A DNA stretch of 64,000 nt. It comes from Isurus oxyrinchus. Its lineage: Eukaryota. The stretch is taken from the NCBI GenBank assembly GCA_026770705.1, contig JANJGN010000021.1, forward strand, positions 90,520,001 to 90,584,000, given 5' to 3'. The position numbers and the translations under genes are program-made. The notes beneath the pieces were generated by a model, which saw only the letters and a list, made by a program, of their open reading frames with translations, ran no database searches and was not told the origin of the DNA. This document shows, piece after piece, positions 1 through 64,000 of this stretch. Within the stretch, counting starts at the first letter, position 1, and each line of letters starts with the position of its first letter.

Positions 1-1074
1 TATTTCCAGTGATGATCACTGAAACTATTGTCTCAACTAAAGGGACTGATTCCTTCTCTTCCATTCTTTATTTACAAGATATTCAAGATCCCCTTATAGT
101 CTGAAAGAACTCTTAGGTTTCTGGCAGAAATGCGAAATTTAGCTACTACCAACTAAACATATTTTATGCTGTGAGAATGCAATCCTCACATAGAGCCATC
201 AACTCTAACCTTCCTGGTCGCGCGCTTTCCATGTATTTTGCAGTTTAATATTTTCTACTATGACTATGTCAACCTCTGTACGAAATCCTGATAGAATCAG
301 TGTTAAGAGCTATTAGGAAAGCACACCACTAAATCATCCTAGGAGCATCGTAATGTAAATGCGCATGCGCCTTGATAATATAATATCGACACAAATGAGT
401 GTCATAACATGAGTAATATTTGTGCTGGGATTGGGACTAAAAGGGAATGCTAACCGATTATTTCTCAGCAAACTCCGCGATTACTTCTCTCAAACTAACA
501 GTAATAACAGTATAACTTTCAATCGCATGAGCGCGGGTATCATGAAGTTGCGTTTGTAAGTCAGAGATTCAATTCAGGAAGCACTGAAGTCCAGTTCTCC
601 GTGCTCCACGTCCGGCACATCTGGTGACCATGGAATTCTCCAGAATTTCGACTTTTCCCAAATCACTTTTGCAAAGACACTTGTGCAATCAGCTAAGTGC
701 GTTTTCTGCAAAAATGTGGTTATGGTGTTGGAAAGAGATTATAATCGGCCCTATATGAAGAGTGAGCAATTGATTGCTTAGTAAGTTTTCCATTATGTCC
801 CAAAAACTGGAAGAGTAGGTCCGCTTTTACATTCACCCGTGTGCAAGACCCATTTTCAATCTACTGTAAATATAAAAATGCGATTTTGTTTTGCTTTCTT
901 CATTGGCATTTCATACGGTAGCTACAGTATGATAATTGTTTGGCTGCTTCGGAAACTTCTGATATCACTACAAATCCATGCTGTGACTGTCCACCAAAAA
1001 GGTTTCAATTGGTTGCAGTATGATTGCAGAAAGATAGGGCTGGTACTTTTCTAGAATGATCATTGGATGTCTCA

Positions 1075-3092
1075 ATTAGGCCTACGTTAATGTTTGCAAG
1101 CTTCTTCAATGACCAAACAAAGGGATTAATTTATGTCCACCTGTACTGCAACACGGGCATTGTGATTCCATGTCCACTGCATGTTTAGTGAATAAGCTGC
1201 AGGAAAATAAGTTGTTAGAGCAACTTATCAGGCACCGTGCAAATCAGTATGTTTCTGTTCTCTGCTGGTCTGATACTTCCGAGTATGCAGCAACTATAGA
1301 CCCCACTGCATGCTACGATTCTCCAAACCAAATGCTGCATCGAATGTCTTCTAAGATTTCGCGCTTTTGGCTGTTAAAGAATTGAACAATGCAGCGACCA
1401 CCGTGGAAGTGTTTCGAAGTGGATAAGAGTTTTGGGTAGTGAGTCCTCTTCACCTGTTGTATTATGGTAAGTTTGAATATCTAACATTTCATTGAATTTT
1501 AGTGAATACATGTCTGTAGGAGTGAGAGTGTGAATGGGTGAATGGTTGACTGGGTGCATGAGGGAGTGGGTAACGTGCTGATCAATGTAGGCAGTTAATT
1601 TGGTGAGGAAGGTAAATGGTAATCATGGTTCTGGTGGATGAGCTGGTTAGATTCATGAGGTGGTTGAGTGGTTAGCGTTAGTGTGTAGATGGTTTGAAGA
1701 AGGGGAATGTTTTGGGCAGGTGGGTGAATGGGTTTGGTGGGTGGCTAAGTCGGATGGGCGTTGTAGTTGTTTTGATGTGTGATGTGGTAGTTGTGTGTGG
1801 TGCGTGGCTGGTGAGGGGAATGTGCTTGAGGTGGCTGGTAGGTAGTTGTTGGATCAGGAGTGTAGTTGAGCACCTGTGTAGATGGGTGAGAGATCAGGTT
1901 AGTAACTGCGTGCCATGGATAACTTGGTGAAGTGGGTACGTGAGTAAGCGGTCTGGTTGCCCTTTTGTAGTTGGATTGATTAAGGGTGAAAAATGGTATG
2001 CTCTGAGGTAGTCATGTCGCATTTAATATGGGTCAGCAGGAGGGGCTCATGTCTGCTGTGGGGGTTAGATGGATACTCGGGCAGTTCGCGTTGTGTGAGA
2101 GGGCCTGATCTTATCTTGATGGGTGGTCAGGGGATAGTTAGTTCAAGTTAGAGAGGTAGTCGAGAGGTCATGTTTAGTTGGGTCGGGTTCAGGTTTAGTT
2201 GTGCGATCAGATAGATGCGTTGTGTCCGAGGTATCCGGGAGGCCCTGGGTAATAATGGGGTCTGGTGGTCGGGTGGCAGTGAGATCGTGCTGGGGTTAGT
2301 TAAGTCCAGAGATGGGAAGCTGAGTTGTTCCTCAAGTGGGTAGCATGGTCGAAGGATAGTCGTGTGCTTGGTGGTAGTTGGGTTTGGTAGATGATGAGTA
2401 GTTCTGCACTCAATTGTACTGGGACTTCATTGAGATGTAATCGTGTGGCCGGAGGGGATACACTGGTCCACTCGGTGAACAGATGATGGTGTAGGCGTGT
2501 GGTCGGGTGGTAGTCGGCTCGAGCTTTACTTGATTGGGTTGTTTTGTAGTCAGGTCAGTGGTATAGTGTGGGTCGGGAGTCGTTGGGTCAGCAGCAGTTG
2601 TGATGGTTTGGAATTAGGTGTGGCATAGCTGAGTCATGGCGGCGGGTAGCCGGGCTGGGTTGAATGGTTAATCGGGTGCTGCCAAGTGCAGTTGTGTGGT
2701 CAGTGAGGTAGCAGTGTATTTCGGGAAGGCTAGTCCAGTGGCGGGGTGTAGTTGGAAGTTTGGGGGTAGCAGGGTCCTCGGGAGTACTTAGACGACCAGT
2801 CAGTAATGAGGGGTGAGTCCGTTGTTGAGTTAACCAGGCGTTAGGCATGATTTTGAACTACCTAACGTTTCCTGGGTGACTAAACAAGTAAGTGCCTCAA
2901 CTCTCTCCTATGTCACTAACTCCATCTCAGAGTCTGAGATATTCTCATAGAGCCCCGGGAGTAAAGAGTTTTGCATCACCAGTTTTAAATCTGGCAATTA
3001 TAATGTAGGTTCACTTGTCAGGACTAACATGGAGTCCTGACGCATACCTTCTGACCTACGTCCGATCATTCCGACATCGGAAGATTTGGGCC
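1075..3092 (+). mobile_element. Putative non-autonomous DNA element with a long G/T-rich internal tract
   Basis: About 1.3 kb strand-biased GGT/GTT tract (1500-2830); ends gaagatttgggcc; same layout as 39545-40685; left boundary uncertain. Confidence 0.45.
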
Positions 3093-4969
3093 ACTGCTGT
3101 GTGAGGTCTGTCATGGTAATCTTACTGCTAAAATATTGGAAGGCCGACAGTGTATCTTGTCGTTACCATTTTCCGAATATCTGAGTTCACGTGGAAGTTA
3201 ATAACATCAGAGAAATTAGAACCTAGCATCCCTGATGGAATATGTTTGCTCTTCTTAAGTGATGCTTGGATATTTCTCTGTCTTTGTTGCATTGCTATGA
3301 AGGGCTGAAATTCCCATACTCCTCAGTGTTTGAGGAATCATAAGGCCTTAGAATAGAGTTGTCCCCTCGCCCATTGAACGGGTGCTGTACACTTCTGCTC
3401 TGCCACTCAAAAGTGGAAATTTAGAAATATGCATCATTTTTCTTCTACAGAAGGACAGACATGTTTTGATTCCCAGATACACTTTCCATTGTCCTCTGCA
3501 TGAATAATGTGAACTTTTACTTGGTAGTGGCAGACTGTTTTACTTTATCCACACTGAGCATAACATTCTCCATGTAGCCATTATGCTGTGATACGGAGAA
3601 CATAAGAGGAAGTACATACCTGAAAAAGACTGAAATCCATACATCTGAGAATATTTCCTTTTTTTGCAAATTGCAATATGCGTGAGTGTCTTGTCTTAGT
3701 GCTAGAACAAAAACCTCTTAGCATTGTGCAGGGCTAAGCTAGTTAAATAAGGAAATACCTTATCCAAGAAATGACTGAAATTGTCAACCCACGAGCAGAA
3801 TATCCAAATAATACCCGTCAAATTTATTCTGATCAATAAAGATTGTTCACAATAAAGGTAAAAAAAAACAGAAATGCTTTTCCTTGATTTATGAATTGCC
3901 ACTTGCACTGTACAGAAAAAATAATATGGTCAGTTTTATTTTTTTCTCTCAGAGCTGCGAAAATTCCAATTAGGACGGGTGATAGCCTGCAACGAGGAGC
4001 TGACAATCAATAGACTCAGCTGCGCCACCTCAATTAGCGTCCATTGATGGAGGATGAGACAGCAAGGATGGCTAGGTGTCCTGGAAAGACAGATAAGTGG
4101 GGACTGCGTAACTTTTTGCCGGGCAACAGGTGCTGGTGATTTCGGGTTTGGATGGGGTTTGGTGACCCTTAGGGCAGGCATGGCCATTTCAACCAAATGG
4201 CCCTCAGTGGAGCATGAAGTTCAAAAAAATGGGGATTCCTTTCTGAAAACTGACTGCATATGTGCCGCTGGAAAACTTGTCATAAAGGCAGGAAAATGGT
4301 CGCAATTTACTTGTCAGTTGCTTCAGCCTTGTTTCGACTTTATGGCCAATCATCCAGTTTCCCTGCCGCTGGAAATATGACATGGTGGTGGAAAGAATTT
4401 AACCAAGCCTCCGGAAGCCAATGCCCCCACTGAATTAATTTTGCCAGCATCATTACTTTAAAGGCTGCAAAAAATCCTGGCACTAATTTCCGATTGTGTT
4501 TATATTACCTGCGAAAGGTTACTGTCAATTGTCTTTGCCATCGTCATTTAGGGCTGTCAAGCCTTATGCCTTTATTGATTAAACAAGAGTGAGGCCATAT
4601 GTGTTGCCTGATCACCTCTCAATGGAAGAAATATTAATGCTTTTATCAGCTGTTACATGAAAGCAACTTGCATGAATTTGGAGCTTGGGTTTAAATTGGA
4701 CTTTACGCCTGATACAAAGCAACAAAGATCGCAAAAAAGAAAATGTGTGCAAGAAGGATATCACAGAGGCTTCTTAATAAAGTCCGAAGAGAAAAGGGCT
4801 GTCTTGTATGTTGCGTCTTCTTCGTCTGTGTCCATTTTACTAACTTCAGTGGAAACAGCAAATGGGGTGTGAAAGCAAGTAAGCAAGTGAACTGCAGATT
4901 CGAAACAGTCTGTCAGGAAACAAATTGATAGATTGATTCTCATAAGCATCCTATTTTATTTTTTTCCAG

Positions 4970-5005
4970 AAATTAAATCATTGAAAACTGCTTTAAAACA
5001 TGCGG
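4970..5005 (+). CDS. 36-nt symmetric phase-1 micro-exon, (E)IKSLKTALKHA
   Basis: Acceptor ttttatttttttccag, donor CGG|gtgagg; 36 nt and open in the phase-1 frame; amphipathic peptide. Confidence 0.75.
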
Positions 5006-5869
5006 GTGAGGGAATCACAATATATTATACTTTCATGAGCATTTTCTGACAAAAGAAAAATAAACATTATTTTCAGTACACAACCCAACTTGAACATCAC
5101 ATGTTATTTTCAATGTAGAAAAATGCTTGAACTCTGCAAAGTGCAGCTCTGCAAATGTTGAGAATTTTCAAGGAGTCTAAGTTGGGTTTGATAAAGGATT
5201 CTGAATTATTTCTTTAGTCAATTAAATCGAAACACGCTTTTTAAATTTGTGTCCCTTTATTTCATGTTGATGGAGCTTCAAGAGTTGGTTCTGGGATTTA
5301 TATAGCCTAAACAGGGTATCAATTCTGATAACATTCCCTTATCTTAATATTATTCGTAGATTCCGTTTTTGCCTTGGGGTTTATAGAGCTATCCAAACTC
5401 TTAAAAAAAATGGCAATTTGTTTGCTGCGGAATACTCTTTAGATTCTGTGAAGTATTCCCCTGAACTTTTAGACAGCCCATCAAGACAACAAAATAGTAA
5501 CACGTGTTGCATTTGTGTTTCATTTTGGCATATTGAACGTCCTATGAGCTTTAACAAAAATAACTAAAATGAGAGCATAATAGACTAGTATACATTTAGC
5601 AGATAACCAAAACCATGTGCAAACAGATTTGTTTAATCGAGATCTTTGAATTTAGAAGGCAGTTGTGTTGTGTAAAGGAGAAAGGATGCAACCTGAACTT
5701 ATTCTGTGAGCACCCGAATACAAGGCCATCAATTTTCGGCGTCAAATAATTAGAGTACAGATATTTTGAAGAGTTAGGCTGAGGAAGATAAGTACGATTG
5801 GAAGTTACGTGACCATTACCGTGCTTCAAAAAGTAATGGGTTTATTCAAGCTCAGGTGTTGCATATACA

Positions 5870-7010
5870 CAAGACATGGGACACAATCAGGCAAAGTTCT
5901 GTGGGAGAATATAACTTGATCCAAGTTAGGACAGGCGATGCGGAATTTTTATTACTTCAAGCTAATAGCGGATACAATCTTGAAACCTTCCATGACTTCA
6001 TTGGAGTAGCCAAGTCTGGAGAAAACAAAGTATTGATAAGAGCTTCAGGAACATGTGAGGCAGGAGCCGTATCATGTTATGCCAAGCAATGGACACTAAA
6101 CCAAAGACCTTTGCAAAATAACAATAGGAACGTCCATAAGTCTCTAATCATAATCATAACTCGAGATCCAGGTCCATAGGAAATTAATCCATAAAATATT
6201 TATGGTGAAATACATATCACATAAAATACATTCAGTAACTTAATTCCCATCAGTGATATGCTCACCCTGATGCTTGGTGTAGATTTGGATCTTCTAGATC
6301 AACCTTTGATATGGCCTTGTTGCCACAAAGAAATCCAACAAAAATGACGAGACTAAGGCCATGAATCAGCCACTGCATTCTCGTCATACAGATTTGGGAG
6401 GGAAGCGAGCTCACGACTGAATTAAAACATGACAATTGTAATTATCTCCAAACTGTAAGAACTACCATTCTTTGGAAATTTCGGATTTATTTCCCGTTTT
6501 GTCGGAGCACGGAAAATCCTGACATGCATCCTCCTGGATTTACTACTTCCTGTGACTGATGAATACCTCCCAGGGACAAAATGTGGCTTCGAGCCTTGAG
6601 GATGAGCCTCTGGCATCATCTTTGTTGCCAGAAACACCCAAGACGGCTGTTATGAACAACAGAAAGAACTCTTCGTTCTGTCGATTGACTTGGCCAATCC
6701 ATTTTTTTCAGTAAATTAACACACTCTGTGGACTAAGCTCTATGCATTTGGATGTTCAAGGAAATTCATCACAATCCTGCTTCACGATGGGGTGACTGCA
6801 CCTCTTTTGAGTGGGAGATCTGAAACACTCACTTTGAAAACACGCAGGTCTGTCATGCTGGACTGTGTGATAACCACCATGCTATTTACCATCTATCTAA
6901 TAGTAGATATTCACCTCACTAATGATCTCTGGTGTGATTACGAAATGCAGCTAGGTGGAAAGGTAGCCCCCTTGCCAATACCAACCTAACAACCGTAGAC
7001 ACACATGATG
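5870..7010 (+). mobile_element. Decayed RTE-clade LINE reverse transcriptase fragment
   Basis: Translations IFVAR..EQQKELFV, FGCSRKFITILLHD and SVMLDCVITTMLFTIYL resemble RTE RT motifs (GVKQGCVIAPTLFSIY). Confidence 0.65.
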
Positions 7011-7119
7011 TATAGAATGCCCAAATAGACACTGTTTTTCTGCAATATTCAAGAGGTTTGCAAGACCTACTCATTCTCTTCAATTCTGTGTGCAATAAAT
7101 GTAGCTGTCCTTGAATAAA

Positions 7120-8270
7120 ATATAGAAACATAGAAAAATTTAAACCAGGAGCAGCATTAGGTCATTTGGCCTTTGCGCCATCTCTGCCATTCAATATGAT
7201 CATGGCTGATCCTTTATCTCAATGTCATATGCACACTTTTGCTCCATATCCCTTGCTGCCACTAAAACCTAAAAGGAAATCAATTTCTTTCTTGAATACA
7301 CTCAATGACCTGGCATCCATAGCGTTCTGCGGTAGAGAATTGAATAGGCAGACCATACTCAGAGGAAATGTTCCCTCAACTGAGCCTAAGCAACCTTCAC
7401 CATATCCTGAGACCGTGGCACCTGGCTATACACTCTCCAACCAGGGAAACTTTCTCCCTGCATCCAGTCTGTCTAGCATTGTTAGAATATCTTTATATTC
7501 AATTAGATCCCCTCGCATTCTTCTGAACTCTAAATAATACAGGCCCAGTCGAACCAATCTTTCCTCATATGACAGATCTGCCATCCCTGATATCAGCCTA
7601 ATGAACGTTCGTTGTACTCCCACTATGGCGGGTAGATATTTTATGAGGTAGCGGGGGCAAAACTACACACAGTTCTCCAGGTGTGGTCTCAACAAGGACC
7701 TGTACAACATCAGTAAGACATCCCTACATCTGAACTAAAATCCTTTTGCAATGAAGGCCAACATACCGCTTGGCTAAAAGACAGATATGCTGGAAAAACT
7801 CAGCTGGCCTGACAGCATTGGTGGAAAGAAATAGAGAATTAACGTATCGAGTCCGTATGACTTCTTCAGAGCCACTTGGCTTCCCAATTGCTTGATAAAC
7901 CTGCCTATTTAGTTTCATTGACTGGTGTACAAGGACACCCAGATCCATTGTGCATCCACATTTCTCAATGTATCAACATTTAGATATTGCTCTGCCTTTC
8001 TGTTTTTTACACCGATGCATATAACTTCACATTTCTGCATGTTATACTGCATCTGCCAAGTGTTTGCCCTCACGCACAAATTGTCTAAATCGTCCTGAAG
8101 CCTCCTTGCATTCTCAAGACATTTCACAACCCAGCCCAATTTTCTGTCGTCAGAAAACTTCGAAATATTGGATTTGGTTCCCTCATCCAATTCATTTATA
8201 TATATCGTATGTAACTGGGGCACAAGTGCTGATCCCTGTGGTACACCACTAGAAACCACCTACCATCCAG
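7120..8270 (-). mobile_element. CR1 LINE 3' fragment (RT to 3' tail)
   Basis: VSSGVPQGSALVPQLHTIYINELDEG..KFSDDRKLG; LSYEERLVRLGLYYLEFRRMRGDLIE; ttctat-type tail at ~7125. Confidence 0.92.
7776..7871 (-). mobile_element. 96-bp Penelope-associated hammerhead-type short element inserted in CR1
   Basis: Flanked by ccgcttggct (7766-7775) and ccacttggct (7872-7881); minus strand reads ctgaagaagtcatacggactcgatacgtta. Confidence 0.7.
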
Positions 8271-8279
8271 AAAAAGGCA

Positions 8280-11200
8280 CATCACATTTGGTTCTTTTGC
8301 AAATCACGTTAAATCATTGCCCTCTCATTCTTGATCCTTTATGAGAGGGAACAGTTTCTCCTTATCTTCTCTGTCCAGCCACCTCATGATTTTGAATATC
8401 TCTATCAAATTTCCTCTTAGCCGCCTTGTCTCTTGGGAGAACAGTCCCAAACTCTACAATTATTATAACGGAAGTTTCTAATCCCTGGAGCCATTCTTGC
8501 AAACCACCTCTGCATTCTTTCCAACACGTTCACATCCTTCCTACAATGTGGCGCTCAGAAATATTCAATATACTTCTACTAAGGTCTAACGAGAGTCTTA
8601 TATAAAGTCAGCATAAATTCACTGTGCTTCTATTCGTTCTCACTATTAATAATTGCCAGGATAGTAAAAGCTTTGTTAATTGCTCTTTCCACTTTCTTTC
8701 CCACGTTTAATCATTTATGCACACATACATCCAAATCTTTCTGCTCCGCCATCCACTTCAAAATGTCGCCCTTCTTTTTTCATTTTGTGCCCATGTTCTT
8801 CCAACCAAAAGGTTTCACCTCACACTTCTCGGAATTGAAACTCAGCTGGCACGAACTTGCCCACTCCACCAACTTGACTGTGTCCTTAGGACCTTCTGCA
8901 ACGCCCTACTCGCAGTTTGCACCAGCCCCAGGCTTCGCACATTCTGCAAACTTTGAAACATTCCACTGCACACCGATATTTTGATTATTAATATGTATCA
9001 GGGAAAGCAAGGGCCCCAATACCGACCCCTGGCTTACTCCATTATAATCGTTCTTCCGGTCAAAACAATATTCATTGAACACTACTCTCTGCTGCCCATA
9101 TTTCAGACAATTTTCTATCCACATTGCCATTATCTCTTTTATTTCATGAGCAATAAAATTTCTCACAATTATATTGTGTTCTACTGTATTAAATCACTTT
9201 TGAAAGTCCATGTACACCACATCAACAGCATTATACTCAAAGAACTGTACTGTATCCTCTTCGACTAACTCCATCAAGATAGGTAAACGTGATTTCCCCT
9301 TTAGAAATCCATGCTGGGTCTTCCTTATCAACCTACATTTTTCTATTTGAATACTACTTTTATCCTGAATAATTGTTTCTAGAATCTTGTCCACCACTGA
9401 AGTTGAACTGACCGATATGTATTTGCTGGGCTTATACTTGCAATTATTTTGAACAAGGGCTTCCTCTGGTACCTCTCATAAGTGTAGGGGCGAGTGAAAA
9501 ATTATGGACAGTGTCCCTGCAATTCCCATTCTCACTTCCTTCAATGGCCTTGGAAGAACCTCGAATGGTCCCAGTGCCTTGTCAACTTTAAGCACCAACA
9601 GTCTCTTCAACACTTCCTGTGTATCAATTTTGAAACCTTCTACTGACAGAATTTCCTGATCCTTCATCATGCCCTGGGTAGCATCTACCTCCTTTTAAAA
9701 GACTGGTGCAAAATATTCATTTAATAGCTCAGCCATGGCACCTTCGTCCATGTGTAAATTCCCTCATAGGTCCCTAATCGGCCTTACTCCTCCTATTACC
9801 ATTTGAACTATTCATATTCTTTTAAAAGACTTTGGGATTCCCTTTTATGTTTGCTTCCAGTATTTTGCCATAATCCTCTTCGTTTCTCTAAAACGTCTTT
9901 TCACCTACCTTCTGAAGCTGTCTATTCCTCGTGGTTCTCAATTGTATTTTCTACCTAATACCTGTCATAAGCACACGTTTTCTTCTTTATTTTAATTGCT
10001 ATCTCAGTTTTCATCCAGCGAGCTCTGGATTTGCTTGTCCATACTTTCCCTTTCAATAAACCGTGCCCAAAGCGATTCTTTTTTTGAAGATAGCCCATTG
10101 TTCAGCTATAGTTTTCCCATCAATCTTTTGTTGCACTCTACCTGCCGCGGCGCCGTTCTTGCCCCATCAAAGTCGGCTCTGGTCCAGTTAATTATTCATA
10201 CTTTGGATCACATATCGCGCATTCCTATCATCATCCTAATACGTACGACACAATTATCATTGTGTCCAAAGTGTTCCCCCGCCTATACTTGATATACTTG
10301 GCCCATCTGCTTTCCAAGAAACAGCTCCACAGTGCTACCATTCTTATTGGTTAGGGACACAATGATGTAGAAAGATCACCTCAACACAGTCTAGGAATCT
10401 CTTCCCCCCCTACGCCTTTTACACTACCACTGCCCCAGCCTATGTTCAGGTACTTAAAGTTTACCTTTTAACTATTCAAAATGGCTTGCATCTCTCTGCA
10501 ATTTCTCCAGAATTGTTCTCCTATGTGCTTCTCATGAGTTGTTGGGCTTTGGACTACACGTAGCAATGTAATTGCACTCTATTTGGACCTTAGCCCTAGC
10601 CAAATTGATTCTGTTCTTGAACCCTTTGGGACACCCTCCTTCTTCGGCACTCCAATGCTCGCCTCATCAAATACCGCTGCTCCTACTCCGTTCCTATATT
10701 TTCTAAACAACTTGTGCCCAGGAATATTCAATACCGAGTTCTGCCCTTCCTTGAGCCAGGTATCTGTTATCGCCACAACATTATATTTCCACATCGAAAT
10801 CTGTGCCTCTAACTGCCCAATCTTACTTATTATACTCTGTGCATTCACATACGTGTATAGTAACCCTGAATTCATTTTGCTACTCTCTCCCTCACCGCGA
10901 TTTCACCTATTAACTCATTATTCTCTATTCAAACGATTTCTGTCTCTTCCAATATTTTGTGCATGTTTTCTCTTTGTTCCCACACCCTTGCTGAGTTCGT
11001 TTAAAGTCCTCCCAAAAACATTAACAAAACAGAACTAATTCCCACCTCTGTTCAGGTGCAACCTGCCCGGCTCGTACAAGTGCCATCTCCCTCTGATACA
11101 TTTCCACTATCACAGGAATTCCTGCTGCACTACCTTTCTAGCCAAGCACTCATATTCCTTACCCTCGTTTGTCTGTATTCTCTGGCACTCGGAGGAAGTC

Positions 11201-12110
11201 GGAAATTATTTTATGTGGTCCTGCTTGTTAGTTTTCTACCTAGCTCCCTGAATTCTGATTGCAGAACCATATCCCCCTTCCTACCCGTGCCATTGGTACC
11301 AATGTGGACCACGATCTCTGGCTATTCACTCTCTCTGAGTAGAATGTCCTGCAGCCGTTCTGTGACATCCTTGACTCTAGAGAGGCAACATACCATCCTG
11401 CAGCCACGTGTACGACCACAGAAACGCCTGGCTGTTCCCCTGAACAATGAAACCCCTTTCATTATTGCTCATCCTTTCTTCTTCCTCTCCTCCTGTACAG
11501 CTGAGCCCCTTGTGGTGCTACAACCTTGGCTCTTGCTGCCTCCTTGGAGGAATCAGCGCCGTCATCAGCATTCAAAACGGAAAACCGATTTTTGAACTGG
11601 GCCCAGGCTCCTGCACTATCTGCCAACTTCTCTTGGACTGGCTGGTGGTCAGCCATCAAGCCTCTATTCCAGACCCGTAAACTGGGGTGTGACCACCCCT
11701 ATGAACGAGTTATACACGTAGATTTCAGCATCGTAGATGCACCACAGTGACTCCAGGTGCCGCTGGAGCTCTGGACCCCGAGGTTCCAGTTGCTGCAGCT
11801 GGCAGCGCCTCCTGCACTTGTGGTCGTCTAGGAAGCATCCAAGACTTCATACATATAACAGGACAAGCATTCCACTCGACCGGGTCGCTCTGCCGTGTCT
11901 TTATTCTACTTGTCTTACGTTAACTTTATTCTACTTCGTATTATTTATATTACTTCATTATATTATCCCTAAATTTTCTGTACACTTGATGCTTCTCAGT
12001 TAAATCGAATTATAGCTACCTGTTTAAAACTATGTCACTTTTCTTACGTACTCACCAGGTCCTACTTACCAAGTCCTCCGCTCTGCTTTCTCCAGAAAGG
12101 TTGAAAAGAA
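8280..12110 (-). mobile_element. Near full-length decayed CR1 LINE (ORF1, APE endonuclease, RT)
   Basis: APE motif YVNAQSI..YNVVAITDTWL (10579-10875); RT motifs QHGFLKGKS, VDVVYMDFQK, GVSQGSVLGPLL; ORF1-like FKNRFSVL (11462-11659); frameshifts and stops. Confidence 0.9.
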
Positions 12111-12211
12111 AATGAGCACCTCCCCTCTCGTCACCACACTCCCTCAGTCAACTCTGCTCTCAAGATCTTGTCATTCCTCATGCTGCATTACAAGCGTTTC
12201 TGCTGCCCTCC

Positions 12212-12630
12212 AGATGTTGCTGACTGCCTGGCTCAGGGTCCCTCCCCCCCCCCCCCCCCCCCCCCACACCGTGCAACCTCCTCTAATTGCTGTTAGCTGC
12301 CTGTCCCAGGGCCCTCCTCTCGCCCTCTCCTTTGGGTGCTGCCGGCTACCTGGGTCAGGTCTTACTCTTGGAATCTCCTCTACATCTTTCTGACTGCCTG
12401 TCCCACGGTCCTCCCCTCACACTCTCTCCTAGGCATAGCTGACTGCCTCTCCCAGGGTTCTCCTGTCGTACTCTCCTCTGGGTGCATTAAGACTGTCTGT
12501 CCCGTGGGCCTCCTCTCGCACTGTCTCCTAGGTGCTGCTGAATGCTGGCTCGGGGTGCTCCTCTCGTGCTCTCCTCTAGGTGTTGCTGACTGCATGGCTC
12601 AGGGAACTCCTCCTGCACTCTCCTCCTTCA
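12212..12630. repeat. Degenerate ~49-bp minisatellite, about 8-9 units, with a poly-C run
   Basis: Recurring tgactgcctgtcccagggtcctcctctc..ctctcctctgggtgctgc at 12391, 12440, ~12490, 12539, 12587. Confidence 0.8.
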
Positions 12631-14039
12631 AGTGGGTTGCCATCAGCTCCCAGGAACTCGGTAAAGAAATTTTGTCATGAACCTTGGCAAAACCTTTTGG
12701 CCTTCCAGCTGAGATGCATTGAGAGCAACCTCTTCCTGAGATGGAATTCGTAGAAATGATACGTAATTATCATTGCTCAATGTGGATTGTTGGTTTACGA
12801 GATTTCTGAAGCACTCTTCCTAATGAGAGAGGATATCATGACCATTTGTTTGAATCTAGTTGACATCTTCTGAGACGCTGCATGTCAAACCATGGATTTT
12901 CTTTTCCAGAACTGACCGAAGGCCTTCATTTCGAGACTTCGATCTGGTTTCAAGCAGCTGCATGAAAGGCATCAAACCTGTCTCCGCACCATTCGTTACT
13001 CATCTTTCTGACTTCAGACTGCAGCATGTGTTTACTGCTACCCTACTTGTAATTCATTGCTGGTGGTTTCTTGTCAGATATATAAGATCAGTGAGGCCCG
13101 TGTTCTCCTTATGGAAGCTTACCTGTGTCTTGGTCTTTGTTGCCAAAATAGCATTGGTGCTTCCATGTAAGGAATCGTAGCACTAAGTAACATCTTTGAC
13201 ATGTTCCAAGGTTCTTCATTGCAAAATTGTTTTCCAAGATATGAGCAATCCCTGTGGTTAGTTTGTGTTTCACTTCTTATTTCTTTGCCATTTTAAATAC
13301 TGTTTCTTCCAGCTTCTTTTCTGAATCTTCTCTGTGCCGAAGTGCGCTGGCTTATATCCTCAAAGACACAAAACATCTCACTAGCAAATGGTCCGAACAT
13401 CATTCTGCACGTCAAAAGTTTCCAGTAGGTCACACGTCCTTGACCGTTCTCTTTCATTCATTAATGTAGTCCAATGCGTGCTATTGATTGGATCTGCAGT
13501 TGCATCCAATTGTTTCAATTTGCCTGCTTGTTGAAATTCGGTTTGTTATGGTTACCTCAACATCGCTGCACTTGGAGAGAATATGAATGAATTTTAGTCT
13601 GCTAATACCGTGAAGGCTAATTTCCTACTCCACAAGTTAAAGTATATGTACACTCAGGCATTTAAATCACCAAGAATAATAATTTTCCGCAGGTGGGATA
13701 TTTGCCGAATTAAGTTTCTGAATTGAATATCGAATATTTATTGGACCTAATTTGTATGCGTCATTGTTGGATCATGGGCTTTAATGAGTATTGCATGTGG
13801 TTCGTGGCTATACTAAAACAAAAAATAAATGAGCCGATGGCCGATTCACATAGGAAGAGAGCCAAACTTGCGTTCCAGTATAGATCGAATGGCAAAAAAC
13901 ATGCCTGAATGAAGAGTTTGGTCCTTGGATTGTCAATTCTGTAGAATGTACAACCTGCAACGGCTTCCTTAATTTGAAAAACCTCAGCAAGCCTTGTTTT
14001 ACTTGGGGAGGCTGTGTAGATAGTTTACGTAACTAATAT

Positions 14040-14470
14040 GCTGTCAATGAGAGCTGCTCTTTTTCTGGTCTAGTTTTGACGCCCAAGAAATGCCCTGATA
14101 TTCCTTGAGCCAAGATTCATATGATGGTGAGAAGCTTTCTCGTGGTGAATGGATGACTGCCCAGGAACGATAACCTGACTGCTGCAGAGCGAGAAGGCTG
14201 TTGTTCGGAATAATTTGCTTTCCCTTCCCCGGATTAAGGGGAGTACTGCTGTAGTTGAGAAGTCTCATTTAGTGCCTCAGAACGATACAATCTCCATTTC
14301 TGTCCCGGACAGTCGAGGGTGACTATAATTTGAGGCCATCTGATTGCACGGTTATGACTGAAGGCTGCAAGAATTATCTTCGGCCCACTCCTTCTGTCAC
14401 TCCCAAATCGCCATATCACATGGCATGTCAGATACTTTAATTGATGACTTTGTGAAAAACCTGCACGTTG
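14040..14470 (-). mobile_element. Decayed RTE LINE RT C-terminal fragment (12680-13400 may belong to the same copy)
   Basis: IIVTLDCPGQKWRLYR and IIPNNSLLA resemble RTE VITTLLYGAETWTLYR and RIPNTSVLA. Confidence 0.5.
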
Positions 14471-14997
14471 ATTACATTGAAGTGGGTGGTGTTTGGAAAC
14501 AGCTTGAACCGTTCCCTTATCCAAGGCAGGCAATAAAGCACTGATGAAATGTGGGCAACAAAGGTACCAGCTGGACGGATTCAGGTTCGATTTTGGAGTT
14601 GTTCTTTTTATAAATGAGCTGCTAAACAGGTTGAAGGGGCTAATTTACGCTTCACTGTTCCCATCCCTCCGTTTGGCTAGTTGTGCACTTCCACATTGTC
14701 AGCCAATATATGCATTGCTATTTAACCCACAGCTGGTGGGATGGCGGCGGCGATGGAGGCATGGGGGTGGGCTCCTTGAAATTAGAGTCAAATTCTCCAC
14801 TGTGGACTTTTAATTAAGACATACGAGCCCTAACACCCTGGAGCAATTTACTTCAGAGGGGTGAAACAACTGCCTTTCCACCCCTTCCCAAAGTTTTCAA
14901 CATGGATTGCCAGCTGAGCAGCTGGGTGCGATAATGAGAGGCTATTTGGGGCACTTAACATGTGGAATTTATGTGGATGAATATCATCTCAACTTCC

Positions 14998-15100
14998 AAG
15001 TTCTGTTGAAGGGTCATGAGGATTCGAAACGTGAACTTTGTTCTTCTCCACCAATGCTGCCAGAGCTGCTGAGTCTTTCCAAGTAATTCCGTTGTTGTTT
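14998..15100 (+). mobile_element. Penelope-associated hammerhead-type short repeat
   Basis: agttctgttgaagggtcatgaggattcgaaacgtgaact followed by the gctgccagagctgctgag tail shared with other copies. Confidence 0.65.
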
Positions 15101-15119
15101 CACCTCAACCTCTGTTCAC

Positions 15120-15720
15120 CATCTCGTTCCTTCCCAATCGTTTGACCTTTCAACCTGTCCTACCAAGTTCAATGATTTGTGCACATATGGACCCACGCAC
15201 CTCTGCTCCTGCAACAACTTTAGAATTGTACTTCTTATCGTTTATTTCTCTCCACGCACTTTATACCAAAATGGAACAATTTACAGGCACTGCTATAAAT
15301 TTCTTCTGCCACTTATGCGTCCATTCCACCAACCTCACCACGTATTTTTTTTTTCAAATTCTGTGCTATCTGTCTCACAGTTTAACAATATATCAAGATT
15401 TGTGCAGTGCGTTTTTTAAAAATTGAACACTGTACGCCAAGATGTTTGTCATTAATTTGCATCAGCCAGACCAGGTGTCCTAACACCGACACCTGGGGAA
15501 TGCCACACTAAATTTTCCTGTACTTCAAATAGTGTATGATCATAAACGACAAAACTCTGCTTCCTGTCATATCCAATTTTGTATGCGTGTTCCTACTGTG
15601 CCTTTTATCCCACGATGTCTACCTTTGCTTACAAGTCATTTCTACAGCAATTTATCACATGCCTTTTGGAAGTCCAGGCACACTGCATCAATAAATTAAC
15701 TCTCATCAACATTTTCAGTG
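15120..15720 (-). mobile_element. Old CR1 RT fragment
   Basis: gccttttggaagtcca (DFQKA motif) and acacctggggaatgccac (GIPQ motif) on the minus strand. Confidence 0.65.
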
Positions 15721-16414
15721 AAATTATAAAGAGCAGCAGCTTGTTACCTTAAAATAATTGCCGGCGTGCTGAATTTCATGACCATCTTGTCAAGAAACAG
15801 TGAGAAGGAACCATATTAGAATTGTTCTCTTTAGCCTTTGACCAGCAATAACAATTTTCCATCAGTTGAAATGCGTGCTTTATAAGCCCCATTGATTAAT
15901 TCTCCTTTGTTACCTCAGTGTTACAAGGCATGGTATCGAAATGCTCCCTTTATTCTCCATTAAAAATCACGAATCATGTAGTTGTGTGTACCTTTGGGAA
16001 TCAGTGAAAGATCTAAATCAGACTGGCACTGAAAATCCAGGAGCGGCAGTTAATTTTATGGGTTTTCTGTTCTTCAGAGTAGCACTCCCTTTTATGCTAA
16101 GCCAATGGTTATCGAATTGTATTTTCATTACAATGCCTGAAATATTAATGTTTTTTTCCTGCATGGAAAACATCATAGACACTTTTCCTAGCATTGGACT
16201 TTGCAAGATCTTACCGGTGTACTGATATGCATTCCTTCTGTAGCATTTCTGAAAATAATAGTCATCCAAATAGCAGCATCTGTCAAATTGCGCGATTGGG
16301 GAAAGCTTAAAAACGACTATAAAATTCTAGAGGCAATATAGCAATATGCTAAAATTCTAGATGAAAATCAACGATTTGAAACATATATTCGAAATTAATC
16401 ATTCTTTTTGCCAG

Positions 16415-16441
16415 AAGAAAAGTTGCGACAGAAAGGAGAAG
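16415..16441 (+). CDS. 27-nt symmetric phase-1 micro-exon, (E)EKLRQKGE
   Basis: Acceptor attctttttgccag, donor AAG|gtgagg; purine-rich; 27 nt; open frame. Confidence 0.8.
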
Positions 16442-16637
16442 GTGAGGAAATTAAATGCATAAAACAAAATATTTTCAGTTCCGATTGCCAAATATTGAAG
16501 ACAAATTATTTTTACTTATGAATGAATTAATGTGACTCACGATGAAGCATTAGGCATTATTTTGTAATGAACATTTGTGTTGGAAATATTTCTAATATTA
16601 CAGTTTTACGTAGGTTAGTGGATTTATTATTTTTTAG

Positions 16638-16664
16638 AGCTGGACGAAGAGCTTCGAACAGATG
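16638..16664 (+). CDS. 27-nt symmetric phase-1 micro-exon, (E)LDEELRTD
   Basis: Acceptor tttattattttttag, donor ATG|gtgagt; 27 nt; open frame. Confidence 0.8.
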
Positions 16665-17609
16665 GTGAGTAAACGTAAGGCATTTCACAATAGATCACTG
16701 AATATTAGTGCTTACATATCTCCTGAAATAAGAACAAGTTCATGATTTGCATACATTATTTTATTGTTGATTTCACCGTGAATGTAAAGGTCTATCTAAG
16801 GGCAAGCATAAGAATTACTTATATGCAGTAAATGAGCGGTAGTTAGGCATGTCTCCCAAACAATGCTCTCTTCATGTTAAATCCTGGAACAACGTTGAGA
16901 AACAGCAGGACTGGTTTGTTTTTCGTCTTGATCTCTATACGATGGTACCTGAAAGGCTCTGGCATAAAAACAAGCTTTTCCTTTATTTCTGCAGTATCAT
17001 TAATAGAATTTTTTCAATGACCATGGTATAAAGACAAATGTGTTATCAAGGACAATATGAACCGGATTAATGAATGGGGACGGTTGGAGAGGAAAATAGT
17101 TGTGACATCGGAAAAATGCTGAAATGTGGTTTAGGATTGATGGAGGTACAAAATACAGTTAGACTGTTGGGCAATAGAAATGTTGGAGAATCGGATGTCT
17201 GTTTTCACTATCAATTTTTTGCTAGCGTTGCGGTGGACAGAAAAAAAATCTGAGAGATTGCAAATTATTGTCGATTCTGATGTGATTATTTTGTGCTGCA
17301 CCACAAGCCACATTAATACGCAAAAAGGAACGAGGTCAGTTTTGAATCATCCGTTGACTGGAGAAAGCATAATTTTAAAAGGGCATCTTATCGTCCACAA
17401 GGTGACATTAATTGATCTACTTATTATGCGCTGTTAATTTATTTCTTTTCCATTTCGCTAAAAGTCAAAAGAGTGCAAATTGAGCAGCCAACTTTTTGTC
17501 ATATAATTTCAAGTGTCCCTTTTAACTATTTGAATAACTAGATAATCTTCATATTAGAAATATGGATACCCGATATTTCTAAAACCTAATGAATTAAATA
17601 AGAAACAAT

Positions 17610-18890
17610 GAAGATGGCAGGGAAGGTGATGTGATGCAACAGTAGTATGTGGGATCTGGTGGACAACTATGTGCTTCAAAGCAACCTCATTCCAAGAAAA
17701 TTGAATGCCAATTTCACCCATAAAAAAGCAGTGACTACTACCTAAACGTAATTCGTTTTGGTCAAAGAGTTTTGTGATGCCCTGACGTCATGAATGCTAT
17801 TTTTTAATTGTGAATATTTCTTATTTCTTGTTTCCTTATGTCTGCTTTTGTTTGAGGAATGTGATATTTGGTTCAGCAGCTCGAGGATCTTCAGATGAAC
17901 TGGATTCCAAGCTTCAAGAAGAGTGATAAATCAGGAGGGGTACCCTTAAGATAGGAACTTCAGATTTGGCCAACGGTCATGCATAGGATGTAAATGTAAG
18001 AGACGCAATTATGAATGTCGATAAAGTAGAGCAACTGCAATGACAGGTACAATGTTCTTCAAGCTTGTGTGCACCAGAGAAGGAAAGAGATAACTAGAAA
18101 ACCGATTAAAACACGGTCGTGCACATGGGCTTTCAACTCTGCAGGGTAAAAGGGAATGTAGATTCTGAGAGGAAAAGCAGTTAGCGGCGATAGATAGTCT
18201 TTTCAGCAGCCAATAGCATGAGTACCGAAGGTGATGTTGCCTGCCCGGTATAAGGTACAAGGATATCTCTTCGTGCTCGAAGAATTTAGAAATGGTGGGA
18301 GAGAATCCAGTTGTCATGGTCCACCTGAGTACCAAAAGTATAGAATACTCAGAAGGAGTGTCTGCTGAGAGACTGTGAACAGCTAGGGGCAAATTAAAAT
18401 GTGGAACTGTTATGGGAATAAACATCTGATTCCGACCTGACCAAGATAAAATTGGAGTAGAATAAATAAGATTAGAAAGTTCAACGCATGGCTCAAGGAA
18501 TGGTGTGGGAGAAATGAGTTTCGATTTGTGGTCTCATGGTAGAAACAGTGAGCTGAACTTTTGTGATGGCTTTCACCCAAACTGTGCTGCAATCGCTGCC
18601 TTGGTGAATCATATTCATATGACTGGAGGGTCGATTTTATATGATACAGTGGGGCTGAGTTCACGAGGGATGGGATTTGGAGTTTTAAAGTGAAATTAAA
18701 TGGCAACTGCATAGGACAATGTGAGAGGTGATGATAACCATAGTGTGAAGGAAGGGACAGAAAATACAGAGATAAGGGAACACGAGCAAAATAGTTCCGA
18801 GTCTGGAAAATGATATTTAACGTCAAAATTAAACAAACTTCATCTGAATGCAAGCAGCATTTGTTACAATAAGGGTGATTGATTTGCACA
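17610..18890 (+). mobile_element. CR1 5' part (ORF1 and start of ORF2), decayed
   Basis: atggcagggaaggtgatgtg start; tgttgcctgcccggt (CCLPG) and ttcaacgcatggctcaaggaatggtgt (NAWLKEWC) ORF1 motifs. Confidence 0.7.
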
Positions 18891-19920
18891 AAGAAGGTTC
18901 TGATATCACAAAGGAAGATGCTTGTGGTTGCTGGAGGTCTGTGTACTCAGCTCCAGTACATCCCTGCAGGAGTTTCTCAGGGTGGTACACTCGGCTCAAC
19001 CACCTTCAGCTGATTCATCAATGACCTTTGTTCCTTCATAAGATCAGAAGTGGTGATGTTTGCTGATGTTTGCACAATGTTTAGCACCGTTTGTGACGTA
19101 TCAGACACTGAAGCAGCCCATGTTGAAGTGCAACAAGACCTGTACAATATCAAGGCTTGGGCAGGCAAGTGGCAAGTAACATTCGCACCACTCAAATGCC
19201 AGGCAATGACTGTCTGCATCAAAAGTGAAGCTAGCCACCGCCCCCTGGCGTTCAATGGCTTTACCATCACTGAATCCCCCACTATCAACATCCTGGGTTT
19301 TGTCATTGAAAAGAAACTGAACTGGACTAGCCATAGAAATATTGTGGCTACAACAGCAGTAAGAGACTAGAAATCCTGTGATGGGTCACTCTCATCCTGA
19401 CTCCCCAAAGCCTTTCCACCATCTACAAGCGTAGGTCAGGAGTGTGATGGAAAACTCCCTACTTGCCTGGATGAGTGCAGCTCCCACAACACTAAAGAAG
19501 CCTGGCACCATGCAGGACAATGCAGCCCACTTGATTGGCTCCACATCCACAAGGGAATACACTCACTCCAACACTAAAACATGCTCTGCAAGAATTCACC
19601 AAGGCTCCTTACGCAGCACCTTCAAAACACATCACCACTTCCAACCAGAAGGACAAGGGAAGCAGATAGATGGGAATACCACCACCTGGAAGTTTCCTTC
19701 CAAGTCAGTCACCTTCCTGACTTGAAATATATCGTCGTTCCTTCACTATTGCTGGATCAAAATCCTGGAACTTCCTCCCTAATAGCACAGTGCGTTTATC
19801 TACGCCACACGGACTGCAGCGATTCAAAGAAGGAAGCTCGGCACCACCTTCTGAAGGGCAACTAGGGATAGACAATAAATGCTGGTGCAACTATCGCAGG
19901 ATATCCCAAGAATGAATAAA
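18890..19920 (+). mobile_element. CR1/L2-group LINE 3' fragment, second family
   Basis: MFADVCTMF..QQDLYNIKAWAGKWQVTFAPLKCQAM; tail agggcaactagggat..aataaatgctgg. Confidence 0.88.
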
Positions 19921-20219
19921 TACAAGCCATGACAAATATGAAGTTGCAAAGTGGAGATATCTGTAACACAAACTACGTAAGTCATTTGACATTTCCGAAG
20001 AAAATGAATTAATGAAAACGATGTGGTCTGGCTTTGTTATAAATGCATGAGACCAGTGCTGCATAGAAACAATGGTTTATGTTTGGAGGATTAAAATGTC
20101 GATTCACTTGGTTGGAGATAAGATACAGCAAGTGAAATAGTGACTGGCAGGGGTACATTATAGATATCCCGAGGGTACTTCCACTACAGTGCCTAATTGA
20201 ATATATGTGGATATTGGTG

Positions 20220-21640
20220 TCTAGGCTAGCATTTATTGTCCATCAGTAATTACCCTCGAGCAGGTGATCGTGAGCTGTCTTCCTGAACCACTACAGTCGA
20301 TGTGGTTGAAGGTACAGCTACTGTCCTATTAAGGAGGGTGTTCTAAGATATTGACTCAGTGTCAGCGAAGGAACAATTATTTATTTCCAAGTCAGAATAT
20401 TCTATGGCTTGGAGGGGAACTTCCATGTGGTGGTGCTACCATGTGCCTGCTGTCCCTGTCCATATATACGGTAGGGACTGGCGATTTGAAAAGTGATCTA
20501 TCATGAGCCTTGGTGAGTTCATGCAATGCATATTGTAGCTTAAATACAATGCGGTCATTATGCGTTGGTGTCGGAGGGAAAGCAAATTTGTGAAAGGGGC
20601 GCCAATTATGTGGGCTTCTTTGTCCAAAATAGGTCAAGTTATTGAGTGTTGTTGGAGCTGTACTCATCCAGCCAAATAGAGATATTCCTGACCTGTGTTT
20701 TGTAGATGAAGGACAACCATTGGAGAGGAGGTTAGTTGCTAGCCGCAGGATTTCTCGGCTCTGACCAGCTCTTTAGGCCACATTACTTATTTGTCTAGTC
20801 AACTTCTGCTTCTGCTTAATAGTAGCCTAATGATTGTTGAAAGTGGAGGATTCAGTGACAATAATGCCAGCCAACGTCGTAGGATGATATTTAGATTATC
20901 TCTTGTTGGAGATGGTCATTGCCTGCCACTTGTGTGGCGCCAATATTGCTATCTACTTAGCAGACCGAGCCTGGATATTATCCAGGTTTTGCTGAGTTAG
21001 GACATGGACGCTTTAAGTATCTGAGAAGTAGTGAACATCGTGCAATCATGAGTAAAACATCCCCTCTTTGGGCACTATGATGGAAGGAAGGTGATTGATG
21101 GAGCAGATGGAAATGGCTGGGGCTTGGACACTAACCATAGGAACTCTTGCAGTGATGTCCTGGAACTGAGATGAGTAACCTCCAACACCACAACCACCTT
21201 CCTTTGTGCTAGATATCACCCGAACCAACGGAGAGTTCTCCACCCCCCGCCCCTTACCCCCCACCTCTACTCTCTATTACCATTCTCTCCAGTTTTGCAT
21301 GGGCCCCCTGATGTCACATTTGGTCAAATGCTGTCTTGATGCCAACGCCAGTCACTCTCCACATACATATGGAGATCATCTCTTTTGTCCATGTTTGAAC
21401 TAAGGCTGTAATGAGGTCAGGATCTTAGTGAAACTTTGGAACCCAAACTGAGCGTCACTGATCAGGTTATTGTTAAGCAAGTACCTTTTAGTGGCAACGT
21501 GGATCACTCCTTTACTGATGATTTTGGTAGTCGACTCATGGGGCGGTAATTGGCCTGTTTGGATATTTCCTCCTCTTTGCATGTAGGACAGACTTGGCCA
21601 ATTCCCCAAATTGCTGTGTAGGTATCAGTGTTGGCTAAAC
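20220..21640 (-). mobile_element. Inverted copy of the LINE family at 18890-19920
   Basis: gctagcatttattgtccatc..taattaccct tail; LLNNNLISDAQFGF; homologous to 18890-19920 in reverse. Confidence 0.85.
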
Positions 21641-23200
21641 TAATTGAGGTTTACCATACAAGTACTGTAATGTCCATGGGGGCTGCGGGGTTGTTAATTG
21701 TTCTATTGAGGACGAATTAAAAAGGCAAGGCTAATCTTGAGGATTTGTACATATCATGTACTCGACACAGTTCTTTTAGAACAGAAAAGCCTCTAGTACG
21801 TCGGGGAATACCTTCTTTAAAAGTGAAAATGTGTAAGGAGACAGGAATAATTAATGAGCTCATAGTAAAGAACCTGCTAAGTGATCATAATATTGTACAA
21901 TTTCATGTTCCATTTGACTCTGAGAAACTTAGTTTTGAAAGTGGAGTTTCAATTTTATTTCAGGCAATTAGAAGGGATGAATACAAGATTAGCTAAAGTG
22001 CACTGGAAACAGGCAAGAAACGCTGTAGAATACTCGTTAATTCAGACATTGGAGGAGATATTTCACTCTCAAGAAGTCTGTATCCCATTTAGAATAAAAG
22101 ACAAAATGAGGAGTATGCAATATTTGTGACTAACTACGTAAATTAAACACAGAGATAAAGACAAAACAAAACTGCGGATGCTGGAAATCCAAAACAAAAA
22201 CAGAATTACCTGGAAATTAAGGATGATATAAAATTCAAAGAAAAGAAGTACATGGAGCAGAGATTACTGACAACCCAGAAGATAGAGGATTTTTGTTTAG
22301 AAACAAACATAAAATGACTAACATCAATAAGAATAAAAATGGAGAATTGTAGCATGAGAATAAACTAGCATTTCGAAGATAAGCCATTGTTTCTCTGAGG
22401 GGCGTTGAGTGCTCGATTGGCTGAAGGGACTACTGTCATTCCTATTTCCCATGTTTTTATGTTCTTGTCTAAGCAAACAGGAAGTAAAATATTCTTCACT
22501 TATATAAAGAAAAATAAAGGAATATTGAAATGAACATTCCTCAAGGATGACGAGAGTGGGAATTAATAATGAGAAAGAAGCAAAGGGAGGAGACTTTGGA
22601 CACCCGTTTTGCATCTGTCATGAAAGTAGAAGGCATAAAACACGTCAGATGAAGAGGAGAAAATGAAGAGGCAAAAGAGGAAACAAACTTAACACAATCA
22701 TGGTCATCAGTGAAAAGGTACTGAGGGAAAATGGCACTAATGGATATAAATTCAAAAGAAATTGATGGCTTCCCTCTGGCGTCACAAAAAAGTAGGCCGC
22801 AGAGATAATGGCTGCATTGATTGTGAACTTCCAAATTTACTATTTAGTCTCTGGAAACAATCGAGCGTATTATGAAATTGCAAATGTGACAGCTTTACTC
22901 GATAAATGAGGTAAATAAAGCAGTACAACTACACCTCAAAAGGCATAGGACACGCTATTGGATAAGTGCCTGATGTCATTTTTAAGGAAGGAGCATCAGG
23001 ACATTTAGAAAGGCAAAATTCAATCAGACAGACCGAATACAGTTCTGTTTGCATATTTGGACAACTTTATTAGAGTTCCTGAGCTTGTGCTAAGCACGGT
23101 GTATCAATGCTTGCCAGTAGTTAAAAAAAAAACATTTTTATAGTGCTGCATAAATGATCAGGTCATAAAGCAGGGGTTCATGATTTCGGGTGCTGTGTTA
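21640..23200 (+). mobile_element. Decayed CR1 ORF2 fragment with small nested insertions
   Basis: LSDHNIVQF motif; ttgcaaatgtgacagctttactc (ANVT-L motif); 67-bp insert 22147-22213 between aaattaa repeats. Confidence 0.7.
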
Positions 23201-23219
23201 AATAATTTTCAAGAATGTG

Positions 23220-24110
23220 AGAAATAGGAATAGCATCAGCCATACGGAGCACCAAGCCCACTTCACCATGAAATGAGAAAGTAGACGTTCTTGACTTTAA
23301 CATCAATTTCCTGTCAGGCCACATAACATTTAACTCCATTTTCAAACAATTATAGATCTAAACTGAAATATATCCAATAGCCTCGCTTGCACTAGTCCCC
23401 AGGAAAGATGTTTTCAAAAACTATGGGCCTTCAGAGAGATGAAACTCTTCCTAATACCCTACGTAAAGAACAGAGCCATTACTTTTAAACTGTTACCCAT
23501 ATTTTGAAGTTCCCTCACACAAGGAAACATTCTTACAGCACTTAGCTTGTCAAGCCTCCTCAATATCTAATATGTTTCAAAAATAGCACATCTAATTCAT
23601 TTAAACTCCAAGGTGTTTTGGAACAACCTGCCCAAAGTTTTCACATAGGACAAACTCCTGCTCCCAGGAATTAGAATACCGAACCTTCTTTGAACTAATT
23701 TGAGTGTAAGTATACACATACTTAACTAAGGTTACTAAAACTGTACAGGTTTGTCCAGGCGTGGTATGTCCACTTTTGACTCTATCCCCCTGCAATACAG
23801 GCCAACGTTCCAATTAGCCATCCAAATTTATTTCTGTGCCTGCATGCTGACTTTTTTCTGATTCATGTACAAGGACATGCAGGCTCGTACGTATCACAGC
23901 ATTTTACAGTTTATCCCGATTTAAATAATGTTATATGTTTCTATACTTCAGGCAAAAGCTGTCAGTCAAACATTTTCCCAAGTTATGCAACATCTCTTTT
24001 TTTTTTGCCTACATACTGAACATATCTATGTCTCTTTGCGGGCTCGTTTTAGATCCTTTTCACTACCTGCTTAGCCACCAATCGTTGGTATAATCAGCAA
24101 ATTTGATTGG
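23220..24110 (-). mobile_element. Decayed CR1 3' fragment (appears to resume at 24400-24600 and 25950-26250)
   Basis: gattcatgtacaaggaca and tataatcagcaaattt (KFADY) motifs; CR1 3' tail near 23225. Confidence 0.65.
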
Positions 24111-24113
24111 AAT

Positions 24114-24400
24114 ACTCTGAAGAAGAGTCATACGGACTGGAAACATTTACTCTGTCTTTATCTCCACAGAACAAAAACAGAATTACCTGGAAAAACTCAG
24201 CAGGTTTAGCAGCATCGGCAGAGCAGAAAAAAGTTGATGTTTCATTGACTCTTTTCTTCTCCGCCGATGCTGCCAGACCTGCTGGGTTTTTCCAGGTAAT
24301 TCTGTTTTTGTTTTGGATTTCCAACATCCACAGTTTTTAGTTTTTATCTCTTTGTCTCCACAGATGCTGTCAGACCTGCTGATTTGTTCCATCATTGTTA
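24114..24400. repeat. Nested palindromic Penelope-associated short elements
   Basis: Inverted arms 24170-24240 and 24243-24312 inside a hammerhead-type copy; tctccacaga repeated at 24161 and 24355. Confidence 0.8.
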
Positions 24401-24614
24401 TTGTTTTGTCTGTGTGACTAGCATACGGTCGTCCCTTTCATCTTAATAATTTCTAAACATCATAAACAGTTAGGCCCCCTGCACTGTTTCCTGTTGTAAT
24501 TCATTAATTGCCATTTGTCATCCTGAAAGTGAACAATGCATTCCTACTCTCAGTGTCCTCTTACTTAGCTAGTCATATTTCCATGCATAAATATCACCTT
24601 CAACACGATACAGC

Positions 24615-25550
24615 TCATTGCATCCCACTCGACTCCTCTATCACTCCCAACCCCTCGTCCCATTCATATGACAACTTCCAATGCAACTGCAAGAGGCGCA
24701 ACCCCTGTCCTTTTACCTACTCTCTCCCCACCATTCAAGGTTAAAAGTATTGCATTCAGGTGAAGCAGAGATTCAACACAATTTTTTTTCAATTCTGTCT
24801 ACTGCATTCACCACTCACAATGAGATATTATCTATATTGGGGAGGCTAAAAGCAGACTTGGTGGCCACTTTGTGGAACACCTTTTCTGAGCCCACAATCA
24901 TGCACCGACCTTCCTATCATTTGCCATTTCCTTTCACCATGCTCCTCTCAAGCTCACATCTCGGCCCTTGGCATGCTATTTTTCGTCTAAAGCCAAGCTC
25001 AAACTGGAGGAACGGAACCCTCATGTTTTGATCAGGCACTTCAGAGCCTGCTAATTTTAACATTGTGTTCAGACCATTTATTCGGTCCTCCATTTTGATG
25101 TTTTTCCACCTCACTCCCCAGCACTCCATCGTCCTCCTACGAAGTGTGAGCCAATGAATTGCCCTCATGCAGTGCTTTCTGAAGGTGCTGACTCTTGGTC
25201 TGCATTAACAAATTCTGATTCCAGACCATTATGCCACTTTTCACACCTGATTTTTTTCTTTAAAAAATCATTGCAGCTCCCTTTGTCTTGTGTCCATGGC
25301 ATGTTTGTCATTTTATCTCTCCTGATCTCCAACCTATCCCCGACCAATTTTGCTCCACCTGCTGGACCCTCCCTTTTCAACACCATAAAACCCATCACAA
25401 TTATACTTTTCTTCAGCTCTGAAAAAGAGTCACAAGGGCTTTTTTTTAACGCTGCTTCTCTCTTCACAAATACTGTCAGGCCTGATGAGAATTTCTGGTT
25501 TTTATGATCTTATTTCAGAATTCCATTATTTGTGGTATTTTGTTTTTTTT
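24615..25550 (+). mobile_element. Penelope-like element 3' fragment (GIY-YIG endonuclease and terminal repeat)
   Basis: FQCNCKRRNPCPFTYSLPTIQG, then VYCI..IYIGEAKSRLGGHFVEHL; ends with ctgaaaaagagtca hammerhead relic. Confidence 0.85.
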
Positions 25551-25649
25551 GTAATGTAATGTGTAATTTTTTGCAACATTTTTCTTTTTCATGGAAGGTA
25601 AACAAATTGTTTTCTGAAATCCTAACAAGATTGATCTCCTTGAACAACC

Positions 25650-25887
25650 AAAACAGAAATTGCTGGAAAACCTCAGCAGGCCTAAAAGCATCTGCAGAGG
25701 AAAAAAAGAATTAACATCTCGAGTCCATATGACACTTCTTCAGAACTCTTAAGCTGAGCCTTACGGACTTGAGACGTTAACTCCGTTTTTTTTTTCTCTC
25801 TCCACAGATGCTGTTAGACCTGCTAGGTTTTTCATGCATTTTCTGTTTTGTTTCAGATTGCCAGCAGATGCAATAATTTGCTTTTAC
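25650..25887. repeat. Inverted pair of hammerhead-type short repeats
   Basis: aaacagaaattgctggaaaacctcagcagg..gcatctgcagag mirrored by ctccacagatgctgttagacctgctagg..ttctgtttt. Confidence 0.75.
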
Positions 25888-26289
25888 TAAACTGAATCCT
25901 CTTCGTCCTTTTAATTCACCCTGACTGTTACATGAACAAATAATTAATATATTTGTACAAAATGACTTTCCTCTCACAAAATCATGTTGACTCTGCCTGT
26001 TTATGATACTATTTTCTAAATGACCTGCTACTTTCTCCTTAACATGTTCATCTAACTGACCTTTAGGGTCCTGCTTTATGACACCCCCACATTTTCAGAA
26101 AAAGATATGTTACATTTGTGGATTTCTATCCTTGAGACCATTCAACAATGCACAAAATTTTTGTAAGGATACAATAAATATATCCACAATTTCTGCAGTC
26201 GCTTCATTTGAGGTTCTATGTTGCAGTCCATCATAGGCGGGGACATGTCAGCCTTAAATATTTTTTTCTCCTACATGTGAAATCATTGT

Positions 26290-27320
26290 CGGTGGTGAGG
26301 CCAGTATATGTTGGCCATGCCTAATTGACCTTGTTGGTGAGATGCCTTCTTAAACTGCTGCAGTCCATATGGTTTGGACGCATCCACAGTGTTGTTAGGG
26401 AGGGTGTACCAGGGTTCTGAAGAAATGAAAGAATGCAATATATGTTCAAGTGAGGACGGTGAGTGCCTTGGCGGGGAAATTACAGGCAGCGGTGTTCACA
26501 TATGTCTGCTACCCTTTTATTTCAAGATCCTGGCATTCCCGCCCTTGGTAGGTACTTTCCAAGGACCCTTGGTGGGTTCCTGTACTGCAACTCCCAGGTC
26601 GTACATAGTGCTGCCATTGCACCTCGGTGATGCAGGGAACCAATCCTTCTGGATGGTCTGCCAATCAAACGGGATGTTTTGTTCGGATTAGTATCAACCT
26701 TATTGTGTGCTGTTGGAGCTGAAATTATACAAGCAAGTAGATAGCATACCTTGACACTCCTGACTTATTCCTTGCAGATAGTAGAAAGGGTATGGTGAAT
26801 CAAGTGTTGAGTTATGCGCCAGAGTATTCCCATGCTCTGATCTGTTCTTCTAGCCAGAGTATTCATATGTCACTTGTCAGTGCAAGCCTGGGTATTGTCA
26901 ATGCCTTGCTACATTTGTACAAGGCCTGCTCCACTACCTGAGGAGTCACGAATGATGCCAAACATTGTGCATTTATCAGTGAACATTGCCATTTCTGACC
27001 TTATGATGGAAGGAAGGTGATTGATAAAGGAGCTGTGGATGGTTGGGACAAGAATACTACCCTGAGGAACTCTTGTTTTGAGGCCTGGATCTGAGGTGGT
27101 TCGCCCTCAACAACTGCAACCTTCTTCATTTCTGCTAGGTTTTGAATGCAACAAGGAGATTTTTCTCCTTGATTCTGTTGACTCTAGTTTTCCTAGGGTT
27201 CTTTCATTCTACATTCAATCAAATGTTGCTTTGAAGTTAAAGCAGTCATTCTCAATTTACCTCTGGTGTTCAGGTCTTTTGTCCATGTTTGAACCAAGGC
27301 TGTAATGAGGTCAGGAGCTG
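26290..27320 (-). mobile_element. LINE fragment of the 18890/20220 family
   Basis: Shares ttatgatggaaggaaggtgattgat and gtccatgtttgaaccaaggctgtaatgaggtcagga with 21075-21420. Confidence 0.85.
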
Positions 27321-27797
27321 ATTTTGATTAGAATTGCAATAATGGTAATTGATTGCAGAATTTCCACGCTGCCTTTTTCTACTTGATTTTCAACTATTGT
27401 TGTTTTGATTTTCTCATCTTGTGCTGGAAGACTCATAAGGTTTACGTGCTCATAACCCCTGGCATTTCCTAATTTCTCTTTTTTAATCGCCTTTGATGGG
27501 AAAATCAATTTTCTTACTCGTTTCCTTTTTTATTAACACGTCAATGCTTACTTACTATCCTTTTTAGTAGCCTGCTACTTGTTAGTGAAAGTTCAATTTC
27601 AGCCTCTTAATTATTGGTTTCGTCAATTTTTGCTAGTTTCAAAATATTTCCCAGCCCTCTGTTCTGCAATGAATCTTAACACCACTGAATATCATTTTTT
27701 AAAATTGTACCACCGCAACTTATTCCCTTAGGCAGGGAAGGCCATCTTTCTGGTACAGCCTATCTCCCCGAGTGAAATAGATCTTCGTTGAGAGTTA

Positions 27798-28520
27798 TGG
27801 GTCAGATATTTACCAGCAAGTTCTGAGGCGTGGGTTGAGTGGAGCATGAAATTGTAGGAAAGGTGTTTCTTCCGCGTTTCCACGGACCTTGGCCACTCCC
27901 TGACTTTATATTGGGGTGAACAATGAAATGGACGGGAAACCCGCGCTTGCTCCAGTTGGGGCCCTTTGGAGGTCGATTATTGGAAACTCAATGGCCTTTT
28001 TCGGGCAAGACTCAATTGTTTTGGCCCTCGAGAAATTTGAAGTTCCATGTGGAGGAAGGCTAAAATTCAATTGAGTAAAATCTTGGACGGGAGTTGGGTG
28101 TCAGGAGGCACATCTATCAGAAGTCCACTGGTGAAGTCGAGAGTCCTCCCGTCCTCCCTCACCCCATCCCATCTATGCCCCAAATGCCTTTTCCCCGGGT
28201 TCCTGATCGCCTCTTCGTGCCCCTGGCATTGGCTGCTCTCCCGGTTATAGTACTCCTTCAACATACCTGGGACTCCAGAAATTTATCTTAGGCTTCACCC
28301 TGTATTTCTTCTACTGCTGCAGTGGTTGGAAAGTTGCCTGCCAATCAGATTTGGCGACAGCTCTTTAAGGCACGACTTCCCCCTGAGTGAGGGGCGGAAG
28401 ACCTGGCTGCAGCCACATAACTGTCACTGGAACATGAAATAGCTGTGGGGCACTCCGCATCGGCTGGGAATGCTTCACGTGGTGGGAAGCGAGATTTCCC
28501 TATCCAGAAAATTCAAGCGC
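27798..28520. mobile_element. GC-rich MITE-like non-autonomous element
   Basis: Starts gggtcagatattt, ends aaaattcaagc; internal C-rich tract; related to 29183-29915. Confidence 0.45.
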
Positions 28521-29182
28521 AGATTTTTGGCCCTGACAAGTCAGTCACTGCATCTTTACGGTTTTGCACATTGACCTATTTAACAGTTTACTTTTTTACA
28601 CAGCCTTGTAATTGCCTTCATATAAGCTTAAGTAACAGGTTATCGACCCTCAGGTTTTCACTGTCAAGCTGAAGTGAAAATTATTCAGGCTGCATATGAC
28701 ACTTCTATTAAAGGTTTTTAATTAAACCCGTCTAACTACAAAATACCAGGTCCAAAATAACCTGGCCCTTATAGGCTTCACAATATATGGCTCTCAGATA
28801 TAGTCCCTATTGCACTCTAAACATTTCTCCCAGTCCACAGTGCCAATTTCTTTCTTACAAAGCTATGATAACATTTTAATCTCCCATGATTATTTTTCAC
28901 AAATCCGAATTTAATCTGATGGATGCGATGCCCGATTGTGTAATTGCTGTGAAGGGGCCCTTTTAATACTCCAGCCAGAAACTTATTTCCTTTGTTATTT
29001 CTCACACTGCCTAAAATATTTCTGATCCTTGACGTTCTAAAATTGTCTTTTAATAGTGTTTTAATCACTTTTGTACTCATCCCAACATTTATGAAAAGAG
29101 CTATCCTACCTCCATTTCGTTACTCTTACACTTCCAAGTACATATGAATGTATAAGTCATTAGGATGGTTAATTTGCTACAA

Positions 29183-29915
29183 TGGACAGAATTTCACATT
29201 CCTCTGCTGGCTCCATTGTAGGTGGTTGTGAGTGTAAAATTATTCCAAAAGAGTTCCCTGTGGGTTTCAGCCCGCATCAACCTTTGCACAATTTCAAGCT
29301 GCAACAAGCGAGATCCAGGCTGGCCCTGCCTTTGCCCTTAGTTGGCTAATTATTGACCCCTTAACATGGGTTTCCCACCCCGCCTCAGTTTTCCGGCTGG
29401 CGGGAGGATACCTGGAGCATGTGGGAGTGTAAAAATGAAACACGTTCTGGCCTTATGTGAGAATGTGTGGGGGCGTCTCCATCAGGAGCCCGTTTTAGCA
29501 TTGGGCACCCGCCTCCCACCCCGGAATGTCCAATCACCGAAAGATCTGCTGGCCCCACACCCGGCCTCTCCATGGACATGTCAATAACTCTATGTTCAAC
29601 CCCAGCCCTCAACTACAATCCCCAATCTAAGACACCTAAAATACACCTTATCCTGGGCTCTTGAAATTTATGTTGTGGGCATCGCTTTCAGTAGCAGTCC
29701 TGCCTAATTCAGCTTCTAGAACTCGAGGAACTCGCGATCTGCTAGCCCAGCTGCTGCGAGCTCACAGGCAGGAATTCTTCGAATGAGGGGCCGAAGCCCC
29801 ACCCCCAATCAATTAATGAAGAGTTAGATGGCTGCAGGACAGGCATTATCTGTGGCGATGTATTTTTTACTCTCCTCAGATGGTAGGGTTGCAAACCCGC
29901 CATCCTAAAACTCCT
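29183..29915. mobile_element. GC-rich MITE-like non-autonomous element
   Basis: Starts ggacagaatttc; internal tgagggggccgaag motif parallels tgaggggcggaag at 28389. Confidence 0.45.
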
Positions 29916-30361
29916 CGTCTATAACTCTATCTTGGCTATCATAACAGACACATTTATTTCTTTTGTGCAATCAATTCTCCCAGAATGTTTGGAATGATGT
30001 GAACATTCAGTTAAGACGCCTTTGATTCTGCATTTGTTTCCTCGTTTTTCCCTGCTTTGACCTTGTTCACAGGTATAACTTTGTATTTCAACGTTCTGTA
30101 CCTTCCTGGCATAAACTGGTTTTCATTACACATATTGTTATCCTACACTACTGCCTTTTCCTATTCCTTTAGCTTTCCATATCTCATGTCAATTGATCCC
30201 ACTGCCATGGTTTACCCCAATACAGGTGCAATGACTATGAAAAGATATCCACTTCTCCCACATCAATCTTTAAGCCACACATTCAAATCCATGATCTTAT
30301 TTATGCTTTTCCAATTCTCTAAAGGCTATTCATTTGATCGTACAGTCGTTGATCATTGCTT

Positions 30362-31620
30362 AAAAAAAGACACCTTGTCGAAGCTTTTCTTCTTGTAGTT
30401 GTCAGCATGGACGCAGGAATAAGACATTTCAAAGGGAGAAACAATTTATACTGCATGACAACTAGTGCTTATTGCTTGGCAAGTTAGCTCTGACACGCCG
30501 AAACTTTGCCATGAAACATATATCATGGAGCTATTGCACCTATTTCCCACCCCGAACTATTGAACAATCCGTTAGTTGTTCGGGTATACAACTACGTAGC
30601 TGGCATTGCACTGACACTGAAATTTCTATATCATAATATTAAATTGTGTGGCAGGCGAAATATAGTTTTGGTTTCAATGGCAGCATTCTGGTACTGGAAA
30701 AAACAACCAGATTGCTGCTGCATTGTAGCACAATCAGACTGCTCGCTTGAACTCTTCTGAATTTTGTTGAGATACCTTGCACTTCCAGTATGATATGAGC
30801 TAGAATGCATATTTTTCAGGTCCAGGCGCGGGGGCTTCAGAATTATTCGTGAGTATGTCTGAGCAATGACCTGTTTGTGGTAGTCATTATGCACAGGAAA
30901 ACAATAGTGTGCCGAATTCAGACATAATCATACAAGGTCTGCAAATGGGCCTGCTCCAGTTTATGAGATTGCTTGAAAGGTCAATGATTTAATATTTGTT
31001 GTTGCAGTAATTCCAAAGCACATATTGAGCAGTCAGGGCAAGCTTGCAGTATAATTTAGCAGAGAATACATTAGAAGATTTCACAACTAGCACATGAAGG
31101 ATTTGGAGCTTACACATTAAAGTGTGAAAGGAAATTATCACATTCAGGTGTCAATTCAAATATAGCAAACCTGTCAACTATGTGTCCGAAATATGGACGG
31201 AGTGGAAGGTTAGGGATATTTCCATTCAAAATCCGTTTCTCTTGGAAACTGTTTGAAATGTTAACGTGAGCTCTGCCTAGAAGGAGCCCCGAGGAAACGC
31301 TATCCAAGTGCCTGTAGAATGTGACATTAAAACTAAAATGTGAGAGTTGCGAAGTTCATAAGTTCAATGAATGCCATGATAAAGTAATGAGGCACAAATA
31401 TCCATGGCTTCCTTGAGTTCCACACTGAATAGGCTCTCAATGTCGAACAAGTAAATAGGCACACACTTGGTATCGATACATAGGTCAAATGCAACCTTTA
31501 TAAATTTGAAGGAATCATTTACCTTATTTATGGAATACTCCCTCAGAACCTTTCATTGTCAAATCAGGTTGTGCAGAATCAGTCATAGATAAGAAACCGC
31601 ATCAGGGGCAATCACCTTTC
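30362..31620 (-). mobile_element. Decayed Penelope-like element (RT, GIY-YIG, terminal repeat)
   Basis: GLLLGRAHVNI..PYFGHIVDRFAIFE (degenerate GSPLGP..YFRYVDDTFAIFE); KFQCQCNASYV; 30362-30540 homologous to 56750-56945. Confidence 0.8.
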
Positions 31621-31624
31621 TTAG

Positions 31625-32900
31625 AGGACGTGACAGGTTGCATAAAGACAGGATGTTTCCCCTGGCTAGTCAGTCTGAACTCAGGAGATATTCTCTCAGG
31701 ATACGCAGTGGGCCATTGAAGACACAGATGAGGAGGAATTTCTTCACTCAGAAGATGGTGAATCTTTGGAATTCCCTACCCAAAAGGGCTGGGGAAATTC
31801 AAACATTGAGAATATGCAAGACAAAAATTGATAGATTTCTGGAGACTAAAGACATCAAGGGCTATACAGATAGATCGGATAAATGGGATTGAAGTAGGTG
31901 ACTAGCCATGTTCTAGTTGAATGGAGAGCAGGCTCGAGGGGGAATGGCCTTCTCCTGTTGGTATATAAGTCGGCACCTGCCATAATGAATAATTTGAGGG
32001 CTCCAGTATTTATGAACAATGTTAATGATTTGCACGAAGGGACCACTTGTGTTGTAGGCAACTTTATAGTTTAAGTGAAAAGGCAAACATTTGGCTTTTG
32101 GAGTGTCATGTGGGAAATGTGAGACTTTCCACTTTTACAAGAAGAATCAAAAAACAGAATATCATTCAAATGGAGAGAGGCTGCTTAACACTGCAGTACA
32201 GAGATTGTCATTGTACATAAATCATTAAATATTAGCATGCAGGTACTCAAATAATTGAGAAGGCAAATGGACTGTTGGGCTTTCTTGCACGAGATTGGAG
32301 TGCAGAAGTATGAATAGCTTTCCACGATTGTTCCAGTTATCTTTAGGACCGCAGCTCACGCTTGTGTATTGTTCAGCTATCTTTAATAAGGAGTGAATTA
32401 ATTGAATTGGAAGCAATTCAAATATGGTTCACCAGGCTGATTACTGGGATGAGGGGGCTGTCCTATTGTAGAATGTTGAGGACGTTCGCTCAATGCTCAT
32501 TGGAATCTGTCAGAATGTGAGATGGTACTATTAAAACATATACGATCCTGAAAGTACTGGTTATTTTAGACGCTGAGGCACTATTTTCCTTCGTGAGAGA
32601 ATCTATCAACAAAGGCCATAGTTTTGAAAATAAGAGTGCTGCCATTTAAGAAGCATATGTGGAGGAAGTTAGTTTTGAGAATTCTTCTTGACAAAGAGCA
32701 GTAGAGGTAGGTAAATATATTAAATTAACTTCTGAGGTAGACATACTTATTTCATTTATCTACAAGGGATTCAAAGGTCATGGGCAGGCGGCTGGCAGGA
32801 AAGTTGGGCCAAGGCCAGAAGAATATCTGTCATCATCTTAAGGAATGATGGAACTGAGTTGCGTGGACGAATGGACTAATCCTGCTACAATCTTATGAGC
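31625..32900 (+). mobile_element. Two tandem CR1 3' fragments
   Basis: MRRNFFTQKMVNLWNSLP..IDRFL; tails gaatggccttctcctgtt and gaatggactaatcctgct. Confidence 0.85.
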
Positions 32901-34899
32901 TTAGTCTCTAATCTGTTGCTGTATATTCTTGCCTTATCTTCACCGATGAATGAGTGCATCACCCCAAACAGGTTAAATGCATTGAACTATTTTAATATTG
33001 ATCTAATTATCTTCTTTTGTTGAATAGAACTTGGAAAGCTACATCAAAATTCAAATTAGTATTAATGTCCACTTACTGTCAACTCAGAGGCTTTGTGACA
33101 TTAAGGCATATATATTGAATATTGCAATGAATGCTTATCATGTGAGGCTCTGAGAAAGTGAGTGAAGTTATGCTGGCCGATGTGTATGCACAGAATTGGA
33201 AGGGAATCTCACAACTGGGTGAATTTGTGTTTTTGTTTTCATTAAAACGCCATATTAGCAAACCATGTCTTCGTGTGGAAAGTGGCATGAAGCTAATTCT
33301 GACTGGCGATCTATATAAAGATAATAGAAGTAATTATAAGTAAGTGGAAATGTAGATGAGGCCATATCGCATCTTTTTCCCATCAAACCAGCCACCACAT
33401 TTGCCTCCGCATTTTCATAAGTTAGATGGTGTGTGTGAAAGCAGCCAACAGAGTTTTACTCATTTTGAGTATTGTAAAACATAACACTACATCCATCACT
33501 TGGAACTGTGCAAATCATTATACTTTTAACAACTAGGTAACACAAACAATAATTAAAAGGTATATATACCTCCTTTTACATAATAACGCGCCCACGACAC
33601 TGCACAGGAACAAAATTTGGCAGCAAGACACATAAGGCGATATCATGGCAAAAGTTCAAAGATGTCACTTTTTATAATCCCCGTAATCGTGAAGAGTTAA
33701 TAAAGGTGGTTAAAATGTTTAGGTGTGAATTACAAAACTGAGTGCTTGAACAGTCGAGGTCACTGTTGTTATTTGCATAGTGCTTAAAGTCTGGGATGCT
33801 CAAGTGGTCCGAAGTTAGAGAGTGCATCGCAGTTCTCGAGGGGCAAGAGGGGAAATGAAAACATCCAGTGTGAGGAGGCATGGAGTAATTTGTAATGAAT
33901 TAGGACAATACTAATATTAGAGGTATTGCCATTATTTAATTGGAAGGAAATTTTTATCATCCATTCCAAGTCAGACAATAACTGTGACAAATCGAGACGG
34001 GACTGCTCCAGAGATTTGTTGATGACATAGAAGTGAATATTTTCAATCATAACACAATGTGCTTTTTTTTGCATTATGTGGCACATGGACAGCATGCAGA
34101 GTGGAAAAAAAGTGGCAACCAAGGACAAGTGGTTGGCAGCTGCAGATATTACTGAGAGCAGAGAAAAGGCTATTACAGATGATATTTTGGCGAAGTTTGA
34201 ATAGAAAAAGAATAGAACACAATGAGAGCAGTCATGTCGAAATGCACCTGGGAGACAGTCTTTGGATTGTTTAATCAATGGGATAAAACGCTGACGTACG
34301 TCATAATAGTTGGGGACACATTATTTTTCAAAAAAAAAGCATACCTTGCAAAATGCGTCATTTGTGACATTCAAACGAATTTATAATGTTGCGGTAGCGC
34401 GCAAAATCAACATGCGTCTTTCAAGTCATAATTTGAAAGGCAGAACATTATTCTCAATAAAATTTCAAGTCATCGGATTGAAAACTAGAATACATATTGC
34501 CCTTATGCAATCGCGCAACATGGGCGACTTCACATCAATCGGTTCTTGCACGGCTAGATTTCAATTCATTCTCATTGATTGTAGTGAATCCAAATACATG
34601 ACAGAGATTTAACAGGCAACACATGCAATCATATGCCGTTAGTAGTCCCGCCTGATGTAATTTTCGGCATCATATCTAGACAACAGTTAATTTAGGAACT
34701 GATCGCTAACCTTACAAGTAATTTTCTATTATTTGTTGTTAGATATGACTGATAAGGGCAGCAGATTTTAACAGTCCTGAACAGCCTTTGAGTAGGTACG
34801 GATGCGATAAAATTTTGAAACCGGTACAGTCACGTGCTGTAGGCATACTGCAGTGCCACTAGACACGTTTCCAGGATAGACCCAGAGACATCGAAAGGG

Positions 34900-35330
34900 C
34901 TGGGGAAAAAAAAATTTCTGGATGATGTGTGGATTTCAGGATAACTTGCAGATTCTGTCCTTCCCATGCGTCAGCTGTCCTTTTCCATCAGTCTGATGGA
35001 GATCGCAGCTTCGCAAGCTGTTGTTGGATGCGCCTTCGCCAGTTACTACAGTGAATCTCAGACATAACCCGCTGCTGCCACAGTGCTCTGGTGATTGGGG
35101 AAGTGAAGGACTAAGGTGTTACTTCTGTGTTGATAAACTGGCTGTTTTGTTTTGGGTGGTGCTAAATTCTCGATGTGGTAGGAGGTATAGGAAAATATTC
35201 CATCACAATCCTGACCTGCGCCTGCTGCAAGCTATGGGGAGTCAGTTTGTGCGCTACTGTCCGCAGAACTCTCAGCAGTTTGAATTTCACCTGATCAGTT
35301 GTGCAGGATTGGCATTCAATTCTTCAACAT
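34900..35330 (-). mobile_element. Old LINE 3' fragment of the 18890/20220 family
   Basis: ttcccatgcgtcagctgtcctt and atattccatcacaatcctgacctg match the other copies. Confidence 0.55.
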
Positions 35331-35805
35331 GTTGATCATGATCACAATTCACCGGTAATGCTGATATTCTGCCTGCGGTTTGACATCAAACCTCACCTGA
35401 TTCACTGTTGTCCTTCAGCGAGGGAAAATTACCCTGGCCTCCGCTACATGTGACTCCAGATGAAGTGCGGATAGGTGGGTTATAACTGACCTCTCAAAAC
35501 ATTTCAAGTTACTCGGTTGTATCAAGCCCATGTTCTTGTTCCGTTAATGAATACTTCAGCTTATCACTTGGTTATTGAGTTGTTTCCACGTATTATTCAT
35601 TTAAGTCACATTTGTGTGGAGGAAAGAGCTTGCAGGAAAAAGAATGATTGTGGAAATTTTTCATGCAGTTTACACCATTGTGGTGTTAGCAATTTGTGAA
35701 ACAAAACAAAAGCGACACAGATTTTTCCATCCCGACAAAATTATGCTCGTGCGATTTGAGGAGAAATTGCGGTGTTTGAGAATCAGTGACTTGTTGGCGT
35801 TGTAG

Positions 35806-35832
35806 AAAATGCATGTGTAGAGAATGGCAAAG
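35806..35832 (+). CDS. Candidate 27-nt phase-1 micro-exon, (E)NACVENGK
   Basis: Weak acceptor ttgttggcgttgtag, donor AAG|gtgaat; same length and phase as neighbouring exons. Confidence 0.4.
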
Positions 35833-36344
35833 GTGAATTCTCTTTAACAGGACACTGTGACGGATTTGACTCTTTTACGTGGGGGGAAAATTCGGCATTG
35901 CTCTTTTAGAAATCTGGTTATTCATATTTCAAGCAGATAGGGATAAGGGAAATTTCAGATTTTTGAACTAGAATACCACAGGAGCAATGAGAAACAAGTA
36001 TGCTTGCATTGTTAGATGACAAAAAGCTACTGGAATGTTACTTTTTTACTTCGAGGTAATTGTGGTGTTTCCGAGCCCCTGAGCACAGACAATTTCGCGC
36101 ACATACTGTGCAATTGGAAACTGGCTGCTTGTTGCAAAGCATCACTTTTGGCCATAAAAACACTTCACCAAATAATTAGGTTTATGTACAAATTACCCGC
36201 TAATCCGACACAAGGTAGCGGCACTGCATCTGGAAAAAAAAAATGTGCTTTGAACGTACTGACCCAGCTATATTCCAGGTAAGTATTCAAAATAACGACT
36301 GAAAGAAATCAAACCTGCTGAAACGTTTCCCCTTTATGCTGCAG

Positions 36345-36380
36345 AGCTGGAAACATTGCGATCTTCTTTTCAAGTTACAG
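36345..36380 (+). CDS. 36-nt symmetric phase-1 micro-exon, (E)LETLRSSFQVT
   Basis: Acceptor tttcccctttatgctgcag, donor CAG|gtgaga; same length and hydrophobic spacing as exon 4970-5005. Confidence 0.75.
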
Positions 36381-37104
36381 GTGAGAAAATTGGATTCAAA
36401 GTGCATTGATTTGATTCAAGATCAAATTCTTGAAACCTCAGGAGTAACATTATTAGATTCCGGTGGAACATCATTTTCTCAAACTGCCTTCTTTCCCGCG
36501 TAGAGTGTGAAATACGATTAACTTGCATGGGTGTTGTGCGAAGGGAAGTTACATTGAGGGAAGTTATAGCTGCTGTGAAAATATGACCTTAGTCATCAGA
36601 ATGATTTGTTCCATTATATGAGAGCTCAAAGATACCATGTAGGTATGGCTGAATGCTAAGTATTTGTTTTCATCCAATGGTTTTGGTTATCATCTTAAGC
36701 TCCCTTTGCGCGTAAATATTAGTTAAATTGTTATAATTTTCTGATATGGAATTTCGTGGCAATTCGAGGAGTATTTCCAACACACTTCACCAGTCTTGAG
36801 TTAAATATGCCAAGCAATCCTGTTTATATCATCACTGTCATTGATCATAGGCATAGCAATTAAGAGATGGTTCTTGCATTTTTATGTGTAAACACTTGTA
36901 AGACTCCAGGGAAGTTAAGAAACTTGCTGAAAACGAATTCATTTATAGGCGCCCGTTTCCGAGACAAGTTATAACACAGCAATGACAGCATCTTTACAGA
37001 ACTATAATATAATATATTACAATATAGTAAGCCCCATTTGATCTAATTTCCCCTGTACCTTGCGGGAGAAATCATAATCTAATCCTATTTTTATTTTATC
37101 TGCA

Positions 37105-37650
37105 GCATTGGGGACTACACCCACTAACAACCCGCCCCCCCCGCCCCCCATCCCACCCGACTACCCACCAGCCTACCATCTTTGGGATTCTTTCCACCCC
37201 CTCCCCCCCGATTCCCCACCCGCGGGACTCTGGCCCCTCCCATAAGTAACTATGTCTGCTGATAGGGAGTCCGAATGGCCGGAATTCCTCCCCCCTCAAC
37301 TTCCCACCCCACCCCAACCCCCACGAGTTCCCACGAGGATGGAAACACTTCTCCCTCCCCTTATCCTACCAGCCTCCAAATCCTTCCCGTTTACCTTATA
37401 GGCTTACATTCTCCGTGGCTTATCAAAGGTATTTTATCTTCGCTGGGCCTTTCACATACCTGCTTTACGGCAGTTGTTGCAGTAAAAAGGAGACCTTGCT
37501 TCCATTCATTCGACGCAGCTACAGATCGACTTTCGGTTCTGAGGACGGGCTGCATAGGGCAGAAGGCGGGGCTAGATAAGATTTCAGGTAAAATAATGGG
37601 AATGGATTGGCAATACGACGCTGTTTGCCTCGCGGAGAAACTTCAGGCCC
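37105..37650 (-). mobile_element. GGGCC-terminated non-autonomous element with G-rich tract on the minus strand
   Basis: Minus strand starts gggcctgaagttt; aggtaaac motif at ~37390 precedes the G-rich tract. Confidence 0.45.
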
Positions 37651-38748
37651 ATAATATTTTAACCCTCTACATTACTGCGTGAAAAGTAAACAGATGAAAC
37701 GCTGAGATGTTATTTCGTTGTGGCTGGCGGAGAAGGAAATTCACTGCCATCTGCTGTCCACATCGCGCACTTCAAATTTCAGGCCTCCACCAATATCCCC
37801 CTGTGGCTGCTGTATGTATCATCTGTAAGATGCAGAGCAACAAATATTCGTTGCTTCTTCAATGGTGATTGGCAAACAAATTAGCTCTAATAATTGTAAG
37901 GATTAGGTCAGCAGGGATTTGGCGAAATGGAACATTGCCAAATGGAAATTAATCCCAATCCAAGCACTCTTCCAAATCCAACTATGACGCTGGTCCTTCA
38001 TGGCCCCTGGAAAACAAAAATATTGGGACTTACTCTCTAACAGTAACGAAACATAAATAGACTTATTGCTTCAAGATGGCAGTTGAATAGCACCTCCTCA
38101 GGGTCAATCCTGTGCAAGCAATGCATGTTCGGCTTGTTTCTGGCGCTAACGGCATCATGAAAAAAATAATAGGTACAGCGCGAAACTATTAGAGAAGCAC
38201 GATTCATTGGAAATATCGACGCAGACTTTTATCAAAAATTACTTCAACACACAAGGAAAACCATGAGGATGAGAAGTTATTTTTCAATATGAAGAGCATC
38301 CCACTAGAATCTTAAATTAGTTAATTAGAGTGCGTTTTTTGGCCTAAATCGAGTTTAATTATGATAGTTGCGGTCGCAGTATTAGAAAAAGAAAGCATGC
38401 GCAAAACCTTAAAAGGTCAATTAGCCAGGCTATCATAAAACCAACTTAATTGGAACCTTAAGTCCTTGAAAGAGGTAAACGTCACAGATAAAATACAGTT
38501 GTTGCCTATATCTGATTCCAGACATTACAACTATGTTATTTTAGTATATCTGTCATGATGACAAATAATCCATGTATTCTTCTGTGTGCTACACAGAGGT
38601 TGGTCTGACAAAGATGAATGAAGTTATATTTCTACACAGTATATTCTTGCCACTTCTGTCCACTTGGGTAAAATCCTAACTCTTTATTTTTTTTTAGAAA
38701 ACAGGTTTTAAGATAATGATTATTAAATATTTATACCAACTACTTTAG

Positions 38749-38775
38749 AAGAGAACAAACATCATGAAAACAATG
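38749..38775 (+). CDS. 27-nt symmetric phase-1 micro-exon, (E)ENKHHENN
   Basis: Acceptor ccaactactttag, donor ATG|gtgagt; intron start gtgagtaacgtaa resembles gtgagtaaacgtaa after exon 16638-16664. Confidence 0.75.
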
Positions 38776-38919
38776 GTGAGTAACGTAAAAGAGAGGCATA
38801 GAACAGCTATGCATTGCATAGGCCTTAGGTGTATTTCCTAGAGAAACCAAGAAAATGAATTGCAGGTGAAATTCGAAAGGGTACGGAATCCAAAGCACTG
38901 ATATCGCATTTGCGGAATT

Positions 38920-41030
38920 CTATACAACACAGAATCACAGAATCAGAGCATTGGTAAACCACATAACAAGTTCATTAGGCCCGTGGCGTCTGCGCCGTCA
39001 CTCGGAGGGAAATTTATTTTGTAACTACCCCATCTTTTCCCGCAGCCTTAAATATTTATCAGGTGAAGACAGCAATCCAATTCCTCCTTGAATGCCTCGA
39101 TAGACCTTTCCTCCAGCGCACTCACAGGCTTGTCATTCCAGATCCTAATAAGTTGCTGCATGGAAATTGTTTCCCTTGTGTCGCCATTGTTTATTTTGCA
39201 CATTACCTCAAATCTGTGCCCCTTTGTTCCCAAACCATCCACGAATTGAAATCGTTTATTGTTAATTTCCCCTCCTATATTCTTTGTCCATAGCCCTCAC
39301 AATTGTAATATGGCTATCAAATGTCCTCTCAGTATTCTCTTCACCAAAAGAAAACAGTCTCAGCTTCATCCAGCTAATGCCTACCTGAGGTTCCTCACGC
39401 TTGCGTCCATTCTCGTGCATCTTTTCTGCACTCCCTCTAATGCATTCATGAAGTGTGGGATGCAATACAGGGTGCAACATTCCAGGTGAGGTGGAAACAT
39501 TGTCCTATGTAAGTTAAACACAAACTCCTTGTTCTTACATTCTGAGGCCCAATTATTGAAGAATTGGGTTCTGTATGCGGACTTCATTGATTGGTGTACA
39601 CAATCCACGAAGCTCCCTATGTTATTATAGCCCTGCACTCATGGCTGGTTTGCCACTCAGCTCCTAATTTCCTAGATTACACTGGATGTGACCACATTTA
39701 TCGCATGGATATCCCTTCCAGGCCTGCTGAGAAACGTAGAGTGTAGCTGCTCCAGGTGTCCCTCAGTGCAGTGTAGGAGCGTTGGGGGGAAATGAAGACA
39801 TACCCCTTTTCATGGCGTTCTGCCGTATCTGGTAAATTTTAATTGTCAATTTTTTGAATGCCACTTTGACAAGTTAGGAGGGACAGAAGGTGCGTTAGGT
39901 AAGTGATTAATGGTGTTTGGTGGACCTGTGGATATCCGGTGTTCGAGGGCTGGTCGGGGCATAGGCCGTAGTCGAGGGGATGGAGGTAAACAGTATTGGA
40001 GGTTTGTCTGGGGCGTGAGGTTTCTCGTTTCTTGGTGGAAGGAGTCCATTGGATGGATGCTCGAACGGTTGCAAAGTGAGGGATGGTGGTGGTGAACCTT
40101 GATCTGGGGAGCACGGCATAGTCAGGGGTAAGTTTTCTGGTTAGACAGGGAAGGCTTGTCAGCTATTCTGGATGAGGTCGAATAATCGTGTGTTTCGGGG
40201 GCTTCAATGTGTAGTCTGGGATTTAGAAGAGGAGCTGGTCAGCGATTGCGGTTTGAGGTAGTCGAGATCTGGGGGCTTGGAAGTCAGTTGGTCAGGAGAT
40301 CCGGCTGGAGGTATTCGGGGTTTTGGGCTGGTGGATTGTTGTGGGACAATCGAGGGTGGTGATGGATTTAGAAGTGTAGTCGAGGAGTAGTGTGACGGTG
40401 TCCAGTGAGGTATTGGGGAGCTCAAATGCATAATTAACCAAGATTTAGAACTGGGTTTAATTTTTCTAAATTTCCTTCGACAGCTGCTCTGCCAAGCTTG
40501 TTAGAACCATCCGAAGTCTCTGACTTTAAATTGGGGTTTTGGAAGGTTCCAGAAACAATGTAATTTCCCAACTGAAGTTGAAAAGTTCCGTGCAATTCCT
40601 TTGCAATAACTGTATGGGGGCTTCCGACGGAATGCCAAGTTCACCCCTTACACGTGCCCGGGGCACAGCTTTCCAAACAGGGCCATTGCGTCTCCGAGTT
40701 ATTACATATTTTTTGCATTAAATTCCATCTGCTATTTCTCCGCCCATTTTTCTAACCATTTTTTTGCTTTCTAAGATCTATACTATCTTCCTCATGTTCC
40801 ACACATCTTTCAAGTTTCATACCAGCTGCAAGTGTTGAAATTGTGCTCCGTATATCAAGGTCTAGGTCAGTGGTATATAACAAGAAGGATAGGGATCCAA
40901 TGTGGGACGCCTGGTAAACCGCAGGAAAGGCTATCTCCAGTCAGCAGACCAGTTCACCACAATTATCTGCTTCCTGTCACCCAGCCAATTTCATTTATCT
41001 GTTGATACTCTCCTTATTCCATGACACTAC
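38920..41030 (-). mobile_element. CR1 3' fragment split by an insertion
   Basis: PHLECC..ALEGVQKRCTRM at 39262-39540; CR1 resumes at ~40690 (gcattaaattccatctgc, QMEFNA motif). Confidence 0.8.
39545..40685 (+). mobile_element. Non-autonomous element with GGCCC/GGGCC ends and G/T-rich core, nested in CR1
   Basis: Interrupts a CR1 fragment; begins ggcccaa, ends agggcc; G/T tract 39870-40420. Confidence 0.6.
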
Positions 41031-41489
41031 TTCACCCAACTTCACCCTTTGAAAGTAGAGACCCAGACGATTTCATGATTTTCTCACATTCTAATGGCCT
41101 GGTAAATCCTTCGTGACTCCTTTAAATACTTTGTCCTGTGTCTGTACTCCTAAATCTATTGTCCCATTTTTTTTTTACTTTGTGAGAGGTTTCCTTACTT
41201 TCTATGTTGGATCCATTTAAGTTGTTTGATAAATGTAACTAATTGTTAAGTAGCTGTGTGGATCCTCCCATCGCAGATCTATCTCCACTCTTAAGCTTTG
41301 GTTATTTTTGCATTGTATTAGTTCAAACCCTGTATAGACACAGCACGTCATTTACTGCCTTATCAGATCGAACATGCTTTCTATCTGTTTACCAACATAT
41401 TGATTCCTCTCAGTCCTACTTTCTCCATTCCAAAATTTACGAAAACTGAGCTCCTCTTAAGCTCACAGCGGATGGGTCATCGCTTGTCA

Positions 41490-43570
41490 GAAAAGAGGAG
41501 GTGGATTTTCAGCAAATTCCTTTTCATGATCTCCTGCCAATAAATTCCGAGGATTCATTTTGGTTTTCGTTCTCTCGGTTCCCCAAGAAATCAAAGGGCC
41601 TTCAATCATATGTAATTCACTGTCCATGCCCCTAATGCACCCCTTTGGCAATCTCAGCATTAATCCCAGTATTACGTGCAAATGTATAAAAAAAAATAGA
41701 AGAATAACGCAGGTGAAGCTGTGCATGGAGGATGGCGCAAGAGGGAAGACTTCAGATTTCTGGGGCATTGGGACTGGCTGTTCTGGGCATCTGAGCTGTC
41801 GAGGTCAGAGATTTATCCCTGAAATAGCGTTGGAACGTGTACCTATTGATTGGGAGGGTTTATACTAACCAGGCATGCGGGAACTAGAACTTATATCAGA
41901 GATGAATACGAAGGTTAACAGAATTCTGGGAGAAACAGGTATCACTAGAGTTGTAAAGGGAGTTAAGAGGTAGTTTCTGAATAAGAAGGAAAATATTAAG
42001 GTTGGAATTTGGTACATTTTGCATGTAAGTGAATGCAAGCAGCATGCTAAATCAAATTACTGAGTTGCAGGCGCAGAGTGCCATGTTGAATTTCTATGTT
42101 ATGTTTAAAACAGGGATCTGACTTTTGAAAAGTCCAGGATTGGATACTAAATATTCGAAAACAAGAAAAGGGTTAGTTTGGTGGCATTGATTAGGGAGAA
42201 TAATGCATTACTGAAAGAGAGGATGTCCATGCAGAGAGTTTAAGTTGGAATATGTTTGGCTAGAGCGAAAGATGAAAAAAAATGGTGCAAAGAGCTTGCT
42301 TGATCTAGTTCAGTCTATAAGCAAGCAACGAGTGAGAAAGATGCAAATGAACAAAGTTGTTAGGAAATTATAAGGAAGTTTAAATATTATAGAAGAGTAA
42401 GAACGTGGGACTTCAACTATCCAATGATAGATTGGAATACTAGCAGTGTAAATGACAGAGAAGAGCAAAACTTCATTCAGTGTGTTCCATTAAACTTTGC
42501 AAAGCAGTCTGTTCCCATTCCAATGAAAAAGATTGCACTGTTAGTTCCGATTTTTGAAAATGATTCGGGCAAGTGGAAAAAATGTGCCATTAGTGGAACA
42601 TTTAGGGGATAATGCTCATTATATCATAAGGTTTAGGTTGACTATGAAAAGTGACTAAGAGCAATCCTGAGTAAGCATAATTAACTGGTGAAAAGTTAAC
42701 TCCAATATGTTGAGCATTCTTCTGCCAAAATGCAATGTAAGCAAAGGCTAAATTTTAAGTGCACAAGCGACTGCCTTTAAGTTAGAAATCATTCGGGGAC
42801 AGTCAAGATATATTCCATAAAAGGGAATGTTAGGCCAGAGTAATCCACAGCTCCTTCAATGACAAATGAAATTGTTTATGATAAAGCCGAAAGAGGCTGT
42901 TTATCACAAATGTCATATTTATTGTACAAACCGGTAACCAGGATGAATGTAAGAGGTTTATAGTGGAAAACAAAGGAAAACAAATTAGAGAATAAAATTG
43001 TATAGACAGAGACAGACAGATAACCAAAACTCTCATTTGGGCATGTAAATTGGAAAACAGTGCTAAACAGAGCAATAGTGTGGGATCTAAAAGCTACTTA
43101 TGCATAGAGGTGCCGGACATGGCTTTCTTATTACATAAATAATTTGCATTGTCTTTATCAAGGAACAAGGCACTGCCAAGGTCAAGTTCAAACAAGGAGA
43201 AATGCAGACATAACAATAGTTTAAAACTGATTAGGACGACGTATTCTGTAGGATGCATGTGCTGAATGTTGATATGGCACCAAGTGCAGCTGAGGTGCAT
43301 CTAATGATGGATCTTCAGACCGGTGGAATATTGTTAGTTCATGAGGATTTTTTTTTCACGCAGTGAGTGGCTACATTCTCCAATAAACTGCATGGGAGTA
43401 TGGTGGAGGCAGGATCAATAGAGCCATTAAATAAGGAATTGGATTTTTGCATGAGGAATGCCCAAAGTTATTAATAATTGGTGTAATCGTACAAAGGTAA
43501 ATTGCCATTCAGACACCGTGTAGACATGATGGTCCGAATGACATGCTTCTGTGCTGTAAGCATTATATTA
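41490..43570 (+). mobile_element. Decayed CR1 (ORF1 end, endonuclease, 3' tail; RT largely deleted)
   Basis: gggacttcaactatcca (GDFNYP); ggattggatactaaatattc; tail atggtccgaatgacatgcttctgtgctgtaa. Confidence 0.75.
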
Positions 43571-44639
43571 TCCTGACAAACTCCAGCCCTCGCTGTCGGC
43601 GAAAGCTTCAAGCCACGCATTGATCTTTGCTGTCTTCTTTTACCTAGATTTACTAGCTCTTGGCACTACGAATAGTACAGAAATTACTACATTTGAAGTC
43701 CTGCTTTATACCTTCCACCCTAGCTCCTGAAAATCTGACCACTGTTTCACGATACCTGCCCTCTCTATTTTGTACCACGTGTACCACAACGTTTGCATCA
43801 CTCCCTTCCTGGTGAAGAATATTCTGCACTTTATGTGCGGTGTTTTATTTCCTATTAATTTTGAGGCAACACGCTATGGTGGACTAATGCTGATAGTTGC
43901 GAAATTCATTTCTGCCCTTTTATCCATTGAATCATCAAGCAAGCACACTTCTACAATTTGCTTTATCCACGTTGACAGACAGGATATATAATTTGACTTC
44001 AGTCAAATAATTTAATGTCTATTCAAATAACTTGACTGATTCACACGCCTTTTGCAGGTTCCACTGTGAACCATTTTGACCTCTCTTAGACGAGTGTTCT
44101 TGCACGCTATAAAACAGTTTGATAAGGCAGGCACTGAGCTCAATTTACATTGCTGAGAATTGCAACTGATGTTCATCTGAGTGAAATGTCAATGTGCTAC
44201 TATGGTTTTGGATTGTGATCAATTGTTAAACAATACAGTTATACTCAGGAATTTTTGCGATATCAATTTGGTAGATTTAAGGTATGAAAAGAATCGTACA
44301 ACAAACTGTGTAAGTCTGTCATGATGCACTAACTAAGCAAAACATCAGTAAGCTAATCACAATGAAAGATAATCAAACTGTACATTGTACAAAAGAAAAT
44401 GTTGGAGACGTGTGTCATGGATGGACAAGTTGAGTCATCCCAAAGCGTCTCAGAAATGCCTGGTCATGAAATGCACACGGTTTCCTTTGCATTACTGGTA
44501 ACGAACAGAAACCTCTCGAGAGATGCTCAGTCGAATTTCTGCTAAGCTTTTCCTTTTGCATGATGCAAAATACCCGGGACTGTAACGCATATATGACATT
44601 GATTGAATGACAATGGGCCGGTGGAAATAATGAACATAT

Positions 44640-45960
44640 ATTAAAATGGAAACGCACATGACTTAAAAAAAAAACAACGGCAGCAACAAAGCTGGAGCAA
44701 TGGCGCCGGAGAAAGGGTTTTAGAGTCTGAGTGAATGGGTCCAGTTATCGGGGAGATGGAAGCTATGCAGGCCTTAGGAATTGTTTCGAGACAGAATCTA
44801 GACGAATATGAATTCGCCGAAGTTTTCTCATGTTTTGTAAAGTGTCTAACTAAAGTTAGCTGGTTGACGGGAAAAGGAATGCAACAGAGGAAAGAAGAAG
44901 TGAGGTGCAGAGCAGACTGGAAAGACGGATAGCACTTACATAATGAATGGTAAGGTATGTTTTGGTTTAGAGAAAGTAGAATAACATCTAAAATGAGATT
45001 ACAGTGCACAAAACCTGGCGAATACCTGGCAGGTTGAAAAAGCTACATAGCAACATGATTGTTGCTGTAGCAGGGACTGAGCTGAAAATAAAATGCAGTA
45101 TTGAGCGCCAAATAGAAATAGATATTGGATGTTCAGGAGTGGTATGAAAGAACGTAATGAAAGACATTGATCAGTTTGAAATAGAATACTGCAATGGGGT
45201 AGAGAGACTACGGCCTGGAGGACTGAAGGCTAAAATCAATTTAGGTAGACAAACAAGAATAATAACATTGTGCGACTGAATGTATTCTATAAGCCATCAA
45301 CTTTTATGGCAGATATGTATGAGCATTTTTACAGGAAACTTGCAGGGGCACAAAAGCTACAGGGCATAGCCAATGTGTGCGTGTGAATATGTATGTGTTT
45401 GGCTGTGTGTCTGTGTGTGCGTGTTGGGGGCAGGCGGTGTGGATTGTTTAAATATCAAAATATAGACTGCGATGAGTATACCACAAAGGGCGATGTTCTG
45501 ATTTTTTTTTGTTGTTCTTGGTTTACATCCAAACGTGAAATGAGACACTAACTGTCTTGTCCTGACAATGATGTGAGTGATGAAATACCTTTAGGAGGAC
45601 ACTAGCACAACAATTTCCATAGCATCATAAGGTTTAGGATAGCTACGGAAAAGGAAAAGGAGCTTATAAACGAGTAAAACTATTTCATTTAGACCAATTT
45701 CAGTCAGGTGGGAACTGATTTGATGTTGATAAGTTGAACTCGAAGATTAGCAAACAAAACTTGGACTGAACCATGGATTTTCTTTAAATTGGAGATGATT
45801 CGGATTCAATCGATGTACTGTACCACAACCCAGAACATTAAGGCAGACACAGCCAGTCCTCCCGGAAGTACTGAAGAAACAGCGTCCAATGTCATACAGA
45901 AAATGGGGTGCCTGTGCTGAATGGCTGTTTAATAATGCTGGTAAGAATTATTTTAAGATA
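44640..45960 (+). mobile_element. Old CR1 ORF2 fragment
   Basis: catagcatcataaggtttaggata parallels cattatatcataaggtttaggttg at 42616. Confidence 0.55.
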
Positions 45961-45994
45961 CACCTTTCAGAGCGAATGTACCGGGGACGTTAAG

Positions 45995-46412
45995 GAGGCA
46001 AAGGGGTCACCACGTTTCGTGTTTATTTTCTACTTCAGTGCTGTGTCTTGAATAAACGCAGAAACGCCTGCAGGTTGCACTGGGGGAGAGATACATTGTG
46101 GAAAGCGCTGCCTATCGGATTTGACATTGAAATCGACGTCCCAACTGCCTCGTTTTATTGATATGAAAAATCCTTAACGCTACTTTGACGAAGAGCATGG
46201 GATATACATTTCCTTCCCAGGCCTATATTTCCCCTCAATCAACATCTCAGAAATAGGTTATCTGGTCATTAGCACATTGTTATTGTTGGCGTCAGCTATA
46301 CTCAACGATTCCAACAATACTCCTGTGGCTCCCCTTCAAAAGTACTTCTTTAGTTATAACGAGCTTTTTGACACCCGGTGGCTGGAGAAAAATGGCGTAT
46401 AAATGCGCATTT
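45995..46412 (+). mobile_element. Deu-domain SINE (SacSINE1/AmnSINE-like), decayed
   Basis: ctactttgacgaagagcatggga..tatttcccctcaatcaacatc..ttatctggtcatt..cttcaaaagtacttc..tataaatgc resembles the DeuSINE core and tail (recognised from memory, not aligned). Confidence 0.7.
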
Positions 46413-47599
46413 ATTTTTAGAAATATTGTGCAAGAAGACACTTGCATGTAACATAAAATTGATGATTTTAATTGCATTTATTTAACTTAGTTCACAAAAA
46501 ACGTTCCATCTTTTTATAAAAATAGGTTGGCTCATATAATGTTCTGATTATACGTTAGAAATGTTTGATGCTTATTGGCTCTTTTTAAGTGTACTCTCTC
46601 AAGCGATCTTTTGATAGTTATTGAAATGAAATATTTAAACAGGTCGCACGTGTGTCCTAGGATTTGTCCGATTTTAAACAAAGTGCATTTCTGGAAGTCT
46701 AGAACTAAGGTCACCCAGCAAACAAAATCCCAGAACTTTCAGTTTAGATATTGAATGTAAAAGCGGCAGGAATAATCTATAAATTGTTTTAGACACTGAC
46801 AATCTTTGTTTTTCTCTATCTTCGATACCTCAGAAAGGAGGCAGAGCTACTACTGTCATATGACTGGATGAAAATCGAACATTTTGTCCATACGTTCTTA
46901 TTTATGCAAAACGCATGGTGATGGATAGAACTGAAAACGTTGCCCCTGACATTGTGTGAGCTTCTGACTGCCAATAACTAGGATGTGAGAAGAAAATGAA
47001 ATGGCCTTAGACTCCTGAAACCTACACCTTACACAATTATTTTGGTGGTCTCCCGCTACAGGTAGCATAAGCATTTTTATTAATATCTGAGCAGATTTCG
47101 ACGATAATACCTCATTGTCAGCTTCAGCAGGGAGCGCCATTTAGGCAGTGGCACATGGTTGGTTCATGTTACATCGGCCAAAAGGAAACCACTTGAAGCA
47201 AATAAAATGGTGGTCCATTTATTTCACAACTTTTGTACCCCAGTGATGCTGACTGTCCTGTTCATATTTCAGCCGTCCAGCAGTTTTACATTACCAATGT
47301 TAAGTGTGATATCACATACACTGACTTAAACAAAATGTCATGGAGGCTGAGGCAAAAAGAGGCCATGCTATTGGGTGCCTGTTCTGCGTCAGTGGATTGC
47401 AATTAGAGAAACAGAAAATTGGCTTCAGACTTAAGGTGCGGTAGCTCCATTAAAAACCACCCGCTTAAAGGTACGAGCAAACATGGATTTCTGCATCACC
47501 ACATCGCCATCTAATTTAAATGATATTCGTTTTTACCATCTGGGCACTTAGTATCGCTGCAACAGAACCACTCAGTGTAAATTACAGAAGGAAAAATAA

Positions 47600-48255
47600 T
47601 ATTTTTAAAGGGACACTTACCTTCATTAGCCTCGGCATAGAATACAAGAGCAGTGTGGTTTTGCTGGAACTGTATAGAACGCTGATTAGGCCACAATTGG
47701 AGCACTGTGTTCATTTCTGGGTTCCACATTATAGGAAGGATGTGACAGCAGTGGAAACGGCACTGAGGAGATTTATCAGGATGCTGCCTGTGCTCGAGAG
47801 CTGGAGCGATGAGAAAAGATTGGATAGGCTGGGGTTGTACTCCTTGAAGCAACGAATGTTGAGAGATGACCTGATACGGATATATAAGATCATGATGGTC
47901 ATAGATTGGGTGGAATAAGAAGGCTCTTTTCTCCCCATTAATAAATGGGCTCAATATCCAGGGGGGCATAGATTTAAGATAAGAGTTAGAAGTCTAAGAG
48001 GGGAATTGGTGAGATTTGTTTTCACTCAGAGGGTGATTGGAGTCTCGAATTCACTGCCTGAAAGGGCGGTTGAATCTGAAACTCTAGCAAAATTTAGGAA
48101 ATATTTACATCTTCATTTGGGTTGCAATAGCCTCCAGAGCTATAGTCCAAGAGCTGCAAAATGGGATTAGTGTAGTCAAATCTTTGTTGACCAGAGCGGA
48201 CACGATGGGCCGAATGGTCTTCTTTGGTTCTGTAAACGTCCATGACTCTATGAGA
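47600..48255 (+). mobile_element. CR1 3' fragment
   Basis: LELYRTLIRPQLEHCVHFWVPHYRKDV..LDRLGLYSLKQRMLRDDLI; tail ccatgactctatga. Confidence 0.92.
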
Positions 48256-48444
48256 TATTTGGTAAAATTAACCTAAAGAGTCTTCCATTTACATTAATGA
48301 TCAAAAACTCTTGTTTTTTTTTAACGTGTGATGTCATCTTCCCAACAGAGATTGGGCACGGCACTGTTCCAAAAAGCTCCTTCATGCTCAATAAAATCTG
48401 GTCTGTTATCTTTGATAATATATTAAGTTAAGCAAATTTTTCAG

Positions 48445-48462
48445 CAGAGGGACGCCAGAGAG
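48445..48462 (+). CDS. Candidate 18-nt (or 15-nt via tandem acceptor) phase-1 micro-exon, (A)EGRQR
   Basis: Acceptor tttttcag/cag, donor GAG|gtaatt; short pyrimidine tract; overlaps a CTCF-like motif. Confidence 0.4.
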
Positions 48463-50936
48463 GTAATTCGTTAGTTCTGAGCACGTTTTGGCTGAGTATA
48501 TTCCTTTCATGCATCTTAGGGTTGCATCGGTATGCAATTATTATTTTTTTTTCTTGTTCCCTTCCGTTAGCTTGGTTACACTCATGCTCTTTGATGGCAA
48601 ACCATACTGAATCCCCAAACTTGCACTGAAATGGCAAAATTGAAAATTGAGCAATAAACGACTGAACAGGAAGATAAAGCTAAGGTTCTGCATGTTTACG
48701 CATTGTTTTTATTAATATTCCAGTAATGGCCTCGGGCGTACTAAACTTGCCGATATCATTCCATCATCCACCACAGATTCTCCGCTGAGAGACTGTGACC
48801 TAACCTATGCTTATTACTTCCAGGCCTACAACTACCTTTCAGATGAAAGACGAGAAGAGACCTAAGGCTGAAATTCTAGAGTCACTAGAGGGCATTTTTC
48901 CTTTCGTTATTTAAGTGCTGTAGTTATGCTTTCATTATTAGATGGGGAGCATTTTTCCTTTAATTTGAAATCAAACAGCTAACGTGCACCGCCTTGCCAC
49001 AGTTTATATAACTGTCATTTACTAATGTTGAGCCGATTTCTGGTTCATTTGGAAAGAAGGAATTGAGTGTGATTCACTATATTCTTCCTTATTCTGTTTT
49101 ATCAGATGAACGGGTAAAATCTAACATTTTGTGTTGAGGGCAGTTACAGCGCTCGAATCTACAAAGATTGCATTCAACTCTGATGCATCAAAATTCCCAT
49201 TTTCTCTAAAGGTGCATTCAAGCACGCTGAGTGTTGGGTCTGCATTAAATATGCACATCCCTTTTTTGAAAACATTTCAGTTTATTATTTCTTGTCATTA
49301 TTTGCTATAGGCTTCTTTATTCTTTCATAGTTGCAAGGTTCTAAATATACTACCCTACGGAGAATAACTAATATATTTTTAAATGAACTATCATAAAAGC
49401 AAAGTGTTGTTTGAACTCTTGTTCCCCTTCAGAAAATGATGCAATGCAAACAAAACTCGGAAATGTGTAATGTTTGATTATTGTGACTATTGTGTTTCTT
49501 CCCAACGCCGCTTTTCTTCAATGAAGATGCAAATAATCTACTTTCATGAAAACAGCAAAGCAATCGGTTGTAATGGTGACAGTTATTTGAACTTGAGCGC
49601 AGGACGTTGAAACAAGAAGCATAAATAGGATGTGCATCCAATTACTCCAGGACATCTTTAAATGAGTTGCAGGCCAAAGGTGACTCAAATACCACTAGCA
49701 TCATGTAATCCATTAAGATCATATTTGTCTGATATATTCACAACAAATGCGCAATTGAGGATGTGCGTAAAGTCGAGCTGATTAGAATGAATCCACAACT
49801 GCATGCACAGTCATTACGAACGTGTTATAATTGTGCTGGAATCACTGTGGCAGAAACTTTCATTCAAAAATGCTTCCATGCCAAACTGTTTGCATGAACA
49901 ATTGGTACATTATTGACAAATTCGATGCGAGGCACACAATTTAGTTCCACAATGGTTTAAGATCACTAACATAATCCGCTACTTACAAATGATTGGAATT
50001 ATAATCGTTGCCCTATATACCACCGAATCTGATTAGCAAAGGATATAACAGGGTGATGTAGATAGCTGACGAACCGTCTATCAACCCATCGACCATGCAG
50101 ACATCCCAGTTATAAAGGCAGTGCAGAATATTTTCTTCAATCGCATCATTGACAGTAACTAAAATGACTCCTTTCAGATTTACCTGTGCATAATTGTGCA
50201 GAAAAGTAGCGCATTTGTCTAAGGTAGCACATGCATGCAACATATTTATCAACATAGCGACGACTTGCTTTCTATATTTACTGAGGCATCTTCAGCATTC
50301 AAAATCTCTTAAATGAAATATAACATGTCTTGCATTCCTAAGCAGTCGATGTTGCATTTCTTTGTTCAGTACTGAAAGATATCCAATACTTGCATTTACT
50401 GGCATAATTGTGGATAGAAATGTCAAAGATCTAACAATGCATGTTAAATATTAAAATAGAACGATGACTGATGCTGTCATGATGAAACGCAGTTATTGCA
50501 TGAACTATATTTCATCCATGGCCATAATATTATATACCCATAAACACCTTTACAAATTTGATATATAGCCACACATTGGGAGATTTGAAATACAATGGGC
50601 ATTCCTGATTATGCAAACTAAATATAATATATGGCCCTGAGGAAGTTAAGGGCTGCCTTTCAACAGTGGCTGAAGAAGGACATGCACAGACCTTCACCAA
50701 TCTTATGATGAAATTAAAATCAGCCGTTTTAAATGAAGCAATATTTATTTCAATTTCAAACATTAGCATTTTTATGAAAGCAAAAATGCATTGAGCGAGT
50801 CAAAATAATTCTTCAAGAATTAGTAACCTGTTGGAACAAAGCAACTGCCAATAAAATGTTTTTTTTTTACTTTGCTCATTTCCCCCAAAATGTGATGCCA
50901 TCTTCCTCAATAGTTACATTTTTCTCGTTTCATCAG

Positions 50937-50960
50937 CCAAAGCAGTCATGGAGCTCAGGA
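50937..50960 (+). CDS. Candidate 24-nt phase-1 micro-exon, xKAVMELR
   Basis: Good acceptor tttttctcgtttcatcag, weaker donor GGA|gtaatt; open frame. Confidence 0.35.
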
Positions 50961-52211
50961 GTAATTCAGAAATATGTTAGGGAAAAAGAAGTAAAAATAC
51001 TACAAAGTAAATGCTTCGAATACTGGAAATCCTAAATTAAAGGGGAAAACAAGAGAAAATACTACGGAGATTTGGAATCATCTTTGAATAGAAAAAATAC
51101 CGCTGCTTCACCTCCATGATGTTCTGATGTAAACACCAAGGATTTTCAGACATTTCTGTTTCTCTTGTTACAAATATATTGTTGTGCAATCATTGTGTCA
51201 TTATCAGGTTACACTTAACCTCACACAACGAATGACTTGCCACCAAGCCAAATTAAAAATACAAATATCTTTTTCAATGCATTACACAAACTACTGTACT
51301 GTTTAAATAGGCATTATTTTCAATGTTTCTTTTGGTTGACAAAATTTGTCCATGGAACTTGACGTGGACTTCTATCTCGATGGTAAAAATGCATTTAGAT
51401 CTAGGTGTCTTAAGAAAAGCAATATTGTCAGTTTTTTTTTACGGCGAGCAAGTTACCAGAGACAGCAATACAGAATTCGATGATGAATATGCTTGGCTTG
51501 ACCTTTCATTTCTTGGCATTAAGAACCTAGGTGGAACATTTGTTTCGGAAGAAAAACTTATGTCTCATCGAGCAGACAACCCAGAAAACGTCTTAGTCGT
51601 CCCTGTGATACTGAAGCTTTGTAAGAGCTCACTTTTACGATGATCATCAAAATTGGAATGTACAGCAGAAGTAGAAAGGTGTGATATGAGTAATCTCAAT
51701 GGACAGAAGTCCAATGGCTTATATGTACTTCAGAATAAAAGTGAAGATGTTGCACACTGTGACCAGAAAGCACCACCATGTACAATGCTGACTTTGGACC
51801 ACTAATAAACCCATGTTCTTCCAGAAGAATACAGTATTGAATTTTCTAAAATTGTGATGGAAATTAATGTTACTCCACTAATTTTGTTATTATAACCTCA
51901 GCATGAAGGAAGATGATGATGTCACTATACTATATGATGACGATGTTAATGTTGATGATTGTGATTAATGTTCTCGAGGTATATTGTTATCACGAAAGGT
52001 ATTGTCATTGCCTTTGATAATTCTGGGCTATTTTATTGCGAATCTGTTTCTGAAAAATATATCCATGTAATTGTGTTTCCATTATAATCAATGGAGAGAA
52101 AAATATCGAGACAAATATCACACGTTAGTACAGACTTAATAATGTTGCAAAATGTTTAGGAATATCGTAACAATTGAAGGAAATTAGCTAAATGTTTATC
52201 TTTACTTTCAG

Positions 52212-52235
52212 AAAACAAGGCAACATGGAAGTTAG
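52212..52235 (+). CDS. Candidate 24-nt phase-1 micro-exon, (E)NKATWKL
   Basis: Acceptor tttatctttactttcag, donor TAG|gtagga; open frame. Confidence 0.55.
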   Translation, partial: KTRQHGS

Positions 52236-52361
52236 GTAGGAGAAAGTTCAATCGTTTACATGAACTTGTGATGTTTACACACAGCGCCTTCGAAAGGGTC
52301 CTTTGAGAGCAGTGAAAGTAACTGCATCTGCTTAAACTAACAGTTTGAAAAACTGATAATG

Positions 52362-52582
52362 AACAAAATAAAAATCGAAGGTGCTGGACAATCTCTACAG
52401 GTCTGGCAGCATCTCTCATTAGAAAAGGTAGAGAGGTAGGGTATCCATAAGTAGAGACATATTGTACACGAAACATTAAACCTGTTTATATCTCCACAGG
52501 TACTGCCAGACCTGCTGATAATTACCTGCATGTTCTGGTTTTATCTAAGATTTCCAGTTCTGTCGAACTTTGTTTCTTTGTT
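52362..52582. repeat. Palindromic Penelope-associated short repeat
   Basis: caggtctggcagcatct mirrored by aggtactgccagacctg. Confidence 0.65.
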
Positions 52583-53155
52583 ATACAAGAATGTTTTAGT
52601 TAAAACATTCAGTTCAATCTAAAATCAGTTGCAATGTTATACTACTGAGATGGGAAAGAATGGGACTGTAATAGAGATTAACTTGAGATAACAACAGAGG
52701 AAAATAAGTATTTATTTATGTTTTTAAAAAGAGTCCTCAATAATCCCCAAGGGCAGCTGAATATGGGGAACAAATAGTGGACTTGCGATCCACATTGACA
52801 TTCCTTGCAGAGTGAAATAGTAAAACGTTATTTTGTCGTTTCAGACAGGTTGTTTGCTAGTAATGTATATTCATCTCTCTCTTACATGCATTGTTATGTC
52901 GCACTCAATGTCTGGAATTTTATGGCCCCGTCACGGCGGGGACAGGGCCGCAAAATGCGGTGAACCCTTCTAAGCCCCTTTCACATCAGTGGGTATGCCA
53001 AATGGATGAACTTTTACATCTCGGATTCCAACACAAATTATGATGGGCGCCTCTAACCTCAGAGCTATTTTCTTTACAATTCTATGGCAACTGAAGCCAC
53101 AGTTAGAGTTGTCTATTTATTTTTGTGCACAAAAGTAAAATGCTATTTCTCATAG

Positions 53156-53173
53156 ACCCCAAGCCGCGGCAAG
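53156..53173 (+). CDS. 18-nt symmetric phase-1 micro-exon, (D)PKPRQ
   Basis: Acceptor tgctatttctcatag, strong donor AAG|gtaaga; retains CpG in an AT-rich context. Confidence 0.7.
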
Positions 53174-53289
53174 GTAAGAGGATTTTCATTTATTCAAATG
53201 TTTCCCCTCCTCTCAAGCTGGAATAACCTATGTAACCGCCAAATGTATATTTGGCTTCATTGGAAGTAGAACAGTTCACCCTACGGAAG

Positions 53290-54180
53290 AACGGTTACGT
53301 TGCCTGCAGAGAAAATATGTGACATAATGCTAGGTGGGAATGTGTGCTGACAGTAAGATGTAAAGCAGCTACAGGAAGATGCGGGCAGACTTAGTGAGTA
53401 GGCAAGATCCTGGCAGATGGAATATAATGTTGAAAAATGTGAGGTTATCCACTTTGGTAGAAGGAACAGATGTGTAGAGAATGGTAAGAAATTAAAAAGT
53501 GTAGATGAACAAATTGACATTGTCCATAAATCACTGACAGCTAACAGCAGGCATTTATGAATGCTATTGGAATGTTAGCATTTATGGCAAGAGGAATTGA
53601 GTACAGGAGCATTGAAACCTTCCTTCAATTTTATAAAGGCTTGGTTAGACTGCACCTGGAGTACTGTCTGTCGTTTGGGTCCTCTTACATCAGAAATTAT
53701 ATTTTTGCCTTAAAGGGAGCACAACGAAAGTTCACCAGACTTGTTCTGGGGATGGCGAGACTGGCTCCCGTAGAGAGATTGGAGGGACTGGGCCTGTGTT
53801 CACTCGAGTTTCGAAGAATAAGAAGTGATCTCAATGAAACCTACAAAATTCTTAATCGAACATAGAAAATAAATGCCGGTCAGATGTTTCCACTCGTTGG
53901 GGAGTCTATAAGCAGGTAACACAATTTATCTTAGGGCCAGGTTGAGAAGAAATTTCTTTATTGAGGATTGTGAACCTTTGGAGTTCTCTCCCTCAGTGGG
54001 CCGTGGAAGCTCAGTCATTAGTATGTTTAAGGTAGAGATTGATAGATTTCTGATTAACAATAATGTAAAGGGTTATGGGGATAGAGTGGGTAAAAGTCAC
54101 TAAAGTGTATGATCACCATGTTCGCAGTGAATGGCGGAGCAGGTTTGACCAGTTGAATGGCTTCCCCCTGTTCCCATTCC
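53290..54180 (+). mobile_element. CR1 3' fragment
   Basis: GMLAFMARGIEYRS..LVRLHLEYC..LGLCSLEFRRIRSDLNETYKIL. Confidence 0.92.
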
Positions 54181-54477
54181 ACTGAAACGTCATTGGGTTG
54201 TAATATCACTCTGCATTGGCATAAAAAGAGTGATATCGCTTTGGTCGTTCATTCAACATTTTATTTGACATTTCGTTCATTGTAAACGATGGAAATAAAA
54301 GAAAAATTGGATCCATGTTAAGCTTCAGGTTGGTGATATTTGATTTACGGCGTTACTGAAAATGAAAATGGGTGATTTTTGGTCGGTAAGGGCAATTGGA
54401 CAGTCAAACATTAGTGTCACTTAAGTCATAGGCATTTCACGAAAATATCGGTTTCATTCTTACTGTATTTTTGGAAA

Positions 54478-56945
54478 AAAAGCGATGTGCTGCCAAAGCA
54501 TTGCTCTTGCACTCATCAGGACAAGAATATTAATTTTATGTCGTGCACTGCACTGCACTCTGTTTCAAGTACTCAATTGCTTTAATATGTCGATTTCATT
54601 CTTTTCTGCCACTACATTGCCTCACCTGATGGTGACACCATGAACTATTCTGGCTTGAAATATGCCCACTCTGAAGCCTTATGTTGGAAGCTGTTTAGCT
54701 GTGCTATTAATGACATCAACAGACTCAAAGAAAATCTCTTTCTCCATGCACTCTCGAAAAGCGAGGAGTTTGTCCTTGTGGATGGCTTCAAACGTAGTGT
54801 GCCTGTGAGATATTTACTCAGTTCGAAATCCCCTACTATCTACTATTCCGTTAGAAACCAGCATCCAATGAAGAACCTGAGAAAGGATGTCAAGCTGATC
54901 TGGCACACGCAGATTTCGAGTGATGCAACGACTTTATCGATTTTAGCATGCAGGGCAAATGTCTTGTCGCTTTCCAAACTGGACGTGCATGTTTGGAAGG
55001 TCGAAAGAGGGAATGAAATAGTCAACATTAAAAAGCTGACATCACTGAAAAAATGCAGACCGTTCTTAATGACTAGCCCAAGTTCATATCGATTGGATGC
55101 ACGATAAGAATAACAGCGCAGTTCTTCTCGAAAAGAGGTTACCCACATGCTTGTTGGATTTGTGTAACAGTAAGGAGAAGTCTGTGGTGTATATGGTAAG
55201 ACTCGTCATCATGGCCCGCTCTGTCTACGTATGTATAGATCGCCCAAGACACACAGGAAAGAACGCTTTGAATTACACCATATCTAATCTATGATGGGCT
55301 CTGTACAGTATGAGCTTGCCAAATTGTGAACCACTTTCTACAACCAGTTCTGCGCAAGTGTGCCACAGACATAGTGAAGGATTCCCTCACCTTTGCGAAC
55401 ATTCACATCTTGAATGTGATAGTAATAGTGCGCCCACGTGGTCATTCGATATTTCTTGCCCATTCATTATTGTATCACTTAATAAGCACTTAGAAATTTG
55501 CATCATGTCACTGTATATGGCGATCTAGACGCGCCATCATTGCCTGAATCTGCATTCATTAAAGTTATCAGATCAGCACCTCATGCACTTTAGTTTAGTT
55601 TTATCCACATCCTGTAAGTCCAAATAGATGATGTTGTCATCGGATTCAGTCTAGGCCCACCTCTTGTTCAGATCTTCGACGTTGCTATGAGCTACGAGTT
55701 TTCGATGGAATGGCTCCTAACATTTATCACCTGCACATTTGTACAATTTTGAAGGTAACTGTGAAACTACAGCTGCATACAAGAATTTCCTTACGCACCT
55801 TAATGGGCCCCATCTTGCACACAAATTCACCTTTGAAAATGAGCATTTAAAGTAGCTCACTTCCCACAATGTGCTAGTTGAGAAATCCGTCAATGGCCTT
55901 TATTGGTCGATATACGTCTCAGGATGCCTAGAGCTCCACGTTTTAAATATTGGCCTCATTGGAAAGCTAGTAAATAGATACCAAACAGTTTGCTCACCAT
56001 GCTAGTTTGATGCCAAATTAGGGTTCATCAAAGCTACCAGGTGGGATTATGTCTAGCCCACTAGGATCATTGTTCATGACGTATCGCAAAAACTCGTTGA
56101 TATGCTTGTGACGGCAACTTAATATCCTTGAAAGTATCCAGTCTACCTCTGTTATCCTGCAAGTGAAATATTTCTTAAAATTTGAGGAATAGGTGAAACT
56201 AACTGTCTCACATACTATGAAGTAGAAACACTAGTGATACTCTCCACTGACAGGAAGTTGTCGTCAAGCCCAAAATTACGCTCCTCCAACCACACGAATA
56301 TTTATTGTGGTATTTGAACTTCATTAACATTGTGATACCAGGAATGCAGATTTACATCACATCAACTGGTGGATCATATCAAATATCACGTCATTTTGGC
56401 TCTTTGCGACAGGAAAAACACTGAAATTGCTCAACCAAACCATGTTTATACAACCCAAAACATATTGTCCAACATTAGGTGTGGTTGTGCAATTGGAGAG
56501 CACTTGCTAAACTTTCTCATTTGTGCTCCTAATTGCACTAACATAAATAATGATGGATTGGCAGTGTGGCTCACAGACATGTGATATAAGTTATTTAAAT
56601 TCACACACTCTGCCCTTTGCAAATAAAAGCAAAATATCCACGAATTGTTCATTTTCCAGTAAAAACAAATTTGAGGAAGAGCGGCTCCCTGGTAATGCCC
56701 TCATGGTAATGCTTGGCCAATCAGTGTCGATAGCCTGGTTTCTACTTAAACAAAACATTGCCGTTAAATCTTTTCTGGTATATTCTGCATACCAGTCCCT
56801 CTACTAATCGGAATTTACTTACCAACCCCATAACTCTCTTCTCGTGCAGAGTAAATGTTGTTCCCTTTAGGAGTTGATATTCTTCAGCCAGTCGTCATGA
56901 GTGCAGTATGAAAGGCTTATGCTGAACATCTCCTTTATTCAACAA
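54478..56945 (+). mobile_element. Near-complete decayed Penelope-like element with inverted 5' terminal repeat
   Basis: LSKSEEFVL N-terminal region; SFDIS; QIDDVVIGFSLGP; FTFE; GIY-YIG-region AIGEHLLN; 54480-54528 is an inverted copy of 56880-56945. Confidence 0.85.
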
Positions 56946-57853
56946 TGCTGAAGCACTTAGTGTGCTTTTTCAAGAAGCTTCGTGTGCAATTGCAGGAAAT
57001 GGAAAACATCCGTGGAAAATTTGGTAGGCTGTTAAGATAATCTGCTCACGTTTTCCAATTAATTTTAAATCACTGCATTTAAAAGTAAATCAGATGGTTA
57101 ATAATTGGGCTCGAAGTTGTCCAGAGAGTCCCGCAGGCAGCTGTACATTCTATTCAATTTTGCTTTCCATTGACTTCATTCGAATATTTGTCTACGTTGA
57201 CATACAAAAGAAGTACTGGGCGCGCTTTACATTACAACATCTGGAGGAAGTAATGGCCTTGAATACCATTCACTTACTAAAGAGGTGAAGATGATACCAG
57301 CCGAATGCATGGCACCGTAGATTCATGAATGTACTCACCAAAGTATATAATACAAATCAGCACAGGAGAAGGAATATCTCATCACCTCAAGTGAAAAGCT
57401 GCAAGCAACACAACCAAACCTTTACTCTTTAATTCTGTCTTCCACAACAGACTTTCCTGTCCTGCAGGCTTTGAAATTTGAAAGAATGTCATTATTTATT
57501 TTTTACGCAATCTAAAGCTCATTGCCTACATACGAGCAATTTAACGCATTTTAAACTAATTTCAGATTTTCGTTGCCGTCTCTCATAGATGCATTCTAAT
57601 AATCAATTCAAAACTTATTTTGATTAATTAAAAACAAGTTTCAAACTGTGCAGTTGATATGAAGTGAATTGTTGGGATTTAGCTAAGTTTAGAAGTTTGA
57701 TTTGCTTTCGAATATTTTTTCTTGAATTGTCGAACACAGAATGGTTAAGAAACTTTGGTGTGGAAACTTACATCACCCAGCACGAACATAAAATTAGAAA
57801 CAGATCAAGGCGGGGCTGAAATTTCATGGCATGTTTTCATCTTTATAATTCAG

Positions 57854-57922
57854 AGGAAAAACAACCAGGAACATCTTCCCAAATAGTTCCTGAATCTGTA
57901 CTTGTTGAAACTGCGAAGACAG
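57854..57922 (+). CDS. Candidate 69-nt phase-1 exon, (E)EKQPGTSSQIVPESVLVETAKT
   Basis: Acceptor ttttcatctttataattcag; 23 open codons; donor CAG|gttccc is weak. Confidence 0.45.
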
Positions 57923-58059
57923 GTTCCCATAAATTGTTGGTAGTCAAGCTTCCCAAATAGCATTTAAGAAATGTAGATAAATAGACTTAAGATACTGCTC
58001 AACCAAGATACAATTGCATGTTCTGCAGTAATAATAACTGTTTGTTTTACAATTGCAAG

Positions 58060-58077
58060 GAACAGGTGGCTCTCCTG
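58060..58077 (+). CDS. 18-nt symmetric phase-1 micro-exon, (G)TGGSP
   Basis: Acceptor tttgttttacaattgcaag, strong donor CTG|gtgagt. Confidence 0.65.
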
Positions 58078-58279
58078 GTGAGTATATACACAGAAAAGGA
58101 AAGAAAAGAGAAGGAACACTGTAACTTTCAGCATTGGATAGCCATCGAAACATGTGTAATAGATACTGTCACACAGTCCTGTGTACCAAGAGTCCCCAAT
58201 AGTCAGAGCCTTTCCTCATTTATTTTCTGGCACTAAAGTGAGCTTGAAAGCGTAACATGCCCAGCTTTACCTTGCTCTG

Positions 58280-58400
58280 TATCTCTCTTTCTTTCTTTTG
58301 TTCTTTCTTTCATTCATTCTTTATTCTTTCTTTCTTTCTTTCCTTATGTTGTTCCTTTCTTTCTCTCTTCCCTTGTGTTGTTCCTTTCTTCCTTTCTGGC
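58280..58400. repeat. (CTTT)n-type pyrimidine low-complexity repeat
   Basis: Direct reading; includes duplicated cctt(a/g)tgttgttcctttctt. Confidence 0.85.
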
Positions 58401-58864
58401 TATCTTCATAATATGTCTTTAGAATATAAATAGTCCTCCTGTAATTGGAGGCTTGGTCTTATGAAGCTGAACGTATTCTTCTCTGTGCTATATATAATTT
58501 GCATGTAATGCTGTGTAAATAGATCAAAGCAGTCTTATTGAAAACAAAAATCATAATGGTAAACAGTGACTCCACATAGTGACTTTATAGTTTAAATTTT
58601 ACTATTATCAGTCATTTCAAAATTCCATTCAATTAAAAAACTTAAGTGTAATGCTAGATTTTAGTTATAGTAGGTTATTACACATTTCGAGCTTACATTT
58701 ATTCCCCCTAGTGGAAGGCTAGTTACACTGATAGATACCCTGCTCAGACTAATTTAGTGTTCTGTGTACATTTCCAAGTGCCCTCAGCAATGATTTATTG
58801 ATTTTGGATAAGGTGCAGTTTAGATTTGTCAGAGCGATACATGTGTAAACACACTGTAATTATG

Positions 58865-59230
58865 ATGAAAGTTGTGTAGACTAGGCTTGCGATCCCTTGA
58901 GCATAAAAGACACTGAGGCAATCTATTTGATTCGTTTGATAAAATGACTTTGTCAGTCTAGATAGAGGGAACGTAAAAGGTTCCCTCTGTTGGGGGAACT
59001 CAGCTCAAGTTTGCACATCTTAAAATTAGATTCGGGCCACTCAGGGGTCTTTTAAGGAAGAACTTAGTCACAAGCCTCTTGAGAATATGGAAAGCTCTTC
59101 CCATAATATATCTGCAAGTAGCTCAATTGACAAGTTCAAAATTCAAATTAATAGGTTTTTTGTTCAGGCGCACTATGAAGAGTCACAGAAACATATTTCA
59201 ATGAATGGATGACATAATCCTATGACTACA
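58865..59230 (+). mobile_element. Old CR1 3' fragment
   Basis: tagactaggcttgcgatcccttgag (RLGL-SLE motif) and ttccctctgttgggggaactc. Confidence 0.55.
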
Positions 59231-60429
59231 GAACCTATCCTGTACACATGTACAGTGCTTCCTATTTTCACAAAATATCCCACCTTATTCAGGCCAGGAT
59301 TTGGCATGTATTCCCGAAAATCTAACTAAATAACAGCCCGACATACTTTACCCACTTGTGGCAATCATGCTTCTAAAATCATCAGGATGCTGCCATTACT
59401 TTTGCTGGAACCATTTGTCTCGTGTTCTGGGAAGTGAGGCAGTGCGGCAGCTTGAATCAACGGCAGAAAAATATAAATTTAAGCTGCATGTTTCTCAAAT
59501 TCAATGCAATATCTGTTGCGTGATGGTCTAAGAGGAACACAAATGTAAGTGCTTATTTTGTTTGTTCTGGAGCTATGGGGAGCTGGAGAGCCCCGCGAGA
59601 GTGTCCCAGATAAACTTTGTCTGTCATGATGCTTCCCATCTTCCTGAGTTCGACCAGAAACCCAAAACATTTTCTTCAGGCTGGAAAATAGTTGCACTGT
59701 TCTAAAGTAACAGAGAGCTAACTGAGATTATGATGCAATATATCAATGATTACAAGAATGCCCTGCTAAAACTACATAATATTCATCATCTCCAGGCATG
59801 CCCCAGCCTGTTTTCTCCTGCAACCCTTATCAGCTTTTATCTACTGACAATTAAAATGTATCTAACGCCTTGCCTGGCATATTCTGTTTCATAAAATTCA
59901 ACCAGTGCAAACTCCACTGGCAGTTTTCAATCCCGCCCGCCTTATTGTCCAACCGTTATTCCATTCACTGCTTATTTTTTTTCTCCCAGCCGCCCAAATT
60001 TTCCATTTGAAATTGACAAACTTGTGTTTAACTCCCATCAAGACTTGGCCTTTCTCTGTCACTGTTACAGCCATCTCGACATCTTAATTGTCATAACTTT
60101 CCAAGAAAATGTCTCGAGACTAGTCAGATCTCCAGATTTTTTTTAACATCAGCATTTTCGTCCTGCCTTCAGCCATTTGGGTCATTTAATCTGGAATCTT
60201 GTCGCTGATTTACGTCAACGAAAAATAAAATCAAAGACTATTGTAAAATTCGCTGCCGATTGTGTTAACATGCGTTCTAAACGCGGGATCAACGCGAATA
60301 TGAACCCGTTGTATCTTTATGCACAAAAAATAGTTTCTCACAGCTGCACTATAATCCAGGAACATAATAAACAATAAGTGGCAAAGGTCAATTGACAATT
60401 TCGCCCTTCTCCATATTTAAGTAATCATG

Positions 60430-61275
60430 GGTGGACGTGTACATCAACTCTGCTCCCCACATGAGCCCCGTATCTCTTAGTTGCCGATACCATCAACCGC
60501 CATGAATGTAGTCAACAACTGCGTGTCCAGAAATATCTGGGGTAGAAAACTGCGAATATTCAGAGATTTCCCTGCGTTGCAGCTATAATTGAGAAGCAAC
60601 AAATCCGGAGTCTATGTCCATAATTTCCATTCTTCCCAGTCCCTGAAAAACTATTCTCTGGATCACTTTTCTAAAACCACTTAAGAATGCTATGTACTTC
60701 CAATGAAATCAACTCTTTGTCTTATAAATTCCCTAAAAAATATTTTCCTCGAAGGATAATTGCGTAAACCCCGGAATAGTGTAATGAAAATTCTTCCCCA
60801 GAACCCCATCCTCTCCCTTAGTTAAGGAGGCGAAATTATGTACATGGTATGCCAGCTATGCTCTCACCAATATCTGGATAATTTTAGTGAGAAGTCTTCA
60901 TTCTCAATCTCCGATCCATTTGTGAGAAAATCTATTACAACATTGGCCTTACTATTGGGTTTCTGCACCTGCATATTGTACTTATTTCATTCATGTACAT
61001 GGACATCTTACAGATCGCATTTCCCTTTGAATTAACAAAGTGGTACTTTCAAAATCTTTTGCAGCTACTGCAAATTTCTTTGAAAGAATTCATTTCTAAT
61101 TTAAAGACAGGACAATGCTCGGAAATATTTCCAATCTCGAATCCTTCAAAAGGTTCTCTATTTTCTTCTCATTTACTTCATACCAAAATGGAAACTTTCA
61201 CAGCATGTCAGATTTTGTTCCATCTGCCACGTTTTCTTGCACTCACCCAACCCCGTTATATCCCCCTGCAGTCTC
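60430..61275 (-). mobile_element. Old CR1 3' fragment
   Basis: attacaacattggccttactattgg..tcatgtacatggacatc parallels 7750-7945. Confidence 0.55.
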
Positions 61276-62089
61276 TGTAAGTTCTCTCCATGTGGCCAAC
61301 TGATACTGATGTTAATTACAGCCATTAGTTACAGCATTGCATTCCGAAAATTTTCAATTTATTCTGAAACGCTGGTTACAGTCAATTCACCAATCCTAAT
61401 TGCAAGCTAATATTTTACTGCAGACACCAACTGTTGAATAAATGGGTTCAATAATCTCTTGTAGCATATTACCGCTTGACTCTTAAATTAAACAATTACA
61501 TCTACTTCTGCTCCCTATCCTTCCGACTGGTCACATCATCAATAAACATAACAGAAATTTCAAACATTTCATAAACATTTGATGACTTCCATTTTAAGAT
61601 TTTCTGAGTGTTCTGTTACCAATACCGTAATATTGCTGAAATAAATTGCTGAAGATTTTTGTCTTGAACCTCATTGGCGAACGCAGTAAAACATTTCAAA
61701 TGATCAATGCCGATGCACTGCCAGGAATGTAGGCCAATGATTTGCTGATCCAATGCAGCAGCATGTTCCTTTCATTATGTGTAGTAGGCAGAACACGGAC
61801 AATACTGAAAAAGACCACGCTTGAAAGACTCAAGGCAGCACAGCATTGTCTCATTGAAGATTTCTTATTGTTCTAATAGATACACTAATAACCAATTTAA
61901 GATTTAAGTTTTGCACGTAACATGATACATTTACAGTTGCGAGAAGATTTATACATACGTACAGAGGGACCCGTTCTCTGTAAATAAAATACTTTTTTCC
62001 ATTCTTGCACTTTTTGTTTAATTATCAGGGAGCTGGCATGCGTATTGCAATTCTTCTCATGACAAGGCCTGAGCACTCAGTGTTGACAC

Positions 62090-62850
62090 AACAGAATCCA
62101 ATAATCACTGAATCATAGTTCAGGAGAAGCCATTCGGCCCATCGAGCCTGTACAGACACGTGAGAAACACCTGACCTACCTACCTTATCCCATTTACCAG
62201 CACTTGGCCCATAACCATGATGTAATGACGTGCCAAGTGCTCATCCAGGTACTTTTTTAAACGACCCGAGGCAACCTGCCTCCAGCACCCTCCCAGGCAG
62301 TGCATTCCAGACCGTCACCACACTCTGAGTAAAAAGGTTTTTCCTCACCTACCCCCTAAACCTCCTGCCCTTCATTTGAACTTATGCCCCTTTGTGACTG
62401 ACCCTACAACTAATGGGAACAGCTGCTACCTATCCACCCTGTCCATGCCCTTCATAATCTTGTACACCTCGATCAGGTCGCCCCTAAGTCTTCTCTGCTC
62501 CAACGAAAACAACCCAAGTCTATCCAACCTTTCTTCATAACTTAAATATTTCATCACAGGAAACATCCTGATGAGTCTCCTCTGCAGCCCCTCGAGTGCA
62601 ATCACGTACTTCATTTAACGTGGCAGCGAGGACTCCAGCTGTAGCCTCACTAATGTTATATATAACTCCAATATGACCTCCGTTCTTATGCAATCTATGC
62701 CTCGATTGATGATGGAAATTGTCTCATATGCCTTTTTCACTATCCCACTAAAATGCCCCTCTGCCTTCAGAGATCCATGGACACACACGCCAAGCCCTTT
62801 TTTCATCAGAACTTCCTACTGTCATGCTGTTCATTGAATATTTCCTTGTC
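62090..62850 (-). mobile_element. Relatively young CR1 3' fragment
   Basis: ALEGLQRRLIRMFP..LSYEERLDRLGLFSLEQRRLRGDLIEVYKIM; intact 3' UTR ccattcggcccatcgagcctg. Confidence 0.93.
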
Positions 62851-63086
62851 AAATTAACAATCAATGGCAACACTCATCTCCTGCAGTAAAAATTGCTGTG
62901 ATTTTTTGAAATGTTTCATTCTTGTGATTGCCCTGATGAAGGCAATACCAAAATTTTCGGTAACATTTCTCCCATTCCACGAATGTTCAAACTCTCAATT
63001 AACACCTTATATTATTTGACCTACCACTGCTTTGAGTCTAAAGGGACTGTAGTTAGTTTTTTTTCTCTCTCTATCTTCACCTTTAG

Positions 63087-63116
63087 TTGCAAGTAGCTGG
63101 GCAATAAAAACTGAAA
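63087..63116 (+). CDS. Candidate 30-nt phase-1 micro-exon, (V)ASSWAIKTE
   Basis: Long pyrimidine tract ttttttctctctctatcttcacctttag, donor AAA|gtgaga; open frame. Confidence 0.45.
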
Positions 63117-63316
63117 GTGAGAAGCTCCAATACCTCTGCAGTTAACTCGTTTGTACTCAATGCACACATTTCGTCTGAGCTAGAATATGTGTCACCTCTT
63201 ATCCTTAAATCAACTAATTTCACTTAAGCTCTTCAGTACAGTGCCTCTTTACATACTATTGTTGATCCTTGTATTTTCTTGATTAACATTCAATGTTTGG
63301 TTTTCCGTTAACAAAG

Positions 63317-63334
63317 TAGCAAATTCGCAGAATG
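63317..63334 (+). CDS. 18-nt (or 15-nt via AAG/TAG tandem acceptor) phase-1 micro-exon, xANSQN
   Basis: Acceptor ttttccgttaacaaag(tag), donor ATG|gtgaga; open frame. Confidence 0.6.
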
Positions 63335-63384
63335 GTGAGAGCGCAGAAATAAGTGGCCCATTGTTTCAATACTAATTTTCTGAA

Positions 63385-64000
63385 GGAGCTGCTTACTTAG
63401 TGCCACTACGCGACCTTCTCCTGCTTGCCCGTCACATTCGTCCTTTTCAGGTAATAATCCAATTGCCTCTTAAATGCCTCGATTGTACGTGCCAACAGCG
63501 CACTACAATGAAGTGCATAGAAGATCCCAATCACTTGCTGTGTGAAAAATATGTTCATGTTTCTATTACTTATTTTGCCAAATAACGTAATGTTGTTCCT
63601 TCTCTTCTCGATTACATCATAAATGTAAAATGTTTTCCACTTTCTGCTATATCCCTACATGTCTTGATTTCGAAACACTACTATGAATATAGATTTAACC
63701 TCATCCTCTCCAAACATGACATCCCCTGCTTTTCCAATTCATCTATATACCTGAAATTTCTCATTGTTGGAACCATCTTCGTCACTCTTTCTCCTCACTA
63801 TTATGCCTCCATGTTCTTCCTATAATGTGGCCCCCAGAATAGGACATTGTATTCCAATTGAGACCAAGCCCGCGAATATAAAAAATTATCATAACTTCCT
63901 AGCTCTTGCAATCAATACCCTTATTAGGAAAACTGCTCAGGCTGCATGGTTTATTAACCAATCTCCCAGCCTCTCCTGACAACATTAATAACATAGGCAC
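63385..64000 (-). mobile_element. Old CR1 3' fragment running off the window
   Basis: ttcttcctataatgtggcccccagaataggacattgtattcca (EYNVLFWGPHYRK on the minus strand). Confidence 0.65.

Follow-up and report, generated by a model that had tools for sequence, protein, structure and literature searches.

A megabase array of phase-1 micro-exons on the MHC class I contig of Isurus oxyrinchus, predicted to encode a soluble coiled-coil rod

Introduction

Enterophilins are soluble mammalian proteins in which a long heptad zipper is joined to a B30.2 domain, with neither RING nor Ig domains, and schistosome micro-exon genes and Dscam-type systems owe their high measured diversity of isoforms to exon skipping that is free or mutually exclusive. 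An interaction of enterophilin with SNX1 is recorded in the section consulted of PMC13749957. As described in the parts drawn on here of PMC5938342, PMC4046983 and PMC8813856, chicken BG genes are MHC-linked tandem genes encoding a long heptad coiled coil through many tiny split-codon exons of variable number (mostly 21 nt, about 27–38 per gene), which follow an Ig-V domain and a transmembrane helix; the BG-derived zipper protein, a soluble BG tail, regulates actin-myosin interaction. Butyrophilins lie on the MHC class I chromosome in sharks, according to the relevant passages of PMC12841164.

The DNA analysed here, hereafter the window, is a stretch of 64,000 nt of Isurus oxyrinchus contig JANJGN010000021.1 (forward strand, 90,520,001–90,584,000), for which a preliminary description had proposed a hidden cartilaginous-fish micro-exon gene akin in design to butyrophilin and BG tails; a B30.2 exon, shark and ray relatives and MHC linkage now bear this out. 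Like the BG genes, as far as the cited accounts describe them, the locus is MHC-linked and carries a long heptad tail in tiny split-codon exons, which likely form a rod without B30.2; it differs in that its exons are mostly 27 and 36 nt and number hundreds over more than 1 Mb, with no Ig or transmembrane part found. Heptad repeats followed by a terminal B30.2 recall the butyrophilins, but the heptad region is far longer, searches for IgV, IgC and transmembrane segments gave none, and the unit to which the window belongs has lost its B30.2. Coiled coil and B30.2 also co-occur in TRIM proteins, whereas the array and the models of its relatives contain no RING or B-box, and the B30.2 sequences of the family separate from those of TRIM proteins with support 100/99 in a tree that kept 16 rows of the 19 attempted (the motif filter missed a C34 exon and a Narcine protein, and P0019 and L186 are missing from the printed tree). 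Enterophilins, by description, resemble the array in architecture, but they are far shorter and mammalian. Collagen, triadin and TSBP1 were disfavoured by the Gly-poor, Leu/Lys/Glu-rich composition of the array and by its B30.2 exon. A search of the open-access literature, with subscription journals and supplements outside its scope, found no paper on a chondrichthyan micro-exon coiled-coil/B30.2 family.

Results

The eight strong segments of the preliminary description, with lengths in order of 36, 27, 27, 36, 27, 18, 18 and 18 nt, were all recovered at their reported starts on the plus strand, flanked by AG and GT and with phase 1 open. No part of any of them lies in DNA that recurs elsewhere in the 1.98 Mb covered, in agreement with their placement in unique DNA between repeats. 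Using a splice-flank model trained solely on exons outside the window, each of the five segments of 27 or 36 nt was found to outscore every minus-strand match in 1.264 Mb; these five stand far above chance as exons, whereas the three 18-nt segments taken individually do not. The first, a family-type 36-nt phase 1-1 micro-exon at 4970..5005 (score 39.3), is hydrophobic at positions 2, 5, 9 and 12, and its best nhmmer look-alikes are other 36-nt exons of the array, each of them weak (E 0.09–1). Two 27-nt phase 1-1 micro-exons at 16415..16441 (score 29.2) and 16638..16664 (score 18.1) form a pair separated by a 196-nt intron, an arrangement that recurs with introns of 105–196 nt at each of 10 locations examined across the locus; a further acceptor lying 3 nt inside the first of them (16418) would yield a 24-nt exon, and the second shows the acceptor and donor pattern common to its paralogues. 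The remaining two are a 36-nt phase 1-1 micro-exon at 36345..36380 (score 31.0) and a 27-nt phase 1-1 micro-exon at 38749..38775 (score 23.1).

All three 18-nt segments are plausible exons, possibly encoding linkers. The segment at 53156..53173 has a strong donor and a weak acceptor and is equalled by 15 minus-strand window candidates in the outside-trained model, under which the acceptors of the other two score negative. The second, at 58060..58077, likewise combines a strong donor with a weak acceptor and would encode a Gly/Ser/Pro linker, a role suggested by the Gly/Ser/Pro linkers that a catshark protein carries ahead of the same downstream block; 63317..63334 (acceptor 1.3, donor 8.1) is the weakest of the eight, with no paralogue found. 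Across the whole array, 18-nt segments with a strong donor number 44 on the plus and 22 on the minus strand, a density at which chance alone should supply roughly one of them per window. Outside the original eight, a 24-nt phase 1-1 micro-exon at 52212..52235 on the plus strand (splice-flank score 23.8) outscores all minus-strand window candidates and resembles (nhmmer E 0.009) an exon of the same length at offset 644,839. Two further plus-strand segments are doubtful: a 27-nt segment at 35806..35832 (score 8.3; equalled by 33 minus-strand matches), which appears to sit where the module would call for a 27-nt exon, and a 69-nt segment at 57854..57922 with a good acceptor but a poor donor (1.1) and a length that is not enriched, perhaps the 69-nt call of the preliminary description. 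Weaker candidates at 53310, 26390 and 26778 all lie within repeats.

A null count by strand, phase and length was run on segments of 15–39 nt with a generic splice matrix untrained on this locus. At a score of 10, lengths of 18, 27 or 36 nt with phase 1 open accounted for 7 of the 12 plus-strand window segments versus 1 of 10 on the minus strand, and at a score of 13 for 5 of 7 in the window versus 6 of 71 on both strands of 255 kb of flanking non-array DNA.

The window makes up about 4% of a plus-strand array of heptad-type content spanning 1.57 Mb (1,575,200 bases), in which 309 plus-strand candidates, 305 of them stop-free in phase 1, were obtained versus nine minus-strand decoys, these scores not being leave-one-out; with leave-one-out scoring, 112 + 83 exceeded the third-best decoy in 1.264 Mb. 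Among exons called by the splice-flank model, phase 1 is open in 115 of 116 of 36 nt (other phases, 16 and 48) and in 123 of 125 of 27 nt (65 and 51); 21 nt is not an enriched length. The proposal that exons can be skipped without a frameshift held throughout the array, only 65 of 46,360 ordered exon pairs creating a stop at the joint. Mutually exclusive use of 33 tandem 36-nt exons was considered and dropped, each of them having an 18-nt partner.

The array terminates in a live B30.2 exon, whose best match among solved structures is BTN3A1 (E 8e-23), 2.3 Mb from MHC class I genes with exons at 93.6–100.3 Mb of the same contig. The contig also bears many TRIM-type SPRY exons, and a neighbouring exon called nurim-like had no match in the ESM Atlas and none in Pfam. 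Inside the array lie two decayed, full-length B30.2 exons. One, 244 kb downstream of the window at offset 307,980, shares 60% of its DNA with the live exon across 551 nt (nhmmer E 1.3e-20); the other, 307 kb downstream at offset 370,885, shares 62% across 536 nt (E 2.8e-18). Because of these two exons we read the array as tandem units, a terminal B30.2 being present in unit 3 and in a further gene, gene A. The first decayed exon has nine stops in 158 codons and about ten frame-breaking gaps, in contrast to a single stop-bearing exon among the 209 catalogued in unit 1, the unit of the window; it retains an acceptor (score 8.9), followed by a stop after 18 codons and an AATAAA behind, whereas the second has lost its acceptor AG. 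Unit 1 covers about 1.05 Mb with at least 240 exons and about 2,300 amino acids, and contains exon-poor gaps of 50, 32 and 29 kb. It is followed by a small decayed unit, and units 1 and 3 are set apart by 130 kb poor in exons, in which relics of exons with stops occur. For 20 exon pairs of units 1 and 3, dN/dS was 0.19 (0.08–0.29), the pairs having been picked by protein likeness, which lowers dN.

Relatives were identified among chondrichthyan RefSeq models of Scyliorhinus canicula (XP_038671249.1 and XP_038672306-310), S. torazame (XP_072329362.1), Narcine (XP_069775418-428 and XP_069775384-390) and Chiloscyllium (XP_043533988-9), which are orthologues of parts of the locus. They are named A33-like, TRIM39-like, golgin-like, trichohyalin-like or BTN1A1-like, Pfam assigns them SPRY only or nothing, and at a maximum of 945 amino acids none spans the window. 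Catshark XP_038671249.1 is colinear with 57 exons at the 3' end of the array, 45 of 56 links being exactly adjacent under a chaining method that rewards adjacency. The catshark and Narcine proteins share a hydrophobic period of 3.51, and an AlphaFold prediction of low confidence (mean pLDDT 55) suggests long helices with short breaks, its B30.2 part not being folded (pLDDT under 50; three-row alignment). A Narcine model fits the 3' block of unit 1 better than unit 3 (1170 vs 975), and protein P0029 fits the same block; both are without B30.2, which is weak evidence given that the database models of the family are fragments. Long colinear runs of intact unit-1 exons match proteins of other species, with identities that reach 8 of 8 and 9 of 11 residues. 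Comparison of 11 window peptides with 11 family proteins gave none clearly better than shuffles, the best, 4970, being equalled by 2 of 30 shuffles.

The flanks were inspected for Ig, transmembrane and B30.2 exons, of which only B30.2 exons were found. The 111 open frames preceding gene A, the 109 preceding unit 1 and the 95 from internal gaps gave no Ig hit; nor was an Ig motif seen when 1.98 Mb (less 50 kb) was read in six frames, or in the relatives' models. Ahead of unit 1, whose first coding exon was not identified, no convincing transmembrane exon was seen; relatives of gene A begin directly in coiled coil. A RING motif was seen only in downstream neighbours.

For the live B30.2 exon no RNA-labelled record was listed. 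Contig sets presumed to be RNA match stretches of 346, 192 and 160 nt within it at 0–2 differences, which is no proof of expression since one of them also included an intron piece and no joint was shown. The 2.7 kb of the window at 36200–38900 had no match in any of four contig sets, negatives of a kind that can be false, and no RNA joint was obtained for any window exon.

Discussion

We judge it slightly likelier than an even chance that the window segments are mid-gene exons of a unit of about 1.05 Mb with at least 240 micro-exons, predicted to encode a soluble, headless coiled-coil rod of at least 2,300 residues. Since the B30.2 exon that closes the unit is broken, unit 1 likely gives a rod without a binding head, and its transcript may end at or near the first decayed exon, with its acceptor, early stop and AATAAA. 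Whole units would have been duplicated in tandem, the two internal B30.2 exons dying and the rod exons staying under selection. Symmetric phase-1 exons would let tandem duplication enlarge the gene without loss of frame, and 27 plus 36 nt, equal to 21 amino acids or three heptads, would keep the register. With a coiled-coil rise of 0.148 nm per residue, the rod may dimerise and, in the manner of the BG-derived zipper protein, serve as a spacer or scaffold with a length of up to about 340 nm, and perhaps pairs with neighbouring B30.2-bearing paralogues.

A single gene that closes with the live B30.2 exon, our initial reading, ranks lower in view of the decayed B30.2 exons inside the array. A read-through gene of 1.57 Mb that skips both decayed exons and joins about 350 micro-exons into a rod of more than 3,000 residues, with the live B30.2 as its cap, appears possible but rather doubtful. 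This reading draws on the strand and phase common to all exons up to the live B30.2, the near absence of stops at exon joints, the lost acceptor of the second decayed exon and the failure to find a first exon or CpG island ahead of unit 3; neither unit 1 nor unit 3 yielded an exon with a start codon or a promoter, which leaves room for it. Against it stand the acceptor and poly(A) signal of the first decayed exon, the 130-kb stretch between units 1 and 3, and three database models that each cover one unit, none crossing between units. A 1.57-Mb transcript of about 350 micro-exons, produced by fusion of tandem rod-plus-B30.2 genes on the death of their internal B30.2 exons and able to end either headless at the decayed exon or headed at the live B30.2 with more than 3,000 residues, is likewise entertained only tentatively; if real, it would place a length and head switch beside the shark MHC, with an exon count near that of titin.

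It is improbable that unit 1 divides into a number of smaller rod genes, or is one locus with multiple internal promoters and ends, so that the window's exons would contribute to a product only a few hundred residues long. The 50-, 32- and 29-kb gaps could be gene borders, and database proteins of 128–597 amino acids each match one local block, but these models look truncated at both ends, the gaps hold no further B30.2 relic (nhmmer E above 0.7) and 28 open frames of the 50-kb gap gave no Pfam family.

Combinatorial splicing, in which free exon skipping would create many variants as the preliminary description had suggested, seems very unlikely. Frame is kept in 99.9% of exon pairs, isoform models of three genera vary by exon-sized modules, and chicken BG tails are alternatively spliced, as the portion used of PMC5938342 has it. 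However, the internal differences among RefSeq isoforms, which are predicted models rather than measured inclusion levels, amount to one short module each (6, 8, 8, 9, 9, 9, 11 and 12 amino acids), except for one 18-residue block, one 23-residue block and one isoform without two pieces, and nine Narcine isoforms of about 590 residues show just five internal variable sites. Skipping one 27- or 36-nt exon would shift the heptad register by 2 or 5 positions, and exon order is the same in the catshark and this genome. In the headless-rod reading, single-module skipping would trim the rod slightly without forming a combinatorial code. That unit 1 is a dead or dying copy with micro-exons that have ceased to be spliced is hardly credible: its B30.2 is dead, the small unit behind it has decayed and our scan detects only exons with intact splice sites, but stops are nearly absent from its exons and long colinear intact runs match the proteins of other species.

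The locus indicates that megabase genes beside the shark MHC get truncated and misnamed in annotation, because nearly all of their exons are under 40 nt. It presents the butyrophilin and BG tail design at an extreme, apparently without a membrane anchor. Losing the B30.2 head while keeping the rod resembles the difference between BTN and BG in birds, and offers a case in which ideas on the growth and domain loss of such genes can be tested. Should the units be read through, the gene would rank with those that have the most exons known.

Micro-exons of the window within a larger array

The micro-exons described for the window are partly confirmed. All eight plus-strand segments of the preliminary description (starting at 4970, 16415, 16638, 36345, 38749, 53156, 58060 and 63317) were found at those positions in non-repeated DNA, AG/GT-flanked, with lengths of 18–36 nt and an open phase 1. 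A null by strand, length and phase was run using a generic splice matrix, which rests on general frequencies and had no training on the present DNA; lengths of 18, 27 or 36 nt together with an open phase 1 occurred in 7 of 12 plus-strand segments versus 1 of 10 minus-strand ones, and at a stricter score in 5 of 7 in the window versus 6 of 71 control segments from flanking DNA. With a model trained outside the window, the five 27- and 36-nt segments outscored every minus-strand decoy (candidates under the same model) in 1.264 Mb, and an additional 24-nt exon was found at 52212. The rating of all eight as strong holds for these five, whereas the three 18-nt segments are singly indistinguishable from chance. 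Exons of 18 nt with weak acceptors occur elsewhere in the array, the plus-strand micro-exon run around the window (33/33 tandem units), and the 16415/16638 pair is a module recurring at 10 of 10 places inspected, with an intron of 105–196 nt. At 16415/16418, two acceptors lie in tandem 3 nt apart and would add or drop one residue. Approximately 30% of the window's sequence recurs elsewhere in the region read; open frames resembling LINE reverse transcriptase/endonuclease were seen by eye at 7900–8300, 10550–10900, 19000–19400, 47500–47900 and 53550–53870.

The region read covered 1.93 of 1.98 Mb (89.51–91.49 Mb of contig JANJGN010000021.1, hereafter C21; genome size 4.98 Gb), the missing 50 kb lying near the 3' end; the window occupies C21:90,520,001-90,584,000. 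Between 89.72 and 91.35 Mb there were 309 plus-strand versus 9 minus-strand candidates, scores that were not leave-one-out, a leave-one-out run giving similar numbers. Stop-free reading in phase 1 was found for 305 of the 309 (~3,060 codons, with abundant Lys, Leu, Glu and Asp); array segments were frequently closed in other phases. Plus/minus counts under a splice-flank model were 10/0 (18 nt), 17/0 (24 nt), 87/3 (27 nt), 7/1 (30 nt) and 70/1 (36 nt), part of the 24- and 30-nt matches being inner acceptors of longer exons.

Two internal repeats were observed. At C21:89,881,519-89,947,900 (stretches L203-L206 and L082-L084), 33 tandem units of ~1.5 kb each carry one 36-nt and one 18-nt exon, together 18 aa and not a heptad multiple; their 18-nt exons have A-rich acceptors almost devoid of a pyrimidine tract, and differences are even over codon positions (0.25, 0.27, 0.25). 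At window offsets of about -60,500 to -1,000 (stretches L015-L021), a block of 24/27/18-nt exons stands in three near-copies, a recent internal triplication.

Tandem units and B30.2 exons

The last array micro-exon is followed by a phase-1 exon of 172 codons encoding a SPRY/B30.2 domain, whose closest solved structure is the B30.2 of BTN3A1. Two further B30.2 exons, full-length but decayed, came to light within the array in a sensitive search (offsets 307,980 and 370,885 from the window start), and we therefore divide the array into tandem units; a half copy lies at 308,700. The decayed exons share 60–62% DNA identity with the live (intact) exon that ends the array, upstream intron edge included, and the two live exons, this one and that of gene A (below), 64% with each other. 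The decayed exons contain 9 and 4 stops and, depending on alignment, ~10 and ~15 frame-breaking gaps, respectively.

Unit 1 (89.78–90.83 Mb, plus strand), containing the window, comprises 208 exons of the catalogue and another 32 of 18 nt (~2,300 aa). Its micro-exons remain open, with one stop-bearing exon in 209; dN/dS against unit 3 is ~0.19, a value biased low by pair selection. Unit 2 (offsets 348,791-370,900; stretches L070-L072) is small and decayed; besides the second dead B30.2 exon it contains two exons of 36 nt and one of 27 nt that carries a stop. Unit 3 has 95 catalogued exons and a live B30.2. The first dead B30.2 exon keeps an acceptor, reaches a stop after 18 codons and has AATAAA behind it; B30.2 is absent from both database models that match the end of unit 1. 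On balance we favour a headless rod as the product of the window's unit over read-through as far as the live B30.2, which seems rather unlikely.

Upstream of the array, a 50-kb paralogue, gene A (C21:89,670,904-89,722,745; stretches L156-L160), has micro-exons closed by a live B30.2 at 89.722 Mb. Its relatives in catshark (Scyliorhinus canicula) and Narcine have a coiled coil plus SPRY starting at the first Met, and are annotated TRIM39-like or A33-like yet lack a RING. Of the flanking domains that the preliminary description proposed to look for, B30.2 is present, whereas Ig gave no match in 315 open frames (5' ends and gaps). In an unrooted tree of a small sample, the array family's B30.2, including four copies on another contig, C34, separated from TRIM-type (support 100/99); C34 carries five related B30.2 exons at 2.7–7.5 Mb (stretches L184-L188).

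Downstream neighbours are a ribosomal S7/S5 gene and a RING/B-box gene; two further neighbours of the array are tentatively labelled nurim-like and RBM4-like. The RBM4-like gene lies upstream of gene A, would encode an RNA-binding protein and has RRM and zinc-knuckle exons (L144:4911-5123 and L145:2992-3579, positions within DNA stretches). MHC class I exons lie at 93.6–100.3 Mb of the array's contig, and well over 100 TRIM-type SPRY exons occupy C21:82–118 Mb, where they cluster densely around these MHC class I genes.

Relatives, splicing and the proposed rod

Within the last 250 kb, catshark XP_038671249.1 is colinear with 57 micro-exons; exact adjacency holds for 45 of 56 links, and the three largest gaps coincide with unread DNA. 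A block at offsets 67–277 kb, starting 3.6 kb past the window, is a paralogue of the array's 3' block, and a Narcine model fits it better than that 3' block. Blocks upstream of the window are matched by database proteins; the window's own exons had no database protein match clearly above shuffles.

Among the isoforms predicted for Narcine, Scyliorhinus and Chiloscyllium, most differences amount to a single module (6–12 aa), so some module skipping in the array family is likely. The earlier proposal that any subset can be skipped survives in that frame is almost always kept, but variable sites are few among these predicted isoforms and single skips break the heptad register. Splice joints sought in contig sets presumed RNA-derived were not seen.

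One 27-nt plus one 36-nt exon equal three heptads, hydrophobic residues recur with a period of 3.51 in the natural proteins of catshark and Narcine, and a weak structure model predicts long helices with short breaks. The predicted rod would be segmented and probably dimeric, may serve as a spacer or scaffold, and would have lengthened through duplication of symmetric exons.

The rod resembles in its workings the heptad micro-exon tails of chicken BG and butyrophilins (PMC5938342, PMC4046983, PMC8813856, PMC12841164), a likeness to which the preliminary description had pointed, and the BG-derived zipper protein may be its functional analogue (PMC4046983, PMC8813856). However, with no Ig found the array falls outside BTN and BG, and with no RING found outside TRIM. 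A search of the open-access literature found no study of this chondrichthyan micro-exon coiled-coil/B30.2 family.
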